Part shown: positions 1-64,000 of the stretch, one piece after another | Numbering within the stretch: position 1 is the first letter of the stretch | Layout of the letters: each line of letters begins with the position of its first letter | Made by a program: the position numbers and the translations under genes | Notes under the pieces: model-generated | The model's input: only the letters and a program-made list of their open reading frames with translations | Told to the model about the DNA's origin: nothing | Databases searched by the model: none | NCBI GenBank assembly: GCA_050013655.1 | Contig: JBEKEV010000011.1 | Location: forward strand, 13,703 to 77,702 | Direction of reading: 5' to 3' | DNA length: 64,000 bases | From: Bacteroidota bacterium | GTDB taxonomy: Bacteria; Bacteroidota; Ignavibacteria; UBA10030

Positions 1-538
1 AGAGCATATTGTCGACGACTGGTTGATTCATATTCTCACTCATAAACCAGGCATGACCCTGTGCATTAGCTACACAACTCTGATTGACAGCACTTGAATC
101 GTGTACCCAGACAACTCTCCCCGGGAAAATTCCTTTTGCCACGCCTATAGGCTGAATAGGAATAACGGTTATATCTACTGTCGGCTGTCCGGTAGTTTGA
201 TTCGTTAAATATGAACCGCTGATTCCGAACACAACAAAAGCAGCAATGAAAAATATTGGATAATACCGTATTGATTTTTTCGATCTAAAGAAAGCCACAC
301 CAGATAAAGCAAGCATTGCCAGGTAACCAATGAATCCAGAGGCAATAGGCATTGCTGTTCTTACACACGGGTACGTTAAGCGGCTGGGTTTTGGAATTAC
401 TCGAATAAGAATCCACACCATCGCAGCTATACCAATAAGCGGAAACAATAATCGCGATAAACCATTGAGTTTTCCAAAACCGATGAATCTTCCTGTCTTG
501 GGACAGAATTTTGAATATTTAGTAATAAAGTTTTTCAT
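1..538 (-). CDS. Hypothetical membrane-anchored protein; only its N-terminal part lies in the window and the gene continues past the left edge
   Basis: Reverse-strand translation from the ATG at 538 reads MKNFITKYSKFCPKTGRFIGFGKLNG..., followed by two hydrophobic helices. The frame is open to position 1. The 330..581 plus-strand ORF in the track is its antisense shadow. Confidence 0.4.
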   Translation of the reverse strand, partial: MKNFITKYSKFCPKTGRFIGFGKLNGLSRLLFPLIGIAAMVWILIRVIPKPSRLTYPCVRTAMPIASGFIGYLAMLALSGVAFFRSKKSIRYYPIFFIAAFVVFGISGSYLTNQTTGQPTVDITVIPIQPIGVAKGIFPGRVVWVHDSSAVNQSCVANAQGHAWFMSENMNQPVVDNML

Positions 539-826
539 AAGTATCACTTCGGATTGTCGAATCCGCCTTCTTGATGTATGATGAATTACTGTAATATTCG
601 ATTAAATTATTTATCTGATTATCATCTCAATCTTGCAGTTAATACGATTTTTGAAAAGAATCACCTCATATTCATCAATTCAATATACCCTTTTTCTCCT
701 CAAAGAACCGTCTTTGCTTCCCGATGGAAGTTATCAAATTTAATGTGATTCAATTCCTGACTAAAATTCGTGCCTTTGATCACAATGCATACTAGTACTA
801 CTCGCCATCGTACTCTTGCCATTCAT

Positions 827-3265
827 TTAGCTAAGCTCAACTTCTACCGTATGAATTTTTCCGTCATTTAAATCTGGGATACAATTACCGCTTAATAATA
901 GTCCATCTAGATTCAGGCTCTGCACACCTTTACAAACGTTCTTTGGATTATTGACAGTAATATTATAAATACTGTTTCTAAACTTTCGAACCACAGTATA
1001 CTTTTTCCATGAACTTGGGATGCAAGGATCAATAATTAACCCGTTGTAATCCGGACGTATACCGAGAATATACTGGGAAAGAGCTACGAAAGACCACGCT
1101 ACCGTGCCCGTGAGCCAAGAATTTTTGCCTTCACCCGGCGTAGGAGCGTCTTTGCCGGCAGTCATTTGACTATACACATAAGGCTCGGAACGGTAAATAT
1201 CTATTTGATCTTCTTTGGTCGGAGGGCAAATGCTCTTGTAATATTCCATGGCCTGATCACCCCTGCCAATCATGGTTTCAGCAATTTGTATCCAAGTATT
1301 ATTATGAGTGAAAATACCGGCATTTTCTTTATATCCAGGTGGATAGGAACTAACTTCACCTAGGTGCACATAATATTTTTGGAAAGCCGGTTGTTGCAAA
1401 ACAATTCCGTTCGGTGTCGCTAAATGCTTCCGGACACTGTCTAATGCTTTTTTCGCGTAACCATTTTCTAATCCGGCACCACCCAAAATGCACCAGCCCT
1501 GGCTTTCAATAAATATTTTGCCCTCTTCATTTTTTGATGAACCAAGTTTTCTGCTATAAGAATCATAAGCCCTGAGGAACCACTCGCCGTCCCACCCATG
1601 TTCATAAATTGTCTTCCTCATATTTTCAGCTTGCTTCAGGTAATCTTCGGCTTGCTCGGGTTTTCCTGTATTCTTCAGAATTCCCGCCATCTCATCACAA
1701 GCTTTACAAAACAAGCCGGCGATCATGACTGATTCTGCGACTTTATCATTTTCGATATGTCCTGCTAATTGAAAACTTTCGCCTGGTGTCGTAGAGAAAC
1801 AATTCAGATTCAGGCAATCATTCCAGTCAGCATGACCAATGAGCGGCAAACCATGCGGTCCTCGGTGATTTAATGTATACTGGAGAGAGATAAAGAGATG
1901 ATCAAGCAACGCTGCTTCCGAATTCTGAACATCAGCAAAACCGGTCTTTTCGTTTAGGATACTGTAATCACCCGTCTCCTTCAGATAAGCCGCAACGGAT
2001 AGAATCAACCAGAGAGGATCATCATTAAATCCACCACCTATATCAGCATTTCCTTTTTTGGTGAGCGGCTGATATTGATGAAAACAAGTGCCATCGGAAA
2101 GCTGGGTTCCTGCTAAATCCAATATCCGCTGACGTGCTCTGGCAGGTAAGATGTGAACGAATCCTAGAATATCTTGATTACTGTCGCGATATCCCATCCC
2201 TCTGCCAATTCCGGATTCATAGAGAGATGTTGAGCGAGACATGTTAAAGGTAACCATACATTGATATTGGTTCCAGATATTCGCCATACGGTTTACAACC
2301 GTGTCAGGTGCATCGACCCGATACGATGAAAACAAGTTTTCCCAATATTCTTTGTGCGTTTCAAAAGCGGCCAGCACATCCGATGTCTTTGAGTATTTCG
2401 ATTTTACTTCTTCAAATTCATCTTTTCTGATTTTCCCGGTTTCAAGAAATTTCTTTTCAGGCGGGTTTTCTGCGTACCCTAATATGAAATTTATAGATTT
2501 TGATTCACCTGGTTTCAGCTCCAAGTCGATTTGATGAACACCGATAGGCAGCCATCCATATGCAATACTATTTTTACAATTCCCCTGCAATACAGCTTGT
2601 GGAGCATCCAATCCTTGATGCACGCCGACAAATGCATCACGGCTGCTGTCAAAACCGGAGACAGCCTCGCTAGAAGAAAAATATGCATAATGATTTCTTC
2701 GTTCCCTGTATTCCGTAATATGGAAAATAGTTCCATGTTCAACCTCAACCTGTCCGGTAGAATAATTTCTTTGGAAGTTGGTCATATCATCAAGAGCATC
2801 CCAGAGACACCATTCAGCAAAACTCCACAACCGGATTTTCTTTGAAACTTTAGAACGATTTGTTACCTGCACATGCCAGATTTCATTTCTGGAATCCAAA
2901 GGAATAAAAAATAATGTAGAGACCTCCAGCTCATTTTTTTGTCCGGTTATCTTCGTATATCCCAAGCCATGACGACATTCATAGCGATCAAGCGGAACGC
3001 GCATAGGTTTCCACATTGGATTCCAAACTGAATCTCCGTCTTTGATATAGAGGTATCGACCGTTGCCATCCATGGGAATATTATTATACCGGTAGCGTGT
3101 CAAACGGCGAAGTTTTGCATCCTGATAAAAACAATAACCACCTGCTGTATTGGAAATTATCCCGAAAAAATTATTCGTTCCTAGATAATTAATCCATGGA
3201 AGCGGTGTATCGGGACGGGTTATCACATACTCTTTTTGTTTGTCATCAAAATATCCGTAACTCAT
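827..3265 (-). CDS. GH94 cellobiose phosphorylase
   Basis: 812 aa. The N-terminus [29 protein letters not shown] and the overall length are typical of GH94 cellobiose/chitobiose phosphorylases. An AGAGGA Shine-Dalgarno lies upstream. Confidence 0.85.
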   Translation of the reverse strand: MSYGYFDDKQKEYVITRPDTPLPWINYLGTNNFFGIISNTAGGYCFYQDAKLRRLTRYRYNNIPMDGNGRYLYIKDGDSVWNPMWKPMRVPLDRYECRHGLGYTKITGQKNELEVSTLFFIPLDSRNEIWHVQVTNRSKVSKKIRLWSFAEWCLWDALDDMTNFQRNYSTGQVEVEHGTIFHITEYRERRNHYAYFSSSEAVSGFDSSRDAFVGVHQGLDAPQAVLQGNCKNSIAYGWLPIGVHQIDLELKPGESKSINFILGYAENPPEKKFLETGKIRKDEFEEVKSKYSKTSDVLAAFETHKEYWENLFSSYRVDAPDTVVNRMANIWNQYQCMVTFNMSRSTSLYESGIGRGMGYRDSNQDILGFVHILPARARQRILDLAGTQLSDGTCFHQYQPLTKKGNADIGGGFNDDPLWLILSVAAYLKETGDYSILNEKTGFADVQNSEAALLDHLFISLQYTLNHRGPHGLPLIGHADWNDCLNLNCFSTTPGESFQLAGHIENDKVAESVMIAGLFCKACDEMAGILKNTGKPEQAEDYLKQAENMRKTIYEHGWDGEWFLRAYDSYSRKLGSSKNEEGKIFIESQGWCILGGAGLENGYAKKALDSVRKHLATPNGIVLQQPAFQKYYVHLGEVSSYPPGYKENAGIFTHNNTWIQIAETMIGRGDQAMEYYKSICPPTKEDQIDIYRSEPYVYSQMTAGKDAPTPGEGKNSWLTGTVAWSFVALSQYILGIRPDYNGLIIDPCIPSSWKKYTVVRKFRNSIYNITVNNPKNVCKGVQSLNLDGLLLSGNCIPDLNDGKIHTVEVELS

Positions 3266-3305
3266 TAATGTTCCTCTTTTGTTTGTATTGAAGGATACTC
3301 AAGCT

Positions 3306-4619
3306 CTATCGTATGAGCACCAACTTCTGTGTTTTCTCGAATGTCTTTTTACCCTCGGCTTTTATCCTGTAGAAATATATTCCACTGGAAAAGTTGTGCG
3401 CACCCCATCTAACTGTGTGATTGCCTGCAACTTCAACTTCATCAACCAAGGCGGCCACTTTTTGTCCCAATAGATTGTATATATCAATTTTTACTTTGGC
3501 TTCTTCAGGCAATGAGTAGCTGATTATTGTTGATGGATTAAACGGATTAGGATAATTTTGGCGCAATTCATAATTCATCGGTAATTCTTTCGCTGGTGCC
3601 ACACTCGTGAATGTTGGATCTTGCCAAGCGAGTATCATTTTTCTTACAATAACACCGGACTTCGTAAGATCGGATCCCGACCAGCCGCCTGTCGCACTGG
3701 CGCCAGGTACCAACGCTGCCGATGTCTCCACCTTGTCATCAATTGCCCAATTGCACCAGCTCAGCATATTGTTGTTCATAAACTTCGACCAATTTCCAAC
3801 TTCAACGGAATCAAGAATTCCAGTTCCGCTCGATTCACACGTGCCCCATTCTGTGACAAATAATGCGATTCCATTTTTGAGCGCGGTCGTCGCTTTGTCT
3901 CTTAATGGTTGTTTATGCGTTGCAGCATAAAAATGAAGAGTGTACGCCACATTATTGTATGGAAGAGGATCATAGGAAGCTATGTCAACATCCTGCGACC
4001 ACGTTGGTGTGCCTACAATTATAAGATTAACAGAATCGATAGCTCGAATTTGTTTTATAACAGAATCTGCATAGGGTTTGACGACAGTGGTCCACGATAC
4101 TTGTTGCGGTTCATTATATATTTCATAGATGAGATTGGGCGCGTATCCGTATTCACCAGCAATTTCTTCAAAGAAAGAAATTGATTGAGAGATGTGGTTT
4201 TCCGCGTTATCGTCATGCCAGTCAACAATCACATAAATTCCTAAATCGATACATGCATCTATGACAACTTTGACTTTCGCAAGTTCGGTTTGTGGATTGA
4301 CAAGATACCCATCTGTGAAACCATTGATACCACATGCCGCCCGCACAACGGTACAATTCCAATTATCGCGCAGCCATTTAATACAATTGTAGTTATAGTA
4401 TGGCGATCCTTCGCCATATTGACTCCAAAACAGACTCATTCCATGTAAAGCGACGGGATTGCCATTTTGATCTATGATCTTATTCCCTTTAACACTCAGT
4501 TGACCATGCTTATCAACACTTAACGTGTCATCGGAGAAGACTACTGCGCTGCTCAAGTTGGTGAGTGTGATGATGAGAAGCACCATTCGAAATGATACAA
4601 ATATTTTTTGCAGTATCAT
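3306..4619 (-). CDS. GH5 endo-beta-1,4-glucanase (cellulase) with T9SS C-terminal sorting domain
   Basis: Signal peptide; GH5 motifs (HGMSLFWSQYG, IYEIYNEP); C-terminus ELRQNYPNPFNPSTIISYSL...YFYRIKAEGK matches the Por secretion tail. Confidence 0.85.
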   Translation of the reverse strand: MILQKIFVSFRMVLLIITLTNLSSAVVFSDDTLSVDKHGQLSVKGNKIIDQNGNPVALHGMSLFWSQYGEGSPYYNYNCIKWLRDNWNCTVVRAACGINGFTDGYLVNPQTELAKVKVVIDACIDLGIYVIVDWHDDNAENHISQSISFFEEIAGEYGYAPNLIYEIYNEPQQVSWTTVVKPYADSVIKQIRAIDSVNLIIVGTPTWSQDVDIASYDPLPYNNVAYTLHFYAATHKQPLRDKATTALKNGIALFVTEWGTCESSGTGILDSVEVGNWSKFMNNNMLSWCNWAIDDKVETSAALVPGASATGGWSGSDLTKSGVIVRKMILAWQDPTFTSVAPAKELPMNYELRQNYPNPFNPSTIISYSLPEEAKVKIDIYNLLGQKVAALVDEVEVAGNHTVRWGAHNFSSGIYFYRIKAEGKKTFEKTQKLVLIR

Positions 4620-4738
4620 ACGATTACTTTCTTATTTTATTGCTAATGTTTTTGCAATAACATTTTCTCTCATAACGAAATAATGACCCACCTGACTGTA
4701 CCTGATATGAACAGGCGGTCATCTAAAATTAGAACACA

Positions 4739-7660
4739 TTATTTCAACAAGATCATCTTCTTCGTCTCTATAAAACTTCCAGCATGCAAGCGATAGAAAT
4801 ACACACCACTTGACATGGTTGATGCGTCCCATTGTATGCTATAAGTTCCTGATGGTTTTTCTTCATTCACCAAGGAAGCTACTTCGCGCCCTAAAATATC
4901 AAAAATTCTTAGCGTGACTAGGCCGGTTTTGGGAACTTGATATTTGATTGCAGTAGAAGGATTAAACGGGTTGGGATAATTTTGTAATAACTGGAATTCT
5001 TTGACGACTCTAGAATCGTTATCTCGAACTCCTGTGATTGAAGAAAACCGCATCCAATTCAACAGGAATCCCCCCTGTGAAGCAAACATTCTGATAACCT
5101 GCGGTCCTTCAGAAAGCTGAACCACAGCCGAAACACTCTGCCATGTATTCCATGACCCCGTCACCGGAAGGTTTGAGACCGACACGATTGTATCTTTGCT
5201 GCTCATCAATTCAATTCGCCCTGTATCCGTAGCGCTTGCTATACGGTATTCCAATGGGTATGTACCCGATTGAGGAACATCTATATAGTATTCCACCCAA
5301 TCCCCCTTATCAATGCTGGAAAGCGCATTTCCCCCTCCTGCGTCTGAACAAGAAATTGTTGACATTCCCTGCATTTGATAATACTGTTCCGCTTCGATTT
5401 TCTCCGGAATGACATGAATGTACTGGTAGTCGGCTAAAAGATTATGCACAGACACACTATCAAATGCAGCTAACTGTCCTTGATCATGGGACTGAATATT
5501 TCCAGGTGTATAAGAAATGGTATAACTATTTGTTTGTCGTAAGGTGTCTGACAAGGTTAAGATAAATGTGGTCGAGTCAGAATTCTTAAGGCTCACAGAA
5601 ACTATACTGAGCGGAGTACTCCCATTAACATGTACTGAAAATCCCGCTGGAGCATTCGGCGGAGCAGCCATCTTCTTATTAAAAGAAATCTCCATATACT
5701 GATCTGTGATGATGCTCGCCGAATACACTTCGGGAGAAGAACCAGCTGGTGAATCGTTCAAGGAAGTAATGCCATCTCCATATTTGAAAAGAGGATTGTA
5801 TACCGCATCTCCAATGTTGATCGGAATTTGAGATACAGCCCTCGGCCATGTTTGAGAGAGACGTCCAACAGGCGGATAATCGCCAAAGAGCACATCGGTA
5901 ATTCCTTCACCTTCTGTGCCGGGCAGCCAGGCAGCAATGAGCGCATCACAGTGATGAAGAATAGGATCAAGAATGAGGGGACGCCCGGAGATGAGAACTA
6001 CTATCACAGGAATGCCGGAACTCTTTAAATTCCGAACGGCTTCAATATCTGTTGGATTGAGAGTTACGTTTCCATCTCCAACAAATTCAGCATACGGCGT
6101 TTCTCCTATAACAGCAATACCAATATCGGCGCCTTCAGCACCATATCCATCTTCTGAATAGGTAACTTCTGCGTTCGGCGCTGCTTGTTGAATAGCTCCT
6201 TTCATAGTTGTGCCGGGAGTAATATTCCCGCTTGATCCCTGCCAGCTCATCGTCCAACCGCCGCATTGATATCCCATGTTATCGGCATGCCGCCCTGCAA
6301 GATGAATCCGCTTAATGTTTTTTGAAATAGGCAGAAAGCCGTCTTTCTTTTTCAAGACAACCAATGACTGCCGAACACATTCCCGGGCTACTTGCCTGTG
6401 TGCCTGCGAACCTACTTGACTTAAAAGATATCTATCCGCATAAGGGTGTTCAAAAAGACCCAACCGAAACTTTTGTGTGAGAATTCTTTTCACGGCGTCA
6501 TCGATACGGTTAAGCGTAATTGCTCCTTGGCTAATCAGAGTTTTAAGAGTGTCGATGTACGTGCGATGATTATAAATGGAATAGTTAGACATCATTGCCA
6601 TATCAACGCCTGCATTAATGGAATGTTTAATTGCAGCTCCGTATAATATGACAGACGGGAATGGAACAGTTGGATCGCCCGCATATAAAAAGCTATTCGC
6701 ATCTGAAATAACAATACCCTTAAATCCAAGCTCCATTTTCAAGAGCGTGTCCAAGAGATAGGGATTCCCGTGACAATGGATACCGTTCCATTGGTTTTGA
6801 GCTACCATAATAGAACCGACCTTTTGTTCGATAGCTGAGATATATCCCGGCAAATGAATTGCTCGTAACGTCTGTTCATCACATACAGTGTTCCCATTAG
6901 TCACTCCGCCTGTTGTTCCACCATCTCCGATAAAATGTTTTGCACAGGCAAGGATGTTTACGTTTTTGGCTAATGTATCGCCCTGAAAACCACGCACTGC
7001 CGCTCCAGCCATCTCTTTGACCAGGGGAGGATCTTCTCCAAACGATTCGTAGGTGCGGCCCCATCTTTCATCTCGTGCCACTGCGACTACAGGTCCCAAT
7101 GCCCAGTTAATTCCCGTTGCAGACATCTCCTTTGCCGTGATCTGTTCTGCTGTATCGACGAGTTGAGGATTTCGTGTACATCCCAAACCGATATTGTGAG
7201 GAAAAATGGTAGCACCATACACGGCACCTATGCCGTGAACTGCATCAATGGCAAAAATCAGAGGAATTTTTAAGCGAGTTTGCAAAGCATAAGTTTGAAG
7301 TGTGTCGTAGAGATCTGCCCATGCCTGCGGTGTTCTTCCCGCCGGTCCATTATCGGCATAGGCAAGAAGCGACCCGAGATAGTAGGTTTTAATATCGGAC
7401 ATTGAGGGAAGATTGAGATAATTCATTTGTATCATTTGACCAATTTTCTCATCCAATGTCATTTGGCTAAGAAGATCATTTACCCTCGACTCAACTGTCG
7501 CCATGGAGTCCAAATAAATCTGGGCATTGCTCCTACCGGGTAAAGACATAATCACTACCACTATCATTATCAAAAAGTGATGTCTCTTGGTGTTATGATA
7601 TTTATTTTTCATATCCGTTTTTTTATTCCACCTTTTGAATAACATCTCTGTGTCTAACAT
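4739..7660 (-). CDS. GH3 beta-glucosidase with C-terminal accessory domains and T9SS sorting domain (the true start may be the internal Met near 7612)
   Basis: GH3 N-domain motifs (MTLDEKIGQM, KHFIGDGG, GFKGIVISD); the C-terminal 90 aa LLQNYPNPFNPSTAIKYQV...YFYRLHAG is a T9SS tail. Confidence 0.85.
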   Translation of the reverse strand: MLDTEMLFKRWNKKTDMKNKYHNTKRHHFLIMIVVVIMSLPGRSNAQIYLDSMATVESRVNDLLSQMTLDEKIGQMIQMNYLNLPSMSDIKTYYLGSLLAYADNGPAGRTPQAWADLYDTLQTYALQTRLKIPLIFAIDAVHGIGAVYGATIFPHNIGLGCTRNPQLVDTAEQITAKEMSATGINWALGPVVAVARDERWGRTYESFGEDPPLVKEMAGAAVRGFQGDTLAKNVNILACAKHFIGDGGTTGGVTNGNTVCDEQTLRAIHLPGYISAIEQKVGSIMVAQNQWNGIHCHGNPYLLDTLLKMELGFKGIVISDANSFLYAGDPTVPFPSVILYGAAIKHSINAGVDMAMMSNYSIYNHRTYIDTLKTLISQGAITLNRIDDAVKRILTQKFRLGLFEHPYADRYLLSQVGSQAHRQVARECVRQSLVVLKKKDGFLPISKNIKRIHLAGRHADNMGYQCGGWTMSWQGSSGNITPGTTMKGAIQQAAPNAEVTYSEDGYGAEGADIGIAVIGETPYAEFVGDGNVTLNPTDIEAVRNLKSSGIPVIVVLISGRPLILDPILHHCDALIAAWLPGTEGEGITDVLFGDYPPVGRLSQTWPRAVSQIPINIGDAVYNPLFKYGDGITSLNDSPAGSSPEVYSASIITDQYMEISFNKKMAAPPNAPAGFSVHVNGSTPLSIVSVSLKNSDSTTFILTLSDTLRQTNSYTISYTPGNIQSHDQGQLAAFDSVSVHNLLADYQYIHVIPEKIEAEQYYQMQGMSTISCSDAGGGNALSSIDKGDWVEYYIDVPQSGTYPLEYRIASATDTGRIELMSSKDTIVSVSNLPVTGSWNTWQSVSAVVQLSEGPQVIRMFASQGGFLLNWMRFSSITGVRDNDSRVVKEFQLLQNYPNPFNPSTAIKYQVPKTGLVTLRIFDILGREVASLVNEEKPSGTYSIQWDASTMSSGVYFYRLHAGSFIETKKMILLK

Positions 7661-7710
7661 TACAATACTGTTTTAAGTTTATTTTAAACAAATCCGATTT
7701 AATACGATTC

Positions 7711-9933
7711 CTATTTTCCTCCTGCAACTGTTTTCTCAAATAGAGATCTTAATAGTTTAGATTGGGGATGATTTTTCCCTACGAGCCGTGTAAAATCATC
7801 CATCGCTGCTTTAGCTTTAGGAATGTCCCGTTTTATTATATATAAAACACAGAGGCAATATATGAGCGATGGATCGTCCTTGATTTCTCGATGAGCTTTC
7901 TCCATGTAGTGTAAGGCTTCAACATTTTTTTGTGAAAAAAGCAGTTTCCCAATAAGAAGATTGGTGTAGGATAGTTCATGAATAGTATTGGCTTCTTTCA
8001 ACACGGCTAACGCTTCTTCCGTTTGTCCATTCTTCCTCAACGTTTCGGCTTCTTCTAAATATGGTTTTATTTTGTTTGGAATGAGGATGACGAGACTTTT
8101 CCCTTCTCCGGATTCGTTAAAGGATGGATCCATTTTTTTAATATCAGCGAGCGTTTTTTCAGCCTCGGAACTAAGACCTGAATCTTTTAGTACGTTGTAT
8201 TTAAGTTTCTGAACCTGCAAATACCTGTTTTCTTCCGAATGCAATTTTTGCAATCGGTCTATACATAGAAGAGCTTCCTTATTATTTTTTTGAGAATAAT
8301 AAATGGAAGCAAGAGTAAATTGAGCATAAAAACTTGTATCAGCATTGGGCGATTCTTGTAAATATCCGATTGCATTGGTGTACTCTTTTGCTTTATACGC
8401 GAGATCGGCTGCGTAATAATAAGATGAAACGTCTGATGGAGAAATATACGCCAACGATAAATACTCCTTCGAGGCGCGCTTGAGATCTCCAATTGATTCA
8501 TAATAGGCAGCCAGTTCTTTATGAACCATACTCGAGCTTACATCTACATACTTTATACAGGTAAATGCTAACGAATCTATCATCCCCTTCGGTGTGTACG
8601 TAGTGCGAAAATTATTTACCGTAGTCTCGGGTTGAAACGGCCACCCGGCCTTCAAATGCTTTATGCGAATAACTGCGATCATACTGTCAAGTTCGGTAAA
8701 TCCCCAGTTGTTCCTGTAATATGTCCATGGTTTCACTCTCGTCGAATCCCAATAATTTTCGATCATCCCATGGTCTCTCAGCGCATTCAGAAAACCTTCA
8801 GCCATTAGAAAATATCCATCAACGTTCGGATGGAGATGGTCGGTCATCAAGCTGTTTCCAATAATACCTTGGGGAGAATATTTTTCAAAAAGGTATTTTA
8901 ACGAGATATGATACAATCCAAGAGAGTCGGCAAGATTTGCAATTATTTTATTGAAATCTTCCGATGCCCTGAACCGGATGACGTCATAATCCTTTGCCCT
9001 GAAATATTCTTCCTTAGCTTTGTCGAACAAATGATCAGCTTCAAGTCGTTTTGCATCGAAAAATAAAGAATCTGCCCTCGGATAAACTTCATAACGTAAT
9101 GAACGAAAAGGAGGCAAATCTCTTACGTTGCTTACAAGGTCACTGATAATGACAGGTACATGTGCTTCTTTTAATTTTCCCAACAAATCACTCATATTAT
9201 CAGAGAATTGCGCCAATCCTTCCAAATACATTTTTGAATTATACGGGATCAAATTCTTACCAACCATTTTTTCCATCATGGTTGCTTGAGCTTCATCTTT
9301 CGTGGTTGGATGCATGAGTTTATAAATGCTTCCAATTCCTTTTTGAAGCAATTGATATGTCCTTACATGAACGATCTTCAAATGCAGCTTCTTGAGGCAC
9401 CGAGGAATTGACCCGTTTTCCATAGAGGCAACACCCAAAGCACCATAGTATTCGTTGTGGCCGGTATATATGAAGACTACATCCGGCTTTTGTTGTAAAA
9501 GTTCATCTGTAAAATCTAGGAGAGTATAACTATTGACTGCAGTCAGACCGAGATTAACAACCTCAATAATGCGGTTGGGAAAAATATTTTGAAGGCGCCG
9601 CTGCAAAATTCTCGTAAATGCAACATTAGCATCGTACGGAAAACCTTGTACTGATGATTCTCCCAAAACGAAAATTCGATACCCGTTGGCTGGCTTCTCT
9701 TTTAAGAATTTTTCCGAAAGTGGTGTGGTATGCTCATATTTACTAAAAAATCTTTCCCCGACATGTCGATTGATTTCGTAGTACTCTGAATCAGGACTAG
9801 GAATAAAGAGGCTCAAATCATCGCCAAATGAGAACAGCCTTAGTGTAAGTTCTAACAATGCTAAGGCGAGGTAAGGTAAAATTACCATCAATGCATAGAA
9901 AGAAACTTTTTTTCGATTTTTGAGCTTAAACAT
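7711..9933 (-). CDS. Membrane-anchored SGNH/GDSL-type hydrolase domain protein with C-terminal TPR repeats
   Basis: N-terminal TM helix; SGNH blocks (VLGESSV, GHNEYY, DHLHPN = DxxH); the C-terminal half is TPR-like (the AYKAKEY, YYSQKNNKEAL repeats). Confidence 0.55.
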   Translation of the reverse strand: MFKLKNRKKVSFYALMVILPYLALALLELTLRLFSFGDDLSLFIPSPDSEYYEINRHVGERFFSKYEHTTPLSEKFLKEKPANGYRIFVLGESSVQGFPYDANVAFTRILQRRLQNIFPNRIIEVVNLGLTAVNSYTLLDFTDELLQQKPDVVFIYTGHNEYYGALGVASMENGSIPRCLKKLHLKIVHVRTYQLLQKGIGSIYKLMHPTTKDEAQATMMEKMVGKNLIPYNSKMYLEGLAQFSDNMSDLLGKLKEAHVPVIISDLVSNVRDLPPFRSLRYEVYPRADSLFFDAKRLEADHLFDKAKEEYFRAKDYDVIRFRASEDFNKIIANLADSLGLYHISLKYLFEKYSPQGIIGNSLMTDHLHPNVDGYFLMAEGFLNALRDHGMIENYWDSTRVKPWTYYRNNWGFTELDSMIAVIRIKHLKAGWPFQPETTVNNFRTTYTPKGMIDSLAFTCIKYVDVSSSMVHKELAAYYESIGDLKRASKEYLSLAYISPSDVSSYYYAADLAYKAKEYTNAIGYLQESPNADTSFYAQFTLASIYYSQKNNKEALLCIDRLQKLHSEENRYLQVQKLKYNVLKDSGLSSEAEKTLADIKKMDPSFNESGEGKSLVILIPNKIKPYLEEAETLRKNGQTEEALAVLKEANTIHELSYTNLLIGKLLFSQKNVEALHYMEKAHREIKDDPSLIYCLCVLYIIKRDIPKAKAAMDDFTRLVGKNHPQSKLLRSLFEKTVAGGK

Positions 9934-10194
9934 AAAATTTTTTAGTTGAAAGTAATTCTATCAGTCTTCCTTCCTGCAAGTTATATTAAAGTTTAAATCT
10001 ATTCCATACTGAATTGATTAGGACAATTCCTGACGATGTTATGATTCGTTAAGGAACGGAAAAATGGACAAGAGGAAAATAGTCTTTCTTTATAAAGGAT
10101 CAGGAGATGCCTCTGTAGGAAGTGGATGCTTGCTGACAGGAGTATGAGATAAGATTACCCCGGCGTTTAAAAACAGGGGTATCTTTCTTCGCGA

Positions 10195-12186
10195 TCATAC
10201 TTCTAACATTGCATCCTTTTCTGTTATTATTTTTTTCTGCGCTATTGGAGCCCCATTCTCAGACATTGGAAATATGAATTTAGTTTTTTGTTCACCATAC
10301 GAGGCTTCAAGTTTATCCCACCAATTGAACTTTAATATGAGTGAAGTCAGTGCCAACACACCAAGACAGATCATGAACGAATTGAAATCTCGAAGCACTA
10401 AAAATACCGGAGTAGCCATGAGTGTTATCTGCCATATTATTCCGACGAGGATATTTGACATATCACGTTTGAAATTTTTATTCGCTACAAACCCTGGATC
10501 AATTTTCACAACTTTTTCATAGATCGGTTTCCAGAAACCCCAAGGACGAACATTGTGGTAGAACTTCATGAGCACTTCATCACTTTCGGGCTTCGTTAAG
10601 AAGGTAGCAACAAAACATCCAATGATAGAATTGAGGAAGATAAAGGGGAAAGAATTCATACTTGGATTATCGGACAAAGGCCAATGATTCAAGAATGGAA
10701 TGAAACCCAAATTATTCAGTAAAAGCAGAACTAACGAAGTTGCAATACCTGAAACCATTCCCCAAAAATATCCATATCCATTGAAACGCCACCAGTACCA
10801 TTTTAAGACATTGGCTGCTGTATAACCGCCCCATAATGATGCAACAATCCAAAGTGCTGCCTGGTTAATTGATTCGACAAAGAATCCGGTTGTAATTCCG
10901 ACAACAACAACAGCAACAGATGCAATGTAGCTCATCCTGACATATTTTTTGGGATCTGCATGAGGATTGATATAACGCTTATATATATCATTCACAATAT
11001 AAGCAGGTGCAGCATTTACTGTCGCTGCAAAATTACTCATAAATGCTGCTATAAAACCAGCCATGAGCAGACCCAGTAAGCCAACGGGGACATAATTGAC
11101 GAGAACTTCAGATAGAATTCTTTCAAAATCGGGAGTGGTTATTGAGCTTTTATACAGTGTATCAAAATTTGTCAGAGCAAGTACGGTTATACCTGCAACC
11201 ATGAAATAACGAGTTGGATTAAGGACAACACTGACCATGGAATTCATTTTTGCTGCTTCTTTCGGACTTCGGGTTGAAAGAATTCGCTGCATATCATAAT
11301 TAGGTGCAGGACCCGCTGCGGCAACAAAGAACCCTTTGAAAAGCATCATTCCAAAAAATAATCCAAAAACAGAATAGCCATCTGTTTTAATCCACTGATT
11401 AAATGCGACTACCTTTGTGGCAAGACTTGAATGCACTGTCGACCAGTCCAGATTCAAGTTCATACCAAACGCCATACTTTTCCAACCTTCCGGTATGACA
11501 TTATTAATCATGGTGGGGGAAACATGAACCATTGCTATAATACCGATTGCAACCGCCGAAATTGAAAGAATGCAATATTGAATAATTTCCGTTGCAACAA
11601 CGCTCATCATCCCCCCTTTCACAACATACAATGTTGTTATACCCATGAGTATAAGAGCATAAAGATTTGCATTGATTTGAGGGTAGTGAGCCAAAGTTTC
11701 CGGATTAGTTACCAAGGCAGGCAGAAATGCAACAGCAAATTTTCCAATTCCTTTAAACCCATAAGAGAGAAATCCAATAACACTAATGAGAGCAAATATC
11801 ACTACTACGATATGGGAAAGTGTAGCGCCCCTCCCCGTCCCAAAACGGGTCTTCATCCATTCTGCACCCGTCATCACATTTGATCTTCGCAGCCAAGGAG
11901 ATAAATAGACCATTAAAAATATTTGATTAAACACCGGCCATATCCAAGGTATCCAAATACTTTTCATTCCATACACAGAAAGCCAATAGACTAAAAGCAT
12001 CGTGCCGGAAATATCAAACATACCTGAAGCATCAGAAATGCCAAGAACCCACCAAGGGATGCGGTTACCTCCAAGGAAGTAACTATTCATATCCTTGGTA
12101 GCTTTTTTAGAAATATAAAATCCAATAAATATTGTAGAAGTCAAATATAAAAGGATAATTCCGATATCAATGATATGAAGATTCAT
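10195..12186 (-). CDS. Sodium:solute symporter (SSS family)
   Basis: 663 aa with about 13 hydrophobic helices; N-terminal FLGGNRIPWWVLGIS block typical of SSS/SGLT transporters. Confidence 0.75.
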   Translation of the reverse strand: MNLHIIDIGIILLYLTSTIFIGFYISKKATKDMNSYFLGGNRIPWWVLGISDASGMFDISGTMLLVYWLSVYGMKSIWIPWIWPVFNQIFLMVYLSPWLRRSNVMTGAEWMKTRFGTGRGATLSHIVVVIFALISVIGFLSYGFKGIGKFAVAFLPALVTNPETLAHYPQINANLYALILMGITTLYVVKGGMMSVVATEIIQYCILSISAVAIGIIAMVHVSPTMINNVIPEGWKSMAFGMNLNLDWSTVHSSLATKVVAFNQWIKTDGYSVFGLFFGMMLFKGFFVAAAGPAPNYDMQRILSTRSPKEAAKMNSMVSVVLNPTRYFMVAGITVLALTNFDTLYKSSITTPDFERILSEVLVNYVPVGLLGLLMAGFIAAFMSNFAATVNAAPAYIVNDIYKRYINPHADPKKYVRMSYIASVAVVVVGITTGFFVESINQAALWIVASLWGGYTAANVLKWYWWRFNGYGYFWGMVSGIATSLVLLLLNNLGFIPFLNHWPLSDNPSMNSFPFIFLNSIIGCFVATFLTKPESDEVLMKFYHNVRPWGFWKPIYEKVVKIDPGFVANKNFKRDMSNILVGIIWQITLMATPVFLVLRDFNSFMICLGVLALTSLILKFNWWDKLEASYGEQKTKFIFPMSENGAPIAQKKIITEKDAMLEV

Positions 12187-12225
12187 TTTGCGTAACTCCG
12201 ATGGCTACCTATTTTTGGAATTGGT

Positions 12226-12262
12226 AAAAAAAAGCGCCTGTGCAAGGTCTGCCACAGACGCT
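12226..12262 (-). terminator. Rho-independent terminator downstream of the 615-aa T9SS protein gene
   Basis: On the minus strand a GCGTCTGTG/CACAGGCGC stem (one mismatch, 10-nt loop) is followed by T8 (plus strand: A8 + gcgcctgtg...cacagacgc). Confidence 0.6.
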
Positions 12263-12285
12263 TTCCTTGAATCTTACTTTGCTGG

Positions 12286-14133
12286 TTATTTAAGCAACAT
12301 CATCTTCTTTGCTAATACTGTGCTTCCGGCTTCTAATTTATAGAAATAAACACCACTCGAAAGGTTCTTTGCATTAAAAGTAACGGCCTGAGGTCCAGCA
12401 TTCCTCATTCCATTTACCAATACTGCAACTTCCTCTCCTAATAAATTATACACTGCGAGCCTTACTTTCTCACTTTTCACAAGCGTGAAAGAAATTTCGG
12501 TAGACGGGTTGAATGGATTGGGATAGTTCTGATCCAGTTTGTAACTACTGACGACAGACGATGGCTGTTGTTTCACGCCGACAGTAATTGCAGTAGAACT
12601 AAGAATAGCATTGCCCCAATTCGCAGTTACCTGATAATCATTATTGCTTGGAGAATACCACCAATTTGAAGTATGTATACGACTACCTGCAGCAGTAGGT
12701 GTAATATCGTTATCATCCGTTTGCAATTGGAAACTGAATACCTTGGTACCAGATGTTCTATCAGCAGTTGTGAATCCTAAGCTATCCAGATTAAATTTAA
12801 ATGCTACCCGGTAGCCAGACCTGGAATTGAACATAGTATCGTTTTCTAACCCTTGATTGAAAAGTTTCCAATTATATTGGAGTCCCTTTCCGATATGATC
12901 TGCATAGGTTAACACATTCATCACAGAATCACGCGGTTGTGCCGGTCTGAGATTAAATTGATACGCGCGAGATGTAGGTGGATTTGTAGCATCGGCACCT
13001 CTGCCTACTACGGTTGTTGTAGATGTATGAGTATGGTTTGCATCGGTGAAAAACTCGATACCATCCATTTGCCAATCGATAGCGGTTACGGTATCAATAA
13101 CGTCGTCGTAGACTGTGAAAAGACCATAGATATATTGATTATCGTAGAGTCCATAGAATCTCCATCCTTGATCTTGCGGATTAGCACCGCTTGTAACACC
13201 GCTACTATTTGTGATATAATCCATAGTAAGCTGATTTGCTTGTTGCCAAACATTATCAATAGTACCATCCAAGGCAGGCGGCGTCGGAGTTTTTAGGAAC
13301 ACGTAATTTGTATCGATCAAATCACCAAAAACGGCATCGCCCCAACCCACAGTTGCCTGATAATCAGTATTTTGCGTTGAGGAGTTCCAATTCAGAATAT
13401 GGATACGACTACCTGCAGCAGTAGGTGTGACATCGTTATCATCTATTTGCAACTGGAGACTAACCTTTTTTCCAACGGCTACAGACCCAAGGCCTAAACT
13501 ATCCAGGTTAAAAGAAAACTCCACAAAATAACCACTTGGACCGCCATTACTTATAGACGATGTATCCAACATCCATTTATATTGGAGTCCCTTTCCGATA
13601 TGATCTGCATAGGTTAACACATTCATCACAGAATCAATCGGTTGTGCCGGTCTGAGATTGAATTGATACGCGCGAGAGGTAGGTGGATTAGTGGCATCGG
13701 CACCTCTGCCTACTACGGTTGTTTGAGATGTATGTGTATTATTTGCATCGATGTAAAACTCGATACCATCCATTTGCCAATCGATAGTGGTTACGGTATC
13801 AATCACATCATCCTGAACATAAAACAATCCATAGATTTTAGTACCATCATACAAAAATTTAGCCCAGCCGGAACAATCTGACCAGTCGGTTGGATAGCTA
13901 CCATTTTGTGGTAAAACATATTGCATCCATGTAGCATCTACGAGATTCCAAATTTGATCCTTCGTATAGTTGCCGATCGTCGGTGCAAGGCTCGTGCTTA
14001 TCTTCGGAATGATCAAAGCGCCGTCATTTGCGCCGCCTTTTATAATTTTCGCTTGAGCAATACCGACTACCAGAACTAATACAATAACAAAAAGTAAAAT
14101 TCTGTGTAACCTCATGACGTGTTTCTCCTTCAC
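12286..14133 (-). CDS. Secreted T9SS-sorted protein built from two tandem copies of a domain of about 235 aa; probably carbohydrate-binding, and the resemblance to CBM9/DOMON is not certain
   Basis: Signal peptide; two internal repeats (…TIDWQMDGIEF…VVGRGADATNPPTSRAYQFNLRPAQP…LTYADHIGKGLQY…DDNDxTPTAAGSRIH…); C-terminal KLDQNYPNPFNPSTEISF...YFYKLEAG T9SS tail. Confidence 0.6.
   Translation of the reverse strand: MKEKHVMRLHRILLFVIVLVLVVGIAQAKIIKGGANDGALIIPKISTSLAPTIGNYTKDQIWNLVDATWMQYVLPQNGSYPTDWSDCSGWAKFLYDGTKIYGLFYVQDDVIDTVTTIDWQMDGIEFYIDANNTHTSQTTVVGRGADATNPPTSRAYQFNLRPAQPIDSVMNVLTYADHIGKGLQYKWMLDTSSISNGGPSGYFVEFSFNLDSLGLGSVAVGKKVSLQLQIDDNDVTPTAAGSRIHILNWNSSTQNTDYQATVGWGDAVFGDLIDTNYVFLKTPTPPALDGTIDNVWQQANQLTMDYITNSSGVTSGANPQDQGWRFYGLYDNQYIYGLFTVYDDVIDTVTAIDWQMDGIEFFTDANHTHTSTTTVVGRGADATNPPTSRAYQFNLRPAQPRDSVMNVLTYADHIGKGLQYNWKLFNQGLENDTMFNSRSGYRVAFKFNLDSLGFTTADRTSGTKVFSFQLQTDDNDITPTAAGSRIHTSNWWYSPSNNDYQVTANWGNAILSSTAITVGVKQQPSSVVSSYKLDQNYPNPFNPSTEISFTLVKSEKVRLAVYNLLGEEVAVLVNGMRNAGPQAVTFNAKNLSSGVYFYKLEAGSTVLAKKMMLLK
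12874..13805. repeat. Intragenic tandem duplication with a period of about 704 bp; the core copies 12874..13100 and 13578..13805 are about 90% identical at nucleotide level, while the rest of each unit has diverged
   Basis: Direct comparison of the two stretches (tatattggagtccctttccgatatgatctgcataggttaacacattcatcacagaatca...). The plus-strand ORFs 12937..13296 and 13642..13881 are antisense shadows of the repeat. Confidence 0.8.
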
Positions 14134-14292
14134 TTTGGTTATATACTAAATAGTTAACTATTAAATTTACATCTTTCGCCTTTTTTCCACTCACCTCCAT
14201 TTCTTGCAAAAATAGTCCTCATGAAAAATAGTGAATAATTTTAATGATGATACAAGACAACTTTTAAAAATTTGTTACACAACACTGCCAAA

Positions 14293-15570
14293 TTATGGGA
14301 GATTCCGGCCAAGATATGGAGCACCAAGCAACGGTGTATTATCTTCTTTTGCCATTCCTATTTTATATAGGCTAGTTGCCGTAGATGATCTTAGATATAA
14401 ATATCTTCCCCCACCCCAAATAAGTTGACTAATCCCTGTAGGCAAAATATTGTTATAGTAATAAGGTAAAAGGGAACCGTTCTCCAGTATATATAAAGAA
14501 TAGTTTGCATTACCAAGAAGAGAAACTAAAACCGTACCGTCAGAGGCAAAATTAAAAGAACTTACGGTACAACCTCTTAAACTTGTATCAGCTGCTATAT
14601 TGACGACCGGTTGTTTACTTCCAACAGTACCGTCAGGATTGATTGGACTTCTGAATAAGCTTGTCGCATCAGCTGCATAGACGTAACCATTATATATACG
14701 AATTCCTACGAATGTAGTACCAGCATAGTCGGCACTGCCAACAACAACCGGTGTTGTCGATCCTTGTTTTATTAAAATCAATCCACTTTTTGATCCATTA
14801 AAATAGATATCTCCGTTACTATTGAAATCAAATACTGAAGAACTGTAAGCTGCAGAAAATGTTACATAGGCTATAGGCGTAGCACTAGCAGTATCAAGTT
14901 GATAAATTGATTTGGATCCGGCGAATGTAGCATACAAGAATCCATGAGGCCCGAATTTCATGTCAGAAAAGGCTTTGACAAAATCTGTTGCTTTATTATT
15001 AATTTTTGTCTTAAAGTAAGAAGTATCTTTATATGGAATTAAATCAATTCCATTAGGCTTTAACATAGTGATATAACCCGTACTCGCTATCCATAGAGTG
15101 TCACCCCCAGCCGTACCATTTTTGTTTGCTTCCATTACACCAACGATTCCCGTCGGTATGCCGGTCAGGTCAGATGAGCTTATTGGAGATTCCAAGTTAT
15201 ATGAAAACTTACCTACAGAATCTGCTTGAAGAATGACTGCATTAATCGTTAAAGCTCCAGAAATGACCGGCCTGTAGACAACCAAAGTATCGGCAGCAGC
15301 TGACATCCGTTTTATAATCGCTTGTTCTGATCCGAAATAAATCCAATTCGAATCAAGCTTACTGGAGAATTTTCCTATGATTGAAATTTCTCTCACTCCA
15401 GCAAGAGCAGAATTTGCCGGCAATACACCTGTAATAACAGATCCGGTTGCATAAGATCTATTGGGATCCCACATTGTTGGAGGAGTCGAGAAATTGTTGC
15501 ATGCACTCAGGACAACAAGCATGAGAATAAAAAGACCGAAAACAAAATAAAATATAATTTTTCTTTTCAT
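14293..15570 (-). CDS. Hypothetical lipoprotein, beta-propeller-like
   Basis: Signal peptide with lipobox (VVLSAC); repetitive YxxAxD/NGDIYF-type motifs; no recognisable catalytic motif. Confidence 0.45.
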   Translation of the reverse strand: MKRKIIFYFVFGLFILMLVVLSACNNFSTPPTMWDPNRSYATGSVITGVLPANSALAGVREISIIGKFSSKLDSNWIYFGSEQAIIKRMSAAADTLVVYRPVISGALTINAVILQADSVGKFSYNLESPISSSDLTGIPTGIVGVMEANKNGTAGGDTLWIASTGYITMLKPNGIDLIPYKDTSYFKTKINNKATDFVKAFSDMKFGPHGFLYATFAGSKSIYQLDTASATPIAYVTFSAAYSSSVFDFNSNGDIYFNGSKSGLILIKQGSTTPVVVGSADYAGTTFVGIRIYNGYVYAADATSLFRSPINPDGTVGSKQPVVNIAADTSLRGCTVSSFNFASDGTVLVSLLGNANYSLYILENGSLLPYYYNNILPTGISQLIWGGGRYLYLRSSTATSLYKIGMAKEDNTPLLGAPYLGRNLP

Positions 15571-15589
15571 AATGATACCATTCTATATT

Positions 15590-16609
15590 TTACATTGAGA
15601 AAGATACTGTAAATCTTTGGACATTATTAAATACTCCAAAAGGCGTATAGGAATAATCAATCTGAAAATTGGCGGAAGATATACCTAAACCGGAAGATGA
15701 AATTCCTAAACCATACGTAACTCCATCTTCATCATCCCCGGTAATATACCCGCCCCGTAATGCAATTAAATTCATAAATTGATACTCTACACCTATTTTT
15801 ATTTGTTCCGGATGAGACATGGGATGGGTAACATCGCATGAGAGAATCAAAGATTGTTTCGGCCCCTTCAAATCGTAGAAATCAAAAAGATTTGCCGATA
15901 TACCGACAGTAAATATTAATGGAAGCTGGAAACTTTCTTCTTCGTAAGTAACATCATTTGAAAAATTCCTTATCGACATTCCAAAATCAATACTTTTGAT
16001 ACCTGTTTTAAAATTTGTACCGAAGTCATACGCAACCGCACTTGCTACGTTCTGTTTGGTAACTACCGTGTTCGCAGCAGTGGGCACTGCACTTTTTCCC
16101 AACGATTGATAGGCAAATCGAACTTGAGCGCCGACACCAAAACGATCAGAGATCATTTTTGCATACCCGATCCCTATCGCCATTGCAGTTGGGTCCATAG
16201 TACCGGTGTCAATATACCCCTGGCTATTATTCCACACCATTGTTCCCAATACGTCGCCATAATCGACAGATTGAAAACTCAGGCCAAGAACACCGTAATC
16301 TCCAGACCAAGGGGATATGATAGCGCTACAAGATAAATATTTAATATCTGCTATCCATTTATTAACGCTCACATTAGCAGTAAAAAAATTTGGCATTTCA
16401 GCCATCGTTGCCGGATTATGAGTTAATGCCGCCGAACAACCGAAGAGCGAATTCACAGCATCACCCATAGCGCCAGCTCTTGCATCAGATGATATGCTAA
16501 GAAAATCGAAACCGGTCTGCGCTAACTTTTCTTGTTGACCATAGGATAGAGATGCAGACAATCCGATTATCATAATCACTGTCAGGTATGTTATTATTAA
16601 TCGTTTCAC
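15590..16609 (-). CDS. Outer-membrane beta-barrel protein of the FadL-like / PorV-PorQ type; possibly a T9SS-associated outer-membrane protein
   Basis: Signal peptide ending ...SYGQQ; N-terminal FLSISSDARAGAMGDAVNS resembles the FadL/PorV family entry motif; alternating hydrophobic pattern; aromatic C-terminus (FTVSFSM). Confidence 0.4.
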   Translation of the reverse strand: MKRLIITYLTVIMIIGLSASLSYGQQEKLAQTGFDFLSISSDARAGAMGDAVNSLFGCSAALTHNPATMAEMPNFFTANVSVNKWIADIKYLSCSAIISPWSGDYGVLGLSFQSVDYGDVLGTMVWNNSQGYIDTGTMDPTAMAIGIGYAKMISDRFGVGAQVRFAYQSLGKSAVPTAANTVVTKQNVASAVAYDFGTNFKTGIKSIDFGMSIRNFSNDVTYEEESFQLPLIFTVGISANLFDFYDLKGPKQSLILSCDVTHPMSHPEQIKIGVEYQFMNLIALRGGYITGDDEDGVTYGLGISSSGLGISSANFQIDYSYTPFGVFNNVQRFTVSFSM

Positions 16610-16641
16610 CTTCTTATTTCTCCTGTTTAGAATGCCACCTG

Positions 16642-17526
16642 CTAGTACGACAAAATGACGACTTTAAATTGATTGGCTATGCTATTACTTGGACTTGCTG
16701 GTGTTGGATTACTTATTTGCGACGGATTAGTTAATGTGAACCGGACCAAGTAAACACTCCCTTGATCGAGATGAATAGTATAACGTGCACTAATAACTGG
16801 TACAATTTCTATTTTGTTGTTACCCGACAAGATTCTTTCGCTGGAATTATATGCTGATTCTGTCGATATCGTTGACGAAGGGCTTACAACCGACGTATCT
16901 CTTTTCACAAGGTCAATCGAAACATAATCATTAATATTAGAGGTTGCGTTTGTGGCATTATAATAATAAAGCAAACTCGTATAGAAATATATATCCTTCG
17001 CTTGGGCAGATTTCAATACTGCATAGCTTACCTTGCCTGAATAGTTTACGGCTATTAACGAATCTTGATGAAGTTCCGGAAGGACAGCTGCCAATGAGTC
17101 AAATCCTGATAGAATAATCTGATTATCAATTGTATCTCCGAGACTCTGAGAGTGAACAATGGACCAAGTAACAGGTAAAGATCGAAATGAAACAGGAGTA
17201 GGCGGCGTCGAATTGCTTAAACTGATCGGCTGGCCTGAGCCGTCAAGCGGAACATACTGATAAGAGGCTGTAAAACCTTGAACATCATTGAGAGTATCAC
17301 TCGTTAATAAATTACCTGCCTTTAAATCAATATCCGATGGAGTAAAATTTTTGGCTTTGAAGTCAGTTGGTAACAAACTATTACACCCAAGGCATGCGAA
17401 AAATAATGCACTCACCAGAAATAGGAAAATAGAGCGAACATAACTATCTTGATAATGAGGGTACATTTCGTTCTCCAAATAATTTGTATTATCTGATAAT
17501 GATAAATTTCCGGATGATATTCTCAC
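16642..17526 (-). CDS. Hypothetical lipoprotein (the likely start is the internal Met at about 17466)
   Basis: An internal signal peptide with lipobox (FFACLGC) follows a 20-aa leader; Ser/Thr-rich; no known domain recognised. Confidence 0.4.
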   Translation of the reverse strand: MRISSGNLSLSDNTNYLENEMYPHYQDSYVRSIFLFLVSALFFACLGCNSLLPTDFKAKNFTPSDIDLKAGNLLTSDTLNDVQGFTASYQYVPLDGSGQPISLSNSTPPTPVSFRSLPVTWSIVHSQSLGDTIDNQIILSGFDSLAAVLPELHQDSLIAVNYSGKVSYAVLKSAQAKDIYFYTSLLYYYNATNATSNINDYVSIDLVKRDTSVVSPSSTISTESAYNSSERILSGNNKIEIVPVISARYTIHLDQGSVYLVRFTLTNPSQISNPTPASPSNSIANQFKVVILSY

Positions 17527-19783
17527 CCTTTCTCAAAATCAATTGATTACTCGTATCGTCATAAATATCTTGTGTAACTTCGAAATATGCAATATATAAC
17601 CCACTCACTACAATTTGCTTAGAAGAAGTCAGTGAATTCCATGTTTCATCACCGCTTCCATTTGTATGATTGATGGTCTGAATCAAATCCCCTGCTTCAG
17701 TAAATATTTTAATCACACAATATTTTGGCAACCCAAAAAATGCAAGCCGGTTTGCTACCGTTCTATCCGTGCCGAATTGAAGTGATGCTGCTTTGATATT
17801 GTATGGATTAGGAACTACTCGAATATCTGAAAGCTTATTGGCAGCTGGTCGCTGCAATGAAGCAGATATATTGGTCATCGTATAGAACATGTTACTTACC
17901 AAAGGCACGCCGGGTTCAATATCGTTTGTTGTCCCATTATCCTTGGTTTGGATATAATAAAAGTAGTTAAATCCTCGTTTTGCTGATTTATCATCATAGG
18001 AATTCGTTACAGTGCTCTTATCACAAGAAAATATCAACTCGAATTTTGTAGCGGTTGTAGTTTCTGCACGATACAGCCGATACCCGTCAAAAGTAGGCCA
18101 CGATTCTGCACTCTTAGACCATTGCAACGAAATTCTATCACCGCCCGATGTCACTGTAAAATCATCCGGCGGTGGCGGAGGCTGAGGAATATTGTAATGA
18201 CTGTTGTAGTTTGCTCGTGCACGCCGAAATGTTTGGAACAATGAATCCCTTCCACTAAACACCCAGGCATTCTTATAGATATTACCATCTGTAGTCGTGC
18301 CTCCATTCCAGGGATTCCAGGACCCTACAGGAAGTGTAGGGTCAGTAGAAGGAAGAGTAAGAGGTATCGTATTACCACTTTTACCATTTTGATACCAGGG
18401 CCACCAGCTCTTTACTATTTCGATATTTTTTTCACGACTTATTCCTGCAACTGCCTCGGCAATAACAATCCGGATACTATCGCCTGGTGCAAGTGTATAT
18501 GGCCCAAATCCCTGCTGGTTGCCATACCCGCCCGTATTTCCACCCCACGTATTGCCAAAACCTGTGGGCCATCCGTTTGCATCTTTTCCAAGTTGTTCGG
18601 CATGAGTTTTTGCATCATGACCGGATGTCATTGATTGATATTGCTGCGTCATGGTAATTGGATTAAACGGACTTGACTGAGTGATATTTTCTATGACACC
18701 ATCCGAACCCATAAATGTCGTCGTTCGCGGCTGGGTAGGATCATTTGCAGTGTCCTGCGGGGATGTATCTGCATGTAATACCATTTCACCTGTAAATCCG
18801 ATGCCACCCAGAATATGTCCATCCAGAAAATCTGGCGCACCAATATCATCCAACACTCCTGTCGAAGAAGATTGAGGTCCATAATATGCAAAGCTCGCAC
18901 AAAAATTATTCGGAGCAGGAAGTGTATGTGTCGCATCTTGTCCCACTGCATCATTGATAGTGTTATGTCCATAACTGATTTGGGGATATCCCCATGCCTG
19001 CTCATAGCCCTCATTATTATCGGCAAACCGATATCTGAAATCAAATACCACACCGGTCAGTGTTTTTGCCGGCGTGATTTGCCCTCCGGTATTATCGCTC
19101 AAACCCGTATTCTTAAAAACATATTCGTAGATGTAATAATTATCGTGGTACTGTTGCGTAGAGGCGAGGACTTTTCTATAGATTGTTATACCTATCGGTG
19201 TATTCACACTGTTGTAGACCATTCGATCCACAGGCAAATTTGAAACAATTCGATCTTGATCTGCCCCTCCCTCAGTAATAGCTTGATTAAGATCATTCGC
19301 CATAGTAGGTTGAGTAAGATCATTCTGATCAAGATCACTGGCTTTATTGCCATCTACGATAACCGTAGGCGCAGCAGAACGGCCAATCAATTTAAAATTT
19401 ACTGGATAGGAAGCAGAATTGACATACAGTGCCGCTCGTCCAAGAGGAATGACTTTGTAAGGATATGTTACACCATTTGTTGGATCTGTAAAATTCGTTG
19501 TACCAATCCATAATGCTTTTCCCACATTATGATCCGTAGACGGATATTGCGCAGGCCAGCGTAAGCCATCATCCTGATCTGTATTTAAATAACCCCTCCC
19601 CCTTCTGCCGTATTCAACTTCAGCACCAGTGCTGGAAAAATATTGCCGTAAAGAACTCACCCATAACCATTTAACGACCTGCGGTCCAAAAACCTGGGCT
19701 TGTAATTGCTGGGTAGTAATTATTCCATATGCACTATACAGCGAAATTACTATGAGAGCTTTTGCCAGATATTTTTTAATCAT
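17489..19783 (-). CDS. Large secreted protein with poly-Pro linker, FN3-like domain and a variant T9SS C-terminal domain; function unknown
   Basis: Signal peptide; PQPPPPPDDFTVTSGGDRISLQW (FN3-like); C-terminus VVPNPYN...VIKIFTEAGDLIQTI...SGLYIAYFEV...RKFIIIR resembles a Por secretion tail. Confidence 0.5.
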   Translation of the reverse strand: MIKKYLAKALIVISLYSAYGIITTQQLQAQVFGPQVVKWLWVSSLRQYFSSTGAEVEYGRRGRGYLNTDQDDGLRWPAQYPSTDHNVGKALWIGTTNFTDPTNGVTYPYKVIPLGRAALYVNSASYPVNFKLIGRSAAPTVIVDGNKASDLDQNDLTQPTMANDLNQAITEGGADQDRIVSNLPVDRMVYNSVNTPIGITIYRKVLASTQQYHDNYYIYEYVFKNTGLSDNTGGQITPAKTLTGVVFDFRYRFADNNEGYEQAWGYPQISYGHNTINDAVGQDATHTLPAPNNFCASFAYYGPQSSSTGVLDDIGAPDFLDGHILGGIGFTGEMVLHADTSPQDTANDPTQPRTTTFMGSDGVIENITQSSPFNPITMTQQYQSMTSGHDAKTHAEQLGKDANGWPTGFGNTWGGNTGGYGNQQGFGPYTLAPGDSIRIVIAEAVAGISREKNIEIVKSWWPWYQNGKSGNTIPLTLPSTDPTLPVGSWNPWNGGTTTDGNIYKNAWVFSGRDSLFQTFRRARANYNSHYNIPQPPPPPDDFTVTSGGDRISLQWSKSAESWPTFDGYRLYRAETTTATKFELIFSCDKSTVTNSYDDKSAKRGFNYFYYIQTKDNGTTNDIEPGVPLVSNMFYTMTNISASLQRPAANKLSDIRVVPNPYNIKAASLQFGTDRTVANRLAFFGLPKYCVIKIFTEAGDLIQTINHTNGSGDETWNSLTSSKQIVVSGLYIAYFEVTQDIYDDTSNQLILRKGENIIRKFIIIR

Positions 19784-19817
19784 ATGAATAATACCTTTTA
19801 TTATCAGCGTTCTTTAT

Positions 19818-22800
19818 TTATAAATTAAACGATAGATTAATGCCATAGTAAAATTGTCTTGGATTCAGAAAATCAAAGGAACTGTTGTTCGGCATATCGA
19901 TATATTCCTTATTATCTAAAATCTTTTTCATCTTGTTTTGATCTACTACAGACCAGCTACCATTGATATAGTTCATATATCTACCAGTTGGACTATCATA
20001 ATAGATAACAGTAGGATCGAAAGCAGATGATTGTGTATTGATTCCGTTTACGTTTCCGCTAAAAAGAATCGGAGTATATACGCCATCTGTACAATATGCC
20101 CCTACCCGATCATTGCCAGGAATATTTGTATTACTATATGCAGGGCTTTGAGGTAAATGCAGCGATTCCATATAAAAATTGAAGTCGCTCGGATCATAGA
20201 AGCTTTCTCCCGACAACCTCTTCGCATTCAATAAGTTGTTCGTCTCCATGAACACCGTTACTGCAAAATTTTTGAAAGAGAAAGTTTTATTGAGGCGAAT
20301 GTTTACATTGAAATAATCTGTAACCTGAACGTTATTTTGGATAGCGGTGGCTAGCTGCGGATTATATGTAAGCCATTGACCGGCTTTCCAGTTTGCTACG
20401 ATATTAAGAGACCAATCACCCAGAAGATCACCTCCGAGGAAATGAGGCCCAAAATTTATCGGTGTTAAAAACGTAATACTTGCATTAGCACGAGGTTGGG
20501 CAACCGGTGTTTGTCGAACAAGCAGATATAACGGATTCGTCTGACTATTGTCGAGTATTGCTTGTTCGGCTGGATTATCAGCAATGGCTACTTGGCCAAA
20601 TTGACCCGACGTTGCCACTTGGTATATGTAATTAATAAAACCCCGTACCCAGTCACCGGAAGTTTTTCTGAGAGTTAACTCAAGTCCTCGAACATCCGAA
20701 TAGCTATTGTTGTTGGCTGCATAGTAAGCAATACTTTTCTGATCACTCGTATAAAATGTAAATGCCTGCTGAGATGAAATATCATTATAAAAAGCTGCAA
20801 TTTGAATCAAGTATGTATCAAAGAGAGACTGATCAAAACCTAATTCATAAGAGACGGTTTGAGCTTGTGGCAAATTCGGATCACCATAATTGCGCAAATC
20901 GCCTGCTTGTCCACGACCTATTCTGTAAATCTCATCATAGGAAGGCATCTCTTTAAAGTGTCCGTAATTAAAATACAGTTTTGAACTTTCTGTAATCGGA
21001 TGCGAAATACCTAATCGGGGACTGAAAGAAATGTCAGTCTTAACACGTTCTTTCGCATATTGAATAGTATCATTATAGGCAGCGGAGAAAAAGGATTGAT
21101 TAAAAGGATCCGCAGCAGCATCAACCCAATCAGTATTTGGATTGCTTATGTCCATTCTTACGCCGAGATTGGCGATAAATCCATATGCTTCTATCTTATC
21201 CTGTACATACGCAGAGATAAGGTAGGGATTGAAATGCTGTTTCACCCAATCCACATCACTGAAAGCCGGATTCACTGTACCATAATTCATATTAAGATCG
21301 TAATATGAAAATTCAAATCCTGCTTTAAACATATGCTCTTTAGTAGCTTGACTTGTTATATCTCCCTTAATTTTCAGCGTATTCAGCTTGCTGGAATCAC
21401 GTGCAGTAGCACTGTGACCACCAAAGAATAAAGACGCATCTCCAATACCTGATGTCAGCTGAGAACTATATCCGTAAGGTGCTTCATCAACAAAATACCC
21501 CGGAGCTATTTCATAATTTTGGGCAGTATCCCTTGCAGCAATAGGTCCCGTGAGATAGCTACGATGTTCATCTTGTATACTTATTTCATAATACGTCGAT
21601 AAGCTTAACATAGAAGTGATTTTTGCACCTACATTGAAATCACTGACAACTGCCGGACAATACCAAGAATCATCATATACCCTGCTTGACCTTTGTTCAT
21701 ACGTAATACCAGCTATTTGATCTGGTGTTCGCAGATAGTCTGTCGGATTCCAAAATGGGTAAGTCCCTGGAGCCTGTGTGAGCCAAGCCTGATTGTAATA
21801 TCCGTTATCAGTCGCGTTAATAGCGACATTATAGGATTTACCTATCGAGGCATTTAGCAACAGTTTCGTTTTGTTGTTTATATCTGAATTCAACTTAATT
21901 GACCAGTTATAATCCTCATAATCTGGACGGCTGAGAGGAATAAGAAGCATTTCTTTGTTCATAATAAAACTTGTAAAGAACCGAAGATTGCCCAAATCCT
22001 CACCAATGATTGGTATAGGCCCGCCAATACTACCGTCAATATTATAATCGGGTGAGTTCGTAGAAGGAGTTAGTCTATGTTGGTACTCATAGAGACGTTG
22101 ACACGCTGCGGGCGAAAGATCAATACCCTGTTGCAAATATTGTTGAGAAATAGCGTTCCAGCCGACAAACTTAGGATATTGATTCTGAGTATATATGCTC
22201 CATGCCCCGTTATTAGTACCCGTCCAACAAACGGCAGGGTCCATATAGGGGCGGTTCCACATCGAATTAGGATCATACTCAGACATTCCGAAATATTTCT
22301 GTTGTGGAGGACTGTACTTTACATTTATGGAACCAGAATAATGAGAAACATCCCCTTCCTTTTGGACGATATTTACAACACCGGAGCGCGCCTGTCCATA
22401 CTCTGCGGCAAAACCTCCCTTTTCTATCGAAACTTCCTGAATGGAAGTTAAGGCAATATTAGAAATAGGTTTATTGTTTCTGGGATCACGTTGAGTTGTA
22501 CCATCTACATTAAGAAGCATGTCGCTTGCGTTGCCGCCTCTAATGACAAAACCATCTTCCACTCCTGCTTGCAAGCCCACCATATCATTAATCGAAGTTA
22601 CGGGAAGAATTGTCAATTCCTCAGGCTGTACTGTACTGACACTGGAGGATACATCCTTTTTGACGACGTGTCTTTCAGCAACAACTTCAACAATTCCCGA
22701 TTCAATTGCTTGAGTCTCCATTTCAACGTTAACAGTTGCAGTTTGATCTATAAGAACACGTATTCCATTCACAGTGACCGTCGAATAACCAACCATACTT

Positions 22801-23039
22801 GTTATAATATTATGGATACCAGGCGGAACAGATAGAATTGCATAGTACCCATCAATATCTGTGGCCGCGCCCAGAGATGTTCCCTTAACAATGACATTAA
22901 GGCCGACAAGCGGTTCACGAGTTTCTTTGTCCACAACTCTGCCAGCTATTTTTCCTGTCGTCCCTGCTAAAATAATATTTACCGTCAGTGCAAAAAGTAA
23001 GGCAAAATAGATAAGAATTCGGTATTGACCCGATACCAT
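19818..23039 (-). CDS. TonB-dependent outer-membrane receptor, SusC-like, with N-terminal CarboxypepD_reg domain and no SusD partner
   Basis: 1073 aa; GKIAGRVVDKETREPLVGLNVIVKGTSLGAATDIDGYYAI (CarbopepD_reg); a TonB-box-like VEVVAER; plug and long beta-barrel; C-terminal aromatic residue; strong AAGGAG Shine-Dalgarno. Confidence 0.8.
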   Translation of the reverse strand: MVSGQYRILIYFALLFALTVNIILAGTTGKIAGRVVDKETREPLVGLNVIVKGTSLGAATDIDGYYAILSVPPGIHNIITSMVGYSTVTVNGIRVLIDQTATVNVEMETQAIESGIVEVVAERHVVKKDVSSSVSTVQPEELTILPVTSINDMVGLQAGVEDGFVIRGGNASDMLLNVDGTTQRDPRNNKPISNIALTSIQEVSIEKGGFAAEYGQARSGVVNIVQKEGDVSHYSGSINVKYSPPQQKYFGMSEYDPNSMWNRPYMDPAVCWTGTNNGAWSIYTQNQYPKFVGWNAISQQYLQQGIDLSPAACQRLYEYQHRLTPSTNSPDYNIDGSIGGPIPIIGEDLGNLRFFTSFIMNKEMLLIPLSRPDYEDYNWSIKLNSDINNKTKLLLNASIGKSYNVAINATDNGYYNQAWLTQAPGTYPFWNPTDYLRTPDQIAGITYEQRSSRVYDDSWYCPAVVSDFNVGAKITSMLSLSTYYEISIQDEHRSYLTGPIAARDTAQNYEIAPGYFVDEAPYGYSSQLTSGIGDASLFFGGHSATARDSSKLNTLKIKGDITSQATKEHMFKAGFEFSYYDLNMNYGTVNPAFSDVDWVKQHFNPYLISAYVQDKIEAYGFIANLGVRMDISNPNTDWVDAAADPFNQSFFSAAYNDTIQYAKERVKTDISFSPRLGISHPITESSKLYFNYGHFKEMPSYDEIYRIGRGQAGDLRNYGDPNLPQAQTVSYELGFDQSLFDTYLIQIAAFYNDISSQQAFTFYTSDQKSIAYYAANNNSYSDVRGLELTLRKTSGDWVRGFINYIYQVATSGQFGQVAIADNPAEQAILDNSQTNPLYLLVRQTPVAQPRANASITFLTPINFGPHFLGGDLLGDWSLNIVANWKAGQWLTYNPQLATAIQNNVQVTDYFNVNIRLNKTFSFKNFAVTVFMETNNLLNAKRLSGESFYDPSDFNFYMESLHLPQSPAYSNTNIPGNDRVGAYCTDGVYTPILFSGNVNGINTQSSAFDPTVIYYDSPTGRYMNYINGSWSVVDQNKMKKILDNKEYIDMPNNSSFDFLNPRQFYYGINLSFNL

Positions 23040-23392
23040 AGACTTTCTCCTTTAATAAATTCTTTCTAGTCCAACTCTATATTATCTAACAAAATAAATA
23101 ATTGCCTATCTACAATAACTTAAAAATCGACACAATGATTCTTTAATATTCAGATGTTCTATCTTTGTTATGCGAGAATTTATATTTTGGATTCTTTGAA
23201 ATGAATTTACAATATATTGATTTTGTACTCTAATGAAATCGAATGAACTGCTTCTTAACGCGTTTCGATACATCAATGCAAAGAACACTATACTTAAATG
23301 AAGAATATTTCTGATTACGGAACCCGAATTGAGGCAAGCATTACAACCACAATGCCTTTTCAAAATATAACACCTTTCTTCAAATCCTTTTC

Positions 23393-23408
23393 CGCAACAT
23401 CTGTACCA
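23393..23408 (-). promoter_or_regulatory. Candidate sigma54 (-24/-12) promoter for the TonB-receptor operon
   Basis: Minus-strand TGGTACAGATGTTGCG has GG and GC elements at the canonical 12-nt offset (consensus TGGCAC-N5-TTGCW). It lies about 350 nt upstream of the receptor ATG, next to the sigma54-activator gene. Confidence 0.35.
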
Positions 23409-23524
23409 AGTAAAAATCCGGTTTTTTCTGCGAGAGTTAGTAAGTAAGTTAGGAGGGATTATTATGCTAATAATGACTGCATTATCAGCCATGATAATTG
23501 ACCTAAGGGAATAAATATCTAGAG

Positions 23525-23555
23525 AGAACTGCGAATTAGCGTATAAAGCAGTTCT
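23525..23555. promoter_or_regulatory. Inverted repeat AGAACTGC-N15-GCAGTTCT; a possible enhancer (UAS) for the sigma54 activator, or a stem-loop at the 3' end of the response-regulator gene
   Basis: Perfect 8-bp arms, about 130 bp upstream of the candidate sigma54 promoter. No U-tract follows on either strand. Confidence 0.25.
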
Positions 23556-23572
23556 TTAGAAAAATATGCACA

Positions 23573-25036
23573 TTAATTTTTCAATCCAAGTTCTTTGCAC
23601 ATCCTGTGAAAATTCGGGGGAGCGAGACCGAGTTTTCGGGCTGCTTCTGCATCAGACGAAGAATTCTTACGGATAAATGTGAAGTATTTTTTTCTGAAAA
23701 TGTTTTCCATCTCTCGCAACGAAGGAGCATTTTCAGAATCCTGAAAGAATACTGCATTACTATCGGTATATTGATGAGATGATGGATGAAGAGACAATAC
23801 TTCCTTAATAATTTCCGGAGTAATGATGCTTTCTTCTCGAAGAAGAAGTCTTTGAACAACATTCTGGACTTCTCTGACATTGCCGGGCCAATCATATCTT
23901 TTCAAGACATCAAAAGCAGTTTCTTCCGTGGTAGGAGTCGGTCTGATCATTTCGATACTCATTTGACGCATGAAGTGTTCCCAGAGAACCAGGATATCCT
24001 CCGGTCTCTCTTTGAGAGGAGGTGCATAGAGAGGGACAACATGTAAACGATAGAAAAGGTCTTCACGAAACCTCCCGGCAGCAATTTCTTGTTGTAACAC
24101 TTTGTTCGTTGCAGCAAGAATCCGTACATCCACTTTAACTTTCTCTCCTGTTCTCCCAATCTTTTCAATCTCACCATCCTGGATGACCCTCAATAATTTA
24201 ACCTGTGCAATAAGAGGAAGTTCTGCGACTTCATCAAGAAAGATTGTGCCATGATTGGCTTGTTCAAAAAGCCCTCTTTTGTTTGCATTTGCCCCCGTGA
24301 ATGCACCTTTCTCGTAACCGAACAATTCGCTTTCTATCAATTCATCTGGAATACTGCCGCAATTAATGGTAACAAAATTTTCTAATCTTCTTTTACTTTC
24401 ATAATGAATATTGATCGCAACCAGCTCTTTCCCTGTACCAGATGGGCCAGAAATCAGCACAGTCGCATCGGTCACCGCTAACTGTTTGATTTGTGCTCGA
24501 ATCTTTTGGATTTGTTCTGAAACTCCGAGGATTTTTGTGCGAGATAGCATACCTTCGACATTACGCAGCAGCTTCTTTTCTGACCGCGACTTTTCACTCT
24601 CAAGCCTTTTCCTTTGATACGCGTTGAAGATGCTCAGGATGAAGTCGGTTGGTTGGTAAATATAATCTTCAATATCAATAGGATACTTTGTACAGTACCA
24701 AAATGCCCCTGCCTGAAGAATGCGATTCGCAAAATCAAAGTCTGTGATATTGACAGTCATCTTTGTAATAACGATGATTTGATGTGAAGGTGCCATTCGT
24801 TTAATTGCCCTTATCAGCGCTTCCCCCATCGTACCGCCGGCAATCTGGAGGTCCATAATCACGACATCATATTGCTCATTGTGTTGCGCAAGCAGTTCTA
24901 AAGCCGAATCACCATTTGACACAACCTCGCGAATTTCAATTTGATGCTCGAATGGTTTGAGTGTATTTCGTACTCGGCGAACATCAAACTCTTCATCCTC
25001 AATAAGTAAGACTTGTATACGTTCATCAGTTGGCAT
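23573..25036 (-). CDS. Sigma54-dependent two-component response regulator (NtrC family)
   Basis: REC domain (VLLIEDEEFD...IMDLQ), AAA+ sigma54-interaction domain (GPSGTGKE, GAFTGA, the FRED-like box EDLFYRL), C-terminal Fis-type HTH. Confidence 0.9.
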   Translation of the reverse strand: MPTDERIQVLLIEDEEFDVRRVRNTLKPFEHQIEIREVVSNGDSALELLAQHNEQYDVVIMDLQIAGGTMGEALIRAIKRMAPSHQIIVITKMTVNITDFDFANRILQAGAFWYCTKYPIDIEDYIYQPTDFILSIFNAYQRKRLESEKSRSEKKLLRNVEGMLSRTKILGVSEQIQKIRAQIKQLAVTDATVLISGPSGTGKELVAINIHYESKRRLENFVTINCGSIPDELIESELFGYEKGAFTGANANKRGLFEQANHGTIFLDEVAELPLIAQVKLLRVIQDGEIEKIGRTGEKVKVDVRILAATNKVLQQEIAAGRFREDLFYRLHVVPLYAPPLKERPEDILVLWEHFMRQMSIEMIRPTPTTEETAFDVLKRYDWPGNVREVQNVVQRLLLREESIITPEIIKEVLSLHPSSHQYTDSNAVFFQDSENAPSLREMENIFRKKYFTFIRKNSSSDAEAARKLGLAPPNFHRMCKELGLKN

Positions 25037-25057
25037 AATGTCTCTTTTCCTATCTTC

Positions 25058-26560
25058 TCAATGCGGTGCAATAAAGATAAATTTACATCCTCCAGCTGGA
25101 AGGTTCTCTGCATCGATCTTCCAACCGAAGCGTTGCGTCGCAAGTTCATACGCAATATAACAACCATATCCAGAGTGTTCCTTGCCCGCTAAGGTGCCAG
25201 AGGTTACTTGTTCTTGGAATATTTTCTTGATACCGTTCCCATCACTTTCCAAAAGATCTGGGCGAATTCCTGTTCCATTATCCGCAATCGTGATTATCGA
25301 TTGCTTCAGCGTAGGATTGTATTCTGTTTTAATGGTGACGACTTTATTCTCTACTCCAGAATGGTCTACACTGTTCTGGATAATTGGTTCGAGCACTTCC
25401 CAAATAACATATTCATTGATGGCAACTTCAGGCATCATAGGATCAAGCTGAAGTTCAAACTTCGTTATCGGTCGGTTATCCGACACCCGCTGAAAAATGT
25501 TTTCCACAATAAATTGAATACCCTCATTCACGTTCGTTCTAAACAGCGGGCTTCGAATTGTTTGGATAGGCGGATCATACCATTTCATATCATAGATCAC
25601 CCGAGCAATGAAGCTGGCGTATTTGCCGATGCGGTTCTTTATAAAGCCGATGTTTTCAGCCGTTAAACTTCGCAGATCCTCTTTAATAAATCCGACAATT
25701 TTTTCAGCTTTATGATGAGTATGATAGATTCGCTTTGTAAAAAGCATTTCTTTTTGATGATTGATTTGCTCTGCCAAATGCAATTTCTGTTCTTCAAATA
25801 GCAACCGCTGCACCTCGTTCCGCTCGGTAAGGGTCCGTGTCGAGATATAGAACATCGCAAGTAATCCTACAATGATGAGAGCAGAATAAACCAATGCTGT
25901 CTGACTATAGTTCTTCGACATTTCCTCAGTAAGAAATGTCAGATCAGGAATAGTCTTCATGTATACCGCACCGACAAATTCGCCCCGCGGAACGAACGGA
26001 ATAAAGACATGAAATATCTGTTCCCGCTCCACGATAGTGTAGGTTTGCTCTATTTTGCGAAGCGTATCCTGTACCGATTGGAACAATCGAATTGCCTCGG
26101 CATGTATGCTATCCGAACTTTGAATCCTTTTCGTCTCTCCAAACAAATAGTCATACAATTGTTTACCATCGTCGATTGCAATGATTGCGTTCCCGTGTGG
26201 AATAAGTATAGATACACTTTGAACGTTTTTGTCTAACAATTGCTGGCTAAAAATGATGTTAAAATCCTGAATGATTTTCCGTTCTTCGCTGTCAGAAAGT
26301 TTTGCATTCGAACCCTTCGATTCTAAAAGCATTTCAATGGAAGTAGTAGTCAGATTAGCAATACGTTCAGCGGCATCCTGCTGATACCATTGCTGAGATT
26401 TGACAAATACTTTCCGGAGTGAATTTTGATTCATGAAGAGAACAATGAACTGGAAAACAATCAGTACCAGCGCAATGACTGTGATGTGGCGGATTTCAAT
26501 CCGATATTTATGATATCTGTCCCGAAACCGTTGAGGAGTATTTTGTTTCTCTCTTTTCAT
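25058..26560 (-). CDS. Membrane sensor histidine kinase with a periplasmic sensing domain of about 175 aa
   Basis: Two TM segments flank the periplasmic domain; H-box-like region (IYHTHHK); HATPase_c motifs (DNGTGI, GYGCYIAYE); 4-bp overlap (ATGA) with the upstream SBP gene. Confidence 0.8.
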   Translation of the reverse strand: MKREKQNTPQRFRDRYHKYRIEIRHITVIALVLIVFQFIVLFMNQNSLRKVFVKSQQWYQQDAAERIANLTTTSIEMLLESKGSNAKLSDSEERKIIQDFNIIFSQQLLDKNVQSVSILIPHGNAIIAIDDGKQLYDYLFGETKRIQSSDSIHAEAIRLFQSVQDTLRKIEQTYTIVEREQIFHVFIPFVPRGEFVGAVYMKTIPDLTFLTEEMSKNYSQTALVYSALIIVGLLAMFYISTRTLTERNEVQRLLFEEQKLHLAEQINHQKEMLFTKRIYHTHHKAEKIVGFIKEDLRSLTAENIGFIKNRIGKYASFIARVIYDMKWYDPPIQTIRSPLFRTNVNEGIQFIVENIFQRVSDNRPITKFELQLDPMMPEVAINEYVIWEVLEPIIQNSVDHSGVENKVVTIKTEYNPTLKQSIITIADNGTGIRPDLLESDGNGIKKIFQEQVTSGTLAGKEHSGYGCYIAYELATQRFGWKIDAENLPAGGCKFIFIAPH

Positions 26561-27885
26561 TTGATCAGCACTTCGTTTGAACGAATAAGTTCGTCAATAC
26601 GGGCGAGAGCCTGATCGACAGAAATTTCTCGCTTGATTGCGAGATGTGCAAAATGAGAAATTATATCTGAAACCTTTGTATATTCGACAAGGGCAGGTCG
26701 ATGAAATCCACGACGGAGTAATCGATGGAAAAACGACAATTCATTATGAGTACTCAGGAATACACTATCTTCATAGACAGAATTGATAGCCGGCAAATAT
26801 CCCATTCGTTCAAATATCATTCGTTGAATTGCTTCGCTTTGAAAGAACCGAATGAATTCAATGGCTTCTTTTTTCTTTGTGGAAGATTTTGATATCATCA
26901 AATTCCAACCACCGAAGACAGAGGTCGATGGTCTTCCTTTGAAATGAGGAAGAGGTGCTTTGGCAATGTATTCGAGCTTAGACGGATCTGAGTACGAAGA
27001 ACGTAGATTTTGGACAAAATCAGGCCAGCTGCGTACAAAAACACCATCGTGGTCGAGCATGTATTTATTGCACAAGAATTCATCGAAGTCCGTCACCTCT
27101 TGAGGCGTAGTTCCATCTTTCACAAAGTCAACCATCATTTGAAGAGGTTTCGCTGCTGATGGAGAAAGAAAATGGAACTTGTTCGATTTTAAAAAATCCG
27201 GATCATAACCAACTGCTAATTCGAGGTAATTGCATACCAATCCCTCATAATCTTTTGCCGGGAAAAGATAGAATGGTCTCTTCATAAAAGTTAATCGCTT
27301 GCGCAATTGTGCCATTTCTTCCCAGGTCATCGACTCCTGGAGTCGCTTCTCAACAGCATCTGCATCCAGCAATTTTCGAATAATATCACGTCGATAATAC
27401 AAAAGGCCAACATCTAAGTACATCGGCATAGCCACAAGTGCTCCTTCAAATACACATGACTTCAGAGCATCTTTCAATAAACGTTGTTTCTCATCCATGG
27501 AAAAGTAGGAATCCAGCGGTTCACTCCATTTTGCAAAACGCGGGACCCAAATCAAATCGACAGCAAAGATATCGAGTTTTTCGCTCTTGCTGCGAAGCGA
27601 ACGTGTAAGCAACTCTTTCCGTTCGTTCGTACTGAATTTCGAAAAAGGCAGATTAACGGGAATGACTTCAATCTTTCCTGCATACAAGCGATTGAACTCG
27701 TCAATCGCCAGCTGATGTGAGGGAGAAATATTATCCGCGTAGTATAACTTAACAGGCTGGTTTTTTTCTTCCTTATGGAACACACCAAGAATTGTCGTAA
27801 GCCATCCTATACCAATAAATATTGGGACAATAAGGATTGCTAAAATAAGTAAGTACCTCTTATGCATAAGATGATTTCTTCCCAT
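26557..27885 (-). CDS. Membrane-anchored family-1 extracellular solute (sugar)-binding protein, orphan (no ABC permease or ATPase partners); likely a ligand-sensing partner of the kinase
   Basis: N-terminal TM anchor; SBP_bac_1-like sequence throughout; translationally coupled to the kinase gene; no permease genes adjacent. Confidence 0.7.
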   Translation of the reverse strand: MGRNHLMHKRYLLILAILIVPIFIGIGWLTTILGVFHKEEKNQPVKLYYADNISPSHQLAIDEFNRLYAGKIEVIPVNLPFSKFSTNERKELLTRSLRSKSEKLDIFAVDLIWVPRFAKWSEPLDSYFSMDEKQRLLKDALKSCVFEGALVAMPMYLDVGLLYYRRDIIRKLLDADAVEKRLQESMTWEEMAQLRKRLTFMKRPFYLFPAKDYEGLVCNYLELAVGYDPDFLKSNKFHFLSPSAAKPLQMMVDFVKDGTTPQEVTDFDEFLCNKYMLDHDGVFVRSWPDFVQNLRSSYSDPSKLEYIAKAPLPHFKGRPSTSVFGGWNLMISKSSTKKKEAIEFIRFFQSEAIQRMIFERMGYLPAINSVYEDSVFLSTHNELSFFHRLLRRGFHRPALVEYTKVSDIISHFAHLAIKREISVDQALARIDELIRSNEVLIK

Positions 27886-28191
27886 TATGCTACTATTAGT
27901 AGCAATCTAAGATGCAATTAGGAGATTTACAAGTGTGCAGGAATTTTACAAATAGCTCACTGCGAACAAAATTATTCGAGTAAGTTTGACTCGTTTGGAT
28001 ATTTCCTGAAATTTAGAATTTCTGAATGTCAATGCATGCAATAATAAAGGTCCATATCTAAATTATTGTTGTTTCCAAGCTGCGCCATAACGATATTAAA
28101 AAGTATACATATGATTACTTCCACGAATGCTTGTTTATTCCTCGCCAACAACCATTTACCGGCTATTTAACTTCAATTACTTATACTCCCT

Positions 28192-28545
28192 CTAATCGTT
28201 ATCTGTTGTACATTTATCTGACTTTTGAAATGCTTTGTATATTTTCTTCCACAAATGTGTAACATTTTTTTCGTTTCTGCCGGAAAAGAAAATATGTTCT
28301 TCTAAATCTTGCGAGAACTCTTCCCTTTGAGATATTGTACCAACTGATTGACCAATACGTGCGGCGGAACCGATACCATCAGATGAACATGATCTTTGGA
28401 AAGATGCCCTTGGATGATCTCGACATCGTAACTTCGACATATCTCTCTGATCAATTCGCGTGCTCGTGTTGCAATCTCACCTTGCAAGACTGGCTTGCGA
28501 TATTTCGTGATCCATACCAGGTGATACTTACTATCATAGACTCAT
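28192..28545 (-). mobile_element. tnpA: IS200/IS605-family tnpA (Y1 HUH transposase) remnant, a pseudogene with multiple frameshifts
   Basis: Minus-strand translation gives M-S-L (frameshift) YDSKYHLVWITKYRKPVLQGEIATRARELIREICRSYDVEIIQGHLSKDHVHLMVSVPPHVLVNQLVQYLKGKSSRKI(stop). The C-terminal part (…HLWKKIYKAFQ…) is in another frame. HxH and YH..W..KYR are IS200 TnpA hallmarks. Confidence 0.65.
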
Positions 28546-28970
28546 TGACTCGACTTGCAATAATATTTTATGACGCAAGCATACTAAAGTTTTCGCCTAA
28601 AGTCGAGGGTTTCTCTCCCATTTCTCAAGGGGGGCAATAAAAAGGAATAAGTGGGATACAAAAAAATCAAAATGTAACCGTTTCTAGAACCAAGCATCTA
28701 AGTAGTAGTGTTCAATTTAATTGATTTTTCCAAACTCCTCCTTATGCATTACTTTACGTCCACGCTTTCTTGATTATTACCAAAAATCATCGAAATGTGC
28801 ACGAAATTTGCGTATGAGTTTGGAACGGTCTCCTTCCTTCTTGATCCCGACACGATTGCAACGTGGCGGGAGAAATCCCGCTGCTTCCGCGTTTTTCAGT
28901 GTCCCATGTTTTTTACGAGATTAGCGGGACCCCGCGATTTTTGGCAATCACAACTTTATCGCCCCCATTG

Positions 28971-30681
28971 TTATCGAAATATATAATACAAACAAACAAA
29001 TGTTATGAGTACAATGACGGAGAGAATGCGATAATTCCCGAGAGCATGTCCGTGTGCTTCACCTTTTAACGGCTCCCGCCAATTTTTCCACACCAGTAAT
29101 TTTGCTTCTTCTTTGAGCGGTTCAGGAAGGCTGTGAGAAGCAAACACCATGATGGCACTGCAGATAACTAACAGATAAAACGCAGTCATCATAAAGTTTC
29201 CACTATACACTCCATTCCAATCAAGGAGAAACATGACAAATCCGAGAACGGCACCGGAGACCAATGTCATATATGCAGCCCTGCCTGACGCCTTTTTCCA
29301 GAATACACCGAAAAGAAAAACGGTGGTGATAGGCGGGGCGATGTACGAAATCAACTTGTTCAATCCCTCGATAATAGTATTGTAATGACCAAAGATCGGT
29401 GATAAAACAACGGCTAGAATTGTGGCAACAACCGTGGTTATTTTTCCTATCACAACGAGCTGGTGATCGTTGGTCTTCGGACGCCACCTTTTGAATATGT
29501 CATAGGAAAACAACGTCGCTGTAGAATTGAGTGCTGCTGAGCAGGTCTGCATCGCCGCCGCAAGCATCGCAGCGGTGATAAGGCCTTTCAGGCCGATTGG
29601 CAATATATGCATGATCATGAATGTATAGGTGTCAGCCGCCGATTTCGGGGCTTCACCATGAAAGTAATTATTCTGAATAAGGGCTACACAAATAACTCCG
29701 GGCAGTACAAAGAAGAATACCGGAAGAATTTTAAGGAATGCACAAAACAATGGTCCTAAGCGCGCTTGTTTTTCATCCTTCGCTGCAAGAACTCGCTGTA
29801 CAATCGTTTGATCACATGCCCAATACCAAATCCCGAGCACAGGGTATCCCAAGAGAATGGAGTACCATGATAATCCGGAAGGATCGCCGTCAGAACGTAT
29901 CATACTTAAGAAATTGCTTGTATTCCACATAATCCCGGAACCTGCTTTTCCCGCCAGAGGATGCGGTTGTGTGCTCAGCGTCTGGACTAACACGTTCCAT
30001 CCTCCAATTTTAATATACCCAACCACAGTGATACAGATTGCACCGGCCAAAAGCAATATTGTCTGTACGCTTTCTGTTAATACAACCGCGAGCAATCCGC
30101 CAATCATCGTATAAATACAGGTAAGAACACCGAGCACGATGATGAAGAACATCAAAGCATCGATACCAAAAATTTCTGCACCGGGCGGAATATTCATGAT
30201 GCCGCGCAATACCCAAGCCGCAGTATATAAAGCGACTCCGATATGAATAACAACCGCTGATATAATAGAGATTATCGCCAACCAATCACGGCAATGACGA
30301 TTGTATCTTCGTTCTAGATAATCCGGTAATGTAGGTACACGTGAGCGTAAATAGAGCGGTGCAAAGAATAGCGAGAGAAGAATGAGTGTGAATCCCGCCA
30401 TCCATTCGAAGTTGCCGTAAATCAATCCATATTTATATGCCGACTCTGCCAAACTTACTAAATGGACTGTGGAAATATTTGCCGCAAACATAGCCAACCC
30501 GATAACCGGCCACGTCAGTGTATTCCCTGCTAAAAAGTAATGGCTTCCTTCTCCCCCTTTCCGTCTCTTGAAACCCCGACCATATTCCTAATCCGACAAT
30601 TCCAACCAAATACAAAATGATGATCGTATAATCGATGGACGAGACGTTCATGGTGGACACCCTTTTGAATGAATTGCTCAT
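28971..30681 (-). CDS. Sodium:solute symporter (SSS family) carrying an apparent +/-1 frameshift at about 30550-30560 (C5 homopolymer)
   Basis: ORF 30433..30681 encodes the N-terminal TM1 (MNVSSIDYTIIILYLVGIVGLGIWSG...ERGRRK). After a 1-nt frame change the reading continues GEGSHYFLAGNTLTWPVIGLAMFAANISTVHL... into ORF 28971..30497. The joined reading is a canonical SSS N-terminus. Confidence 0.7.
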
Positions 30682-30683
30682 TC

Positions 30684-31830
30684 TTAATCAAGTTTTCTTC
30701 GAATCTTTATTTGCATTGCGCCGGCAATTGGTTTTTCAGAAACAAGTATGAGATATCCGCCACCGCCGGCTCCTGAAAGTTTCCAGCCGTACGCTCTTTC
30801 TTTATACTTGTCAATTGTCTTTAAGATAAAATCATCGATCATACTCGGGAACATTGTTATCTGTGCTTCAAACGACGCTCGAAAATATTTTCCAAAACTT
30901 TCCAGATCATGATTCAGAATTGAATTCCAACACCGTTCCGTTGCGTCAGCCAGATCCTTCGCCAAACGTTCATTGATTCTTGTATGATCCAACACATCAT
31001 ATCCGGAGTCTCTTGGTTCAAGAGTGACAAGGTAGAGGTGCTGTTCAATCCAGGATAATATATTTTCATCATCTACTGTCGTGATGTGTTTTGGCCAGTA
31101 CTCGCCGTCGTACTCAAGCTTATTGAGAGCGGGCATGATTATTCCCAGAGCGTCCTGGGAGCCGGCAATCACTTTACTTCCGGGAGGATTTTCAAAACAA
31201 AAAAGGAGTCGCGCAAGATGTTCTTTGTCTCCCGAAGGTACATCTGTGTGCCAGAGTTTAATTGCTTGTCTTCGCGTGCTCGAAGCCATCCCACTGCGTT
31301 CATTGAATTCAATGGTCGGTTCAATGGAAATAGTCACAACCGACCCTGGGAGAATATTTTCCGACATAGGGCTGATCAAGCCATCCTCCTGCAAGGTCTA
31401 TTCGATAGGGCATCGTACATTCTTCTCTCAACGATGTGGAGGAACGGACTGGTAAATGGTTATGTGGAATCCTTTTGAGTACTAAATACTCAATTCCAAG
31501 TTTCTTGCTTAATTCTTCTTTCGCAAGAGTATTTCCATCTTCATTGACTATAAATATATCCGGTTGTAGTTGTTTGATCTCTTCAATAAAATCGAGGAGT
31601 CCGCTGCCGAAATTGATCTGACAATGATTCACGCATGATAATGCCTGAAGCATATATTTCCGTTCATCCTGGTTGTTCACCGGATAACGGCCTTTGAGGG
31701 CAGAAACAGTACTATCACTGCCAAGTCCGACATAGACATCTCCATATTGAGCTGCCTCTTGCAGAAACGCAATATGTCCGCTGTGGAGCATATCAAAGCA
31801 TCCAGTCACAAAAACTTTTTTCTTGCCCAT
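30684..31830 (-). CDS. Fusion of an HldC/RfaE-domain-II-like nucleotidyltransferase (cytidylyltransferase fold) to a GHMP sugar kinase, split by an apparent frameshift near 31345-31365
   Basis: The N-terminal 140 aa KVFVTGCFDMLHSGHIAFLQ...LGSDSTVSALKG..RYPV is the HIGH-motif nucleotidyltransferase; then RIDLAGGWLDQPYV (GHMP motif 1). The overlapping ORF 30684..31394 continues GSVVTISI... and holds GWKLSGAGGGGYLILV (GHMP motif 3). Confidence 0.6.
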
Positions 31831-31967
31831 TGTTCTTTCCTCATTTATAGTAAGACACCTATTCTCTCCTGTTGCATGATCTCCCTCAAGAATTTCTCAC
31901 GCGCATCGGCTTGAGTTTTTTCTCAGGGATTAGAAAATTTGAGAGTATTTTCAATATAAAGCACCGG

Positions 31968-32069
31968 TTATTGCTTGTCCATCCCTAAATAGTTGATCCA
32001 TGGAAGCGATGTATCCGGCTTCGTAATTATATATTCCCGATTTTTATCATCAAAATATCCGTAGCTCAT
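31968..32069 (-). pseudogene. Remnant of a GH94 phosphorylase N-terminus (33 codons then a stop)
   Basis: Minus-strand [33 protein letters not shown](stop) is about 75% nucleotide-identical to the 5' end of the GH94 gene at 3160-3265. Confidence 0.6.
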
Positions 32070-32101
32070 ATTGTTCCCTTTGATAACTCTTTTTTAAATT
32101 C

Positions 32102-34498
32102 TTACATTTCAACAAGAACTTCATTGTTCTCCATCATTCGATCAAGAGGAATAAGATTGTCGTCGATGACATTACCATTTAAAATGATTTTTTTTACACC
32201 TTTCTGAGCCCCATTCTTATTTTTTATCATAATGTCAAAATTTTTATTTCTGAATCTTCGCGTAATTTTCACTTCTTTCCATTTCGATGGAATACAAGGA
32301 TCGATCCTTAATCCGAAATAATCGGGCTGAATACCAAGAATATATTGTGCGGCAGTATAATATGCCCACGATGCCGTTCCACTCAGCCATGGCAACCGTG
32401 AAGCGCCATAGCGCGGACTGTACTTGCTATGGGTAAACTGACAATACACATATGGTTCAGTTTCGCGCACTTCGGCTTTTTTATTATACGCGGAAGGCAT
32501 AAACTTGCGAAAATATTCGTAAGCGCGATTACCTCTGCCTGTTAATGCCTCTGCCATAACCACCCAGCTTTGAGTATGCTGAAAAATCGAGGCGTTTTCT
32601 TTCATCCCTTTATTGAACAATCTTGCTTTAATCACCTTGTGATCGGTTTTCTCGACAGGCGGATCGCAGATCATAAGTCCATACTCTGTTGATAATCGCT
32701 TCCGAACAACATCCAATAAATTTCCTGATTGTTCCTTGTCTGTATGTCCGCTGATCACTGCCCAAGGCTGCGGTTCTAAGAACATTGATGCCTCTTCATT
32801 TTCTTTCGAACCGAATTTCAGACCATCAGCCCTGTAAGCGCGCAAATACCATTCACCGTCCCACGCATGCTTTTCAAGATTTTCATCAAGAGCATTCAGA
32901 TGACCCTCTGCCCATTTTACCTCTTCAGGTTTATTGAACATCATTGCAATTTCGATGTACGTTTTGAGCGCATAGCGAAGTTGAAAAGCTACAAATGTCG
33001 TCTCGCCATCTTGTCCGAGAACCAAACAATCATTCCAATCAGCCGATAGACCGCAGGGAAAACCATGCTTGCCTGAATGATCAAGATTAAATTGTATTGC
33101 CCGGCGAAGATGCCCGAACACAGTATCTTCTCCCTTATCGGCGTATGGAAGGACTTTTTTGTAGAAAGAAATGTCTCCGCTCTCTTTTACATAGGCCGGA
33201 ATGGTATTAAAGAGCCACATACAATCATCTGAGCGATATTCTTTTTCGTCAGGTGCTTTTTCCTTTCCGGGTGTATGCGCAAACGGCTTGACCACAGGCA
33301 TCGCGCCGCCGCTGGAAACCTGCCCTGTGATCATCAATTCAAGCCGCTCTTTCACATCGTCGGGAATCGAATGAAGAATGCCGAGCAAATCCTGAACCGT
33401 ATCACGGTACCCAAGTCCATCCCGCTCACCTGAATATACCAGACTTGCTGCACGCGACCATGCAAATGTCATTAAATTGTTGTACGGATTCCATGTATTG
33501 AACATACTGTTAAAATCGGCATCTGGAGTTATCGCTGTCATACCGGCAATTCTTGAGTGCCAGTATTCTTTCAGCTTTGCAAATTCCTCACGTACTTTGT
33601 CCGGATTTCCCAATTCTCGAACTGCTTGTTTTCCTTCAACACTGGCAGCACCGATGCCCATTAGCACAACTAACTCTTTCGATTCTCCCGGCTTCAAATC
33701 GATGTCGACTTGCAATGTTCCGCATGCATTATCACCGACTGCTTTTGAGTTTTTGCATTTTCCTTTTTCGACAACAAGAGGATTCGCATATGTGCGGTAC
33801 GGACCGATAAATATTTCTCTATCAGTATCATATCCTTTCACCTTTGCACCGGAAAGAGCAAGAAATGTATGACGCCCTTGTCCATTGTCTTCGAATTTAT
33901 CCGGTAGTGCGGGCATAAAGACATTGGTCCCATGATCGATGATATTTCCAACGACATCCATCTTCATGATGTATTGTGAATACTGTAGATTGATCATATC
34001 TTGCGAGAGATTCCAGTTGTTTGCATACTCGACAAATGTAAAAACACTCAATCTTCTTTTTTTCTTTCCAGTATTTGTTATTTTCATCAGCCAGCATTCG
34101 TACATTTTGCCAAGCGGGACAAAGTATAATGTTTCCGTTTTGATGGAAGAATATTCGGAAGAGATTTTCGTATACGCAGAACCATGACGGCATTCGGATT
34201 TATATTCCTTCAAAGATTTTCCAACGGGCTGCCACGAAGCCGACCAATAATCCTTGCTGTCCTTATCACGCAAGTAAAGATAACGGCCCGGCTGATCCAT
34301 CGGAATAACATTGAATCGGAGGCGCGTGAAGCGGCCCTGTGCAGCAGATTTCACAAAGCTGTATCCGCCAGCATTGTTGGTAATAATTGCACCGTATTCT
34401 GTCGAACCCAAATAATTACTCCATGACTTCGGAGTATCCGGTCGTTTCATCACGTATTCTTTATTCTTATCGTCAAAAAATCCATACTGCATATTCAA
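32102..34498 (-). CDS. GH94 glycoside phosphorylase, cellobiose/cellodextrin/chitobiose-phosphorylase type (second paralog)
   Basis: 798 aa; N-terminus MNMQYGFFDDKNKEYVMKRPDTPKSWSNYLGS; GH94-like throughout; diverged from the gene at 827..3265. Confidence 0.85.
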   Translation of the reverse strand: MNMQYGFFDDKNKEYVMKRPDTPKSWSNYLGSTEYGAIITNNAGGYSFVKSAAQGRFTRLRFNVIPMDQPGRYLYLRDKDSKDYWSASWQPVGKSLKEYKSECRHGSAYTKISSEYSSIKTETLYFVPLGKMYECWLMKITNTGKKKRRLSVFTFVEYANNWNLSQDMINLQYSQYIMKMDVVGNIIDHGTNVFMPALPDKFEDNGQGRHTFLALSGAKVKGYDTDREIFIGPYRTYANPLVVEKGKCKNSKAVGDNACGTLQVDIDLKPGESKELVVLMGIGAASVEGKQAVRELGNPDKVREEFAKLKEYWHSRIAGMTAITPDADFNSMFNTWNPYNNLMTFAWSRAASLVYSGERDGLGYRDTVQDLLGILHSIPDDVKERLELMITGQVSSGGAMPVVKPFAHTPGKEKAPDEKEYRSDDCMWLFNTIPAYVKESGDISFYKKVLPYADKGEDTVFGHLRRAIQFNLDHSGKHGFPCGLSADWNDCLVLGQDGETTFVAFQLRYALKTYIEIAMMFNKPEEVKWAEGHLNALDENLEKHAWDGEWYLRAYRADGLKFGSKENEEASMFLEPQPWAVISGHTDKEQSGNLLDVVRKRLSTEYGLMICDPPVEKTDHKVIKARLFNKGMKENASIFQHTQSWVVMAEALTGRGNRAYEYFRKFMPSAYNKKAEVRETEPYVYCQFTHSKYSPRYGASRLPWLSGTASWAYYTAAQYILGIQPDYFGLRIDPCIPSKWKEVKITRRFRNKNFDIMIKNKNGAQKGVKKIILNGNVIDDNLIPLDRMMENNEVLVEM

Positions 34499-34529
34499 GT
34501 TCTCCGTTAATTATTTTTGAACGAAAGCA

Positions 34530-36029
34530 TTACACAGTTTTTGGTTCCGCATCATTCGCTTTCCGTCTTGCATCCAGTTCCTCTTTCACTTTTTTCATCG
34601 TCGGTTCATCTAATTTATAGAAGAACGCCAAAATGATGAACGCAACCGAACCAATCGCAACGGGAATAATGCTCATCATATTCCTCAAACCGTTCTGGAC
34701 ATCAATGTTTTGAATAACGTTGGCGACAAAACCAGTCTGATCCAAAATAAACGCAGCAATCATACTCCCTACAGCCCAACCAATTTTGTTAGACATAATA
34801 GAAGCCGAGAAGACAAGGCCTGTTGCTCTTCTCCCGGTTTTCCATTCTGAATAGTCGGCTGTATCTGCATACAGAACCCACAGCAGCGCGGAAATCGGTC
34901 CACCTGTTAATGATCCGAAGAATTGGAAAATAAAAATCAACAATAAGTTTTCCGGCTTGAAGAAATAGAATGCCCCCGTGCAAACCAATGCCACAACGAA
35001 AAGAATGAGGACACCGCCCTTCCTTCCGAATATTTTTGCGAACCAAGGAACCAAAAGAACACCTACGAGCGATAATCCCTGACCAAGAGTGTTAAAAACG
35101 GATGTCAACACTTCAAAACCAAATTTATGAGTCACATCCAATATTGCAATCTGTTCTTTTCCAAAAATGCCATAGAGAGGATTAAGAATACATTGGATGA
35201 AGAAATTAGAGATGTGTGCGAGCAACGGGCTGGCCTGTTCTCCGATATAATATTTAAAATAGTGCGTCGTCACACTGAGTCGGATACAGACAAAGAGGAT
35301 AAAGAGAATCGTCACAATGAACAATAACATCCATGGAACGTTCTTGGACAAATCCTTCAAATCATTTTTGACGGAAGTTTTTTCTTTTGCAATGGGCTGA
35401 ATGCGTTCACGCGTTGAAAGGAACGTAATCAAGAAGAAAATAATTGCCGCAATCCCATAGAAGCCCATGGTCATTTGCCACCCTTTTGCTGCATTGCCAC
35501 CTCCGAAATGCGCCGCCAATGGAAGAACCGTCGCAGAGACGATAAACCCACCGAGATATGCTCCAACGAATTTAAACGATGAGGCGCTCGTTCTTTCGAC
35601 CGGATCTCCGCTAATAACACCCAGCAACGCTGTATACGGAATATTGACGGCTGAATAGAGGAACATAAAAAGAATAAAGGTACCATAGGCGTAGACAAGT
35701 TTGCCTGCTTCGCTAAACTCAGGTGTTGAAAATGCCAAGAATGCAGACACAGCCAACGGGACAGCTCCCCATAAAATATATGGCCTGAATTTTCCCCACC
35801 GGCTCTTTGTCCGATCCGCAGTCATTCCTATCACGACATCAAAAAAAGCGTCCAATATTCTTGAAATAAAAAACATTAAGCCCGCTGCTTTCCCGGTCAG
35901 ACCAAAAATATCTGTATAAAAGAAAAGGAGCTGCGACATGATCGTTGCCCAGAAAAGACATGATGCTAAATCGCCAAATCCGTACCCGATCTTTTCTTTT
36001 ATCGAAAGCTTCTGAGTGATATTATCCAT
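34530..36029 (-). CDS. Major facilitator superfamily transporter of the glycoside-pentoside-hexuronide (GPH) family, a glycoside:cation symporter (MelB/LacS-like)
   Basis: KIGYGFGDLASCLFW...LLFFYTDIFGL...DAFFDVVIGMTADRTKSRWGKFRPYIL is the GPH family signature; 12 predicted TM helices. Confidence 0.85.
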   Translation of the reverse strand: MDNITQKLSIKEKIGYGFGDLASCLFWATIMSQLLFFYTDIFGLTGKAAGLMFFISRILDAFFDVVIGMTADRTKSRWGKFRPYILWGAVPLAVSAFLAFSTPEFSEAGKLVYAYGTFILFMFLYSAVNIPYTALLGVISGDPVERTSASSFKFVGAYLGGFIVSATVLPLAAHFGGGNAAKGWQMTMGFYGIAAIIFFLITFLSTRERIQPIAKEKTSVKNDLKDLSKNVPWMLLFIVTILFILFVCIRLSVTTHYFKYYIGEQASPLLAHISNFFIQCILNPLYGIFGKEQIAILDVTHKFGFEVLTSVFNTLGQGLSLVGVLLVPWFAKIFGRKGGVLILFVVALVCTGAFYFFKPENLLLIFIFQFFGSLTGGPISALLWVLYADTADYSEWKTGRRATGLVFSASIMSNKIGWAVGSMIAAFILDQTGFVANVIQNIDVQNGLRNMMSIIPVAIGSVAFIILAFFYKLDEPTMKKVKEELDARRKANDAEPKTV

Positions 36030-36092
36030 AAAAATCTCCTAACCTTGATACACCGATGAGTTTGTAATTATTATAAATTCTTATTAAAGATG

Positions 36093-38219
36093 TTATTGCA
36101 ATTCTATAGATCTCTGCAATTTTATGTCTTGAGAAGAAGACCCAACAAAAATATTAAACCTTCCTTTTTCTGCAAACCAATCCTTCGTAGCCGGATTCCA
36201 GAAGGAAAAATCCTTCATAGTTAATTGTATCTGTACATTCATACTTTGTCCGGCTTCGATTTCTACTTTTTTAAATCCTTTCAGTTCTTTTACCGGCCTG
36301 GGAACAGAACACTCAACATCTTGCACATACAATTGTGCAATTTCCAGACCATTGTGCTTTCCAATATTTCTTACCGTAAAGCTTACTTGAATGGTATCTT
36401 GGTCATGAAAGGTATCCTTAGAAACTTTTAAATCACTGTATTCAAAAGTAGTGTAAGAAAGTCCATGACCAAATGGATACAGCGGTTCAATATTGTTCTT
36501 TTCATACCAGCGATAACCCGAAAATATTCCTTCTGTATAGCGGACATCATACACTGGATGGTCTTTTTCGCTTTTATCATTCCACTTCTTATACAATGTT
36601 TCTCCTTCCGGAACGTAACCATAACCCGGCGAATCTTTGAAATCTTTTTCGATGGTTATGGGAAGTTTTCCGGACGGGTTTATTTTTCCCGAAAGGATTT
36701 CTGCTAATGCAGTATTCCCATTTTGACCAACATACCATGCATAGATAATCGCTTTCGCTTTATCATTCAAATCTGTCATTCTGATTCCGCTGCCGGAAGT
36801 GACAATGACGATGGTATTTGGATTATTATTCACACATTCTTGCACTTTACTCTCTTGATCTTCCGGAAGTTCAAATAGACGATCCCATCCTTCACTATCT
36901 TGCGTGCCGACGTTACACAGGACGACATTGGCTGATTTAATTTGCTCGAGACTCGGATTGTTCACATAGACGATTCTTTTACTAAATTCTTTTCTTAATT
37001 CGTCAATCATCAATCGCTGATGATATCCTATCACTTCTGCAGACCCTCCGCCCCTTGCAATTTTTTTTACATAAGCACCTGTCACTAATATGGTTTTTGA
37101 ATTGTTTTTCAAGGGAAGAATATCATTTTCATTCTTCAGAAGTACTATTCCTTCGCGGGCTGATCGGAGAGCAATCAGCTCATGATTTTCATACATCGCA
37201 TCATCCGGTGGAAGTTTTTTCTGATCATGAAATTTCATGGAAAAATATGTCCGTAAGATGCTTTTTACCATTCGATCGATATCTTCGATCTTCACTTTTC
37301 CATCTTGAAGAAGCTGGTGAGCATCTTTGAGAGCAACGGTAAACGGCATCTCCAAATCCTGACCGGATCTTGCCAGCTTTTCACCGTCATACACAGACCA
37401 CCAGTCTGTCATCACCAACCATTTGAAACCCAGCTGCTTTCGTAAAATAGTATTAATCGCGTATTCGCTTTGTCCGCACCATTCGCCATTTAACAAATTA
37501 TACGAGGTCATGACCGCTCTCGCACCGGCATCTATTCCCGCTTTAAACGGCGGCAAATAGATCTCGTGCAATGTTCTTTCGTCAATAATTGAATTGCTCT
37601 TTCTTCTGAAATATTCCGTATTGTTCGCCAAAAAATGTTTTAATGTTGCTACCGTTCCTGTGCTCTGTACTCCCTGCACATACTTTTCAATCAATCGTGC
37701 TCGAAGAAACGGATCTTCACCGAAATATTCGAAATTGCGGCCGCATTGTGAGTGCCGGTAACTATTCAAACCCGGCCCAAGTAAAATGCCAATTCCACCA
37801 TGGCGACATTCTTCACCGACAGCTTCTGCAAATTTGTAGGTAAGTTCTGGATTCCAGGTTGTAGCCAGTAACAGCGGACATGGGAAAGCTGTAGATTTTT
37901 TCAATTGATATTTCGTTAAGTCATAGTCTTTAAATTTTCCTCTGATATGTACACCTTGCGTCGCATCGGTCATATAGACCTCAGAAAGATTCAGCCTGGG
38001 AATCGGCCTGAGAAAAAACGATCGATCACCACCGATGTATGCAATTTTTTCATCCAACGTCATCAATGCCAAAACCGAGTCAGCTATTTCATCAGCCTGC
38101 TCATACGAGAGCGGTTGAAATTGTTCCTTCTCCTTTTTTATAGATTGGGCTTTCGTGTGATTATAAAGAAGAAAGACAACAATCAACAATGACACTAAAA
38201 CGATTAATTCTTTATTCAT
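36093..38219 (-). CDS. GH3 beta-glucosidase/beta-xylosidase (BglX-like), secreted; the start is taken at the internal Met (the track ORF extends to 38258 and overlaps the AKR gene)
   Basis: Signal peptide MNKELIVLVSLLIVVF; GH3 motifs (KHFLANNTE, SYNLLNGEW, GFKWLVMTDW); C-terminal FnIII-like domain. Confidence 0.85.
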   Translation of the reverse strand: MNKELIVLVSLLIVVFLLYNHTKAQSIKKEKEQFQPLSYEQADEIADSVLALMTLDEKIAYIGGDRSFFLRPIPRLNLSEVYMTDATQGVHIRGKFKDYDLTKYQLKKSTAFPCPLLLATTWNPELTYKFAEAVGEECRHGGIGILLGPGLNSYRHSQCGRNFEYFGEDPFLRARLIEKYVQGVQSTGTVATLKHFLANNTEYFRRKSNSIIDERTLHEIYLPPFKAGIDAGARAVMTSYNLLNGEWCGQSEYAINTILRKQLGFKWLVMTDWWSVYDGEKLARSGQDLEMPFTVALKDAHQLLQDGKVKIEDIDRMVKSILRTYFSMKFHDQKKLPPDDAMYENHELIALRSAREGIVLLKNENDILPLKNNSKTILVTGAYVKKIARGGGSAEVIGYHQRLMIDELRKEFSKRIVYVNNPSLEQIKSANVVLCNVGTQDSEGWDRLFELPEDQESKVQECVNNNPNTIVIVTSGSGIRMTDLNDKAKAIIYAWYVGQNGNTALAEILSGKINPSGKLPITIEKDFKDSPGYGYVPEGETLYKKWNDKSEKDHPVYDVRYTEGIFSGYRWYEKNNIEPLYPFGHGLSYTTFEYSDLKVSKDTFHDQDTIQVSFTVRNIGKHNGLEIAQLYVQDVECSVPRPVKELKGFKKVEIEAGQSMNVQIQLTMKDFSFWNPATKDWFAEKGRFNIFVGSSSQDIKLQRSIELQ

Positions 38220-38235
38220 ACATCCACCTGAGTTA

Positions 38236-39207
38236 CTACGATTGTGATGGTTTACCATCTAATATTTTATCTATCATTTTTAATTCTTCAGATGAAAATT
38301 TCATATTCTTCAACGCTCCCACAGCATTCTCAATTTGAGGAACACGGCTGGCGCCGATGAGTACAGATGTCATTTCGGGATGGCGCAGCACCCAGGCAAG
38401 TGCCATTTGCGCCATTGACTGTGAACGCTGCCGCGCAATTTCATTCAGTCGACGTACTTTTGAGATTTTTTCCTCGGACACCTCTTCGACCTTTAAAAAT
38501 CCATGCGGCTTTGCGGCACGTGAATCCGCCGGAATACCATCTAGATATTTTTCGGTCAGCAATCCTTGTGCTAAAGGAGAGAATGCAATACATCCGATTC
38601 CTTCTTTTTTTAAAACTCTCAACAAATCTTTTTCAATCCATCGGTTGAACATGCTGTATTTCGGCTGATGGATGAGACAAGGGGTGCCAAGCGAACGAAG
38701 AATCTTTGAAGCTTTCGCAGTCAACCCCGGCGAATAATTAGAGACTCCAACATAGAGGGCTTTGCCGCTGCGGACAATCTGATCAAGCGCATACATCGTT
38801 TCTTCCAATGGTGTCTCAGGGTCCGGGCGGTGATGGTAAAAAATATCGACGTAATTCAATCCCAAGCGACTCAGACTTTGATCCAGACTCGCAATTAAAT
38901 ACTTCCTCGATCCCCAATCCCCATACGGACCTGGCCACATCTGGTATCCGGCTTTTGTTGAGATAATCAATTCGTCTCGATGCGATGAAAAATCCTTTCT
39001 CAATATTTTCTCGAAATTTTCTTCGGCTGATCCTGGAGAAGGGCCATAATTATTTGCCAGATCGAAATGCGTTATTCCCAGATCGAATGCGCATCGAATC
39101 ATTGCGCGTGCATTGCTAAATCTATCGATGCTTCCAAAATTATGCCACAATCCCAACGAAATGGCAGGTAATTTCAGTCCGCTTCGTCCGCATCGGTTAT
39201 ATTTCAT
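38236..39207 (-). CDS. gpr: Aldo-keto reductase, L-glyceraldehyde-3-phosphate reductase (YghZ/Gpr-like)
   Basis: The 323-aa sequence is near-collinear with E. coli YghZ (CGRSGLKLPAISLGLWHNFG, DLANNYGP, IISTKAGY, HRPDPETP). Confidence 0.85.
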   Translation of the reverse strand: MKYNRCGRSGLKLPAISLGLWHNFGSIDRFSNARAMIRCAFDLGITHFDLANNYGPSPGSAEENFEKILRKDFSSHRDELIISTKAGYQMWPGPYGDWGSRKYLIASLDQSLSRLGLNYVDIFYHHRPDPETPLEETMYALDQIVRSGKALYVGVSNYSPGLTAKASKILRSLGTPCLIHQPKYSMFNRWIEKDLLRVLKKEGIGCIAFSPLAQGLLTEKYLDGIPADSRAAKPHGFLKVEEVSEEKISKVRRLNEIARQRSQSMAQMALAWVLRHPEMTSVLIGASRVPQIENAVGALKNMKFSSEELKMIDKILDGKPSQS

Positions 39208-39303
39208 TTCATCGTATCTATCTATCGCTGGAGAATAGAACCCCGTGTGTCACCTGTTTCATAGAAAAGAGTGCGTACTGGAAAAATACTATTCATCTAA
39301 AAA

Positions 39304-42225
39304 TTATTCAGGAACAGATGGCCGCAATACTGACTTCTGAGACTGAATCTGTATGATGTCAGGATCCAAGTCTTTTGAAACAGCTTTCAGGACGATAACA
39401 CCCTGTTCTTTTGAAGATTGTATGATGACTTGTGCTAATCCATTAAACACTTTGCGCTTCCAAGGATCTGCAGGATTATAGACCTGAACGATACCAGGAT
39501 CAGTGTTAAGATTGTCATATTGGAATCTTTTTATCAATGGTTTCCCAACGACTGCATAAATATTTTTTCCATCATGGAGAAAAGAATGATCAAGTTTATA
39601 TTCACGAACCGGATCATCGCGCTTGATTCGTGAAGCAACAAGATTTCCATTGATATAGATTGCCTGCTCTTCGCCCAAACTTCTTGGCCAGAGTGAGACG
39701 CTTGTATTTTCTGTAAGAGGGGGCAAATTAAACTCACCTCGAATGATCGCAACATCGAGACTGTCTCTTAATGTAACAACATATTCACCCTTCCCAATGA
39801 CTGCCCAATGCCAGGCCGAGTCATTATATTCCGATTTCACTTCCGGATAATTTTCTTTCTGAGTCGTTGTATGTGCTTTTAGATGATCAATATTGGCATG
39901 ACGAATACGTTCAAAATACCTGTCCGGCTCGTGCGATGATGGATCTCCATTTCCTACACCAATAATCATTCCAGGACCTTGTATGGAAAAAGTGATTTCA
40001 TTTCCGGACGTAGGGACAATTCTTCCTTTCGAATCAAGAACCTGTACTGTCACAACCGCAACATCTTCACCATTTGCTTGTATGGTCGATCGATCGGGAA
40101 TCACTTTCACAGAGGATGGTTCTCCTGTTGTCTCGATTTTCTCGGCGAGAATCTGCCGACCATTTTTATATCCTTGTGCAGTTAAAGCTCCAGGTTCATA
40201 ATCAATCATCCATTCGAGATGAGAATTCTTGTGAACAGGTTTTTTTCCTAAGCTTTTTTTGTCGAGAAATAATTCCACTTCGTCACAATTGCTGTAGCCC
40301 CAAACGTTGATCGGCTGGCATTCCTTCCCTTTCCAATTCCAATGTGGAAAAATATGCAGCACCGGCTCATCGCTCCACCATGATTTGAGATAATAGAACA
40401 TATCTTTGGGAAAACCACAGAGGTCGACAATGCCGGATTGAGATGTCACCTGCGGCCAGCCGAATGGACTGGCTTCACCGCGATAGTCAAACCCTGTCCA
40501 GAAAAAAATCCCGGAAAGGAATGGCCGTGCTGCATAGAACTTCAATCCTTCTTCCACGCCATGTCCCGGAAGCTTTCTATCTATTGGAGCCAGGTGTGCA
40601 TGCAATGAATCATCAAAATAAATTCCACGTGTGCTTCTTGAAGTCGTCTCTTCCGTTCCCATACTCGGTTGTTGAGGAAAATCGGCATGCTGTTTGTCGA
40701 TATTTCCGTTAAAAATGTAATTAAAACCCATCACATCCTGAACGGTCGATATTCCATTTCCCCATCCACCGCTATTGGCATACGTAATACGGCGAGTCGG
40801 GTCAAGCTTCTGCGCAAACGTTTGCATTGTCGTAGCCAATCGCGCGCCGGTACTATTGCCTTCTGCTGCCCATTCCTCGTTGGCAATCGACCAAACAAAA
40901 ACACTCGGATGATTCCTATCGCGTACAATCATTCGTTTGAGGAGATCAAGATGTTCAGTGTTTGTTCCAAGCAACCGATTCTCATCGATCACAAGCATAC
41001 CTAATCGATCACAAGCATCGAGAAGTTCGGGCGTAGCCGGATTATGCGAACAGCGGTAAGCATTCATTCCCATCTCTTTCAATCGCTTAACGCGAAACTC
41101 CTGAAGCGCATCTGGAATGGCTGTACCAACCCCTGCATGATCTTGATGATTATTACTTCCTTTGAGATACACATGTTTACCATTGAGAAAAAATCCTTCC
41201 TTGGAATCAAATCGGAGAGTGCGAATTCCAAATGGAGTTTCATACTGATCGATAAGAGAATCTGCTGAAGTGACAGTTGTTATAAGCTTGTACAAATACG
41301 GTGTTTCAATTGACCATACTCTGGGATTGACGACGTTTATCAGATTTACATATTCATTTGACTCGCCCGAATGAAGTACACACTGGTTCAATTCTCCCTG
41401 CACAACAGTTTTACCGTCTGCATCAATGACGGTATGTTTTATTTCAAACGACGCATTCTTCGCTCCTTCATTGATCAGCGTAACACGAGCGGTAATGTCA
41501 GCAGAATTTTCTTTCACGTCAGATGAAACGAATGTACCGAATGGTGCAATATGAAGTGGAGCTGTTTTATTCAACCACACATGTCGATAGATGCCCGCAC
41601 CCTCGTAATACCATCCTTCTTCCATAGTCGCATCGACACGGACAGCAACAACATTTTCACCTCCGTAATTCAAATAATCGGTGATGTCGTATTGAAAACT
41701 GTAATAACCACAATGTTCTTCACCAAGATAAAATCCATTGACCCAAACAACCGAGTTGCGATGGACGCCATCGAACTGTATGCTGATGCGCTTACCTAGA
41801 TCCGAATCAGGAATGGTGAACGTTTTTCGATACCAGCCAATACTCGTTGCCGGATAGTTACGCCCGATAGCTTTGTATCCATGACTATAACTTGCCAGTG
41901 AATCAAACGGCAGCTCAACTGCCCAATCGTGAGGAAGATTCAACGTACGCCAAGGACGATCATCAAAGTTTTTCGATGCCGGGCCATCACCGTACCCGGC
42001 TTTCGCAAAATAAGAGAAATATCCTGTAGCATGATTGAAATCTTTTTTTACATCAGTGGCATGTCCAAGAGCAAATTTCCAACCAAAATCCATGAGCAAC
42101 CGTTCACGTACACTTGTCTTCACAGGTGATGAAAATTTGTTCTCTGCTGCTGACAGTGAATCTGATCCAATTAGAATTACCGCATAGAAAAGTGCTGCAT
42201 ATTTTATCCAAGGTTTCTGTTTCAT
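39304..42225 (-). CDS. GH2 family glycoside hydrolase (beta-galactosidase-like), secreted
   Basis: Signal peptide; GH2 sugar-binding and TIM-barrel blocks (RNHPSVFVWSIANEEW with the acid/base Glu, CSHNP); 973 aa with an extra C-terminal domain. Confidence 0.75.
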   Translation of the reverse strand: MKQKPWIKYAALFYAVILIGSDSLSAAENKFSSPVKTSVRERLLMDFGWKFALGHATDVKKDFNHATGYFSYFAKAGYGDGPASKNFDDRPWRTLNLPHDWAVELPFDSLASYSHGYKAIGRNYPATSIGWYRKTFTIPDSDLGKRISIQFDGVHRNSVVWVNGFYLGEEHCGYYSFQYDITDYLNYGGENVVAVRVDATMEEGWYYEGAGIYRHVWLNKTAPLHIAPFGTFVSSDVKENSADITARVTLINEGAKNASFEIKHTVIDADGKTVVQGELNQCVLHSGESNEYVNLINVVNPRVWSIETPYLYKLITTVTSADSLIDQYETPFGIRTLRFDSKEGFFLNGKHVYLKGSNNHQDHAGVGTAIPDALQEFRVKRLKEMGMNAYRCSHNPATPELLDACDRLGMLVIDENRLLGTNTEHLDLLKRMIVRDRNHPSVFVWSIANEEWAAEGNSTGARLATTMQTFAQKLDPTRRITYANSGGWGNGISTVQDVMGFNYIFNGNIDKQHADFPQQPSMGTEETTSRSTRGIYFDDSLHAHLAPIDRKLPGHGVEEGLKFYAARPFLSGIFFWTGFDYRGEASPFGWPQVTSQSGIVDLCGFPKDMFYYLKSWWSDEPVLHIFPHWNWKGKECQPINVWGYSNCDEVELFLDKKSLGKKPVHKNSHLEWMIDYEPGALTAQGYKNGRQILAEKIETTGEPSSVKVIPDRSTIQANGEDVAVVTVQVLDSKGRIVPTSGNEITFSIQGPGMIIGVGNGDPSSHEPDRYFERIRHANIDHLKAHTTTQKENYPEVKSEYNDSAWHWAVIGKGEYVVTLRDSLDVAIIRGEFNLPPLTENTSVSLWPRSLGEEQAIYINGNLVASRIKRDDPVREYKLDHSFLHDGKNIYAVVGKPLIKRFQYDNLNTDPGIVQVYNPADPWKRKVFNGLAQVIIQSSKEQGVIVLKAVSKDLDPDIIQIQSQKSVLRPSVPE

Positions 42226-42246
42226 ATTTTTACCTTGCTCAAATTA

Positions 42247-43332
42247 CTACTTTTCAATTTCACGCCGAAGAGCTTTTCTAAAGAATTCACCGCTTTCAGT
42301 AAGTTTAAACGTATCCCAAGATTCTATTAATGTTGGTTTCCAGAGTGGATCATAAATCCAGCACACCCAACTGATTCCTTTACCTTCAAGATATTGGACT
42401 ATTTCCTTCCCGTACTCGCCATTTTCTGCCAACCCTTGTTTTCCCTTACTGAATCCAAATTCTGTTACAACCATGGGATAACGGCCAGCCGCGAATCCAA
42501 AATCTTCCTCCCACTTTGGGACATATGGTTTATCACGCTTATGCGGATATGGATGCGCGACATATCCGATTCCTTCAGCTTCTATCGGCTCGTTACGGAG
42601 CGGAGTCAAGTCATATGCCCAATCCAAACCTGCCACGAGCGGAATCCGTTCATCATCATACGCGCGGATGAGAGCAATGATATCCTCATTTATTTTTTTC
42701 CACTCACTCCAGGACATCCTTCCCAATTTGCCATGAAATACTGTCGGTTCATTGAAGAGCTCGTAAAACGCGACGGTGTTATTTCCTTGAAAATGCAGGG
42801 CAATCGTTCGCCAGAATTCGTAGGTCTCTTTGCGCGTGGTAACATACTCCGGACTTTGAAATAGCTCCATTTCGAGATTACCTATCGAATGCCAATCGAT
42901 GATGACATACATCCCAAGTTCTGTACACCACTCGACTGCTTGATCAAGCAATTGAAGGAATTTTTCCGGCGTGCGCATCCGCCATGGGACAGGATGAACG
43001 GGGAGACGGACAAGCGTGGCACCATACTCTTTAATTTTCACAAAGAGATTTCTATTCCACCGGCCCTGTTGTTCGATTTTATCCGGATCAGCAATGGATA
43101 CGCCACGAAACAAGATTGTATCCCCTCGTTCATCGACAAACTTATTCCCGTGTACCTTCACAAGCGGAAGCTTCTTTGCATTGGGATTTTTGACAGGCTG
43201 GCTTATATCTTTATTGTTCAGCCAATCGAAATATTTCGTTCCTTCTTTATCGTGTTGAGCTAAAAGAATATTGGACGAGCAAGCTGCGATGCACACAAAA
43301 ACAAGAAGATGTATTTGTTCTTTCATCACCAA
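42247..43332 (-). CDS. GH5 family glycoside hydrolase (endoglucanase/cellulase-like), likely a lipoprotein
   Basis: Signal/lipobox (CIAACSS); GH5 catalytic blocks YELFNEPT (acid/base) and VVTEFG (nucleophile). Confidence 0.75.
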   Translation of the reverse strand: MVMKEQIHLLVFVCIAACSSNILLAQHDKEGTKYFDWLNNKDISQPVKNPNAKKLPLVKVHGNKFVDERGDTILFRGVSIADPDKIEQQGRWNRNLFVKIKEYGATLVRLPVHPVPWRMRTPEKFLQLLDQAVEWCTELGMYVIIDWHSIGNLEMELFQSPEYVTTRKETYEFWRTIALHFQGNNTVAFYELFNEPTVFHGKLGRMSWSEWKKINEDIIALIRAYDDERIPLVAGLDWAYDLTPLRNEPIEAEGIGYVAHPYPHKRDKPYVPKWEEDFGFAAGRYPMVVTEFGFSKGKQGLAENGEYGKEIVQYLEGKGISWVCWIYDPLWKPTLIESWDTFKLTESGEFFRKALRREIEK

Positions 43333-43355
43333 TCCACAAAATCTATTATAAAGGG

Positions 43356-44208
43356 TTATTGTCTCACTAACCTGATCAGCAAGACATCGTGCACTGGGAT
43401 CTCAGCACTCAAGATTTTTGATGTTGTACCGAGAGATTTTTTTGCCCAAAGGTCTCGAATACTATACGTGGCCTCTTTCGCATTTAACGTTTTCTTCGAA
43501 ATATCATCGCCTACAACATTGGCTGCCCAATCAAATTCCAGTTTGTGAACTTGTTCAGTTCGATTGAGAAAACAGATTGCCCAATCGCCCTGGACTAACG
43601 GTTTCGCCCACACTTCAACTCCTTGCGCGCAACTGTTAAATCTGAATCCTTGCACACCAAGAGAATCCTGATCGATGGCAATCACTTCTTTATTGACAAG
43701 AATCTCTCTTATTTCTTTCTTCATACTCCTCAAATCATTCCCTGCCATGAGCGGAGCTGCCATCATACACCACAACGAAAAATGTGCCCGGTCTTCACTC
43801 AATGACATCCCTCGCCCAACCTCCATCATATCGGGATCATTCCAGTGATCAGGTCCTGCATAGGAGCGAATATCTTTTCGCATCTCAACAATTTTCATAA
43901 TACCCCACGACGACCACGTGCCATGGTTCACTTCACAGTCAAAGCAATCTTTTATATCACCCGTAGTTCGCCAGAGGTGCCCGACATCCTTTCCCCATTT
44001 CCAGGGATCGTTATTTCCCCACTCGCATAGACTGAAAACGATCGGTCTACCGGCAGTATGCAGCTATAAATACAGGATTCGATTGACTTTTGCCAACAAG
44101 TCCTATTGTGATATTCTTTTCCTTTTTTTGTGTATTGCCTGCAACGGCTAAAATCACTGACACACCGAGAAGAACAAAACATGTACACAAAATAGATCTG
44201 TAATTCAT
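43356..44208 (-). pseudogene. Truncated GH27 alpha-galactosidase remnant: a signal peptide, then a frameshift at about 44063, then only the C-terminal part of the GH27 domain
   Basis: The frame opening at 44063 reads AGRPIVFSLCEWGNNDPWKWG...DHWNDPDMMEVGRG...AHFSLWCMMAAPLMAGNDLR (GH27 blocks). The preceding roughly 170 aa, including the nucleophile Asp region, are absent. An upstream MNYRSILCTCFVLLGVSVILAVAG signal-peptide ORF lies in another frame. Confidence 0.6.
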
Positions 44209-44458
44209 TTTTATCCCTCTCTATAAGGTTCGATAGTTTTGATTATAAATTTATTTTTCTGTTTGCTAAGAAGACACTTAAACTTTTTCTGTGTTCTGCA
44301 CTTGATGATAATAGTATCAACCTTTCCACTATTGTATTTCTAAAGAATAATGTCACTGGTTGTTACATTATAGATATTGATTGTCAAAATATCAATTGTC
44401 GCACAGTGTTTTACGGAATGAAACAATATACAATCGTTTTTAAGAATAAATATACGAG

Positions 44459-45514
44459 CTACTGTATGGTTTTATAATGTACCAAAGACAGTTCCCTTAA
44501 TACTTGGGCACTGTATTCGGGTGTAATATCTCTTTGCGGTTCAGCCAACATTTCATATCCCACCATAAACTTCTTAATACTTGCGGATCTTAACAGCGGC
44601 GGATAAAAATGCATGTGAAGATGCCATTCGTTGTGCTCTTTGCCATCCGTTGGTGCCTGATGCAGTCCGGCAGAATAGGGAAAAGATGTTTTGAAAAGAT
44701 TATCGTACTTGATAGTTACAACACGTAGCGCTTGAGAGAGATCTTTTTTCTCTTGTATCCTCAATTCGAGAATATTGGCAATCTTTCTTTTGGATAGGAT
44801 CATCGTTTCAAACGGCCAGACAGCCCAGAACGGAATCACAATGGCGAAGGAGGCGTTTTCGAAGACAATCCTTTCTTTCAGCCGCAGTTCCAGCTTCAGG
44901 TAATCCGCTAAGAGGCTGCGCTTCTTCTTGGAATAGTATGATCTGAATTGCTTCAACTCTTTCAGAGGTTCCATCGGAATACTTTCCTGTGCCCAGATTT
45001 GTCCATGGGGATGGGGATTACTATTCCCCATGATCGACCCTTTGTTTTCGAATATTTGCACATAGTTGATATGCGGTTGTTGACCTAATGACTTGAATTC
45101 TTCTTGCCAGATTGTGATAACATCTTCTATTTCGCTCTCGTTCATTTCTGCGAGAGTGAGATCATGCCTGGGTGAAAAATTGACAACTCTGCAAATTCCT
45201 TTTTCGGATTTCGCAATCAACAAACTATTTTTTTCTAAATTTCTTTTGGGGACATCCGGAACCAGCGCTGAGAAATCATTGGTAAAAGCATATGTGCCAG
45301 TATACTGAGGATTTAAATCGCCATTGGCACGTTTATTCCCGGGACATAAATAGCACTCCGGTTCATATGCACGGCTTGGAGCAGTTGCTAAAGCAGAGAT
45401 TTCTCCCTGCCAGGGGCGTTGAGTTCTCTGTGGAGAAACCAATACCCATTCTCCGGTCAAGATGTTTTTCCTTCGATGAGGAGAATGAATGAGTTCAGAC
45501 TGTTGCATGTTCAT
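44459..45514 (-). CDS. galT: Galactose-1-phosphate uridylyltransferase
   Basis: HIT-family GalT motifs: CYLCPGN...HPHGQIWA; about 350 aa. Confidence 0.9.
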   Translation of the reverse strand: MNMQQSELIHSPHRRKNILTGEWVLVSPQRTQRPWQGEISALATAPSRAYEPECYLCPGNKRANGDLNPQYTGTYAFTNDFSALVPDVPKRNLEKNSLLIAKSEKGICRVVNFSPRHDLTLAEMNESEIEDVITIWQEEFKSLGQQPHINYVQIFENKGSIMGNSNPHPHGQIWAQESIPMEPLKELKQFRSYYSKKKRSLLADYLKLELRLKERIVFENASFAIVIPFWAVWPFETMILSKRKIANILELRIQEKKDLSQALRVVTIKYDNLFKTSFPYSAGLHQAPTDGKEHNEWHLHMHFYPPLLRSASIKKFMVGYEMLAEPQRDITPEYSAQVLRELSLVHYKTIQ

Positions 45515-46676
45515 TCACAGCAATAATGTTCGTTCCAGAGCCGATTGAAGTTACATAGGTTTTCAGATCAACATTGAATTCTTGTTTATACTTTTGGGCA
45601 GCATAGATACTGATCTCTTCTATCCCATCATTCTCCATGAGGTTGATTGTGCACCCGCCAAATCCGCCGCCCATCATCCGTGATCCGTATACCTGCGGCT
45701 TGCTCTTGACCAATGTTATCAAGAAATCGAGTTCTTTACAGCTTACTTCATAGTCACGTTTCAATCCTTCGTGTGTCTGATTCATAAATGCGCCAAAGGC
45801 TTTTAAATCACTTTTTTTAAGTTCCTTGCAAGCTTTCAAAACCCGATCATTCTCCTCGACAACATATTTGCATCGCCGATATATCGTTGGATTCATAAAG
45901 GCATTGCTTTTCTCTATCAAATCAATAGAAACGTCCCGCAAAGAGTTCACTTCTGGACAACATCTTTTTAGTATCGCTACTCCCTCACTGCACTCTTCTC
46001 TTCTTCTATTATATTCTGATGATGCCAATGAATGAGAAACGCGTGTATCAAAGAGAACGATGGAAATATTGGGATAAGCAAACGGATAATATTGATATTC
46101 CAGTGAACGACAATCTATGCGAAGCACCTTATCTCGCTCACCAAAAATATTTATGTATTGATCCATAATGCCGCATCGAACACCGACAAATTCATTCTCT
46201 GCTTTCTGGGCAAGTTGCACCATTGCAAGATCATCTATTCGTAATTCGAAGAGTGTCTTCAGGGCAAAAGCCAAACCTGCTTCGATTGCGGCTGAAGATG
46301 ACAATCCTGCACCGATGGGAATATCCCCTCCGAAAACACAGTTAAATCCTCGTAGTCGATAACGCGTCTTTATGAACTGATCAACAACACCCATGAGATA
46401 ATTCGGCCAACCTTTTGGCGTGAATTGGAGATTATCCAGTGTAAATTTATATTCATCGTCCATATCAAGCGCAAAGATATCGCATACTCTATCATTGCGC
46501 GGAGTGATAGCAAAATATATCGCCTTTTCTATTGCCGCAGGGAGAACATATCCTAAATTATAATCCGTATGTTCACCGATGAGGTTCACTCTCCCGGGCG
46601 ACCGCACAAGGAGGGGCCGTTCTGCGAAGCGTCCCTTAAATTTTTCTTCCACTCTATGAACAGTATTCATAAGCAA
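45495..46676 (-). CDS. galK: Galactokinase
   Basis: GHMP kinase; galactokinase signature SPGRVNLIGEHTDYNLGYVLPAAI; GLSSSAA; overlaps galT by 20 nt. Confidence 0.9.
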   Translation of the reverse strand: MLMNTVHRVEEKFKGRFAERPLLVRSPGRVNLIGEHTDYNLGYVLPAAIEKAIYFAITPRNDRVCDIFALDMDDEYKFTLDNLQFTPKGWPNYLMGVVDQFIKTRYRLRGFNCVFGGDIPIGAGLSSSAAIEAGLAFALKTLFELRIDDLAMVQLAQKAENEFVGVRCGIMDQYINIFGERDKVLRIDCRSLEYQYYPFAYPNISIVLFDTRVSHSLASSEYNRRREECSEGVAILKRCCPEVNSLRDVSIDLIEKSNAFMNPTIYRRCKYVVEENDRVLKACKELKKSDLKAFGAFMNQTHEGLKRDYEVSCKELDFLITLVKSKPQVYGSRMMGGGFGGCTINLMENDGIEEISIYAAQKYKQEFNVDLKTYVTSIGSGTNIIAVNEHATV

Positions 46677-46677
46677 C

Positions 46678-46923
46678 TCAATTCGTCTGCTTTCGTGTCT
46701 TTAAATACATCACTCCGCCAAAAGCGACCATGAGTGCTCCCCACCAGAGATTGGGATGGGTTTCTGCAAGTACTGTTTTTATTAATGGGGGATTGATGAT
46801 TTGATATAATCCGCTTAAAAATATAAGCCCTCCCATGACCAACAATATCAAGCCAACAAAATACCAGATGGGTTTCATTTTATGTTCTGACATAATCTTC
46901 TTCTCCTTGTTTACCAAAACCAA
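46678..46923 (-). CDS. Small two-TM membrane protein overlapping the symporter gene by 13 nt
   Basis: 81 aa with two hydrophobic helices; 13-nt overlap with the symporter gene; no homolog recognised. Confidence 0.35.
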   Translation of the reverse strand: MVLVNKEKKIMSEHKMKPIWYFVGLILLVMGGLIFLSGLYQIINPPLIKTVLAETHPNLWWGALMVAFGGVMYLKTRKQTN

Positions 46924-48587
46924 AGATTCAATATGATGAATACGATTAAAGAAATAATTGCATAGAATTCCGGACGCTTCACGAAAGGAATATGTTGATC
47001 ATGATTCTCTTGTGTCAATCCCTTTACCAAACCAACTAATTCTTCTTTTGCCCTCTTCTTCGTAAAGAGGCTGACAGCGACAGTCACAAGCGCACAAATC
47101 AGCCAAGCCCACCACGCACGCCAAAAATTTGCAGCCATATCACTTTGAACGCTTGACATCGTGATGATACTTTCTGCAAACCAGTGAAACTTGACGGCTA
47201 AATACATAAGAAACGATGAAAGCATCCCCGTTACGAGTCCCCAAAACGCCCCGTTCGGTGTTATCCACCAGACAAACATACCGACCAGCATGGTCGCAAA
47301 CAACGGTGCATTGACCCAGGAAAAGATTGCCTGCATATAATCCATAATGCTGGGGAAACTTTTTGCCCAGTATGCAGTAACAAGAGAAAGGACAACTCCA
47401 ACGATCGTCGAGACCCGTCCCATCCAAAGCAGATGAGCATCCGATGCGTTTCTATTCAAAACAGATTTATAGATATCATATGTCCACACGGTATTGAATG
47501 CACTCACATTTCCCGCTTGTCCCGCCATAAATCCTGCGAGCAGCGCTGTTACCCCCAAACCGACCAATCCGGGAGGATAGTATCGTGCAATGAGCAGTGG
47601 AAGTGCAGAATCATAATTTGTTTGTGCTCCGTCATGAAGCAATTTGAATCCGCTCTTCGGATCAATGGAAAGAGCAATGGCTATCAATCCCGCAAGGATG
47701 ACAATGAACGGCAAAGCCATTTTGAAAAATGATGCAAGGATGGGAGTCATGCGAGCGGAACGCAAATCTTTTGCCGAAAATGCGCGTTGCACGACAAGAA
47801 AGTCCGTCGTCCAGTACCCAAAAGATAAAACAAATCCAAGTCCTAAGACAATCCCGCCCCAATGGACGAACATGCCATTGCGCATAGGATCTGAGGATGA
47901 TGACCATAATGTTGTAAATGAAATATGTGAATTGAATTCATTAATACGGGCCATAATGTCATGCACACTCCCGATTTCAAAAATTCCGAGAATCGAAACC
48001 AGAAACAATCCAAACCAGATCAAGAAGAACTGTATGATTTCCGTAAAGATAGCCGACATCAATCCGCTCAAAGATACATAGACGGCAACGGTAATAGCGG
48101 ACGCCCACATACTGTAATCCCAGTTCCAACCAAGGAATGTATGAAGAACAAGGGCCATTGCATATAAATTTATTCCCGACACAAGGAGTGTCATGATCGC
48201 AAAAGAAATTCCATTGAGGACTCGAGTCTTTTCATCGAACCGGAGTTTAAGATATCCCGGGATGGAATTAATTTTACTGCTGTAGTAGAACGGCATCATA
48301 TAGATGCCAAGGAAAAGCATCGCGGGAACTGCACCTATCCAATAGAAATGTGCGACATACATTCCATACTTGAACGTATTGCCCGTCATCCCCATAAGCT
48401 CAAGGGCACCAAGATTTGCAGACAAGAACGCGAGTCCGGCGACCCATGAAGAATTTTTCCTTCCGGCAAGAAAAAAATCCTCTTGGCTCTTTGTATATTT
48501 TCGAAGATACATCCCTATGCCGAGAATAAAGATGAAATAGACAACGATGATAACCCAATCAATTAATGATAGTCCGATTGCTTCCAT
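46911..48587 (-). CDS. Sodium:solute symporter (SGLT-like; likely Na+/galactose or galactoside)
   Basis: N-terminus DWVIIVVYFIFILGIGMYLRKY...DFFLAGRKNSSWVAGLAFLSANLGA is the SSS signature; 13-14 TM helices; sits in the gal operon. Confidence 0.85.
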   Translation of the reverse strand: MEAIGLSLIDWVIIVVYFIFILGIGMYLRKYTKSQEDFFLAGRKNSSWVAGLAFLSANLGALELMGMTGNTFKYGMYVAHFYWIGAVPAMLFLGIYMMPFYYSSKINSIPGYLKLRFDEKTRVLNGISFAIMTLLVSGINLYAMALVLHTFLGWNWDYSMWASAITVAVYVSLSGLMSAIFTEIIQFFLIWFGLFLVSILGIFEIGSVHDIMARINEFNSHISFTTLWSSSSDPMRNGMFVHWGGIVLGLGFVLSFGYWTTDFLVVQRAFSAKDLRSARMTPILASFFKMALPFIVILAGLIAIALSIDPKSGFKLLHDGAQTNYDSALPLLIARYYPPGLVGLGVTALLAGFMAGQAGNVSAFNTVWTYDIYKSVLNRNASDAHLLWMGRVSTIVGVVLSLVTAYWAKSFPSIMDYMQAIFSWVNAPLFATMLVGMFVWWITPNGAFWGLVTGMLSSFLMYLAVKFHWFAESIITMSSVQSDMAANFWRAWWAWLICALVTVAVSLFTKKRAKEELVGLVKGLTQENHDQHIPFVKRPEFYAIISLIVFIILNLWFW

Positions 48588-48723
48588 AGAGTATTCCTTT
48601 TTTCGTTTTGTGTGTGTGGAGACGAATACAGTTTTGCACCTGATAACGAATGTCTATTCATTTCTTCAGCCCATAGTGTCACGTTCCGTGGTTCAAAGTT
48701 CAATGCAATGGTTCAATACTATT

Positions 48724-48739
48724 CTGCAAACGTTTGCAG
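48724..48739. promoter_or_regulatory. Perfect 16-bp palindrome CTGCAAACGTTTGCAG, a LacI-family operator, in the promoter region of the symporter-galK-galT operon
   Basis: It matches the LacI/CcpA-family consensus TGnAAnCGnTTnCA exactly. It sits between the LacI-gene stop (48754) and the symporter start (48587). Confidence 0.55.
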
Positions 48740-48753
48740 GAACATAAAAAAAA

Positions 48754-49767
48754 TTAGGTCGACCTGCGAACAATTAATTTTGTTTCAAGAATCATTGTTT
48801 CCGGCTTCATCAGTTTGTCTTCGATTGTATGGACGAGTATTTCCGCAGCCCTTCTCCCCATCTCAAAAGAAGGTTGTTCGACTGTCGTAATAGGCGGATC
48901 AACCAAACTTGTAATCTTGTTATTCGAAAATCCCATAATAGCAATATCATCGGGAATTTTTAATTTTGCTTCTTTGATTCTTTGGAAAGCTCCGATGGCA
49001 ACAGGATCGTTCACAGCAAAAATCGCGTCCGGAAGCATATTTTCTTTCAGCAGAGCATCCATGGAATTATATCCATTTTGTTCATGCAGTCCCCCGAACC
49101 GAATAAATCCATTATGTGAAACAATATGAACTTTTTTCAGCGCATCTTCATAACCGTTTAATCTGTCTTTACAGATACCCAATTCCTTGGGTCCAGCAAA
49201 GTGTGCTATCCTTTTATATCCTTTATTCACCAGATACGTAACTGCTTCGGAAGCGCTTTGATAATCGTCAATGACAACTTTGCTTGCGTTCACATCATCG
49301 CATACACGATCAAAAAACACTAAAGGAATTTTCCATCTCAGGAGATCCTGAAAGTGCTCTCCATTCTTTGTGTTCTGCGAGATTGAAACGATAACTCCAG
49401 CGACCCGATGATGCATCAGCATATTCGTATGGAGGACTTCCCTTTCATAACTTTCATTCGATTGGCAAAGAATGATCGTATACCCAGACTGGTATGCTAC
49501 TTCCTCTATTCCACTGATCGCTGAAGAAAAGAAATCGTGTTTAATTTCCGGGACGATAACACCTATAGTCGTTGTGCGATTACTTTTTAAACTTTGTGCA
49601 ATGGGGTTGGGAGAGTACCGTAATTCTTTCGCAACTTTTCTTACAAGCTCTTTTGTTTTACTCTTTATATCCGGGTGGTCACTTAATGCACGCGATACCG
49701 TTGATGGAGATATTCTTAATCTTTTCGCGATATCAATAATTGTGGCATGTTTCGTTATATGCTTCAT
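48754..49767 (-). CDS. LacI-family transcriptional regulator (GalR-like); start taken at the Met of MKHITKHATIIDIAKR (the track ORF extends to 49824)
   Basis: N-terminal HTH IIDIAKRLRISPSTVSRAL followed by a periplasmic-binding-fold domain; adjacent to the gal operon. Confidence 0.85.
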   Translation of the reverse strand: MKHITKHATIIDIAKRLRISPSTVSRALSDHPDIKSKTKELVRKVAKELRYSPNPIAQSLKSNRTTTIGVIVPEIKHDFFSSAISGIEEVAYQSGYTIILCQSNESYEREVLHTNMLMHHRVAGVIVSISQNTKNGEHFQDLLRWKIPLVFFDRVCDDVNASKVVIDDYQSASEAVTYLVNKGYKRIAHFAGPKELGICKDRLNGYEDALKKVHIVSHNGFIRFGGLHEQNGYNSMDALLKENMLPDAIFAVNDPVAIGAFQRIKEAKLKIPDDIAIMGFSNNKITSLVDPPITTVEQPSFEMGRRAAEILVHTIEDKLMKPETMILETKLIVRRST

Positions 49768-49782
49768 CTCTCTCGTCGTTTC

Positions 49783-49796
49783 CGCAAACGTTTGAA
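49783..49796. promoter_or_regulatory. Second, imperfect LacI-type operator cGCAAACGTTTGaa, about 16 nt upstream of the preferred regulator start; possible autoregulation
   Basis: It shares the 10-bp palindromic core CAAACGTTTG with the 48724 site; the half-sites deviate at two positions. Confidence 0.35.
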
Positions 49797-50060
49797 GTGT
49801 ATCAATAATTGTTTTTTTTATCAAGCACTATTTTTCTTTTTTTCATTCTGCTACCTTCTAAGAGTCGACGACAATTTCCGCTGTTACGATGTACCAGATT
49901 AAAAATCGCCGACAGAAGTTCGATCTTTGCGTATGAGCATTAAACAGTTCCCTCCCATTCGCCAAAAAGCATAGCCTCGGTTCTTTTGCTCGCCCTGCAA
50001 TCGGAAAGAAACATTTTCATAGCTGAAGCGTCTTATCTTGTGTCCATTAAATTGAAGCAC

Positions 50061-50516
50061 ATGAAGTTTATTAAATCCTCCATAGTTCTTTCGGTCGTGT
50101 TCATCCTGAGTTCCGTTGGTTGGAATGGTTGTTACGTTCAATTTGCGACCAACTCGGACGTATCCGAGGAACCAGATGATTCGAACCAACCGCCTCCATT
50201 GGGCCCTATTATTGCCGACCCTATGCCCTATCCGGTATATCCGCATCCCGGGGGACCATATTATCCTCATCCGGTTGAGCCTCCATACATTCCACCAAGC
50301 CATATAGGAGCTCTTCCACCGAAATCCGGAACAGAACCCACCGCCGATCCTCATCGTCAATCAGGAGACCAGCGGCCATCCAATCCCGGTCAAAGCACTG
50401 GTGGACGTACTGAATCGCCGCCGTCAAGAACTTCCTGGAGTCCTGCTCCGGCGCCGCAAAATCCACCCGCGAGCTCGACTTCAAATACTCGCACAAGCGG
50501 TTCAACGCGCAGATGA
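50061..50516 (+). CDS. Small secreted proline-rich protein (hypothetical)
   Basis: Signal peptide MKFIKSSIVLSVVFILSS; the mature part is about 25% Pro (PYPVYPHPGGPYYPHPVEPPYIPP); it lies at the start of the high-GC segment. Confidence 0.4.
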   Translation: MKFIKSSIVLSVVFILSSVGWNGCYVQFATNSDVSEEPDDSNQPPPLGPIIADPMPYPVYPHPGGPYYPHPVEPPYIPPSHIGALPPKSGTEPTADPHRQSGDQRPSNPGQSTGGRTESPPSRTSWSPAPAPQNPPASSTSNTRTSGSTRR

Positions 50517-50615
50517 AGGGACTATACCGCATGTTTCTCTTGTCTGAATTCCCTGTACAAGATTTTTTTTTGAAGAATCTTCCGATATGAACACAATTGC
50601 ATTGGAGCAAACAAC

Positions 50616-52091
50616 ATGACGACAATTCTCAACAGAGCGTGGAAAGGAGCCATTCTCCTTTTCACTATTTCACTCGAAGTAGCTTTCGCTCAGCACGACA
50701 CTTCACAACAACTACCGGCACGCATTGCGGGATCGATTCTTGTCAACGGGCATTCACTCGACTATCTGCAAGAGTTGACCGACGGATTTGGCGGACGTGT
50801 CTCCGGCTCAGCTGCTTATCAACGGGCATCGGAATGGGCTGCCGATCAGTTTCGCGCAGTCGGAGTGAAGGATGTAAAACTCGAGACCTTTACGCTGCCG
50901 AACGGCTGGGAGCGCATTTCTGCCCGCGCCCGTATGATCGCTCCGCTGGACCGTCCGCTTCAGGTGCATTCGTACGGTTGGGCTCCATCGACTTCTCTAG
51001 AAGGCATAAAAGCGGAGGTCGTCTATGTGCGCCACATCTTATCGCAGGACGAAATCAAGCTGCAGGCAAGCAAGATCAAAGGCCGCATTGCTCTTATCAA
51101 CGGCGAAAGTTTTTATCAGGATGAACAATTTCTGGACAGCAAGTATATCGCTTCAAAGCGTCTTCTCAAAGAACTGGGTGCGCTCGCGATGCTCGTGCGC
51201 GGCTCGGCGGATAATAATGTAACCTCAAGTTGGGACGATGTGTGGGGAGGCATGATCGAGCCGCTTCCAATACTGGAGATCGGGATGGAAGACGGAAAAC
51301 TCATCGAGCGTTCCTTAAGGAAAGGTCCCGTGACCATTGAGCTTCAATGTGCAAATAAAGTGACCGGACCCGTCAAGGTGAATAATGTCGTCGCCGAAAT
51401 CCGCGGGCGCGAAAAGCCGGACGAATGGATTCTCGTAAGTGCACATCTCGACTCCTGGGATCAAGGAACCGGGGCGCAGGATGACGGCAGCGGTTGCGCA
51501 ATGGTTCTGGATGCTGCCCGCGCCATCGCTCAGTTGAATACTGCTCCGCGCCGTTCCATCCGATTTGTGCTGTGGGGTGGAGAAGAACAGGGCTTGCTTG
51601 GATCGATGGACTATGTTCGTTTGCACGCTTCAGAAATGGGCAAGTGCATAGCGGCTATCGCTACAGGTCTGGGTGCCGGTTTTCCGCAAGGGTGGATCGT
51701 CAGAGGGAACGACGAACTGAGGAAAGCGGTGCGGCCTCTAGATCAGTCCCTGATCGGTCTGGGCGGTGATGGGTTAAAAACAGAAGTAAAATTCGAGGAA
51801 TTGTCAAGCTGGGAAACATTCTTTCTTTCAGGCATTCCAACCTTGGACCTCTGGACGAATGCGACGTATTACTGGGATATTCACAACAAACCAGGGGATA
51901 CGTTTGACAAAGTCGATTCTCATAATCTTGCCGCCGGAACAGCTATTGTAGCTATCACCGCCTACTGGATTGCCGAACAACCTTCAGTGATTGCATCGCA
52001 TCTTAATCAAGCGGCGGTGGAAAAGATTCTTAAGAGCGCGGGAGTCTACGACCGAATCAAGGATCTGCGGGAACTGGGGATTGTAAAATAG
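50616..52091 (+). CDS. M28-family zinc aminopeptidase with PA domain, secreted
   Basis: Signal peptide; M28 metal-ligand blocks (VSAHLDSWDQGTGAQDDGSGCA; the ..GGEEQGLLGS motif with the EE); GGAG Shine-Dalgarno. Confidence 0.85.
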   Translation: MTTILNRAWKGAILLFTISLEVAFAQHDTSQQLPARIAGSILVNGHSLDYLQELTDGFGGRVSGSAAYQRASEWAADQFRAVGVKDVKLETFTLPNGWERISARARMIAPLDRPLQVHSYGWAPSTSLEGIKAEVVYVRHILSQDEIKLQASKIKGRIALINGESFYQDEQFLDSKYIASKRLLKELGALAMLVRGSADNNVTSSWDDVWGGMIEPLPILEIGMEDGKLIERSLRKGPVTIELQCANKVTGPVKVNNVVAEIRGREKPDEWILVSAHLDSWDQGTGAQDDGSGCAMVLDAARAIAQLNTAPRRSIRFVLWGGEEQGLLGSMDYVRLHASEMGKCIAAIATGLGAGFPQGWIVRGNDELRKAVRPLDQSLIGLGGDGLKTEVKFEELSSWETFFLSGIPTLDLWTNATYYWDIHNKPGDTFDKVDSHNLAAGTAIVAITAYWIAEQPSVIASHLNQAAVEKILKSAGVYDRIKDLRELGIVK

Positions 52092-52891
52092 TGCCGACGA
52101 TCCTGACCGTTACAAACCTTACCAAACGATTCGACGACTTCACTGCCGTCGACGCCATCTCGTTCAGCGTCGAGCGTGGTGAAATCTTCGCGTTCCTCGG
52201 GCCAAACGGCGCCGGAAAGACAACAACCATCAGGATGCTGATCACTCTGCTTGCGCCGACGAGCGGAGAAGCAAGGATTGAAGGATACGATGTAGTGCGT
52301 CATCCCGCCGAAGTCCGGAGGCTTATCGGATACGTGCCGCAGATGATTTCCGTCGACGGAATGTTGACGGCATATGAAAACCTGATGCTCATGGCCCGGC
52401 TTTATGATATTCCTTTCCGCGAGCGCGAGGAGCGCATACAGGAAATTTTGAAATTCCTGGACTTGGAGAGCCATGCACATGCTCTGGTACGAACATATTC
52501 GGGAGGGATGATCAGGAAACTGGAGATCGGGCAAACGATGCTTCATCATCCTCGGATTTTATTTCTTGACGAACCCACCACCGGTCTTGACCCAGTCGCG
52601 AAACAAAATGTCTGGGATCACCTGCTGGAGCTTCACGATAAGTTCGGGACGACGATTTTTTTCTCGACGCACAACATGGACGAAGCGGAAGACGTCTGTA
52701 CCAGAGTCGCAATTATGAACACCGGCAAGATTGCAATTATCGGCACTACTTCCGAGCTAAAAGAAAAGACCGGCAACTCCGAAGCGACTCTTGAAGATTC
52801 TTTCGTTTTCTTCACGGGAAATTCTCTTCGCGAGACGACTAATTTCCGCGAAGTGCGAAGTGCAAGACGGGCAGAACGAAGACTAGGATGA
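52091..52891 (+). CDS. ABC transporter ATP-binding protein (ABC-2/DrrA-like exporter ATPase), GTG start overlapping the upstream stop
   Basis: Walker A GPNGAGKTT; signature YSGGMIRKL; Walker B ILFLDEPTTGLD; H-loop. Confidence 0.9.
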   Translation: MPTILTVTNLTKRFDDFTAVDAISFSVERGEIFAFLGPNGAGKTTTIRMLITLLAPTSGEARIEGYDVVRHPAEVRRLIGYVPQMISVDGMLTAYENLMLMARLYDIPFREREERIQEILKFLDLESHAHALVRTYSGGMIRKLEIGQTMLHHPRILFLDEPTTGLDPVAKQNVWDHLLELHDKFGTTIFFSTHNMDEAEDVCTRVAIMNTGKIAIIGTTSELKEKTGNSEATLEDSFVFFTGNSLRETTNFREVRSARRAERRLG

Positions 52892-53673
52892 ACCCCGTGC
52901 CAAAATATATTTCACAAGTTCTCACAAAGTCGTATGTGATGGCCGAAATGGAAGTGCGCAAACTTCTCCACGACCCCACGGAACTCGCGACGCGCGCGGT
53001 ACAACCGATTCTCTGGCTCGGTATCTTCGGAGAAGCAATGAGCAAGGCGCGGGCGATCCCCACGCAAGGATTCACGTACCTGCAGTTTATTACACCCGGC
53101 ATCCTGACTCAATCGGTAACGTTCGTTGCGATTTTTTACGGCATCTCGATCATCTGGGAAAGGGATATGGGGCTGCTTCAGAAAATCCTCGTAACACCGA
53201 CCCCTCGTCTTGCGCTGGTGTGGGGAAAAATGATCTCGGCAGGCGTGCGTGGGTTGAGCCAGGCGGTCATCGTCTTTCTCTTTGCCCTGATTCTGCAAAT
53301 CCACCTTCAGCTTACATTCTTCTCCATGACGGGTGTCATCATTATCACTATGCTTGGAGCAGGATTTTTCACCGGGCTGTCTATGATTATTGCGGCTCTC
53401 GTCAAAACGCGCGAACGGTTCATGGGCATAGGCCAGGTAATCACACTTCCTCTCTTTTTCGCTTCGAACGCGATCTACCCCATCAACATCATGCCGGAAT
53501 GGCTGCAAATAGTCGCAAACGTCAATCCACTCAGCTATATGGTGGATGGCCTGCGCGCGTTACTGGTGACTGGCGATTTCTCTCAACTTCCTCTAGACAT
53601 CGTCGTTCTCTTCACCGCCACTCTCGGCATATCATTCGCTAGTGCCTACTTGTATCCGAAAGTTATCGAATGA
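52888..53673 (+). CDS. ABC-2 type transporter permease
   Basis: 6 predicted TM helices; 4-nt overlap with the ATPase gene; typical ABC-2 membrane-domain size. Confidence 0.8.
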   Translation: MNPVPKYISQVLTKSYVMAEMEVRKLLHDPTELATRAVQPILWLGIFGEAMSKARAIPTQGFTYLQFITPGILTQSVTFVAIFYGISIIWERDMGLLQKILVTPTPRLALVWGKMISAGVRGLSQAVIVFLFALILQIHLQLTFFSMTGVIIITMLGAGFFTGLSMIIAALVKTRERFMGIGQVITLPLFFASNAIYPINIMPEWLQIVANVNPLSYMVDGLRALLVTGDFSQLPLDIVVLFTATLGISFASAYLYPKVIE

Positions 53674-53877
53674 TTCTCTTTGCACTCTTGTCTTCGGGAG
53701 TGAAGCTTCCGCCACGAAATTACAATACAACCTGATTCTTATTATGAAATGATGTTGCGAAGATTTATGGAGTTGAGAAGAAATGTTTTTCAATAGGCAA
53801 ACTTTATCTTAAACTTTACACGTACATATTGCATCTAACACGAAATTGGTCCATTGTACTAATAAAGAGGGTTTCAT

Positions 53878-54723
53878 ATGTCAAGATGGAAATTCAGAAT
53901 GTGTGTAAAAGCGGCGGCTTTTTCATTTTCATTGCTCCAGACAGTGATCATTTCTGGGTGTTCCTCGACAAAAGAATTGAACAGCGAATCGTTAAGCGGG
54001 ACATATATTGTCGACGGCCGTGCCGATAAATGGAACGGAAAGAAAATGCTGGATCTAAAAGACACGGGATTATTGGTCGGCGTTCAAAACAACGCGAGCA
54101 ATGTTTATGTCTGCATCATGTCCACCGATAGAACGACAGAACGGCGGATGACTGGAGCTGGAATGATTGTTTGGATCGAACCTGAAAATGGAAAGAAATT
54201 TGGAATTCATTACCCTCTCCAAATGGACAGGTCCTCAGTTGCCGAAGGGGCCAGCTCTTCCGGTTATCGTACCGAAATGGAGATATTGGGGCCTGAAAAA
54301 GATGCGGTAACCCAGAGCTCAATACTGACATCCGAAAGCGATTACGGTATTGCTGCTGCATTCCGTGATTCGTCCGGGCTTGCTGTTCTTGAATTGAAAA
54401 TTCCGCGCAAAGCAAAACAAGAACCTTATGGAGCCGGCACCGACAACACTTTAAGTATGAGTATCGAATCGGGGAAAATCGAAGGACCCTCCGGTGGAAA
54501 ACGTCAAGGTGAAAGCATGGGCGGCGGTGGTAGGCGAAGGCACGGCGGCAGCACGCCGAACGGTGAAACGCCACCGGCAGGCGGCAGTATGCCGGGTAAC
54601 GAAGGGACACACGGCGGCGGTTACTCCGGCGGTGGAGGAGGGAATTCTGGAGGACGCAGTGGCGAAGGAAGAACTTCACCCGAGCCAATTTCTCTCAGTC
54701 TTCGTGTCCATCTTGCGCAATAG
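53878..54723 (+). CDS. Hypothetical lipoprotein with a C-terminal Gly/Arg-rich low-complexity tail
   Basis: Lipobox (IISGCSS); C-terminal GGGGRRRHGGSTPNGE...GGGYSGGGGGNSGGRSGEG; AAGAGGG Shine-Dalgarno. Confidence 0.45.
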   Translation: MSRWKFRMCVKAAAFSFSLLQTVIISGCSSTKELNSESLSGTYIVDGRADKWNGKKMLDLKDTGLLVGVQNNASNVYVCIMSTDRTTERRMTGAGMIVWIEPENGKKFGIHYPLQMDRSSVAEGASSSGYRTEMEILGPEKDAVTQSSILTSESDYGIAAAFRDSSGLAVLELKIPRKAKQEPYGAGTDNTLSMSIESGKIEGPSGGKRQGESMGGGGRRRHGGSTPNGETPPAGGSMPGNEGTHGGGYSGGGGGNSGGRSGEGRTSPEPISLSLRVHLAQ

Positions 54724-54778
54724 CACATAACACATTGAACCTCATCCTCGATCAGCGAATAGCCGGTGCATTGTCGCA

Positions 54779-57607
54779 ATGAAGAAGAGTGTTGCGATAT
54801 TTCTTTTCTTCCTTATTCCAGCAGCACAAGCACAAAACATCTTGGTGCATGGAATCATTCATGACTCAAAAAGGTCACCGCTCTTTGCCGTCGATATTCG
54901 CCTTATCAACCTTCAGGATACTACAAAAATCCTTTTTACTACAACCGACCAGAGGGGATATTTCCTTTTCACGCCGGCCGAATTACGTCAATATCGTCTG
55001 GAAGCAACATACATCGGCTACCAAAAAATCGTGAAAACAATTTCTGTTGATAAACACATTATGGACTTAGGTACGTTTACGATGACGGAAACTCCCATAT
55101 CAGAAAGAGAAGTCGTTATCGAAGGCAATATTCCGGCTGCCGTTCAGAACGGTGACACAACCGAATACATCGCACGTGCTTTCAAAACTAATCCTGATGC
55201 GGTTGTAGAAGACCTTGTAACTAAAATGCCGGGCATTACAGTGAGTAGTTCAGGTACCGTGAGTGTCGGAGGCGAGACGGTACAGCGTGTTCTCGTAGAC
55301 GGTAAACCTTTCTTTGGTGATGATCCCACACTGGCATTGCGCAATTTACCCGCTGAAGTAGTTGAGAAAATTCAGGTGTTCGATCAAATGAGTGATCAGG
55401 CACAGTTTACAGGATTCGATGATGGTCAATCCGTGAAAGCAATGAATGTTATTACCCGCTCTGCAAATGCACATTCAGAATTCGGAAGATTCTCCGCCGG
55501 ATACGGAGATGATGATGGCCGTTATATAGTCGGCGCGGCGCTCAATAAATTTGACGGTGATTCCAGGCTTTCTCTTGTTGGATTAACGAACAATGTGAAC
55601 CAACAAAACTTTACTGCGCAGGATGTTCTCGGCACCGGGCCAGGTTCGAATACATCGCAGAGGCTTCCTGGGGGACGGCGATCTTCATCGACGGGCGGCG
55701 GGGGACAGGGTGGACGTTCCCCGGGCAGTCAGTTCTCTTTCGGTGGAGGGGGCGGGAGCGCCAATAGCTTTTCCGCCGCACAAGCACAAGGAATCAATAC
55801 AACAAATATGATCGGCGGAAATTATATCGACAGTCTCTCTTCTCAAGTATTTGCGCAGGGGAGTTATTTCTTCAATCAGGTGAACAATGTGAATGATCAG
55901 ACAACGAACAGGCAATATTATAATGCGGGAAGTTCCGGTAGTCTTTATGATCAGCAGACAGATGCCGACAGCAAGAATTATAACCACCGGGCGAACGCAC
56001 GCATTGTATATACCATTGACTCTTCGAATTCCATCATTGTCACACCGCAGCTTCTTTTTCAACAAAATCAAATATCCAACGTCTTGGATGCGACAAGTTC
56101 TCTTGCAACGAACGTCCCTCTCAGCGAATCGCAAACCAATAATCAGACAGATGCGTCCGGACACAATCTTACGGGACATATTACTTTACGCCACAAATTT
56201 GAACTTCCCGGAAGAACACTGTCCCTAGATTTTTCTCTATCGCATAATCAAAAACTGACAACAACACATTTTGATGCCATGACGCAGCAAACGGGGGATT
56301 CAACTGCCGCCGATACTTCGAACGACCAAGCACATTCGATAACACTCGGTTACAGCATTTCTCCAACACTCACCTACACAGAGCCGGTAACTTTCAATAG
56401 TCAATTGCAACTGACATACAACGCCTCGTATTCAAGAAATACCGCAGATATAAGAACATATAATTTCAATGCACTGCGGCAACAATATTCGGATTTCGAT
56501 ACGCTGCTCTCCAATGTGTATGAAAATGAATATATCACGCAGAGTGCGGGCATGGGTTATCGAATTCGGGAAGATGGACTGAATGCGATGGCTGGATTCT
56601 CCGTCCAATCTGCAGAATTGAAAAACGATCAAACATTTCCATTTACAGGAAACATTTCAAAATCATTTATCGATTACCTTCCCAATGCACTCCTCAGCCT
56701 TGCGCTGGGTGCGCATGAAAATTTGCGTGTGATGTACCGCGCGTCCACACGGCCGCCGAACATTACACAATTACAAAATGTTATCAACAATTCAAATCCG
56801 TTGCTGCTTACATCCGGTAATCTTGATTTACAGGAATCGTATACTAATTCTCTTAATGTTCGGTATTCGATTACGACCCCCCAAAAAGCCAGAAGCATGT
56901 TCCTCCTGCTCTCTGCAACATTTACAAATGAGTACATCGGCAACGCGACAACTCTTGCGACGCGTGACACCGTGCTTTCTGATGGAACAAAATTAGCACA
57001 GGGCTCTCAGTTAACTATTCCCATCAATCTCAACGGATATGCAAACGTTCGTTCATTCTTTACCTACGGTTTTCCAGTAAATTTTCTCAGCAGTATGTTG
57101 AACTTGAGTACGGGTTTAACGTATACTCACACACCGGCTGAAATAAATTCTCTTTTAGATATGACAAACACATATGCCATCACTCAGGGATTCACGCTTG
57201 GAAGCAACGTTAGTCCTGAAGTCGATTTCACTCTTGCATACTCAGGCAGCTACAATATCAGCCGCACGAAGCTGCAGCCGGATCAAAACAGCAATTATTA
57301 TTCACATACGGCGAGCTTCAAGTTCAATTGGATTTTTTGGAATGGGATCGTGTTCAGAAACGAACTGAACAGCACGGTCACGAATGGTCTTTCCAACGGA
57401 TACGACCAGAATATTCTCTTGTGGAATATGAGTTTTGGAAAGAAATTCTTTTCGAACCAGCGCGGAGAATTGAAATTAGGCGTGTCCGATATGCTCGGTC
57501 AAAATAAAAGCATCACCCGCAACATTACCGATACCTATACAGAAGATGTAAGGAATACTGCTTTGACACGATATGTCATGCTTACATTTACATACACTTT
57601 AAGATAA
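54779..57607 (+). CDS. TonB-dependent outer-membrane receptor / beta-barrel protein with N-terminal CarboxypepD_reg domain
   Basis: Signal peptide; VHGIIHDSKRSPLFAVDIRLINLQDTTKILFTTTDQRGYFLF (CarbopepD_reg); a TonB-box-like EVVIEGN; plug and barrel; internal Gly-rich linker; ends LTFTYTLR. Confidence 0.7.
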   Translation: MKKSVAIFLFFLIPAAQAQNILVHGIIHDSKRSPLFAVDIRLINLQDTTKILFTTTDQRGYFLFTPAELRQYRLEATYIGYQKIVKTISVDKHIMDLGTFTMTETPISEREVVIEGNIPAAVQNGDTTEYIARAFKTNPDAVVEDLVTKMPGITVSSSGTVSVGGETVQRVLVDGKPFFGDDPTLALRNLPAEVVEKIQVFDQMSDQAQFTGFDDGQSVKAMNVITRSANAHSEFGRFSAGYGDDDGRYIVGAALNKFDGDSRLSLVGLTNNVNQQNFTAQDVLGTGPGSNTSQRLPGGRRSSSTGGGGQGGRSPGSQFSFGGGGGSANSFSAAQAQGINTTNMIGGNYIDSLSSQVFAQGSYFFNQVNNVNDQTTNRQYYNAGSSGSLYDQQTDADSKNYNHRANARIVYTIDSSNSIIVTPQLLFQQNQISNVLDATSSLATNVPLSESQTNNQTDASGHNLTGHITLRHKFELPGRTLSLDFSLSHNQKLTTTHFDAMTQQTGDSTAADTSNDQAHSITLGYSISPTLTYTEPVTFNSQLQLTYNASYSRNTADIRTYNFNALRQQYSDFDTLLSNVYENEYITQSAGMGYRIREDGLNAMAGFSVQSAELKNDQTFPFTGNISKSFIDYLPNALLSLALGAHENLRVMYRASTRPPNITQLQNVINNSNPLLLTSGNLDLQESYTNSLNVRYSITTPQKARSMFLLLSATFTNEYIGNATTLATRDTVLSDGTKLAQGSQLTIPINLNGYANVRSFFTYGFPVNFLSSMLNLSTGLTYTHTPAEINSLLDMTNTYAITQGFTLGSNVSPEVDFTLAYSGSYNISRTKLQPDQNSNYYSHTASFKFNWIFWNGIVFRNELNSTVTNGLSNGYDQNILLWNMSFGKKFFSNQRGELKLGVSDMLGQNKSITRNITDTYTEDVRNTALTRYVMLTFTYTLR

Positions 57608-57901
57608 TCCCTCCAACAAAGAGACAGGCACAACGAATTAATTCCTGAAGATTTGAACAAAATGTATAATTACGGCGGACAAGGTCTTCGCCTGCCTCGA
57701 TATCAACACCAGAGTTTTTGCATGTAGCCATGTGAGTTTTATCATCTGAGATTAAGATTGGGATAGGACAGCTGATTTTTTAACGTTGAACAAGGAAAGA
57801 ACGATTCTTCAGTACGAAAAAAGCGCATAGATTTACTTGTTCTTTTTTTACAGCTTCCCTATATTGTAGAAAGACTATTATGATACTCATAGAGAGGGGC
57901 A

Positions 57902-58276
57902 ATGATCATAAATCGATTTCCTGTGGCGATAATATTGTCCTCAGTTCTCACTCTACACTGTTCATCAACAAAACCTCTTTCAGAAGCAGAAAAAGCCAAA
58001 TTGGACCAACCGTTGCTGCATTTGCTCACCGGTAAACCTATACAAGAAAACCGACTTGATATTTTAACACGGTCGGATGGAACAAAAGAGTATGCAGTCA
58101 TTGTTCAATCAGAACACCCAGAAGCTATTCGCGCACTAGGGATCACCGTAAGCAGTGTTTTTGGAGATGTCATTGTGGTTCACGTCACTCTTGAAGAGTT
58201 AAAAAATATCGTATCATTACCTACAGTTCGGGCTGTACGAACCGGATCAAGAAGAACTATCCAGCAACATCATTAA
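57902..58276 (+). CDS. Small secreted protein paralogous to the N-terminal propeptide region of the adjacent S8 protease; a candidate trans-acting propeptide, inhibitor or chaperone
   Basis: Signal peptide; ...EKAKLDQPLLHLLTGKP...DGTKEYAVIVQSEHPEAIRALGITVSSVFGDVIVVHVTLEELKNIVSLPTVRAVRTG aligns with S8 residues about 25-125 (...EKQRSKLHPLFRSLITKSSQP...DGTVRYGAIVYTRNVEEIRSMGIHVNSVLPEFVTAQLTPSDMVRLADLESVKFLDPG). AGAGGGG Shine-Dalgarno. Confidence 0.55.
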   Translation: MIINRFPVAIILSSVLTLHCSSTKPLSEAEKAKLDQPLLHLLTGKPIQENRLDILTRSDGTKEYAVIVQSEHPEAIRALGITVSSVFGDVIVVHVTLEELKNIVSLPTVRAVRTGSRRTIQQHH

Positions 58277-58286
58277 AAAGGCTCTT

Positions 58287-61067
58287 ATGACAACTTTAAC
58301 ACGACATACCAGAACATTCATCCTCCTGTTGATTGTTGTTTATGCAGCATTCGGTGCAGATCTCACGGAAAAGCAAAGGTCAAAACTGCATCCATTGTTT
58401 CGATCTTTGATAACAAAATCGTCGCAGCCATTGTTAAAGACGTCAAGCAGGTCACATCGCATCGCATCAACAGTTTCCAGCGATGGCACTGTTCGTTATG
58501 GTGCCATTGTGTACACTCGCAATGTTGAAGAGATTCGCTCAATGGGAATACATGTCAATTCTGTTCTTCCGGAATTTGTCACGGCACAGCTCACTCCATC
58601 GGATATGGTAAGGCTCGCCGATCTTGAAAGCGTGAAGTTCCTTGATCCCGGCAAAGTGCATCATCCACTTCTTGATGTCAGTGTTCCCGAAACCGGCGCA
58701 GCACTGGTACATTCAGGATTCATCAACAATACACCGTATAAAGGAAAAGGTGCTATTGTTCTTATTTTTGATACGGGAATCGATTGGAAGCATTTTGATT
58801 TTCGCAATCCAACAGATACAACCAAGTCGCGCATACTTTTTATTTGGGATCAAACTCTCACTGCGGGTGTTGACGGATCCGCACCTTCTGGTTTCTCCTA
58901 CGGTGTTGAGTACACACAAGCTCAAATCGAAAACGAACTCAAGGGCAATCCGCCAGGTGTTGTGCATGAAAAAGATATTATTGGGCACGGAACGCATGTG
59001 GCAAGCACCGCCGCTGGAAATGGTCAAGCGTTTAATAATAAATATGTCGGAATGGCACCAGAAGCAGATATCATCATCGTGAAAGGCGGAGATGGTACTT
59101 TCTCATCAGCCGGAGAGATGGATGGCTTGACATATGCACAAAATAAAGCAACAGCGCTCGGTGAACCGATCGTTGTCAATATGAGTCTCGGAGGACAAGA
59201 AGGCTCGCACGATGGAACAGATCCTGATGAAGTTGCAGTGGACAATTTTGTTAAGAAAGCCGGACGTGTGGTGTGTATTGCAGCAGGTAACGACGGATCG
59301 GACATGATACATGCCAATGGAACTGTCAGCAATGGATCATCAAGTGTAATCACAGTAAATGTGCCACAGGGGTATACACCAAATACTGGAACAGATAATG
59401 CTTTTTTCATTCTCGATATTTGGCTGCCCAACTCAAATGCAGTAAACATGACTCTTACATCACCAACGGGCGGCAATCCATACTCTACTCCTGCAAATTC
59501 GGAGTTAGATAGTGTGAACCGTCCAGAAGGCACAATAGACACATGGAACTATATTGAAGCTCAAAACAATCATCGTCACATACAGGTATGGATCCACGAT
59601 GCAGCTTCCCCAGTGCCTCAATCTGGACCATGGATCATTACACTGAGCACAACAGGCGCATTGACTACATACGACGCCTGGCTCGATAGCGAGCTGGGCG
59701 ATTTATCTGCAACCATCAATGGCGGCAATAACAATAAAACTGTTGCGATGCCTGGCACAGCAGATGGTGCAATTACAGTTGGTTCATATGTCACCAAATG
59801 GAATTGGACTGATTACACTGGAGGGAGTTGGTACTATGGCGATCCTGATAGAACAGGAAATATTTCGACATTCAGCAGTATCGGACCGACAGCGGATGGG
59901 AGGAATAAACCGGATATTGCAGCACCCGGCCAGGGAATTGTTGCTGCATTCTCCAGCACTGATATTGATGAATCGACATCAGACATTATTGTTAGCAATA
60001 AATATCTTCTTATGCAGGGTACCAGCATGGCAACTCCCCATGTGACGGGAGGTGTAGCATTGCTGCTCAGTGCAAAACCATCATTGACTATTGCGCAAAC
60101 AAAAAATTACTTGCTCTCGACAGCTCGAACTGATAATTTTACTACTTCTTCCGTCTGGAATGCAACATGGGGTAATGGAAAGATGGATATCTATAAAGCT
60201 ATGGCGGGTGCAGTCGGTGCATCGGGAGCAAACCGTGTAACACTTTCTTATAATAGTGACACAACAATTGGCTACACTCCGTTAACAAGCAGTGGCAACC
60301 AGAAACTTGCTATGCGTTTTACACCTACGATTAGCGGAAATCTTTCCAGCGTCGCAATAACGTTAAGCAGCGGAGCAACTGGAATCAAAGGAACTGGAAA
60401 TCTGAAAGTTACCGCAACCCAGAGTATTGCAGGAAGTGTCGCTGGCATCCCCGGCACACAGATTGGTAACAGCGTTCTCGTTCCATTCAGTTCATTGAGC
60501 CCCGGAGTGATCAATGTGATTGATCTTTCATCTGCTGGAGTTTTTGTAACTTCGGGAACAGATTTTCAGATTGTCTTGGAAACAACAACTAGTGGCGATA
60601 CTCTCCAACCTCTTCTGGATAATGGATCATTGAAAATTGTTCGTACTTCGTCGTACCGTAATGGTAACAATGGACTTGGCTGGTACAACAGGGCCGATCC
60701 TAATTATGGATCTGGTAAACAGCCGGACGACTTAAATCTTCTTATCGCAGCAGATATTGCAGTGCCAGTAACAGAAGTCGAACATATTACTACTGAATTG
60801 CCGACATCGTTTATGCTTAGGCAGAACTATCCCAATCCATTTAATCCGACAACAAAGATCGCATATACAATTCCCATCGCGAGCAAAGTTACGTTGAAGA
60901 TATTTAACCTGCTCGGACAACTCGTTGCGACATTGGTTGATGAACAACAGGAAGCAAATACCTACGTAAAGGAATTTGATGCTTCCCGCTTGGCTTCCGG
61001 AACCTATTTCTATCAAATCAATGCCGGGAACTTTAACTCCACAAAGAAAATGACTCTGATGAAATAA
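58287..61067 (+). CDS. Subtilisin-like serine protease (peptidase S8) with N-terminal propeptide and T9SS C-terminal sorting domain
   Basis: Catalytic triad blocks (IFDTGID, HGTHVASTAAGNG, GTSMATPHVTGG); C-terminus FMLRQNYPNPFNPTTKIAYTI...YFYQINAGNF is a Por tail. Confidence 0.9.
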   Translation: MTTLTRHTRTFILLLIVVYAAFGADLTEKQRSKLHPLFRSLITKSSQPLLKTSSRSHRIASTVSSDGTVRYGAIVYTRNVEEIRSMGIHVNSVLPEFVTAQLTPSDMVRLADLESVKFLDPGKVHHPLLDVSVPETGAALVHSGFINNTPYKGKGAIVLIFDTGIDWKHFDFRNPTDTTKSRILFIWDQTLTAGVDGSAPSGFSYGVEYTQAQIENELKGNPPGVVHEKDIIGHGTHVASTAAGNGQAFNNKYVGMAPEADIIIVKGGDGTFSSAGEMDGLTYAQNKATALGEPIVVNMSLGGQEGSHDGTDPDEVAVDNFVKKAGRVVCIAAGNDGSDMIHANGTVSNGSSSVITVNVPQGYTPNTGTDNAFFILDIWLPNSNAVNMTLTSPTGGNPYSTPANSELDSVNRPEGTIDTWNYIEAQNNHRHIQVWIHDAASPVPQSGPWIITLSTTGALTTYDAWLDSELGDLSATINGGNNNKTVAMPGTADGAITVGSYVTKWNWTDYTGGSWYYGDPDRTGNISTFSSIGPTADGRNKPDIAAPGQGIVAAFSSTDIDESTSDIIVSNKYLLMQGTSMATPHVTGGVALLLSAKPSLTIAQTKNYLLSTARTDNFTTSSVWNATWGNGKMDIYKAMAGAVGASGANRVTLSYNSDTTIGYTPLTSSGNQKLAMRFTPTISGNLSSVAITLSSGATGIKGTGNLKVTATQSIAGSVAGIPGTQIGNSVLVPFSSLSPGVINVIDLSSAGVFVTSGTDFQIVLETTTSGDTLQPLLDNGSLKIVRTSSYRNGNNGLGWYNRADPNYGSGKQPDDLNLLIAADIAVPVTEVEHITTELPTSFMLRQNYPNPFNPTTKIAYTIPIASKVTLKIFNLLGQLVATLVDEQQEANTYVKEFDASRLASGTYFYQINAGNFNSTKKMTLMK

Positions 61068-61089
61068 CAGGCGGTGTTGTTCATTCAAA

Positions 61090-61125
61090 CGAAAGCCCTC
61101 TCACAGAAATGCGTTAGGGCTTTCG
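61090..61125 (+). terminator. Rho-independent terminator after the S8 protease gene
   Basis: Perfect 10-bp stem CGAAAGCCCT/AGGGCTTTCG with a 16-nt loop, followed by a T-rich run (tgtttcat), 23 nt past the stop. Confidence 0.55.
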
Positions 61126-61403
61126 TGTTTCATCATGCATCAACATGCGCACATCTATTAAGAATGATGGAGACAGGAACCACTATACTAGAGTCTTCGT
61201 TCATAGAAAGAGCGAAGATATCGACAATCATCGGCTTATACGGAACAATTTATTCGAATGACGGAAATTTGAGTGTTATGGTAACTCACAGAAGTAATAA
61301 TTTAGTATATTTTCATGAAGCATCATGTGATGCTTATTGTATGAGAACATAACTCCAAACAAAGGAACGCTGTTTCGACAGAGAAATCACAACAGGCTGA
61401 AAA

Positions 61404-61874
61404 ATGCTCATATTGAAATTTTGGCGGGATACCTGTTCTCTGAAAATATTTTGTGTTTTCTTCATAATGGCGTTTTTTTGTATTCTCAATATTTCTTGTT
61501 CTTCAAGCAAGAAAGAAACCCGCAGCGAACAAAACAATACTGCGAGCGCGCCATTATCGCCAACGACACAAGAGAAAACGGCGATCAAAGACACCGTACC
61601 TTCAGTGGCATCTCTGGACTTTGCCTCGACCGTGAATGATACTGTAACCGGTGTACTGTACGTTACGGGCAACGAGCCGTTCACAAAACTTGGATTGCAG
61701 ACTCCGAACGGGACAATGTATATTTTAAAATGCACAAAAGAGATCGAATCAGATTTACGTACCATGCAAGGAAAGATTGTAAACGTTCACTATGATAGCA
61801 TGGAACAAATTCCAGAGGGACAAGCTCTGAAGGTTGTAAAGATTGAATATCTGCACCAACGTACAGTCAAATAA
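61404..61874 (+). CDS. Hypothetical small lipoprotein (the likely start is the internal Met before ...FFCILNISCSS)
   Basis: Lipobox-like NISCSS after a hydrophobic stretch; about 130-aa mature domain; no family recognised. Confidence 0.4.
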   Translation: MLILKFWRDTCSLKIFCVFFIMAFFCILNISCSSSKKETRSEQNNTASAPLSPTTQEKTAIKDTVPSVASLDFASTVNDTVTGVLYVTGNEPFTKLGLQTPNGTMYILKCTKEIESDLRTMQGKIVNVHYDSMEQIPEGQALKVVKIEYLHQRTVK

Positions 61875-61905
61875 TGATTATCTCACACAGAGTGGAAGAT
61901 ATCGT

Positions 61906-64000
61906 ATGCAGCATTATTTCGTTCGGCAATTCATAGTTTTTATTTTGGGTTTTCTAGTTTGCACAACGCTTCATGCACAGCCCTTGGAACAGATAGCGAT
62001 AGAGAAGAGCATGCCTCCTAAGAGCTATCCGATTCATGGATCAGATCTGCTCTGGAAACAGGAGCTTGAAGTACGAAAATTTGTGGCAGAACATCCAGAA
62101 GCTCTCAAATCGAACACATTACGCAAAACCGCATGGACATTCACAGTGGGCTCTACAAAATCATGGTACGCAGATAACTTGATTACCCATAACAACAGCG
62201 ACAGGTACCAAGTACCTTCGACATGCCGTGCTGTAGGCATCAACTGCTATATTTTTGTGGAAGATTCAAGCTGGAACACTCATGTAAATCAAGCAGCCGT
62301 TGATTCCATACGTATATATTTTGATTCCAAAACACCCGCGAATCCTTCCAAGGGTATTTTTGCTACCGATACTTCTGCCTTCGGTAATCCACCCGATGTC
62401 GATCACGATCCGAAGATCATAATTCTGCTCCTCAATATTAAAGACGGCTACAGCGGCAGCGGCGGTTTTGTCGAAGGGTACTTCTATTCATTCAATGAAG
62501 TTAATCCCTCGCAACCGGGATATAGCACAAGTAATTTTGCAGAAATGTTTTATATTGATACGAATCCGCTTAACCTTGCGACACCGGGAGGATTAGCATC
62601 CGGAATTTCGACACTCGCACATGAATTCCAACATATGATCCATTTTAACTATGCGTCACTCATCAACGGAAAATCTGGCGGAGATTTGACATTCATCGAT
62701 GAAGGTTGTTCGGTGCTCGCTGAAGTGAACTGCGGTTTCCCTATCTATAATCCAGTACTCTATGCAAACGAACCCAACCATTATCTCCTTGACTGGCGGC
62801 CTGATGATATGACCGCCGTCCTTAATGACTATTCCCGTGCTGCAAGGTTCTTTGTGTATATGCGGGATCAAGTTGGTATGAGTCTCTTTAAGAATATCGT
62901 CGCAAGTCCACTCTATGGCGTACCACAAATCGATGCAGGTTTCCAGGCAATCGCATCTAGTTTTCGGTTTGCTGACATCTTAAAGAATTGGTTTGTCGCC
63001 AACATCTTAGATGATAGATCGATCAATCCATTATATGGTTATATTTATCCAGGCCTTCCAAAATCGCATGGACGTTTATATTTCAATCCTACTGTTACAC
63101 TCACAACCGATACTGTACAGAATTATGCAGTTCAGTATCTTGACTTCAAGAGTGGTTCTCAACTGAGGACAACTATCACATGCAGCAATTCTGCTTTACT
63201 GGTGAAGGCAGTTGAGATCGGTCCTTCATCTAAAAGAGTTTTAGATGTAACCAATGGAGTAGAATTTTACGAACCTGAATTTGGAACTACCTATAGCGAA
63301 GTTCATTTTGTCATAATGAACACAAGTCCTAATACACAATACACCTATACATATGCAGCATCTGGAATTAGTAGTGGTGTTGTAGAATTAAAATACGACT
63401 TAACTGAACCAACCGGTTATCTGTCTGGTGCGATAGGCGATACGGTATGTGTATGGTTCAATGGTGTTACCGGTGGAAAACTTGATTCGGTACGAGTGGC
63501 ACTTCGAAGGGCTGGAATGATGACTGGCGGCGTTTGGACTTACACTGGAGTAGTACAGCCCTCACCGTTAGGCGCACCGCTTGCTGTACCGGTAACCGCA
63601 ACAGTTACTCAAACTCCAAGTTATCCATATCCCGTACCGTGGCCAAACTGGGGCACAATCGATTTACGAACAAAGAATATCGATGCGAGTAAAGCGTTTG
63701 CCGTTGCTTTTATTGATCAAGGCGATTATACCACACAACCACGTGTTATGATTACGGAATCCTCATTGCCAAGTGAGATTACCAGTCTTACATACTCTAA
63801 TGCTTCATCTTCACCAAACTGGTATTACCCCACTTCGAATGACGCTGGAGACTCTGTCTTTACTTATCTTATCCGGGCATATGTAAGTATTGATACATCG
63901 GGAGAAAAACAAAACATCGAATTGACTCCAGCCTCTTTCATATTAGCGCAAAACTATCCTAATCCGTTCAATCCTTCTACCACCATCAAGTTCCAAATAC
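61906..64000 (+). CDS. Secreted zinc metallopeptidase (HExxH; possibly M30/hyicolysin-like) with a T9SS C-terminal domain; the 3' end is truncated by the window edge
   Basis: Signal peptide MQHYFVRQFIVFILGFLVCTTLHAQ; zinc motif ISTLAHEFQHMIHFN plus a downstream DEGCS; the last residues ILAQNYPNPFNPSTTIKFQI begin a Por tail. The ATG at 61906 is in-frame with GGAAG upstream. Confidence 0.6.
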   Translation, partial: MQHYFVRQFIVFILGFLVCTTLHAQPLEQIAIEKSMPPKSYPIHGSDLLWKQELEVRKFVAEHPEALKSNTLRKTAWTFTVGSTKSWYADNLITHNNSDRYQVPSTCRAVGINCYIFVEDSSWNTHVNQAAVDSIRIYFDSKTPANPSKGIFATDTSAFGNPPDVDHDPKIIILLLNIKDGYSGSGGFVEGYFYSFNEVNPSQPGYSTSNFAEMFYIDTNPLNLATPGGLASGISTLAHEFQHMIHFNYASLINGKSGGDLTFIDEGCSVLAEVNCGFPIYNPVLYANEPNHYLLDWRPDDMTAVLNDYSRAARFFVYMRDQVGMSLFKNIVASPLYGVPQIDAGFQAIASSFRFADILKNWFVANILDDRSINPLYGYIYPGLPKSHGRLYFNPTVTLTTDTVQNYAVQYLDFKSGSQLRTTITCSNSALLVKAVEIGPSSKRVLDVTNGVEFYEPEFGTTYSEVHFVIMNTSPNTQYTYTYAASGISSGVVELKYDLTEPTGYLSGAIGDTVCVWFNGVTGGKLDSVRVALRRAGMMTGGVWTYTGVVQPSPLGAPLAVPVTATVTQTPSYPYPVPWPNWGTIDLRTKNIDASKAFAVAFIDQGDYTTQPRVMITESSLPSEITSLTYSNASSSPNWYYPTSNDAGDSVFTYLIRAYVSIDTSGEKQNIELTPASFILAQNYPNPFNPSTTIKFQI

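Follow-up and report, generated by a model that had tools for sequence, protein, structure and literature searches.

Organization of the locus

How could glycans be captured at the outer membrane when a TonB-dependent receptor (TBDR) is followed by a group of other envelope proteins instead of a SusD? The question is raised by a locus within a 64,000-nt stretch of contig JBEKEV010000011.1 (positions 13,703 to 77,702, forward strand; referred to as the window). The locus comes from a soil bacterium. A first-pass annotation had described a sensory trio, a TBDR, four envelope proteins, a carbohydrate-binding T9SS protein, and a cellulolytic enzyme set. All of these genes are present in the window, and all of them, from the regulatory genes (SBP, HK, and EBP) through the TBDR, proteins E, F, G, and H, the T9SS protein with two CBM9 modules (protein I), and the symporter to the GH3, GH5, and GH94 genes, are on the minus strand. 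The structural genes are as follows.

19818..23039, minus strand: TBDR, 1073 aa; N-terminal CarboxypepD_reg domain, plug, and barrel (Pfam)
17489..19783, minus strand: protein E, 764 aa; no family match
16642..17466, minus strand: protein F, 274 aa; variable accessory lipoprotein, lipobox LGC; start according to the JGI gene call
15590..16609, minus strand: protein G, 339 aa; outer-membrane barrel, PorV/PorQ family NF033709
14293..15570, minus strand: protein H, 425 aa; lipoprotein, LSAC lipobox, Cys24 invariant
12286..14133, minus strand: protein I, 615 aa; two CBM9 modules and a canonical T9SS type-A C-terminal domain (CTD); CBM9_1, Por_Secre_tail
10195..12186, minus strand: sodium:solute symporter (SSF), 663 aa; SSF 96 bits
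7711..9933, minus strand: membrane-anchored SGNH hydrolase and TPR protein, 740 aa; Lipase_GDSL_2, TPR
4739..7660, minus strand: GH3 beta-glucosidase with CBM6 and T9SS CTD, 973 aa
3306..4619, minus strand: GH5 endoglucanase with T9SS CTD, 437 aa
827..3265, minus strand: GH94 cellobiose/cellodextrin phosphorylase, 812 aa; Glyco_hydro_94 520 bits, GH94 supersandwich domain

TBDR, E, the optional F, G, and H form a tightly packed block with intergenic gaps of 19-34 nt. None of E, F, G, and H, the quartet suggested to replace SusD, matched the SusD family in Pfam/NCBIfam profile searches; the gene order given for the quartet was wrong, since two lipoproteins are not followed by the barrel, and the actual order is E, F (lipoprotein), G (PorV-like), and H (lipoprotein). 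The enzymes had been placed between 12286 and 27885 along with protein I, but the GH5/GH3/GH94 genes span 827-7660, and the SSF symporter and the SGNH/TPR protein lie in between. The GH94 enzyme, previously listed as secreted, has no signal peptide at its N-terminus and is a cytoplasmic phosphorylase. In protein I, CBM9_1 matches in two stretches (104 bits), and TIGR04183 also matches. Within the window, which is the part of the genome covered here, neither T9SS core genes nor rpoN were seen.

Conservation and distribution of the cassette

Conservation was counted over 80 independent genome loci, each holding an E homolog. As a cassette, TBDR-E-(F)-G-H is constant throughout these 80 genomes, which belong to Ignavibacteriota, Calditrichota, KSB1, Marinimicrobia, and Kryptoniota. 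E is directly preceded by the TBDR gene in 78 of the 80 loci, the other two being cut by a contig end; G is present in 79/80 (the exception is again cut by a contig end) and H in 72/80. This regularity far exceeds what chance would give. Several phyla of the FCB (Fibrobacterota-Chlorobiota-Bacteroidota) group share the block, and the TBDR-E pair is invariant and often duplicated in tandem, with TBDR-E(-G)(-H) arrays being common. Relatives of E are encoded by at least 553 species-representative genomes, and the family comprises at least 450 clusters at 50% identity (E<=1e-30). One of the carriers, Rosettibacter primus (locus L053), is in culture. The neighborhood comparison that had been suggested as a check therefore identifies the envelope genes after the TBDR as a strongly co-conserved unit. 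Protein F is not a core member of it: a lipoprotein ORF of 200-340 aa with a common N-terminal motif occupies its position in about 41 of 88 E-G junctions, E and G are adjacent in the others, and no Pfam/NCBIfam family matched F. No description of the cassette was found in the literature; in CAZyme gene clusters of Ignavibacteriales, susCD genes were "scarcely detected" (PMC10576277).

The link to glycan use, also assumed earlier, is borne out in other phyla, where the neighbors are T9SS cargo and CAZymes. Among 86 downstream neighbors scanned in distant phyla, a T9SS CTD was found in 33, GHL10 in 7, GH18 in 5, GHL6 in 4, and CBM9 in 3. Homologs of the SGNH/TPR protein recur by the cassette (15 loci by BLAST; 5/86 of the distant neighbors scanned). 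The SSF symporter, which is proposed from its sequence to be the inner-membrane importer for the sugars taken up, is 92-97% identical in the related loci L003, L004, and L086, despite the diverged cassette there.

Protein E and its C-terminal domain

Protein E consists of a Sec signal peptide, a beta-supersandwich of about 400 aa, a helical linker, an FN3 domain, and a T9SS-like CTD of a special type (E-type CTD). No Pfam or NCBIfam family matched it. In the AF2 model (pLDDT 79), the fold is a galactose-mutarotase-like, carbohydrate-associated beta-supersandwich, and structurally it is best matched by N-terminal domains, without catalytic function, of GH15, GH65, and GH94 enzymes. The earlier label of a T9SS-tailed FN3 protein is right as to the FN3 domain and the relationship of the tail, but the curated T9SS CTD models PF18962 and TIGR04183 do not detect the tail; its relationship to T9SS CTDs emerges by profile-profile comparison only (hhalign against a profile of canonical CTDs: E 1.5e-7, 94% probability). 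Two kinds of C-terminus occur in the E superfamily and exclude each other. The E-type CTD is present in each of the 103 E copies next to a TBDR, and the six canonical-CTD paralogs that were looked up are all orphans without a TBDR, G, or H. Judged by these sequence comparisons, the E-type CTD is a distinct T9SS CTD subclass tied to the cassette. In its degree of conservation it does not stand out, since protein I has an ordinary CTD that is conserved just as well. In 16 of the 103 copies, most of them the second copy of an array, G does not directly follow E; hence the E-type CTD may be there to contact the TBDR instead.

E itself is unusually conserved, with 45-55% identity across loci that have different CAZymes. 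This conservation regardless of CAZymes fits a structural or mechanical role better than substrate-specific binding. It would also suit a surface enzyme of an undescribed family (e.g., a lyase, an epimerase-like enzyme, or a hydrolase) that processes glycans at the mouth of the TBDR, as would the many invariant Asp, Glu, His, and Arg residues of E, of which the acidic and His residues may have a catalytic role, and the long E variants fused to beta-helix and BNR propeller domains typical of glycan-active enzymes. Nevertheless, we regard an enzymatic E as unlikely: its closest structural counterparts are the non-catalytic domains mentioned above, the AF2 model contains no (alpha/alpha)6 or other recognized catalytic domain, none of the CAZy-linked Pfam families match it, and its strict one-to-one adjacency to the TBDR resembles that of transporter partners. 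E is instead proposed, from its domains and gene context, to be a T9SS-delivered surface partner of the TBDR.

The receptor and proteins G and H

The TBDR had been called SusC-like. With the SusC/RagA model TIGR04056 it reaches only 96 bits, far below the cut-off of 368, and by this curated score it is not a member of the SusC family. From its domains, we propose that it is an outer-membrane oligosaccharide importer. G belongs to the PorV/PorQ family (NF033709, 187 bits against a cut-off of 90). As an orthologue of PorV or PorQ it was rejected, both equivalog scores lying below the cut-offs (85 against 250 for PorV, 80 against 220 for PorQ); it is a paralog instead. By analogy with known T9SS pairs, G is proposed to be the cognate anchor for the CTD of E.

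H contains an IPT/TIG domain followed by a multi-bladed beta-propeller of about six blades (AF2 model, pLDDT 86), and its homologs match PF01833 TIG. Its top Foldseek matches, 3hrp, 4hw6 (BACOVA_00264), and 3tc9 (BT_3476), were deposited as "auxiliary nutrient binding proteins", and BtuG is also among the matches. H is thus folded and built like the surface lipoproteins of Bacteroides PULs, in agreement with the surface role expected earlier, and the modeled structure suggests a surface glycan-binding or lid protein.

A PorV/PorQ-family barrel and a CTD-bearing protein are T9SS-type parts, T9SS cargo makes up 33 of the 86 neighbors scanned, and the TBDR, with its CarboxypepD_reg domain, fails the SusC cut-off. 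The cassette might therefore be a T9SS-linked device for surface assembly, adhesion, or export, in which the TBDR would work in the outward direction, as has been suggested for Oar of Myxococcus, or serve as a platform. This seems very improbable. The plug and barrel of the TBDR are normal, H looks like BtuG and the nutrient-binding lipoproteins of Bacteroides PULs, and the operon adds a sugar sensor in the periplasm, sugar symporters in the inner membrane, and GH94 in the cytoplasm, which make up a complete inward route.

Regulatory genes and the predicted promoter

The genes and sites upstream of the TBDR are as follows.

26557..27885, minus strand: orphan family-1 sugar-binding protein (SBP), 442 aa; SBP_bac_1/SBP_bac_8
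25058..26560, minus strand: sensor histidine kinase (HK), 500 aa; HATPase_c 49 bits
23573..25036, minus strand: NtrC-type sigma54 activator (EBP), 487 aa; Sigma54_activat 226 bits, Response_reg, AAA_lid_14
23482-23497, minus strand: palindrome TTATCA-N4-TGATAA, exact; the single match with 0 mismatches in the window
23458-23474, minus strand: palindrome ATTATTA-N3-TAATAAT, adjoining the former
23394..23408, minus strand: sigma54-type -24/-12 element TGGTACAGATGTTGC, 1 mismatch to consensus

The SBP begins with a hydrophobic segment (anchor or signal) without a lipobox. Its closest solved relatives are the trehalose/maltose-binding protein 1eu8 (E 1.5e-43) and MalE3, and it is proposed to be a periplasmic sensor of disaccharides or cellodextrins. 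ABC genes occur in the window only at 52091-53673, where they encode an ABC-2-type exporter; therefore, the statement that the SBP has no permease holds. The SBP and HK genes, described earlier as coupled, do overlap, the start of HK overlying the SBP stop codon by 4 nt. The sequence of HK predicts two hydrophobic segments around a periplasmic domain of about 175 aa. EBP has a REC domain, an AAA+ domain with a GAFTGA motif, and a C-terminal HTH; the NCBIfam models for NtrC, AtoC, and NorR each score about 320 bits, all under the equivalog cut-offs.

In the gap that leads from the activator gene to the TBDR gene, a conserved sigma54-type promoter with upstream palindromes is predicted. The palindrome pair (23458..23497) lies 60-85 nt upstream of the -24 GG and is a candidate for the upstream activating sites of EBP; TTATCA-N4-TGATAA is kept in L003 and L004 and has 1-2 changes in L038 and L005. 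The position of the -24/-12 element is conserved in related loci. Of 12 intergenic regions that follow the activator gene, nine matched a relaxed -24/-12 pattern (background 0.08 per kb) and three had no match; among the seven loci not used for the definition of the pattern, four matched, where 0.29 matches were expected. No Rfam family matched the leader between the promoter and the TBDR.

About 10 of the 80 loci have the trio in synteny with the cassette, and HK is also syntenic with the SBP and activator genes in L086 and L088-L090. The trio could be a mere neighbor that controls itself or the upstream SSF symporter, with the TBDR operon transcribed from an ordinary promoter. Such an arrangement would accord with the non-consensus base of the -24/-12 match, the TTGT (not TTGC) at -12 in several relatives, the 355 nt that separate the element from the TBDR start codon, and the occurrence of the trio before a different TBDR module. 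We consider it quite unlikely. In all cases seen, the trio directly precedes a glycan module with a TBDR and has the same orientation; the enrichment of the promoter-like element falls precisely on the gap that follows the activator gene, and the conserved palindromes are suitably spaced.

Comparison with known systems

Like SusC/SusD PULs, the locus has a TonB-dependent transporter with an N-terminal CarboxypepD_reg domain, an invariant partner gene right after it, and then accessory surface lipoproteins; tandemly duplicated pairs among CAZymes, sugar transporters, and a dedicated sensor are also shared, and H has the IPT/TIG-plus-propeller architecture of BT_3476 and BACOVA_00264. Whereas SusD is an all-helical, TPR-like lipoprotein, E combines a beta-supersandwich, FN3, and a CTD-like domain and is not a lipoprotein. 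Furthermore, a PorV/PorQ-like barrel belongs to the unit, and the sensor is an SBP-HK-sigma54 activator system instead of a hybrid two-component system, SusR, or an ECF/anti-sigma pair.

The proximity of E, a CTD-bearing surface protein, to the PorV-like barrel G recalls known T9SS pairs of CTD proteins and barrels, in which the CTD is retained as an anchor. The CTD of PorZ is uncleaved and bound to PorQ, and genes for type-B cargo are clustered with PorP/SprF genes (PMC10202324). For E, CTD retention and binding to G are proposed. Unlike those pairs, E-G sits in a nutrient-uptake operon by a TBDR and not with secretion or attachment machinery, and G is an orthologue of neither PorV nor PorQ.

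SBP-dependent kinase signaling to a sigma54 activator of a PUL-like locus had been thought undescribed, but CuaDSR and LuxPQ-LuxO are precedents for the regulatory idea. In Ruminiclostridium cellulolyticum, the orphan SBP CuaD senses cellobiose with CuaS/CuaR and controls cellodextrin uptake; the system switches on this uptake and a cellobiose phosphorylase gene (PMC10384115, PMC5663094). There, too, an orphan family-1-type SBP gene adjoins kinase and regulator genes. The host, however, is Gram-positive and the target is an ABC importer rather than an outer-membrane TBDR cassette, the regulator of the present locus differs in being a sigma54 enhancer-binding protein, and the nearest solved relatives of the present SBP bind trehalose/maltose. 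Signaling from SBPs to kinases has been reviewed for LuxP/LuxQ, ChvE/VirA, XylFII/LytS, and CBP/ChiS (PMC8050422), and in QseG-QseE-QseF a sigma54 activator is coupled to a kinase with an accessory protein (PMC6075780). LuxP-LuxQ(-LuxU)-LuxO, where LuxO is a sigma54 activator according to NCBIfam NF041946, and the Qse system share the path from a periplasmic binding or accessory protein through a membrane kinase to a sigma54 enhancer-binding regulator. LuxP is of a different SBP class (Peripla_BP_4), the signals (AI-2; envelope state) and regulons differ, and none of these systems controls a glycan-uptake operon. Peculiar to this locus is that the predicted sigma54 output goes to a TBDR operon, in a member of Ignavibacteriota.

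Within the FCB group, cellulose use that takes place at the cell surface and depends on the T9SS is also represented by the outer-membrane cluster chu_1276-chu_1280 of Cytophaga hutchinsonii, in which an SGBP-like binding protein adjoins an endoglucanase (PMC12016534, PMC8564354). The abstract on this cluster mentions no E-family or PorV-like member (PMC12016534).

Proposed mechanism

In the mechanism that we propose, E would be exported by the Sec pathway and then the T9SS; its special CTD would not be removed but would bind G, the dedicated PorV/PorQ-like barrel, and thereby keep E on the cell surface in the way that PorQ holds PorZ. T9SS-secreted GH5 and GH3 would free oligosaccharides from the polymer while the CBM9 protein (I) holds it, and the supersandwich of E, H, and, where present, F would capture what is released and hand it over to the TBDR for import driven by TonB. 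Periplasmic cellobiose or cellodextrin would bind the orphan SBP and activate HK, which would phosphorylate the sigma54 activator; the latter would bind the palindromes (23458-23497) and open the -24/-12 promoter (23394-23408), which would drive the TBDR operon. The SSF symporter would carry the sugars into the cytoplasm for phosphorolysis by GH94.

The first-pass suggestion of a surface glycan-capture complex loses F as a core member, and is otherwise in line with the co-conservation, the glycan link, and the folds of H and E; therefore, a glycan-capture complex in the position of SusD is the best available reading. On balance, we slightly favor the view that the locus is a beta-glucan/cellodextrin utilization operon, which may be built around a SusD-independent, T9SS-dependent outer-membrane import module.

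Gene organization of the locus

Every gene between positions 27885 and 827 of the window lies on the minus strand, and the closest genomes are Ignavibacteriae/Bacteroidota MAGs from peat and fen. The locus comprises the following features:

26557-27885, minus strand: SBP, orphan sugar-binding protein (442 aa; SBP_bac_1/8)
25058-26560, minus strand: HK, sensor kinase (500 aa; HATPase_c), overlapping the end of the SBP gene by 4 nt
23573-25036, minus strand: EBP, sigma54 activator (487 aa; REC and Sigma54_activat, the latter at 226 bits)
23040-23572: intergenic gap between EBP and TBDR (533 nt; candidate promoter and palindromes)
19818-23039, minus strand: TBDR, TonB-dependent receptor (1073 aa; CarboxypepD_reg, Plug and barrel)
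17489-19783, minus strand: E, envelope protein without a family match (764 aa)
16642-17466, minus strand: F, lipoprotein (274 aa)
15590-16609, minus strand: G, PorV/PorQ family protein (339 aa)
14293-15570, minus strand: H, lipoprotein (425 aa)
12286-14133, minus strand: I, protein with two CBM9 domains and a T9SS C-terminal domain (CTD) (615 aa)
10195-12186, minus strand: SSF, sodium:solute symporter (663 aa)
7711-9933, minus strand: SGNH/TPR protein (740 aa; Lipase_GDSL_2, TPR)
4739-7660, minus strand: GH3 (973 aa; GH3, CBM6 and CTD)
3306-4619, minus strand: GH5 (437 aa; GH5 and CTD)
827-3265, minus strand: GH94, cytoplasmic phosphorylase (812 aa)

The first-pass annotation is borne out except in three points: the order of the envelope genes, the location of the glycoside hydrolase genes and the description of GH94 as secreted. 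Spacing within the block formed by TBDR, E, F, G and H is 19-34 nt. The membrane-anchored SGNH hydrolase and TPR protein recurs beside this gene set in 15 loci, across phyla.

Upstream of the SBP gene, a truncated remnant of an IS200-like Y1 transposase (28302-28541, minus strand; PF01797, 97 bits, model positions 2-80 of 121) sits between that gene and another SSF symporter gene (28971-30497). Most related loci have this symporter gene in the gap between the activator and TBDR genes, so the window may have been rearranged here. Two ORFs in different frames overlap by 74 nt at 30684-31830 (minus strand): a cytidylyltransferase-like ORF (31321-31830) and one with a weak GHMP-kinase C-terminal match (30684-31394). 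The overlap may be genuine, or it may reflect a frameshift in one bifunctional gene. Further upstream lies a second sugar-use block (32102-49824, minus strand) encoding another GH94, an MFS_2 transporter, GH3, an aldo-keto reductase, GH2, GH5, GalT, GalK, an SSF symporter, a LacI regulator and an alpha-galactosidase fragment of 191 aa (43356-43931) that is probably truncated. The segment at 50000-56000, with a G+C content of 0.49-0.52 against about 0.40-0.43 elsewhere in the window, may have been acquired separately; its plus-strand genes encode an M28 peptidase, an ABC-2 exporter pair and an OMP_b-brl_3 protein with a CarboxypepD_reg domain.

The TonB-dependent receptor and the absence of SusD

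The TBDR had been called SusC-like, a label that holds for its layout: PF13715, PF13620 and PF07715, with PF00593 on the C-terminal half, give the SusC-type arrangement of N-terminal domain, plug and large barrel. It does not extend to the SusC/RagA family itself, since the protein scored 96.4 bits against TIGR04056 (cut-off 368) and aligned with model positions 2-448 of 981 only. A sequence search against solved structures returned marginal matches only. The reported lack of a SusD beside the receptor was borne out, as no SusD-type family of Pfam or NCBIfam matched E, F, G or H. A canonical PUL is built on an adjacent SusC/SusD pair, whereas here the partner E has a different fold and would probably also be attached to the surface in a different way. 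The locus would function much as a PUL does, but it is not one by definition, since the receptor fails the SusC model, SusD is absent and the partner fold is different.

Conservation of the cassette

Homologs of E numbered at least 792 in 90%-identity clusters, all of them unnamed or annotated as "hypothetical". With a profile built from 23 sequences, at least 450 clusters at 50% identity were counted at E<=1e-30, and 2323 at E<=1e-10. In a collection with one genome per species, E relatives were encoded in at least 553 stretches, of which the best 80 were examined with 10-kb flanks each. These loci belong to Ignavibacteriota (including the cultured Rosettibacter primus), Kryptoniota, KSB1, Calditrichota, Neomarinimicrobiota/Fidelibacterota and WOR-3.

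When the window proteins were compared by BLAST with all ORFs of the 80 loci, 78 loci had the TBDR immediately upstream of E, the other two beginning within E; G was found in 79, the remaining one stopping at E; and H was found in 72. The cassette is thus conserved, with TBDR and E as a fixed pair, and synteny across 80 loci rules out a chance gene order. Arrays such as TBDR-E-G-TBDR-E-G-H-TBDR-E are common, and some loci carry two G copies. The position of F is occupied by an ORF of 200-340 aa in about 41 of 88 E-G junctions, usually with a lipobox and with an N-terminal motif in common; elsewhere E abuts G. F is therefore an optional member of the cassette TBDR-E-(F)-G-H.

Conservation along the locus is mosaic. 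In the related locus L086, the flanking genes are close to those of the window (HK 94%, EBP 95%, SSF 92% and SGNH 88% identity), whereas the outer-membrane block is far more divergent (TBDR 60%, E 47%, G 55%, H 27% and I 35%). The same pattern over 12286-23039 was found in L004 and L038. Replacement or diversifying selection seems to be concentrated on the surface-exposed cassette, between flanks that are conserved.

Protein E and its C-terminal domain

The AF2 model of E (pLDDT 79, pTM 0.78) is all-beta except for two linker helices. A signal peptide lacking a lipobox comes first, then a beta-rich domain of ~400 aa, a pair of long helices, an FN3 domain (about 540-640) and, at the C-terminus, a beta-sandwich. 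The last 115 residues hold the PNP, GxY and hydrophobic-end motifs, read as VPNPY, SGLYIAY and KFIIIR. The curated T9SS CTD models PF18962 and TIGR04183, which recognized I, GH3 and GH5, found nothing in E even at E<=10; an hhalign comparison with a canonical CTD profile, built from 60-odd CTDs of the fetched loci, gave a probability of 94% (E 1.5e-7). HMMs of the E-type and the canonical CTD separated the two cleanly: a sequence that reached about 100 bits with one model had 0 with the other. The E-type CTD closes 193 of 266 E-family sequences and the canonical CTD 44; none has both.

The two subtypes differ in genomic setting. In the loci examined, E-homologous ORFs above 550 aa number 104, and all adjoin a TBDR; 103 of them carry the E-type CTD, and the remaining one is truncated by the locus end. 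G lies directly downstream of 87 of these 103 copies, the other 16 being mostly second copies in arrays. Six canonical-CTD paralogs were looked up in five genomic contexts, and all stand alone: tblastn found no TBDR, G or H beside them. Long family variants of 1100-1600 aa (among the representatives P0178-P0291), in which the E core is joined to a right-handed beta-helix (DUF1565) or a BNR/sortilin propeller, all end in the canonical CTD. This pattern suggests that the E-type CTD marks the transporter-coupled form of E. Conservation of this CTD, the best-conserved part of E, was dropped as an argument for its retention, because I, the CBM9 protein, has an ordinary CTD that is conserved no less strongly in comparison with the rest of that protein.

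Proteins G and H

G matched the PorV/PorQ family model NF033709 over its full length with 187 bits (cut-off 90); a sequence search against solved structures gave no match. Its scores against the orthologue models were 85 bits for PorV (NF033710, cut-off 250) and 80 bits for PorQ (NF033711, cut-off 220). These equivalog scores, together with multiple G copies per locus, rule out a housekeeping PorV.

Work on the T9SS offers a direct precedent: PorZ retains its CTD and is bound to the barrel PorQ, while PorU remains on PorV (PMC10202324). Genes of type-B cargo cluster with those of their cognate PorP/SprF barrels, and a review suggests outright that cognate PorV-like barrels shield a CTD from cleavage (PMC10202324). 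From these precedents and the pattern of CTD subtype and cassette, we infer that G may be a private anchor of E. Every E-type copy also adjoins a TBDR, so contact of the E-type CTD with the TBDR instead is equally allowed. In the mechanism proposed here from sequence and gene order, E would reach the surface through the T9SS, whose core genes lie outside the window, be retained there by G, and serve the TBDR jointly with H and F.

H is a lipoprotein with an LSAC lipobox and an invariant Cys. In its model (pLDDT 86), an IPT/TIG domain is followed by a multi-bladed propeller of about six blades; H homologs also match TIG. The best Foldseek matches were 3hrp, 4hw6 (BACOVA_00264) and 3tc9 (BT_3476), with E values from 1.8e-13 to 2.8e-12; these are Bacteroides PUL proteins deposited as "auxiliary nutrient binding proteins". 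Structure comparison also matched H to BtuG, the propeller lid of Bacteroides BtuB. The Bacteroides PUL lipoproteins with IPT/TIG and propeller domains share with H the lipobox, the domain order and a TBDR neighbor. The first-pass proposal of a surface glycan-capture complex thus gains in part from the structural comparison, in that H resembles PUL lipoproteins; as sequence identity is only about 11%, the likeness is one of common architecture, and an orthologous family is not demonstrated.

Regulatory genes and promoter region

The activator matched PF00072, PF00158 (226 bits) and PF25601, and it has GAFTGA and a C-terminal HTH-like tail, features of the NtrC family; it reached no cut-off of the specific equivalog models. 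In the gap between its gene and the TBDR gene, TGGTACAGATGTTGC at 23394-23408 is a candidate sigma54-type element, with the palindromes TTATCA-N4-TGATAA and ATTATTA-N3-TAATAAT 60-85 nt upstream; the first has one exact match in the window. When the gaps of four relatives were aligned, element and palindromes were in register, with TTGC, TTGT or GTGC at -12. Of 12 gaps that follow the activator gene, 9 contained the relaxed pattern [TC]GG[CT]A[CT]-N4-5-[TG]TG[CT] (background 0.08 per kb), and some of the 12 had served to define it; in the seven held-out loci it was found in four (5 matches, 0.29 expected). The candidate -12 is often TTGT, and three of the 12 loci have no relaxed-pattern match. 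With the strict sigma54 consensus, only the closest relative matched, and window-wide counts were those of chance; conservation emerges only from the alignment by position and from the relaxed pattern. A scan for sigma70 promoters and terminators likewise gave chance-level numbers and did not indicate operon ends.

From the candidate promoter to the TBDR start codon runs a leader of 355 nt (23040-23393, minus strand). It contains no known RNA element, since an Rfam search of the whole window gave no match. A 128-aa ORF (23106-23492), called in neither of two gene-call sets, overlaps promoter and leader.

About 10 of the 80 loci combine the cassette with the trio of SBP, HK and activator; all belong to Ignavibacteriota or Kryptoniota, and a second SSF gene usually separates the activator gene from the TBDR gene. 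Trio and cassette also occur together in L086. Three Ignavibacteriales loci (L088-L090) have SBP homologs with 53-59% identity and the same trio, which is followed by a different SusD-less module: a CBM9-CTD protein, a TBDR of ~900 aa and a protein of ~1140 aa with Ig repeats (HYDIN/ASH-type). The lineage may thus have a second type of partner for its TBDRs. Since the trio precedes differing TBDR modules, it appears to serve glycan modules with a TBDR generally in this lineage, as their front end.

The SBP was confirmed as an orphan, adjoining kinase and regulator genes with no cognate permease in the window, as in CuaDSR. The view that this SBP-kinase-sigma54 layout is novel did not survive: the cellobiose-sensing CuaDSR is a precedent for the SBP-kinase arrangement (PMC10384115, PMC5663094), SBP-kinase systems have been reviewed (PMC8050422), and QseGEF is a precedent for the sigma54 output (PMC6075780). 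The closest solved relatives of the SBP bind trehalose/maltose; the operon content suggests cellobiose as its ligand.

Discussion

A glycan-uptake role of the cassette is well supported by its context. A Pfam census of 86 downstream neighbors at distant loci counted 33 T9SS CTDs, 7 GHL10, 5 GH18, 4 GHL6, 3 CBM9, 3 polysaccharide deacetylases, 3 MFS transporters and 5 SGNH+TPR proteins. Neighbors so varied indicate that the cassette is a generic core for differing glycan-active cargo; in the window, the cargo points to beta-glucan and cellodextrin.

The cassette is a genuine, strongly conserved feature and, within the reach of the search, undescribed: no description of TBDR-E-G-H was found in openly accessible full-text literature, including the papers on the genomes of Melioribacter and Caldithrix and a glycoside transporter review of 2026, which mentions neither these phyla nor PorV. 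A study of paddy soil found susCD to be scarce in CAZyme clusters of Ignavibacteriales (PMC10576277). A cassette filling a gap fits both this scarcity and the silence of the review.

Somewhat short of even odds, in our judgment, is the broader possibility that several SusD-poor FCB phyla (Ignavibacteriota, Calditrichota, KSB1, Marinimicrobia/Fidelibacterota and Kryptoniota) share a second, independent TonB-dependent glycan import, in which a T9SS-delivered supersandwich partner, not a lipoprotein, is docked by its uncleaved CTD to a private PorV/PorQ-like barrel beside the transporter. If so, the T9SS would be a structural prerequisite for nutrient uptake, and both the E-type CTD as a class and E as a protein family, with at least 450 clusters at 50% identity, would be new. 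Because cultured carriers exist, namely Rosettibacter primus (L053) and probably Melioribacter and Caldithrix, the model is directly testable.

PUL prediction tools and most thinking on "selfish" glycan uptake rest on SusC/SusD pairs, and Ignavibacteriales and their relatives are abundant degraders in soils, peat, sediments and hot springs. The TBDR-E-G-H signature, which is easily recognized, would mark glycan-uptake loci in these phyla, would assign a function to a large nameless protein family, and would carry the idea of a cognate PorV-like barrel from secretion machinery into nutrient transport.

Follow-up and report, generated by a model that had tools for sequence, protein, structure and literature searches.

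A conserved TonB-dependent receptor cassette with a PorV/PorQ-family barrel and a probable role in sugar uptake without SusD

Gene content of the locus

The window, i.e., the whole stretch of DNA analyzed here, covers 64,000 nt from a Bacteroidota bacterium (UBA10030; GCA_050013655.1, contig JBEKEV010000011.1, positions 13,703–77,702). It encodes on the minus strand a TonB-dependent receptor (TBDR) of 1073 aa (19818..23039; assigned by Pfam), followed by four ORFs on the same strand, termed A, B, C, and D. The first-pass annotation had described ORFs of 764, 294, 339, and 425 aa behind the receptor, and all four are present. Protein A (764 aa; 17489..19783) lies outside the Pfam and NCBIfam families. 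Protein B has 294 aa as the longest ORF (16642–17526, with a GTG start at 17526), but 274 aa when read from the ATG at 17466 (16642..17466), which is the start matched to homologues. Protein C (339 aa; 15590..16609) is an outer-membrane β-barrel of the PorV/PorQ family, and protein D (425 aa; 14293..15570) is a lipoprotein with a TIG domain and a β-propeller.

The genes are separated by 34 nt (TBDR–A), 22 nt (A–B, with B starting at ATG 17466), 32 nt (B–C), and 19 nt (C–D), and 159 nt separate D from the next gene. The gene spacing and overlaps of 19–38 nt noted earlier are thus retained as spacers of 19–34 nt, whereas the 38-nt overlap of A and B is an artefact of the longest-ORF call at GTG 17526: homologues of B start at the position of ATG 17466, which has a GGAG 6 nt upstream. 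A search of the locus for promoter and terminator signals yielded none that was convincing, and a sigma-54 signal was likewise not established.

The cassette sits inside a putative β-glucan locus in which all assignments are by Pfam and all genes are on the minus strand. Upstream of the TBDR are genes for a solute-binding-protein-like sensor (SBP; 26557–27885), a histidine kinase (HK; 25058–26560), and a sigma-54-dependent response regulator (23573–25036), a trio that is conserved at this place in Ignavibacteria-type loci. Downstream of D, a CBM9 protein with a canonical type IX secretion system (T9SS) C-terminal domain (CTD) (12286..14133; CBM9_1 and Por_Secre_tail) fills a slot that is conserved by synteny and is occupied in distant loci by a protein with a propeller and a canonical CTD. 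It is followed by a sodium:solute symporter (SSF; 10195..12186), which is kept downstream in related loci and is likely the inner-membrane importer of the locus. Next come a GDSL/TPR protein (7711–9933), a GH3 protein with CBM6 and a CTD (4739–7660), a GH5 protein with a CTD (3306–4619), and a GH94 cellobiose/cellodextrin phosphorylase (827–3265). This downstream enzyme set (827..9933) recurs in locus L001 and other loci; GH5, GH3, GH94, CBM9, SSF, and the regulators are found both in the window and in relatives, and GH18 occurs in one distant locus. No T9SS core genes lie within the 64-kb window; the four canonical-CTD proteins that it encodes imply the presence of a T9SS in the organism.

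Domain composition of the receptor and proteins A–D

The TBDR consists of a signal peptide, a CarboxypepD_reg-like N-terminal domain, a plug, and a large barrel, with Pfam matches to CarbopepD_reg_2, CarboxypepD_reg, and Plug. Its earlier description as SusC-like applies to this N-terminal architecture, but not to the SusC/RagA family as defined by TIGR04056, against which it scores 96.4 bits (cutoff 368.25) with only residues 30–497 aligned. Sequence matches in the PDB are marginal and limited to the plug and a SusC N-terminal domain (9hfj). Neither A, B, C, and D nor the other scanned ORFs of the window have a SusD-type Pfam or NCBIfam match.

Protein A agrees with its earlier description as a secreted protein with a poly-Pro linker, an FN3 domain, and a variant T9SS tail. 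A hydrophobic N-terminus (residues 1–29; 19697–19783, minus strand, as for the domains that follow), modelled by AF2 as a helix over residues 2–22, forms a Sec signal peptide that ends in a nearly invariant A29–Q30. It precedes a β-rich N-domain with two long C-terminal helices (residues ~30–530; 18194–19696), a PPPPP linker, FN3 (residues ~541–645; 17849–18163), and a probable variant type-A CTD (residues ~652–764; 17492–17830). The AF2 model (pLDDT 86.7, pTM 0.84) shows the CTD as a β-sandwich, and the FN3–CTD region matches PorZ (5m11). As a single sequence, A has no match to PF18962 or TIGR04183 (Por_Secre_tail) even at E ≤ 10, and Pfam and NCBIfam searches with A, whole and in pieces, gave no family. 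Some A homologues, however, match PF18962 or CHU_C, and in hhalign the profile of the A CTD aligns with the canonical CTD profile (92%, E 6.5e-7), and the PNP, IxIY, and SGxY motifs are in register. The variant is distinguished by an insertion that follows the PNPY strand and by a C-terminal extension ending in KFIIIR.

For the size of the A family, one search gave 792 matches, another at least 575 species genomes, and a third 452 clusters (50% identity, E ≤ 1e-30). Its N-domain is unusually conserved, with a mean identity of 52% across phyla, whereas SusD-like binders diverge strongly, and a structural or enzymatic role is therefore possible. That A belongs to a new CAZyme family and works as a surface enzyme, not as a binder or lid, with the cassette coupling this enzyme to an importer, we consider quite unlikely. 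Many invariant residues of the N-domain are acidic, basic, or aromatic (e.g., E55, E57, D144, D155, D186, R187, R203, D339, and D361; H337 is nearly invariant), as might be expected of an enzyme, and in other secreted proteins the A-domain is fused to β-helix/pectinesterase-like and BNR/sortilin modules. Foldseek searches with the N-domain return weak matches to glycan-active enzymes (GH94 enzymes, cyclic-glucan synthase, and dextran dextrinase), but the query TM of ~0.2 is low, perhaps reflecting generic β-sandwiches. The N-domain has no confident structural relative, so that glycan binding by A is putative. Further arguments against an enzyme come from the family searches, which recognized no catalytic family or motif in A, as annotated earlier, and from the differing CAZyme sets that accompany the A family (GH94/GH5/GH3 in some loci, GH18 in another).

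Protein B carries the lipobox LGC, and the lipobox alignment gives a mature N-terminus of C-[DN]-S-x-LP-x-[DE]-[FY]-K. Its annotation as a lipoprotein thus stands, with 274 aa in place of 294. B is a fast-evolving, optional member of the cassette with only 24 direct homologues and no relatives found in Pfam or the PDB; the 39 loci in which an iterated profile detects it all have it between A and C.

Protein C matches the NCBIfam PorV/PorQ family model NF033709 over its full length (residues 31–339) with 187 bits (cutoff 90), in agreement with its earlier assignment as a FadL/PorV-like barrel. It also has a weak Pfam PorV match and a weak PDB match to PorV (6h3i_F). With the equivalog models (NF033710, NF033711) it remains below the cutoffs (85 vs. 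250 for PorV, 80 vs. 220 for PorQ), and it scores 41 vs. 325 for PorV2; judged by these scores, C is a paralogue distinct from the housekeeping PorV, PorQ, and PorV2.

In protein D, an invariant lipobox Cys24 (by alignment) is followed by an IPT/TIG domain (about residues 45–134; PF01833 in homologues), a propeller of the 6-bladed type (about residues 140–410), and a conserved C-terminal motif, GAPY[LY]GR. The AF2 model has a pLDDT of 85.7. The best whole-length Foldseek matches (4hw6, 3tc9, 3hrp, and 3kya) have E values of 1e-12 to 1e-10, those at 1e-12 (4hw6, 3tc9, and 3hrp) spanning about 445 columns, and BtuG (8bai) is also matched. These features bear out the proposed β-propeller-like lipoprotein. 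The four best matches are Bacteroides 'auxiliary nutrient binding proteins' (4hw6 is BACOVA_00264, 3tc9 is BT_3476), which share with D the order of lipoprotein, TIG domain, and β-propeller over the whole length; identity is only 9–12%, and the GAPY[LY]GR motif is D's own. The residues after the lipid-bearing cysteine (C-N-x-F) are unlike the acidic signal for export that Bacteroidia typically have. Of the four proteins, all first considered uncharacterized, A and B lack a curated family.

Conservation of the cassette and the pairing of A with C

The order TBDR–A–(B)–C–D recurs across phyla of the FCB group, in 81 loci of other genomes from Ignavibacteria, Melioribacteraceae, Kryptoniota, KSB1, Calditrichota, Neomarinimicrobiota/Fidelibacterota, and WOR-3; these loci were chosen through A, and counts drawn from them therefore depend on ascertainment and phylogeny. 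Because the same order recurs in these loci, the arrangement is far beyond chance, and the earlier view of the four genes and the receptor as a single unit is supported by gene order. With T for the TBDR, the architectures are TACD (32), TABCD (19), TAbCD (14), TAC (10), and TAD (6). The suggested check of co-occurrence with the receptor gave a uniform result: each of the 98 assessable A genes is immediately preceded by a TBDR gene. C lies within 1.3 kb of A for 84 of 102 A genes.

D is missing from about a quarter of the units, whereas A is never apart from the TBDR. This difference weighs against an arrangement in which D, as a BtuG-like propeller lipoprotein, would be the lid of the TBDR, and A a distal capture arm on a stalk formed by the poly-Pro linker and FN3. 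We regard this arrangement as rather doubtful, although the stalk-like region of A and the resemblance of the D propeller to BtuG surface lipoproteins and to lipoproteins of polysaccharide utilization loci (PULs) would suit it, and the A N-domain and D have the highest correlation of distance matrices (r = 0.81). BtuG–BtuB provides a precedent for a propeller lipoprotein that partners a TonB-dependent transporter (TBDT).

C is tied specifically to protein A: in the same 81 loci, a PorV-like gene comes next after 83 of the 91 variant-CTD genes but after none of the 62 canonical-CTD genes. The eight A genes without a C gene of their own all adjoin another TBDR–A–C unit, and their variant CTD is intact. 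A second class of protein (L079:1552-4353), which has only the poly-Pro stretch, FN3, and the variant CTD in common with A, likewise has a TBDR-like gene and a barrel passing the Pfam PorV model as its neighbors. Conversely, two A-domain proteins with a canonical Por_Secre_tail (P0202 and P0257, the two for which the context was examined) adjoin neither a TBDR gene nor a PorV-like gene. A therefore appears to be a secreted protein paired with its own PorV-like barrel. The first-pass suggestion of a PorV-like shuttle for the T9SS cargo of the locus is accordingly upheld for the link to A (83/91), but not for canonical-CTD cargo (0/62).

What C would do for A is a separate question, as the adjacency counts would be equally expected were C merely a dedicated secretion shuttle, from which A passes on to CTD cleavage and is LPS-anchored or released with no stable A–C complex. 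Such a transient, private shuttle would accord with the description of PorV as a shuttle (PMC10202324) and with the sub-threshold scores of C in both the PorV and the PorQ equivalog models. We nevertheless hold it to be unlikely: the known private barrels (PorQ for PorZ, PorP/SprF-like proteins for type-B cargo) are anchors (PMC10202324). Tandem arrays contain fewer C than A genes, which would speak against a shuttle yet is compatible with either model. High CTD conservation in A is no argument for retention, as the canonical CTD of the neighboring CBM9 protein is equally conserved, and the distance matrices of the A CTD and C correlate (r = 0.57) no more highly than those of other pairs.

A candidate glycan capture and import module

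Sugar capture and import at the cell surface, with no SusD as the customary partner, is the probable function of the cassette. Somewhat in preference to all else, and by analogy with known systems, we propose that TBDR–A–B–C–D captures and imports glycans as a module lacking SusD, with A leaving through the T9SS and then being held by C as PorZ is by PorQ. It would be a single outer-membrane machine for glycan fragments that does the job of SusC/SusD/SusE-F of Bacteroidia with other parts, and the substrate here would most likely be β-glucan or cello-oligosaccharides. The T9SS-secreted GH5, GH3–CBM6, and CBM9 proteins would act at the surface. The divergent type-A CTD would take A out via the T9SS and stay on barrel C instead of being passed to the general PorV/PorU pathway, and the large β-rich domain of A would thereby be parked beside the TBDR, which we infer it may cap. 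Lipoproteins B and D may be further glycan-binding or assembly subunits, presumably on the surface. Oligosaccharides would enter the periplasm via the TBDR, the SSF symporter and GH94 phosphorylase would complete uptake and catabolism, and the operon would be controlled by the SBP–HK–sigma-54 regulator trio.

The surface binding or feeding role suggested earlier fits the context of CAZymes, transporter, and regulators and the match of D to PUL lipoproteins. It is very unlikely that the cassette instead works in a different TonB-dependent process, for example protein export by a Myxococcus Oar-like transporter or uptake of another nutrient. The TBDR is no bona fide SusC, a Myxococcus TBDT whose N-terminal domain is similar is reported to export a protease (PMC6434023), and many distant loci have no recognizable CAZyme beside the cassette; however, in Ignavibacteria, Melioribacteraceae, and several loci of Calditrichia/KSB1 the cassette is consistently accompanied by CAZymes, sugar symporters, and sugar-type regulators, and D resembles nutrient-binding lipoproteins.

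The cassette shares with the SusC/SusD PULs of Bacteroidia a TBDR with a CarboxypepD_reg-like N-terminal domain and an obligate partner gene directly after it, additional, presumably surface-exposed lipoproteins (cf. SusE/F or SGBP-B), tandem duplication of receptor–partner pairs, and the co-location of CAZymes with a sugar transporter of the inner membrane and a sensor/regulator. It differs in that it lacks a SusD-family protein and its receptor fails the SusC/RagA model, in that partner A, with its FN3 domain and CTD, is of the Sec/T9SS type and not a lipoprotein, and in that it includes a PorV/PorQ-family barrel. PorZ and PorU keep their CTDs, which bind to PorQ and PorV, and it has been proposed that cognate PorV-like barrels shield CTDs from cleavage (PMC10202324). 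As in PorQ–PorZ, PorV–PorU, and the PorP/SprF-like barrels with type-B CTDs, a CTD-bearing, presumably surface-exposed protein is paired here, by gene linkage, with a putative cognate barrel. Unlike PorQ–PorZ and PorV–PorU, the A–C pair lies in a predicted nutrient-uptake operon with a TBDR and not among the secretion machinery, C falls below the PorV and PorQ equivalog cutoffs, and the CTD of A is a distinct variant.

No description of the TBDR–A–B–C–D cassette was found in the searchable literature. A SusD-less 'atypical PUL' for cellulose, chu_1276–chu_1280 of Cytophaga hutchinsonii, encodes a TBDT-like protein and a second outer-membrane protein, two β-sandwich SGBP-B-like proteins, and an endoglucanase, and is reported only in three close relatives (PMC12016534). 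Compared by description only, both systems are SusD-less with a TBDT-type protein; the cassette, in contrast, spans several phyla and has a PorV-like barrel with a T9SS-CTD partner, a combination not described for the chu cluster (PMC12016534).

Organization and Setting of the Receptor Cassette

The gene for the TonB-dependent receptor (TBDR, 1073 aa; 19818–23039, minus strand) lies directly upstream of four minus-strand ORFs encoding the envelope proteins A (764 aa; 17489–19783), B (294 aa as the longest ORF; 16642–17526), C (339 aa; 15590–16609), and D (425 aa; 14293–15570). ORF calling in 14293–19783 returns these four with exactly the sizes reported in the first-pass annotation. The spacers measure 34 nt between TBDR and A, 32 nt between B and C, and 19 nt between C and D, and D is separated from the next gene by 159 nt. 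The ORF of B stands, but its formerly described 38-nt overlap with A does not: homologues of B start at the ATG at 17466, which is preceded by GGAG 6 nt upstream, so B is about 274 aa long and the overlap becomes a 22-nt spacer.

The window derives from an Ignavibacteria-type MAG, and its left half is a single same-strand sugar-utilisation region. A solute-binding-protein-like sensor, a histidine kinase, and a sigma-54 response regulator precede TBDR, A, B, C, and D, which are followed by a CBM9 protein with a canonical C-terminal domain (CTD) for type IX secretion (T9SS), a Na+/solute symporter, a GDSL/TPR protein, a GH3+CBM6+CTD protein, a GH5+CTD protein, and a GH94 phosphorylase. This gene context argues for a locus that would be used for β-glucan or cellodextrin. 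An identical order minus B is present in one 3.64-Mb genome and, among the matches listed, the nearest locus (92% identity) belongs to an ‘Ignavibacteriae bacterium’ fen MAG.

Scans for sigma-70 promoters and for terminators gave background level only. A sigma-54 −24/−12 element upstream of TBDR was considered and rejected, as the one match carries two mismatches, occurs at chance frequency, and is kept only in the closest relative. A 128-aa ORF (23106–23492, minus strand) lies in the 533 nt that separate TBDR from the sigma-54 response regulator; it has no family match, and a counterpart is detectable only in the closest relative, locus L002. A 2-mismatch sigma-54-like element (TGGTACAGATGTTGC) inside this ORF is also kept only in L002.

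Family A is widespread. A word-indexed search yielded 792 matches, at least 575 loci were confirmed in contigs representing one genome per species, and clustering at 50% identity (E ≤ 1e-30) gave 452 clusters. Database entries label the members ‘hypothetical’ or ‘FN3 domain-containing’. The matches listed are from Ignavibacteria, Melioribacteraceae, Kryptoniota, KSB1, Calditrichota, Neomarinimicrobiota/Fidelibacterota, WOR-3, and unclassified Bacteroidota. Loci L001, L012, and L013 carry the cassette within the clade of Melioribacter roseus and Ignavibacterium relatives.

For comparison, ORFs were called in 81 loci with 102 A genes and searched with the window proteins; these loci were selected through A and come from genomes related to one another. 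Co-occurrence with the TonB receptor across genomes, which the first-pass annotation had put forward as a check, is borne out in this set, where TBDR is immediately upstream of A in all 98 assessable A genes. C is found within 1.3 kb downstream of A in 84/102 cases, and D is next in 67 of these 84. With T for TBDR and b for a B homologue found by profile only, the units are distributed as TACD (32), TABCD (19), TAbCD (14), TAC (10), TAD (6), and TA- (4), and roughly three quarters of units include D. Units often occur in tandem arrays, and all eight A genes that lack their own C adjoin another T-A-C unit and have a normal variant CTD (the divergent tail of A described below). In distant loci the place after D is occupied by a protein of about 450 aa composed of a propeller and a canonical CTD. 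One distant locus has a GH18 chitinase, which indicates that the cassette is not limited to β-glucan.

Synteny excludes the chance adjacency of unrelated genes. The multi-phylum TBDR-A-(B)-C-D cassette is real and not an artefact, and its five genes very probably constitute one conserved functional module. As a separate observation, a composite array, T-A-(b)-C-T-A-D and then a CTD protein, recurs in four loci (L049, L057, L059, and L081) and looks like a second receptor–partner pair inserted between C and D.

Proteins of the Cassette

No Pfam or NCBIfam family matched A whole or in three pieces, and searching 34 family members yielded nothing useful; the profile of A returned only marginal FN3 matches from PDB sequences. 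The AF2 model of A is confident (pLDDT 86.7, pTM 0.84) and comprises a signal peptide, a large β-rich domain (residues ~30–530) with two long helices at its end, a PPPPP linker, an FN3 domain, and a C-terminal β-sandwich. The tail is best read as a divergent type-A CTD: when a profile built from 103 A-type C-termini was compared with one built from 76 canonical T9SS CTDs of the same loci, the two matched at 92% probability (E 6.5e-7), and their PNP, IxIY, and SGxY motifs aligned. Two features set this variant CTD apart: an insertion that follows the first strand and an extension at the C-terminus that ends in KFIIIR. Foldseek aligned the FN3+CTD region with tandem FN3 structures and with PorZ (5m11). 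For the N-terminal domain, Foldseek hits in the PDB (GH94 phosphorylases, cyclic glucan synthase, and dextran dextrinase) reached a TM of only ~0.2 and were rejected as fold assignments. This domain is unusually conserved across phyla (mean identity 52%) and has many invariant charged residues, a degree of conservation that would also suit an enzymatic or structural role.

B is a fast-evolving lipoprotein for which a direct search detected only 24 relatives. An iterated profile places it in 39 comparison loci, invariably between A and C, and its mature N-terminus is conserved as C-[DN]-S-x-LP-x-[DE]-[FY]-K. B has no relative in Pfam or, when searched as a single sequence, in the PDB. A and B are two families without annotation.

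C matches the PorV/PorQ family model NF033709 over its full length (187 bits; cutoff 90). Its scores are well under all three equivalog cutoffs (PorV, 85 vs. 250 bits; PorQ, 80 vs. 220; PorV2, 41 vs. 325), and C is therefore a distinct, dedicated PorV/PorQ paralogue. Against the PDB, the single sequence of C gave only marginal PorV matches, and that of TBDR only marginal plug matches.

D is a β-propeller lipoprotein with an invariant Cys24 (AF2 model confident, pLDDT 85.7); homologues contain an IPT/TIG domain (PF01833). D has 100% identity to ABSA44_12825, an NCBI protein from a ‘Bacteroidota bacterium’ MAG. Among PDB structures, those that best match D along its whole length (4hw6, 3tc9, 3hrp, and 3kya; E 1e-12 to 1e-10) are Bacteroides structural-genomics lipoproteins, two of which (4hw6 and 3tc9) are titled ‘auxiliary nutrient binding protein’. 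The structure matches also include BtuG propeller lipoproteins, which are partners of the BtuB transporter. A profile of D gave only marginal propeller matches among PDB sequences. The extreme C-terminus of D, GAPY[LY]GR (14293–14340), is kept across phyla, whereas identity elsewhere in D falls to ~25%; this motif may be a docking peptide.

Variant CTDs, PorV-Like Barrels, and a Proposed Model for Glycan Uptake

The variant CTD is specifically linked to a PorV-like gene. In the A-selected loci, such a gene follows 83 of 91 variant-CTD genes but none of the 62 canonical-CTD genes of the same loci (Fisher p = 2e-34), and TBDR is upstream of 97/98 variant-CTD genes compared with 0/74 canonical-CTD genes. 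A second class of proteins, A2 (for example, L079:1552–4353, 933 aa), which has no Pfam match, shares with A only the poly-Pro stretch, the FN3 domain, and the variant CTD, and is flanked by a TBDR-like gene and a barrel that passes the Pfam PorV model (46 bits vs. 27). Conversely, the N-terminal domain of A also occurs in long secreted proteins that have β-helix/PMP or BNR/sortilin modules and end in a canonical Por_Secre_tail; in the two whose context was examined, neither TBDR nor a PorV-like gene adjoins. The barrel is therefore tied to the CTD and not to the body of A, the canonical-tail side of this comparison consisting of the two proteins checked. Deeply divergent triads of TBDR, A2 (up to 933 aa), and PorV-like genes lie in L079:2–5385, L043:1–2900, and L053:2682–3887.

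A T9SS is implied for this organism by the four canonical CTD proteins encoded in the window. Retained CTDs are known for PorZ on PorQ and for PorU on PorV, and cognate PorV-like barrels have been suggested to shield CTDs from cleavage (PMC10202324). By these precedents, binding between the CTD of A and C is proposed: A would be exported by T9SS and its CTD would stay bound to C, the N-terminal domain would sit beside or over TBDR, and B and D would be accessory surface subunits. Retention of the CTD as an anchor on C is a possibility that falls somewhat short of being probable. The distance-matrix correlation between the CTD of A and C is not above that of other pairs; the strongest is between the N-terminal domain of A and D (r = 0.81). 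The argument that the CTD is retained because it is the most conserved part of A was dismissed, since conservation is just as high in the canonical CTD of neighbouring CBM9 orthologues. A, as the invariable partner, and D, which resembles BtuG, are both candidates for a TBDR cap.

The first-pass annotation had suggested a cell-surface feeding complex or a PorV-like shuttle dedicated to the T9SS cargo of the locus. That interpretation is partly supported and is sharpened here: on balance, a SusD-less outer-membrane machine for glycan capture and import is the somewhat favoured overall model for the cassette. In a more tentative and specific proposal, the partner of glycan-importing TBDTs across the non-Bacteroidia FCB phyla would be delivered by T9SS and would remain anchored to a PorV-like barrel of its own by a specialised CTD that is not cleaved, giving a two-barrel ‘utilisome’ (TBDR plus C) that is capped by A and decorated by B and D. 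Such a utilisome, if real, would take up glycans across the outer membrane independently of SusD and would put T9SS and its PorV paralogues to a new structural use.

The cassette would work like a SusCD-type PUL, but its receptor fails the SusC-family TBDT model TIGR04056 and a SusD protein is absent. The A–C pair resembles PorZ–PorQ; however, the equivalog thresholds make C neither PorQ nor PorV, and the pair belongs to a putative nutrient operon. The cassette is rated as joining TBDT-centred glycan utilisation with the cognate-barrel pairing of T9SS. The closest published concept, compared by description only, is the ‘atypical PUL’ chu_1276–1280 of C. hutchinsonii, which consists of a TBDT-like protein, an outer-membrane protein, two SGBP-B-like proteins, and an endoglucanase, and for which no PorV-like or CTD partner is described (PMC12016534). 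No description of the cassette was found in the open literature searched on TonB, PorV, and T9SS in Ignavibacteria, Melioribacter, Caldithrix, KSB1, and Fidelibacterota, and it goes unmentioned in the Melioribacter and Caldithrix genome papers.

As polymer degraders, Ignavibacteria, KSB1, Calditrichota, and Marinimicrobia/Fidelibacterota abound in soils, sediments, and the ocean. PUL finders, however, look for SusC/SusD pairs and so often fail to recognise the loci of these groups as PULs. The conserved TBDR-A-(B)-C-D signature would mark glycan-uptake loci in these four groups, and would define A and B, at a minimum, as unannotated protein families, along with a functional subfamily of PorV/PorQ barrels. 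The cassette would also offer a tractable test of whether cognate PorV-like barrels keep the CTD of a specific T9SS cargo as a membrane anchor.

Other Features of the Window

In the 1-kb gap between the sensor solute-binding-protein gene and an SSF symporter gene, two short minus-strand ORFs (28192–28487), separated by a frame change, have an IS200/Y1-transposase-like motif (HLSKDHVHLMVSVPP...LVQYLKGKSSRK) and look like a decayed transposase remnant. At 30684–31830 (minus strand), ORFs for the C-terminal part of a GHMP kinase and for a cytidylyltransferase overlap by 74 nt and may represent a frameshifted or fused gene. A 191-aa ORF at 43356–43931 (minus strand) encodes only the C-terminal part of a GH27 α-galactosidase (Melibiase_2 positions 209–284 of 284, plus Melibiase_C); no N-terminal GH27 part was found upstream, and the gene is probably truncated.

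The strand switches at 50000–61100 (plus strand), where the GC content is 0.49–0.52 compared with about 0.40. The genes here encode an M28 peptidase, an ABC-2 transporter pair, a CarboxypepD_reg+OMP_b-brl_3 barrel, and an S8 subtilase with a canonical T9SS CTD, and the region looks like a separate neighbourhood of protein-degradation type. A second sugar region (32102–49824, minus strand) encodes another GH94 protein, an MFS transporter, GH3, an aldo/keto reductase, GH2, GH5, GalT, GalK, an SSF symporter, and a LacI regulator, and the window is therefore a large carbohydrate-utilisation island.

Follow-up and report, generated by a model that had tools for sequence, protein, structure and literature searches.

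A candidate sigma-54 promoter and a conserved palindrome pair between an NtrC-type regulator gene and a TonB-dependent receptor operon in Ignavibacteria

NtrC (NRI) acting at glnAp2 in enteric bacteria provides the textbook enhancer of an enhancer-binding protein (bEBP). Two-component bEBP systems such as DctB/DctD at dctA and AtoS/AtoC switch on genes for the transport of carbon substrates. The polysaccharide utilisation loci (PULs) of Bacteroidota are controlled by SusR, by hybrid two-component systems or by ECF sigma/anti-sigma pairs. The dyad sites of bEBPs lie roughly 80–150 bp upstream of the promoter, and the role of the GAFTGA motif in these activators has been described (PMC7057263). 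Sugar operons of Firmicutes are controlled by PRD-type sigma-54 activators (LevR; CelR, PMC10864463). The three-component system CuaD-CuaS-CuaR of Ruminiclostridium cellulolyticum is described as a cellobiose sensor, which responds to breakdown products of cellulose and induces uptake genes together with a cellobiose phosphorylase (PMC10384115, PMC5663094).

The locus considered here lies in a 64,000-nt stretch of Ignavibacterial DNA (hereafter the window), and its features are collected in Table 1. The host Ignavibacteriae population is known from peat or fen metagenomes. Three genes on the minus strand encode a membrane-anchored solute-binding protein, a sensor histidine kinase and an NtrC-family response regulator, a gene order that is also present in relatives (SBP-HK-RR). 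The translated kinase has hydrophobic segments at approximately residues 26–44 and 222–240, which bracket an extracytoplasmic domain of about 175 aa, and the solute-binding protein is proposed to be its sugar-sensing partner. The initial annotation placed an NtrC-type activator directly beside the promoter region, and the regulator gene indeed has the complete architecture of a receiver domain, a sigma-54 AAA+ domain with its lid and a C-terminal helix-turn-helix (HTH). The GAFTGA motif is intact in its translation, and the Fis-type HTH ends in the tail ...AARKLGLAPPNFHRMCKELGLKN. In comparisons with NCBIfam, the alignments to NorR and NtrX extend to the C-terminus, and AtoC and NtrC are among the top matches; none of the NCBIfam matches reached an equivalog cutoff.

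Downstream of the regulator gene, the intergenic gap is followed by the TonB-dependent receptor gene that the initial annotation had recognised, with CarboxypepD_reg and Plug domains; its match to the SusC/RagA family of NCBIfam falls under the cutoff of that model. The receptor gene is proposed to be the first gene of the regulated operon. It is followed by four ORFs for which Pfam and NCBIfam gave no family match, and then by genes for a CBM9/T9SS protein, an SSF transporter, a GDSL esterase, a GH3-CBM6 protein, a GH5 protein and a GH94 phosphorylase, which would be co-transcribed with it. No SusD homolog was detected with Pfam or NCBIfam among the genes of the receptor operon. The minus-strand cluster is a locus for the utilisation of beta-glucan or cellodextrin.

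Table 1. Features of the regulator–receptor locus, in window coordinates; centres are given relative to the predicted transcription start.
Feature	Position	Strand	Basis or remarks
Solute-binding protein, family 1, membrane-anchored	26557..27885	(-)	Pfam SBP_bac_1 + SBP_bac_8; hydrophobic N-terminal anchor
Sensor histidine kinase	25058..26560	(-)	Pfam HATPase_c
NtrC-family sigma-54 response regulator	23573..25036	(-)	Pfam Response_reg, Sigma54_activat (2.7e-67), AAA_lid_14
Intergenic gap, 533 nt	23572-23040		Between the regulator gene and the TonB-dependent receptor gene
Inverted repeat AGAACTGC-N15-GCAGTTCT	23525..23555		Centre ~-158; perfect 8-bp arms
Distal palindrome P1, ATTATCA-N4-TGATAAT	23481..23498		Centre -107.5; arms invariant
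Proximal palindrome P2, ATTATTA-N3-TAATAAT	23458..23474		Centre -84; conserved in all orthologs
A-tract/T-tract AGAAAAAACCGGATTTTTAC	23410..23429	(-)	Between candidate enhancer and promoter; conserved in alignment
Sigma-54 type -24/-12 element TGGTACAGATGTTGCG (TGGTAC-N5-TTGC)	23408-23393	(-)	Sequence, conservation, family enrichment, PWM
Predicted transcription start (+1)	23382 (within ~2 nt)	(-)	Predicted from the fixed -12 to +1 distance of sigma-54 promoters
Leader, 343 nt, non-coding	23040..23382	(-)	Conserved; assumes +1 at ~23382; conserved blocks 23187-23211 and 23053-23074
Shine-Dalgarno sequence AAGGAG	23047..23052	(-)	7 nt ahead of the receptor ATG; invariant in alignments
TonB-dependent receptor, SusC-like N-terminus	19818..23039	(-)	Pfam CarbopepD_reg_2 + Plug
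Probable remainder of the operon	827..19783	(-)	Pfam; same strand, gaps mostly short

The minus strand of the gap carries the GG and GC doublets of a sigma-54 promoter, as the initial annotation had pointed out, at 23407-23406 and 23395-23394, with the 10 nt between them that is the sigma-54 spacing. Taken from this one sequence alone, the motif is not significant and constitutes weak evidence. The relaxed pattern TGG-N8-TTGC has 14 matches in the window (8.8 expected), and the strict pattern TGGYAY-N5-TTGCW has none in the window, TGGTACAGATGTTGCG being missed because its last base is G. The element departs from TGGCACG-N4-TTGCW at three positions. A position weight matrix built exclusively from 19 distant sites was scored at all positions of the window on both strands, and it ranked TGGTACAGATGTTGCG first in the 64 kb, at 12.7 bits against 12.6 and 12.0 bits for the runners-up. 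Its lead is only 0.1 bit over the second site and 0.7 bits over the third, both of which sit inside ORFs.

The comparison with relatives carries considerably more weight. Five orthologous loci (L001–L005) from species-representative genomes, with receptors 72–94% identical to that of the window, were aligned over the entire gap. The -24/-12 element is present in all five between divergent flanks, and its sole change is the replacement of the -12 C by T (GC to GT) in L003. In this same locus the leader is mostly replaced, yet the promoter is otherwise unchanged and both palindromes retain their arms. Each of the regulator homologs of 71–88% identity in other assemblies likewise has a -24/-12 element 3′ of the regulator gene. 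A locus with a more distant receptor homolog (42% identity) has a LacI-type regulator instead, and is therefore uninformative on the promoter at 23408-23393.

When metagenomes were scanned with the regulator, 80 loci of 58–100% identity came up, and the 67 non-identical ones among them were counted. The pattern TGG[CT]A[CT]-N5-[CT]TG occurs on the sense strand within 500 nt past the regulator stop codon in 37 of these 67 loci. The shuffled sequences gave a mean of 0.8 loci, and the pattern was found neither on the antisense strand nor in 99 kb of regulator-coding DNA. Such an element is absent directly after the regulator gene in the other 30 relatives. In the Melioribacter roseus-type locus (L097; regulator 61% identical), which comes from a cultivable lineage, an unrelated gene directly follows the regulator gene, and no promoter/palindrome module was found near the latter. 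GC-rich relatives have the canonical TGGCAC-N5-TTGC, in the forms TGGCACAGGCATTGC, TGGCACGGGACTTGC and TGGCACGCCTGTTGC. The target genes of the family are glycan-related. Where the first target is not a receptor (a T9SS GH2 protein, a CBM9 protein or an SSF transporter), the distance from the element to the start codon is 42–125 nt, which is the position expected of a normal promoter. The canonical -12 C is absent from half of the sites in the family; its frequent loss is unusual for sigma-54 promoters and could reflect a modified recognition rule.

The sigma-54 promoter proposed in the initial annotation is therefore strongly supported as a prediction from sequence, by its invariance in the orthologs, by its enrichment in the family, by the canonical forms in GC-rich relatives and by the GAFTGA motif and HTH of the adjacent regulator. 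A search of the window and of 97 loci (642 kb in total) for the RpoN-box peptide gave no match. A literature search returned nothing relevant on sigma-54 or RpoN in Ignavibacteria or Melioribacter, and the genome paper of I. album mentions 16 sigma factors and does not name RpoN.

Upstream of the promoter, the gap contains two short palindromes, P1 and P2. Both fall within the interval covered by the initial annotation, where they went unnoticed. In L001–L005 their arms are constant and their spacers variable, and they therefore show the pattern typical of a protein-binding dyad. The P1/P2 pattern occurs once in the window (none expected), and two 7-bp repeats with loops of 3–4 nt are found in only 1.4% of shuffles. 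A site equivalent to P1 is also present in relatives. Among 38 distinct promoter sites with an upstream palindrome, 33 carry a pair with a distance of 20–23.5 bp between the two, and the palindromes in these 33 pairs are of the type TTATYR-N3/4-YRATAA. In 23 of the 38 sites the proximal palindrome is centred at -84/-85, and in 14 others at approximately -92 to -107, with clusters at -84/-85, -92/-94, -102/-104 and -106/-107. The steps between these positions are about 9.5 bp, roughly one helical turn, and, with -106/-107 also occupied, the helical phasing is approximate only.

These palindromes accompany the regulator gene. Under a strict definition, they number 2.26 per kb within the first 500 nt past the regulator gene, whereas the remainder of these loci has 0.035 per kb, a 65-fold enrichment downstream of the regulator family. 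Four palindrome pairs were found elsewhere, and each has a TGG[CT]AC-type -24 element 75–105 bp downstream. The -12 element reads TTG at the right spacing in two of these four cases and GTG in the third, while the fourth is cut by the end of the locus. The HTH tail SDAEAAKKLGLAPPNYHRMCKELGLK is nearly invariant across the regulator family, which would match the constancy of the half-site. The distances of P1 and P2 from the promoter are at the near end of the bEBP range (PMC7057263). P1 and P2 are assigned as the enhancer because of their conserved arms, their family-wide co-occurrence with the regulator and their geometry; they make a well-supported candidate, and it is the co-occurrence that points to this regulator as the protein that would bind them. 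The conserved A/T-tract between P2 and the promoter is possibly an intrinsic bend; by eye, no IHF consensus was seen in it.

With the start placed at about 23382, the 5′ UTR would have a length of 343 nt, which agrees with the roughly 340 nt expected by the initial annotation, as does the AT-rich and non-coding character of the region (30.8% GC in the intergenic gap against 42.1% in the whole window). Long leaders of about 258–480 nt are found only where the receptor is the first gene. In L005, the 3′ 268 nt of the leader are 91% identical to those of the window, compared with 79% for the flanking coding DNA. L003 closely resembles the window in its regulator gene (98% identity in the final 600 nt) and its receptor gene (93%), but an unrelated sequence has replaced its leader. 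The leader has been swapped as a cassette between near-identical genomes. A conserved small ORF in the leader was considered and rejected, since 1-nt indels occur among close relatives. The same applies to a 128-aa ORF at 23106-23492(-), which is moreover absent from relatives; its entries in public records (L010 and L011) appear to be an artefact over regulatory DNA.

The leader might be a novel regulatory RNA that acts in cis and is confined to the receptor-led operons of these Ignavibacteria, an idea that we regard as doubtful though worth stating. Rfam gave no match at the gathering score across the window, and a relaxed search of 23000-23620 gave chance-level matches only (E >= 0.31). The minimum free energy of the leader is no better than that of shuffles (z +0.96), and RNAalifold found a weak consensus of -3.1 kcal/mol among eight leaders. 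The program proposed a long-range helix between 23187-23211 and 23053-23074, which lacks covariation, is disrupted in L004 and was set aside as speculative only. These two invariant blocks could nevertheless pair, with the effect of restraining the segment immediately 5′ of the Shine-Dalgarno sequence. If the leader does act as an RNA, it would add a checkpoint after initiation to sigma-54-driven transcription, for example through translation control, a docking site for an sRNA or protein, or RNA processing.

The length of the leader, and its conservation above that of neighbouring coding DNA in some relatives, suggest that it has some function, and this bears on the question of whether the receptor operon is transcribed mainly from another source. 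Such a source would be a sigma-70-type promoter in the leader or read-through from the SBP-HK-RR genes. A weak sigma-70-like sequence, TAGGCA-16-GATAAT, lies at 23108-23081, and no terminator-like site was found in 22900-23700, an interval that spans the regulator stop codon and the receptor ATG. The sigma-70-like matches are, however, as numerous as expected from shuffles (3 found, 3.2 expected), and in alignments read by eye the match at 23108-23081 is lost in L004, L012, L020 and L003. The module of palindromes and -24/-12 element stands ahead of every receptor-type locus, including those with replaced leaders, which would be hard to explain if it were unused. We therefore consider it improbable that the operon depends mainly on another source, and equally so that the -24/-12 element is minor or drives a leader RNA only. 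It is possible that, besides the sigma-54 promoter, some transcripts originate at a sigma-70 promoter within the leader or, by read-through, in the regulator operon.

A second alternative accepts the sigma-54 promoter and takes the longer inverted repeat, AGAACTGC-N15-GCAGTTCT, as the binding site of the regulator, which is how the initial annotation had read it. The repeat is where it was said to be, about 130 bp upstream, with 132 bp between its centre and the 5′ edge of the promoter element. Its 8-bp arms match perfectly, an enhancer could lie at such a distance, and close orthologs retain it in part, with one double change of G:C to A:T in L005. It is not beyond chance, because a perfect 8-bp repeat with a loop of 3–20 nt occurs in 28% of dinucleotide shuffles of the gap, and the window holds 32 such repeats. 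As read from the alignment, 7, 5, 4, 6 and 6 of its eight Watson-Crick pairs are left in L001 to L005, respectively, and in L012 and L020 it has no alignable counterpart, although the promoter and P1/P2 are present in both. Its half-sites are 23 bp apart from centre to centre, as opposed to 10–11 bp in the palindromes that track the regulator family, and they have no sequence likeness to TTATCA. With its chance-level occurrence, its decay in orthologs and its dissimilarity to the motif that tracks the regulator family, this repeat is very unlikely to be the enhancer. A second copy was not found in the window even with three mismatches allowed, which excludes a dispersed repeat. As RNA, the repeat would fold at -12.2 kcal/mol (z -2.2) with a 15-nt loop. 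It was also considered as an intrinsic terminator and rejected, given this loop, the lack of a T-run after it and the lack of any terminator-like site in the interval given above. It probably occurs there incidentally; at most it would form a weak hairpin at the 3′ end of the regulator mRNA. The initial reading of the gap thus stands for the promoter, and its enhancer is reassigned to P1 and P2.

The palindromes themselves could be the operators of a different protein, such as a Fur-like repressor, next to a genuine sigma-54 promoter. TonB-dependent receptor genes are classic Fur targets, and the heptamers of the Fur 7-1-7 box are TGATAAT and ATTATCA. The heptamers of P1 resemble these units, and the gene downstream is a TonB-dependent receptor gene. 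The order and spacing differ, however: ATTATCA-N3/4-TGATAAT in P1/P2 is the reverse orientation of TGATAAT-N-ATTATCA, and at P1/P2 neither this 7-1-7 arrangement nor the 19-bp GATAATGATAATCATTATC overlapping the promoter was found. With centres at -84 and -107, P1 and P2 do not overlap the promoter. The same palindrome pair precedes the promoters of GH2, CBM9 and SSF genes, which have no link to iron, and the receptor has the CarboxypepD_reg domain of glycan-type receptors. Because of the orientation and spacing, the position, the targets other than receptors and the 65-fold tracking of the regulator gene, binding by a Fur-like protein in place of the NtrC-type regulator is highly improbable. 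Finally, the -24/-12 match might have arisen by chance in intergenic DNA that is AT-rich, as the unimpressive single-sequence statistics would permit. Conservation, the enrichment across the family (37 of 67 loci where 0.8 are expected, and none on the antisense strand), the constant partnership with palindromes and the canonical forms in GC-rich relatives have, however, already effectively refuted this reading and leave it a negligible probability.

We consider it likely that the 533-nt gap is a complete sigma-54 control module, made up of the promoter, P1/P2 and the regulator encoded beside them. RNA polymerase with sigma-54 would sit as a closed complex on TGGTAC-N5-TTGC. The membrane-anchored solute-binding protein would detect a periplasmic oligosaccharide, probably a fragment of beta-glucan or cellodextrin, upon which the kinase would phosphorylate the adjacent NtrC-type response regulator. 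Two dimers of the phosphorylated regulator may then occupy the tandem sites P1 and P2 and oligomerise, and the DNA would loop across the conserved A/T-tract. ATP hydrolysis and the GAFTGA loop of the regulator would open the promoter, and transcription would start near 23382 and run through the leader into the receptor gene, and then into the glycoside-hydrolase and transporter genes.

The reassignment corrects an enhancer call that was plausible but wrong, puts a well-supported one in its place, and provides a rule that can be reused: two TTATYR-N3/4-YRATAA palindromes, 20–23.5 bp apart, with the proximal one about 84–107 bp upstream of TGG[CT]A[CT]-N5-[CT]TG. The rule applies to a widespread Ignavibacterial sensor family that consists of a solute-binding protein, a kinase and a sigma-54 regulator. 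It permits the prediction of glycan-responsive regulons in uncultured Ignavibacteria of peat and sediment straight from metagenome-assembled genomes, and these bacteria matter for carbon turnover in fens. The conserved and swappable leader is the sole part of the locus that might hide something new.

Among the systems described above, CuaDSR resembles the present locus in having the gene for a solute-binding protein beside those for the kinase and the regulator, and the GH94 phosphorylase at the end of the window recalls its cellobiose phosphorylase target. This likeness is one of function and gene order. CuaDSR belongs to a Gram-positive bacterium and targets an ABC transporter and cbpA, and the abstract of its published description mentions no sigma-54 activator or promoter, unlike the sigma-54 design proposed here. 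With LevR and CelR (PMC10864463), the locus shares sigma-54 control of genes for the utilisation of cellobiose or other sugars, with activator sites upstream. Those activators carry PRD/PTS domains and respond to phosphorylation by the PTS, whereas the regulator found here is a response regulator with a REC domain.

As in the PULs of Bacteroidota, a receptor with a CarboxypepD_reg domain leads a glycan operon with secreted or T9SS-sorted hydrolases, and a dedicated sensor is encoded next to it. The differences are the sigma-54 bEBP as regulator, a strong Shine-Dalgarno sequence and the lack of a detected SusD homolog. DctB/DctD and AtoS/AtoC likewise combine a membrane kinase with a periplasmic sensor and an NtrC-type regulator, encoded beside a sigma-54-dependent uptake operon with tandem upstream sites. 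What the present locus adds is a solute-binding protein; its first target encodes an outer-membrane receptor, and its operon includes genes for glycoside hydrolases.

The design is a textbook bEBP/sigma-54 module in a little-studied phylum and involves no conceptual change. In contrast to NtrC at glnAp2, the half-site is TTATCA rather than of the TGCACC type, the sites are located at -84 and -107, and an oligosaccharide perceived through a solute-binding protein is the probable signal, rather than nitrogen status. The host belongs to Ignavibacteriota, the -24 element reads TGGTAC, and many sites of the family have another base in place of the -12 C. The two systems nevertheless have the same plan: a regulator composed of REC, AAA+ (GAFTGA) and Fis-type HTH domains, which would be phosphorylated by its partner kinase and then activate transcription, and two dyads about two to three helical turns apart, approximately 80–140 bp upstream of GG-N10-GC.

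The sigma-54 module upstream of the TonB-dependent receptor gene combines a pair of palindromes, predicted to act as an enhancer, with a predicted -24/-12 promoter element, and both its -24 and its -12 part vary across the family. Among 38 distinct family promoter sites with an upstream palindrome (L001-L096), the -12 dinucleotide is GC in 19, GT in 12, GA in 7 and GG in none; half of the sites are without the canonical sigma-54 -12 C. The -24 element follows genome composition, being TGGTAY in AT-rich and TGGCAC in GC-rich genomes. Three related loci carry extra palindrome pairs beyond the first downstream gene (L054, 4805-5300; L065, 6337-6460; L088, 4670-4790), and a TGG[CT]AC-type -24 element follows every one of these pairs. 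This suggests that several adjacent promoters are under one regulator.

Two relatives have other arrangements around the receptor gene or around that of the NtrC-type response regulator encoded beside it in the window. In L006, from another Ignavibacteriota genome, a receptor homolog (42% identity) has no sigma-54 module; before it (3484-3958) come instead the operator-like palindrome TGCAAACGTTTGCG and a divergent 359-aa ORF, taken to be a putative LacI-family regulator. The same kind of receptor is therefore found under a different regulator. In L097, a Melioribacter roseus-type contig, the regulator (6001-7461) is 61% identical and the order of solute-binding protein, histidine kinase and response regulator genes is the same. 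An unrelated nucleoside-phosphorylase-like gene starts 12 nt after this regulator, and no enhancer or promoter module was found within 6 kb of it; its targets must therefore lie elsewhere in that genome.

The predicted leader of the receptor gene (23040-23382, minus strand) is more conserved than neighbouring coding DNA in some relatives, as in L005, where its identity to the window is 91% versus 79% for adjacent coding DNA. In the near-identical genome of L003, the leader has been swapped for an unrelated one. Long leaders, including those of L003, L005, L012 and L020, are restricted to loci whose first gene encodes a TonB-dependent receptor. The window's leader is not accounted for by a known RNA family, a stable fold or an ORF. 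A 128-aa ORF overlapping enhancer, promoter and leader (see table) has no family match and is not conserved among relatives; its annotation as a gene is probably spurious.

Additional features of the window
Feature	Position	Strand	Remark
Four successive ORFs (764, 294, 339 and 425 aa)	14293-19783	-	Immediately 3′ of the receptor gene
128-aa ORF	23106-23492	-	Annotated as a gene in public assemblies (L010, L011)
Truncated IS200-like Y1 transposase remnant	28305-28541	-	Pfam Y1_Tnp, 8e-28
Second carbohydrate cluster	32102-49824	-	Same strand as the receptor operon

The IS200-like remnant lies between the SSF transporter and solute-binding protein genes; its Y1_Tnp match covers the model no further than position 80 of 121, with a stop codon ahead of it. 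The second carbohydrate cluster encodes GH94, an MFS transporter, GH3, an aldo-keto reductase, GH2, GH5, an alpha-galactosidase fragment, galT, galK and an SSF transporter, with a LacI-family regulator (48754-49824) at its upstream end. Behind the receptor, the four ORFs have no Pfam matches, the 764-aa and 294-aa ORFs (the two searched) have no NCBIfam matches, and no SusD homolog was detected. The four ORFs could encode components of this non-Bacteroidota utilisation locus that bind glycans at the cell surface and are so far uncharacterised.

Follow-up and report, generated by a model that had tools for sequence, protein, structure and literature searches.

A widespread two-domain fusion, predicted to be a compact L-fucose salvage enzyme, is frameshifted in an Ignavibacteria genome

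Two minus-strand open reading frames (ORFs) overlap in the 64-kb stretch of DNA from a Bacteroidota bacterium of the Ignavibacteria (contig JBEKEV010000011.1) that was analysed here and is called the window. They raise the questions of which protein they belong to, what this protein does and whether the gene is intact. One frame is located at 31321-31830 (169 aa) and the other at 30684-31394 (236 aa), and jointly they make up one protein. After removal of one base a complete ORF of 381 aa is obtained, which is 97% identical to the intact homologue P0001. From the ORFs and the restored frame, the whole frameshifted gene spans 30684..31830 on the minus strand, with its stop codon at 30684-30686. 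An earlier note, made from the sequence alone, had named two unrelated genes that merely overlap as the case which would overturn a fusion. More than 100 listed homologues, with 70-97% identity, are single intact ORFs of 381-382 aa, which means that this is a true fusion, frameshifted here, and not two overlapping genes.

The same note placed the break of the frame at a homopolymer, a T4/A4 run at about 31356. One extra base in a homopolymer is confirmed, but the true site is the CCC/GGG run, 8 nt off. Comparison by blastn with the relative L001 (97% identical) gave TTCTCCCAGGG in the window and TTCT-CCAGGG in the relative, which is one extra C on the coding strand, and it falls in the plus-strand GGG (coding CCC) at 31348..31350, where close relatives have GG/CC. 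The conserved residues G-K-Y-S-P are read across the A4 run at 31357-31360, so the first frame still holds there. The shorter run is likewise found in L008, L035 and L088, which align without gaps to the corrected fusion gene.

The downstream operon partner carries a lesion of the same type. It encodes a sodium:solute symporter (Pfam SSF; 28971..30681, minus strand), has one extra base at plus-strand CCCC 30574-30577 in comparison with L001, and its ORF could be restored likewise. As written, the fusion and SSF genes are non-functional, by either very recent inactivation or sequencing/assembly error. Both genes are intact in all five close relatives, and their dN/dS values against three relatives (0.10-0.22, in order similar to those of intact neighbour genes) show purifying selection, which leaves recent mutation or sequencing error as the origin of the frameshifts. 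A metagenome search for the frameshifted allele found the wild-type allele only, in the source contig of L035, and the insertion is thus without independent support.

We consider it evenly balanced whether the frameshifts arose by error in sequencing or assembly, with the organism in fact having intact, functional fusion and SSF copies. Besides the intact relatives and the low dN/dS, both indels are +1 insertions in short G/C homopolymers, and one base taken out of each gene gives full ORFs with no further defect. However, long uninterrupted ORFs extend over the rest of the window, so errors are infrequent, yet the two indels lie in neighbouring genes that belong to one operon; genuine gene decay is also found elsewhere in the region (a GH94 remnant, a GH27 fragment and an SBP fragment). 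Translational bypass, in which some full-length enzyme would be made by a +1 shift at CCC-AGG-G (tRNA-Pro slipping before the rare AGG), is very improbable: CCC-N and hungry AGG codons are shift-prone in E. coli and a +1 slip at UCU-CCC-A-GGG would yield exactly the conserved S-P-G-S-V, but the arrangement occurs in none of the relatives compared and is therefore not a conserved programmed signal, and the SSF frameshift has no comparable motif. A conserved programmed frameshift was ruled out, as all relatives are in frame.

The fusion had been called unusual. It is not rare: among other genomes, intact homologues of 381-382 aa make up more than 7,990 clusters, and the fusion is present in at least 483 species genomes of the Bacteroidota-Ignavibacteria (FCB) and Planctomycetes-Verrucomicrobia (PVC) groups. 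With so many intact homologues the fusion is real and common. The architecture that had been pointed out, with a kinase of GHMP and not PfkB type and a domain order opposite to that of HldE, is conserved in thousands of these proteins. The C-terminal domain is also found alone, or fused to Gmd, glycosyltransferases or a rhaM mutarotase. Databases label the family only as "adenylyltransferase/cytidyltransferase family protein", and our literature search found no described cytidylyltransferase-GHMP fusion beyond one paper on Akkermansia (PMC13313206).

The N-terminal domain (about aa 1-138; 31417..31830, minus strand) is a cytidylyltransferase-like nucleotidyltransferase with HIGH motif. It passes Pfam CTP_transf_like (PF01467; 45.8 bits, gathering 21) and TIGR00125 (55.9 bits, cut-off 27.7), and contains TGCFDMLHSGH. 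The nucleotide-binding HxGH motif is read as H-S-G-H at aa 16-19 (31774..31785, minus strand); among 91 homologues H17 is nearly invariant and H20 invariant (P0001 numbering). R-S-S-T-S-L-R, read at aa 129-135 (31426..31446, minus strand), is the counterpart of ISSTxxR/RTxGISTT of this fold and aligns to the "SSSSVR" segment of 3glv, and its R130, S131 and T133 are invariant in the 91 homologues. PDB and Foldseek matches were ECT, the Fom1 CyTase, HldC, 3glv and TagD, with similar profile scores across them. The domain had been described as HldC/RfaE-II-like. The GCFDxLHxGH signature and the fold are as described, but they are not specific for HldC, since ECT, Fom1, 3glv and TagD are about equally near; the HldC equivalog TIGR02199, although still the best NCBIfam domain match (E=6e-19), scored 68.3 bits against a cut-off of 181.5, far too low, and identity with HldC was dropped. 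Judged by these scores, the domain is a generic member of the cytidylyltransferase-like family and no HldC equivalog.

The C-terminal part carries RIDLAGGWLDQP and GWKLSGAGGGGY and matches the C-terminus of FKP by sequence (E=2e-13). Its AF2 model (pLDDT 75.9, pTM 0.79) has the GHMP fold, and the top Foldseek matches were WcbL, the FKP kinase domain, Cj HddA, MDD and GalK, each with probability 1.00. With Pfam, GHMP_kinases_N gave no match and GHMP_kinases_C gave 19.8 bits for the window protein (cut-off 21), so it is by motifs, profile alignments and fold that the domain is assigned as a kinase; some close homologues are annotated with PF08544, which exceeds 21 in P0126 and P0152. On this evidence the GHMP-type sugar-kinase domain which had been proposed at the C-terminus stands. 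The canonical GHMP N-lobe is shortened: some 60-90 residues are missing from the stretch that separates motifs I and II.

The kinase motifs are located as follows. Motif I with the sugar-binding segment, P-Y-R-I-D-L-A-G-G-W-L-D-Q-P, lies at 31369..31410 on the minus strand, and by HMMER alignment to FKP 590-603 (PVRIDMAGGWTDTP) the FKP residues R592, W599 and D601 correspond to the invariant R144, W151 and D153. A variant motif II, the phosphate-binding loop R-S-G-M-A-S-S-T-R-R (31269..31298, minus strand), was placed by profile alignment to 3k85, a heptose kinase; in the profile of stand-alone domains "sGlatSt" aligns to its GSGLGTSS, and R179, S180, G181, M182 and S185 are invariant in 91 homologues. 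The G-S-Q-D motif with the predicted catalytic Asp (31152..31163, minus strand) is invariant in the family and in register with FKP G759-W-Q761-D762 and with GKQDQ of 3k85; G759, Q761 and D762 correspond to G224, Q226 and D227. A conserved E214 has the spacing of FKP E751, which the 3k85 alignment supports. Motif III, K-L-S-G-A-G-G-G-G-Y (30753..30782, minus strand), aligns to KLPGAGGGGYL of FKP. All three GHMP motifs (I, variant II and III) are present, and the fucose-contact and catalytic kinase residues of FKP (R592, W599, D601, G759, Q761, D762, E751) are all matched. The roles of these residues in FKP have been described: W599 stacks on C4-C6 of fucose, and the D762A mutant is inactive (PMC11982464). 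Heptose kinase 3k85 has Gly at the position of W599. The middle of the C-domain had no matches against PDB by single-sequence alignment, and the profile of stand-alone domains did align. A candidate reading of "PPGSKVIAGSQDA" as a degenerate motif II, which implied a pseudo-kinase, was rejected, as the profile alignments put motif II at RSGMASST and make GSQD the catalytic-Asp motif.

The sugar was approached by the gene neighbourhoods of 81 homologous loci, which point to L-fucose. At least one fucose gene is located within 8 kb in 40 of them, and about half are without one. FucP (TIGR00885, above cut-off) is found in 21 loci, mostly directly downstream on the same strand. Other partners are Fcl (13 loci), GH29 (12), a rhaM-type mutarotase and a class II aldolase (8 each), Gmd and FucI (6 each, FucI above the equivalog cut-off) and an FGGY kinase (5). 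Operons include gmd-fcl-FUSION-rhaM-fucP, fucA-fucI-fucK-FUSION-fucP-GH29 and, in Tannerella forsythia, where the orthologue lies at 8001-9140 of L082, fucI-fucP-FUSION. A separate fucose 1-kinase does not recur as a neighbour among the 81 loci. In L005 the fusion adjoins HldE, GmhB-like and GT9 genes, and in L007 it belongs to an EPS cluster. A mannose or heptose sugar, suggested by early neighbours (Gmd, unspecified epimerases, HldE, GmhB-like and GT9, and GH130 in L001), was discarded when clustering over the 81 loci assigned the epimerase and MFS genes to Fcl and FucP, including those of L005, and fucose genes dominated.

The window itself is a region of glucan, mannan and galactose degradation. 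The neighbours of the fusion are GH94, GH5, GH3, GH2, GalK and GalT, and no fucosidase or fuc catabolic gene was found within the 64 kb. The GH94 glycoside phosphorylase upstream (32102..34498, minus strand; Pfam Glyco_hydro_94 and GH94_b-supersand) is a syntenic neighbour and not part of the enzyme, and this synteny is kept in L001, L008 and L035. The spacer between them holds by alignment the N-terminus remnant of a second GH94 gene (31980..32068, minus strand), where L035 has an intact second GH94 of 814 aa; the spacer also overlaps with sites that resemble promoters. A symporter gene of the window's SSF type comes after the fusion in L008, L035 and L078 and lies inside fucI-fucK operons in L019 and L022, and the symporter downstream in the window is likely a fucose importer.

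We therefore propose, with fair though not full confidence, that the gene product is a compact bifunctional enzyme of L-fucose salvage, an analogue of FKP (L-fucokinase/fucose-1-phosphate nucleotidylyltransferase). The C-terminal mini-GHMP kinase domain would phosphorylate free L-fucose at the anomeric carbon with ATP, and the N-terminal HIGH-motif domain would then transfer a nucleotidyl group from an NTP to fucose-1-phosphate. An NDP-L-fucose would be formed, most likely GDP-beta-L-fucose, for the use of fucosyltransferases. The product is probably GDP-fucose; we infer the identity of the nucleotide, as well as the kinase activity and L-fucose as the physiological substrate. To our knowledge, the characterised enzymes of the cytidylyltransferase fold use ATP or CTP, and UTP in some HldE homologues, rather than GTP. 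The earlier suggestion of a sugar-1-kinase/NDP-sugar pyrophosphorylase for salvage, with fucose among its candidate sugars, is supported as a prediction by the residues, the fucose-gene neighbourhoods and the Akkermansia genetics (PMC13313206).

The same two-step chemistry on another sugar, such as D-arabinose, L-galactose, L-rhamnose or a manno-configured one (mannose, heptose), is unlikely. In its favour, the fusion lies in generic polysaccharide or LPS clusters in some genomes (L005, L007), its mutarotase partner is a rhaM family member, rhamnulokinase is the best-scoring assignment of the FGGY kinase, the window's own locus is one of glucan, mannan and galactose degradation, and D-arabinose is evidently accepted by the Akkermansia enzyme (PMC13313206). 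However, the recurrent partners are fucose-specific (FucP and FucI above equivalog cut-offs, GH29, Fcl, Gmd), the L005 "epimerase" and "MFS" group with Fcl and FucP, and the fucose-contact residues of FKP are kept, including the Trp for which 3k85 has Gly.

The shortened kinase domain raises another possibility. With GHMP_kinases_N undetected and about 60-90 N-lobe residues missing, the kinase activity may have been lost; the C-domain would then be only a sugar-phosphate binding or regulatory module, and the protein a fucose-1-phosphate nucleotidyltransferase which needs a separate kinase. This agrees with the view of Lakey et al. that the C-terminus of Amuc_1591 binds the substrate (PMC13313206). 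We regard it as quite improbable, because the catalytic Asp of GSQD, motif I Arg, Glu, phosphate loop and motif III are invariant across phyla, which would not be expected if the module did no more than bind; the neighbourhoods have no recurrent separate fucose 1-kinase, and the domain also occurs alone or fused to Gmd or glycosyltransferases.

Genetic data on T. forsythia, whose genome carries the fusion gene, count against L-fucose salvage. Knockout of fcl removed L-fucose from its O-glycan (PMC8698959). This could mean that there is no GDP-fucose salvage, or merely that free fucose or induction was missing in the medium.

In Bacteroidota and Verrucomicrobia the supply of GDP-L-fucose underlies the O-glycosylation of proteins, the fucosylation of capsule and LPS, and host mimicry. 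Until now the only enzyme credited with fucose salvage was the 949-aa FKP, and organisms without FKP, such as T. forsythia, were assumed to depend on Gmd/Fcl solely. The enzyme type described here is widespread and biochemically uncharacterised, and most likely phosphorylates L-fucose before joining it to a nucleotide, so that activated sugar is formed for cell-surface glycans. If so, a widespread 381-aa alternative would mean that the pathways reconstructed for many bacteria of gut, mouth and environment need revision, would account for sugar-toxicity phenotypes such as that of D-arabinose in Akkermansia, and would make available a small catalyst, on one polypeptide, with which nucleotide-fucose and analogues of it could be synthesised chemoenzymatically. 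Structurally, the shortened GHMP domain is of interest as well. In this genome the copy appears inactivated or mis-sequenced, which bears on its annotation.

We also speculate on a joint reading, which as a whole is a long shot. The family would be the main fucose-activating route in FKP-less FCB/PVC bacteria, including T. forsythia, which was thought to be without a salvage pathway. The HIGH-motif domain would be the first of cytidylyltransferase fold to serve as guanylyltransferase for a sugar-1-phosphate or, more radically, would make ADP-, CDP- or UDP-L-fucose for an unrecognised fucosyltransferase class or a signalling role, and the kinase of about 240 aa would be the smallest functional GHMP sugar kinase known.

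Among known systems, Amuc_1591 of Akkermansia muciniphila has the same two-domain architecture with both domains homologous, and the fusion belongs to the Amuc_1591 type. It was named a putative "fucose-nucleotidyltransferase" from genetics alone (Lakey et al., Gut Microbes 2026, PMC13313206): each of the 12 suppressor mutants resistant to D-arabinose carried a mutation in Amuc_1591, and growth was rescued by L-fucose or mucin. Its function comes from suppressor genetics and modelling, not biochemistry, and these authors treat it as a nucleotidyltransferase. With the sequence taken from the supplement of that paper, BLASTP gave 35% identity over 194 aa (E=2e-31) for aa 5-185, the N-terminal half, and hhalign gave probabilities of 99.7% for this half and 93.4% for the C-domain. 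The proteins share GCxDxxHxGH, AGGWLD, RSG, GxQD and the Gly-rich loop, and the same generic NCBI name. Suppressor mutation G326E maps to the loop equivalent to motif III. Amuc_1591 is a distant sister, however, with a C-domain of about 23% identity, motif III GGGYGGY versus GAGGGGY in the fusion, and a place in the murJ transcription unit and not beside transporter or fuc genes. A homology search from a Verrucomicrobiae query returned no Akkermansia orthologue, and none of the proteins examined had V176 and G326.

HldE/HldC (heptose-7-phosphate kinase/heptose-1-phosphate adenylyltransferase) share the nucleotidyltransferase fold and act on a sugar-1-phosphate, as predicted for the fusion, and HldE follows the same logic of kinase and nucleotidyltransferase on one polypeptide. 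Its kinase, however, is PfkB-type and N-terminal, and it requires the intervening phosphatase GmhB; the fusion scored 51.6 bits against 521 for HldE (NF008454), with no PfkB match, and L005 has a true HldE alongside the fusion. The heptose kinases HddA/WcbL (PDB 3K85, 4N3O, 4USK) are, after FKP, the nearest kinases of solved structure by both fold and profile, and share with the fusion the GHMP subfamily and the motifs RIxLAGGxxD and GAGGGG, but they are full-size (about 340 aa), stand-alone and act on heptose 7-phosphate, and 3k85 differs from the fusion at the sugar-stacking position.

FKP of Bacteroides fragilis (PDB 5YYS, 9IIP, 9IIT), a bifunctional L-fucokinase/L-fucose-1-phosphate guanylyltransferase, leads from free L-fucose to the nucleotide sugar by the same two-step salvage as predicted for the fusion, and in the same order, with the transferase at the N-terminus and the GHMP kinase at the C-terminus. 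The two kinase domains are homologues that have in common the motif I Arg/Trp/Asp, GxQD, Glu and motifs II and III, although the fusion is without the 60-90 residues between motifs I and II; with the FKP equivalog (NF009948) it scored 49 bits against 721, and only the last 75 residues or so and motif I match. The pyrophosphorylase of FKP is of NTP-transferase type with a beta-helix, whereas the fusion has a HIGH-motif cytidylyltransferase-like domain of about 140 aa and unrelated fold, and the whole protein has 381 aa in place of 949.

The fusion gene (minus strand, 30684-31830) is present as two overlapping ORFs, the first of 169 aa (31321-31830, minus strand) beginning MGKKKVFVTGCFDMLHSGH, and the second of 236 aa (30684-31394, minus strand) with the C-terminal end GWKLSGAGGGGYLILVSEKPIAGAMQIKIRRKLD. 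The joined product is a protein of 381 aa. Among the Pfam domains expected by the earlier note, CTP_transf_like was found at aa 8-136 of the joined protein (45.8 bits, cut-off 21), whereas GHMP_kinases_C was sub-threshold (19.8 bits vs 21) and GHMP_kinases_N gave no match. With NCBIfam models, the N-terminal part was above the cut-off of TIGR00125, the generic adenylyl/cytidylyltransferase domain, and the last ~75 residues matched the C-terminus of FKP (E=2e-13), the 949-aa bifunctional L-fucokinase/L-fucose-1-phosphate guanylyltransferase of Bacteroides fragilis.

More than 7,990 significant clusters homologous to the joined protein were obtained from 5.8 billion proteins. All 120 best matches covered at least 96% of the query with identities of 69-97%, and 119 of them were 380-402 aa in length, mostly 381-382 aa. 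In a scan with each species represented by one genome, the fusion was detected in at least 483 loci, including those of Ignavibacteria, Chitinophagaceae, Saprospiraceae, Bacteroidales (Tannerella forsythia ATCC 43037, Dysgonomonas and Prevotella among them), Verrucomicrobiota, Planctomycetota, Acidobacteriota and Anaerolineae. The fusion of a nucleotidyltransferase to a GHMP kinase, called unusual in the earlier note, is genuine and common; the alternative of two unrelated overlapping genes fails because the fusion recurs as one ORF across many genomes. Homologues are named in the databases only as "cytidyltransferase-like protein" or "adenylyltransferase/cytidyltransferase family protein".

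The HSGH and RSSTSLR motifs of the N-terminal domain are kept in 91 homologues, and the domain appears to be a HIGH-motif nucleotidyltransferase with intact catalytic machinery. Among specific NCBIfam models, rfaE_dom_II scored best with 68 bits, far under its cut-off of 181.5 bits, which excludes an HldC equivalog. In sequence and fold the domain is about equally close to ECT, Fom1 cytidylyltransferase, HldC, 3glv and TagD. Thus the nucleotidyltransferase fold of the "HldC-like" assignment is retained, but not the HldC identity.

For the C-terminal domain, the best full-length fold matches of an AlphaFold2 model (pLDDT 75.9, pTM 0.79) were WcbL heptokinase, the FKP kinase domain, Cj HddA, MDD and GalK, with probability of 1.00 each. 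HMMER profile alignment matched FKP 590-603 (PVRIDMAGGWTDTP) with PYRIDLAGGWLDQP in the fusion, FKP 757-763 (GGGWQDQ) with (I/V)(A/S)GSQDA in the family, GSGLGTSS of the GHMP heptose kinase structure 3k85 with RSGMASST, and KLPGAGGGGYL of FKP with KLSGAGGGGYL. In the FKP crystal structure, R592 and D762 lie on either side of the anomeric oxygen, W599 stacks against fucose C4-C6, and D601 and Q761 bind fucose hydroxyls; W599A and D601A lower kcat/Km by more than 3000-fold, and E751A and D762A are inactive (PMC11982464). The counterparts of these FKP residues, R144, W151, D153, Q226, D227 and E214 (numbering of P0001, the intact closest homologue), are invariant family-wide. Because these catalytic and fucose-contact positions are all kept, the domain looks like an active kinase of the fucokinase type.

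This domain is unusually small (~240 aa). The gap between motifs I and II is only ~30 residues (~60-120 in 3k85 and FKP), which leaves out most of the canonical N-lobe sheet. An exhaustive search with the C-terminal domain alone gave 747 representative clusters; it occurs alone (~240 aa, many clusters) and with the cytidylyltransferase-like domain (~380 aa). Other architectures (P0121, P0125, P0126, P0139, P0144 and P0148) join it to a rhaM mutarotase plus transferase, a GDP-mannose 4,6-dehydratase, a GT2 or DXD glycosyltransferase, a PNP_UDP_1 phosphorylase-like domain plus transferase, or two tandem transferase domains.

For the neighbourhood survey, ORFs were called in 81 loci, neighbours were clustered and the recurrent clusters annotated. 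The L-fucose:H+ symporter FucP (TIGR00885, above cut-off) was found in 21 of the 81 loci, usually as the next gene on the same strand, followed by GDP-L-fucose synthase Fcl (13), GH29 alpha-L-fucosidase (12), SDR (9), rhaM-family mutarotase (8), class II aldolase (8), Gmd (6; 580 bits vs 415), L-fucose isomerase (6; 1110 bits vs 775), the SSF (sodium:solute symporter) of the window's type (6) and FGGY rhamnulo/fuculokinase (5). At least one fucose gene was located within 8 kb in 40 of 81 loci. Typical operons were gmd-fcl-FUSION-rhaM-fucP (Melioribacter), fucP-FUSION-gmd-fcl, fucK-fucA-fucI-x-FUSION-fucP...GH29, fucI-fucP-FUSION (T. forsythia) and fucI-...-fucK-FUSION-SSF. The first three neighbourhoods had suggested a mannose or heptose substrate, which was dropped once the "epimerase" and "MFS" genes turned out to be Fcl and FucP. 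Occurrence in fucose-catabolic and GDP-fucose-biosynthetic operons alike fits a salvage enzyme that brings imported fucose into the nucleotide-sugar pool. These neighbours, together with the FKP-like residues, support the sugar salvage enzyme suggested earlier. In the last type of operon, and in the window, SSF takes the place of FucP, so SSF is probably a fucose importer.

Some loci carried further genes. Between fucI and the FGGY kinase of two fucose operons with the fusion-SSF pair (L019 3490-6402 and L022 3529-6364) there are three conserved genes (~241, 472 and 230 aa), which may encode LutABC-like lactate-utilisation proteins. A Sedimentisphaerales locus (L005 4150-7464) has two paralogous fusion genes, 46% identical, either side of an Fcl-like gene and upstream of FucP, LpxK, HldE, HAD phosphatase and GT9. 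Motif III diverges in the second paralogue (ITSGCGGGY), which may act on a different substrate or nucleotide.

No biochemical description of the family was found in the literature. Amuc_1591 of Akkermansia muciniphila was mutated in 12 of 12 D-arabinose-resistant suppressor mutants; it was described as an adenylyl/cytidylyltransferase domain at the N-terminus joined to a sugar-kinase-like domain, similar to the FKP kinase, at the C-terminus, and proposed as a fucose-nucleotidyltransferase not characterized before, and D-arabinose toxicity was relieved by L-fucose or mucin (Lakey et al., Gut Microbes, June 2026, PMC13313206). Its sequence, taken from the supplement of that paper, showed 35% identity with the window protein over 194 aa (E=2e-31), with hhalign probabilities of 99.7% for the N-terminal half and 93.4% over 186 columns for the C-terminal domain. 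Amuc_1591 is thus homologous in both domains, judged by these alignments, yet a distant sister. The suppressor mutation G326E falls within motif III, which fits a functional need for the kinase-like domain.

T. forsythia is stated to be without the FKP salvage pathway, and its fcl deletion leaves no L-fucose in the O-glycan (PMC8698959), yet in its genome (L082/L083, 4567-9140) the fusion adjoins fucI-fucP. Either salvage did not run in that medium or something other than GDP-L-fucose is made. This conflict is the main loose end of the fucose-salvage reading.

The window's own copy is broken or mis-sequenced. P0001 is 97% identical to the window protein and reads through QPYVGKYSPGSVLTISIEP in one frame. 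DNA alignment with its contig L001 (97% nucleotide identity) showed TTCTCCCAGGG in the window against TTCT-CCAGGG, so that the coding strand has one C too many, within the GGG at 31348-31350 of the plus strand. The A4/T4 run at 31357-31360, where the earlier note had placed the break, codes for conserved G-K-Y with the frame still intact; a homopolymer indel does break the gene, but in the C/G run. The next gene downstream, SSF (28971-30681, minus strand), has GGGG instead of GGG on the coding strand in the same alignment (plus-strand CCCC, 30574-30577). Deletion of one base in each gene gives complete ORFs, that of SSF being 569 aa, with a likely start at the second Met giving 559 aa, the same length as its relatives. 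The corrected fusion gene had no further indels or stops against L001 and the loci L008 and L035. Against these three, dN/dS was 0.10-0.17 for the fusion and 0.11-0.22 for SSF, and 0.04-0.09 for the intact neighbours GH94 and MFS. The frame is intact in 5 of 5 close relatives, and the sole metagenome contig fitting the site pattern, the source contig of L035, has the shorter run.

Because one-base repair restores the ORFs, dN/dS is low and all close relatives are in frame, the breaks are either very recent or sequencing/assembly artefacts. Two points tip slightly toward real decay: elsewhere the window carries long intact ORFs yet both indels strike one two-gene operon, and other gene remnants are present in the region. 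Leaky production of full-length enzyme is conceivable: the frameshift yields UCU-CCC-AGG-G (31344-31353, minus strand), where a +1 slip of tRNA-Pro ahead of AGG would restore exactly the conserved S-P-G-S-V. Such a site is prone to +1 slippage in principle; the arrangement is not conserved in relatives.

The remnants include the N-terminus of a second GH94 (31980-32068, minus strand) in the stretch separating GH94 from the fusion gene. An intact second GH94 of 814 aa occupies this position in L035, and in L001 the remnant is ~300 nt longer than in the window and includes a called 59-aa ORF. Of a GH27 alpha-galactosidase, 191 aa from the C-terminus are all that is present (43356-43931, minus strand; C-domain and Melibiase_2 profile positions 209-284), and the gene does not continue upstream. 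A 53-aa ORF nearby (44047-44208, minus strand) has the look of a periplasmic sugar-binding protein's N-terminus with its signal peptide. The latter two suggest real gene decay or rearrangement in the region.

The window, from an Ignavibacteria-like FCB bacterium (42% GC), is a large region devoted to plant-glycan degradation, with two GH94, three GH5, two GH3, one GH2, GalK/GalT, three SSF, an MFS_2 transporter, AKR, T9SS-tailed enzymes, a TonB-dependent receptor and a sigma-54 two-component system. No fucose-specific genes were found within the 64 kb, and the fusion and SSF genes together resemble a small portable module placed downstream of a GH94 gene. Downstream of the TonB-dependent receptor-like gene (19818-23039), four consecutive ORFs of 425, 339, 294 and 764 aa (14293-19783, minus strand) gave nothing in Pfam at E<=1e-5 and may encode uncharacterised glycan-binding surface proteins or lipoproteins of a PUL-like locus.

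In the proposed mechanism, fucose would be imported by the SSF symporter (FucP in other genomes) and the right anomer supplied by a mutarotase, where one exists. Judged by the conserved residues, the C-terminal domain would then phosphorylate O1 with ATP, with D227 as putative base, R144 stabilising, and the RSGMASS and GAGGGG loops holding the phosphates. From its fold and motifs, the N-terminal domain would join fucose-1-phosphate with an NTP, releasing pyrophosphate. If these steps hold, we consider it fairly probable that the nucleotide is GTP and the product GDP-fucose, because of the gmd-fcl linkage and the use of GDP-fucose, to our knowledge the universal donor, by fucosyltransferases. 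We do not put this higher because enzymes of the cytidylyltransferase-like fold are mainly known with ATP or CTP.

The predicted fucose-salvage role is no conceptual surprise, and the 2026 Akkermansia report already foreshadowed such an enzyme; the family has no name of its own in databases. This reading yields an enzymology prediction that is clear, cheap and testable, and it bears on how pathways are annotated in many Bacteroidota and Verrucomicrobiota. Compared with FKP, the fusion would carry out the same fucose salvage, but with a nucleotidyltransferase of another fold and with a minimal GHMP kinase.
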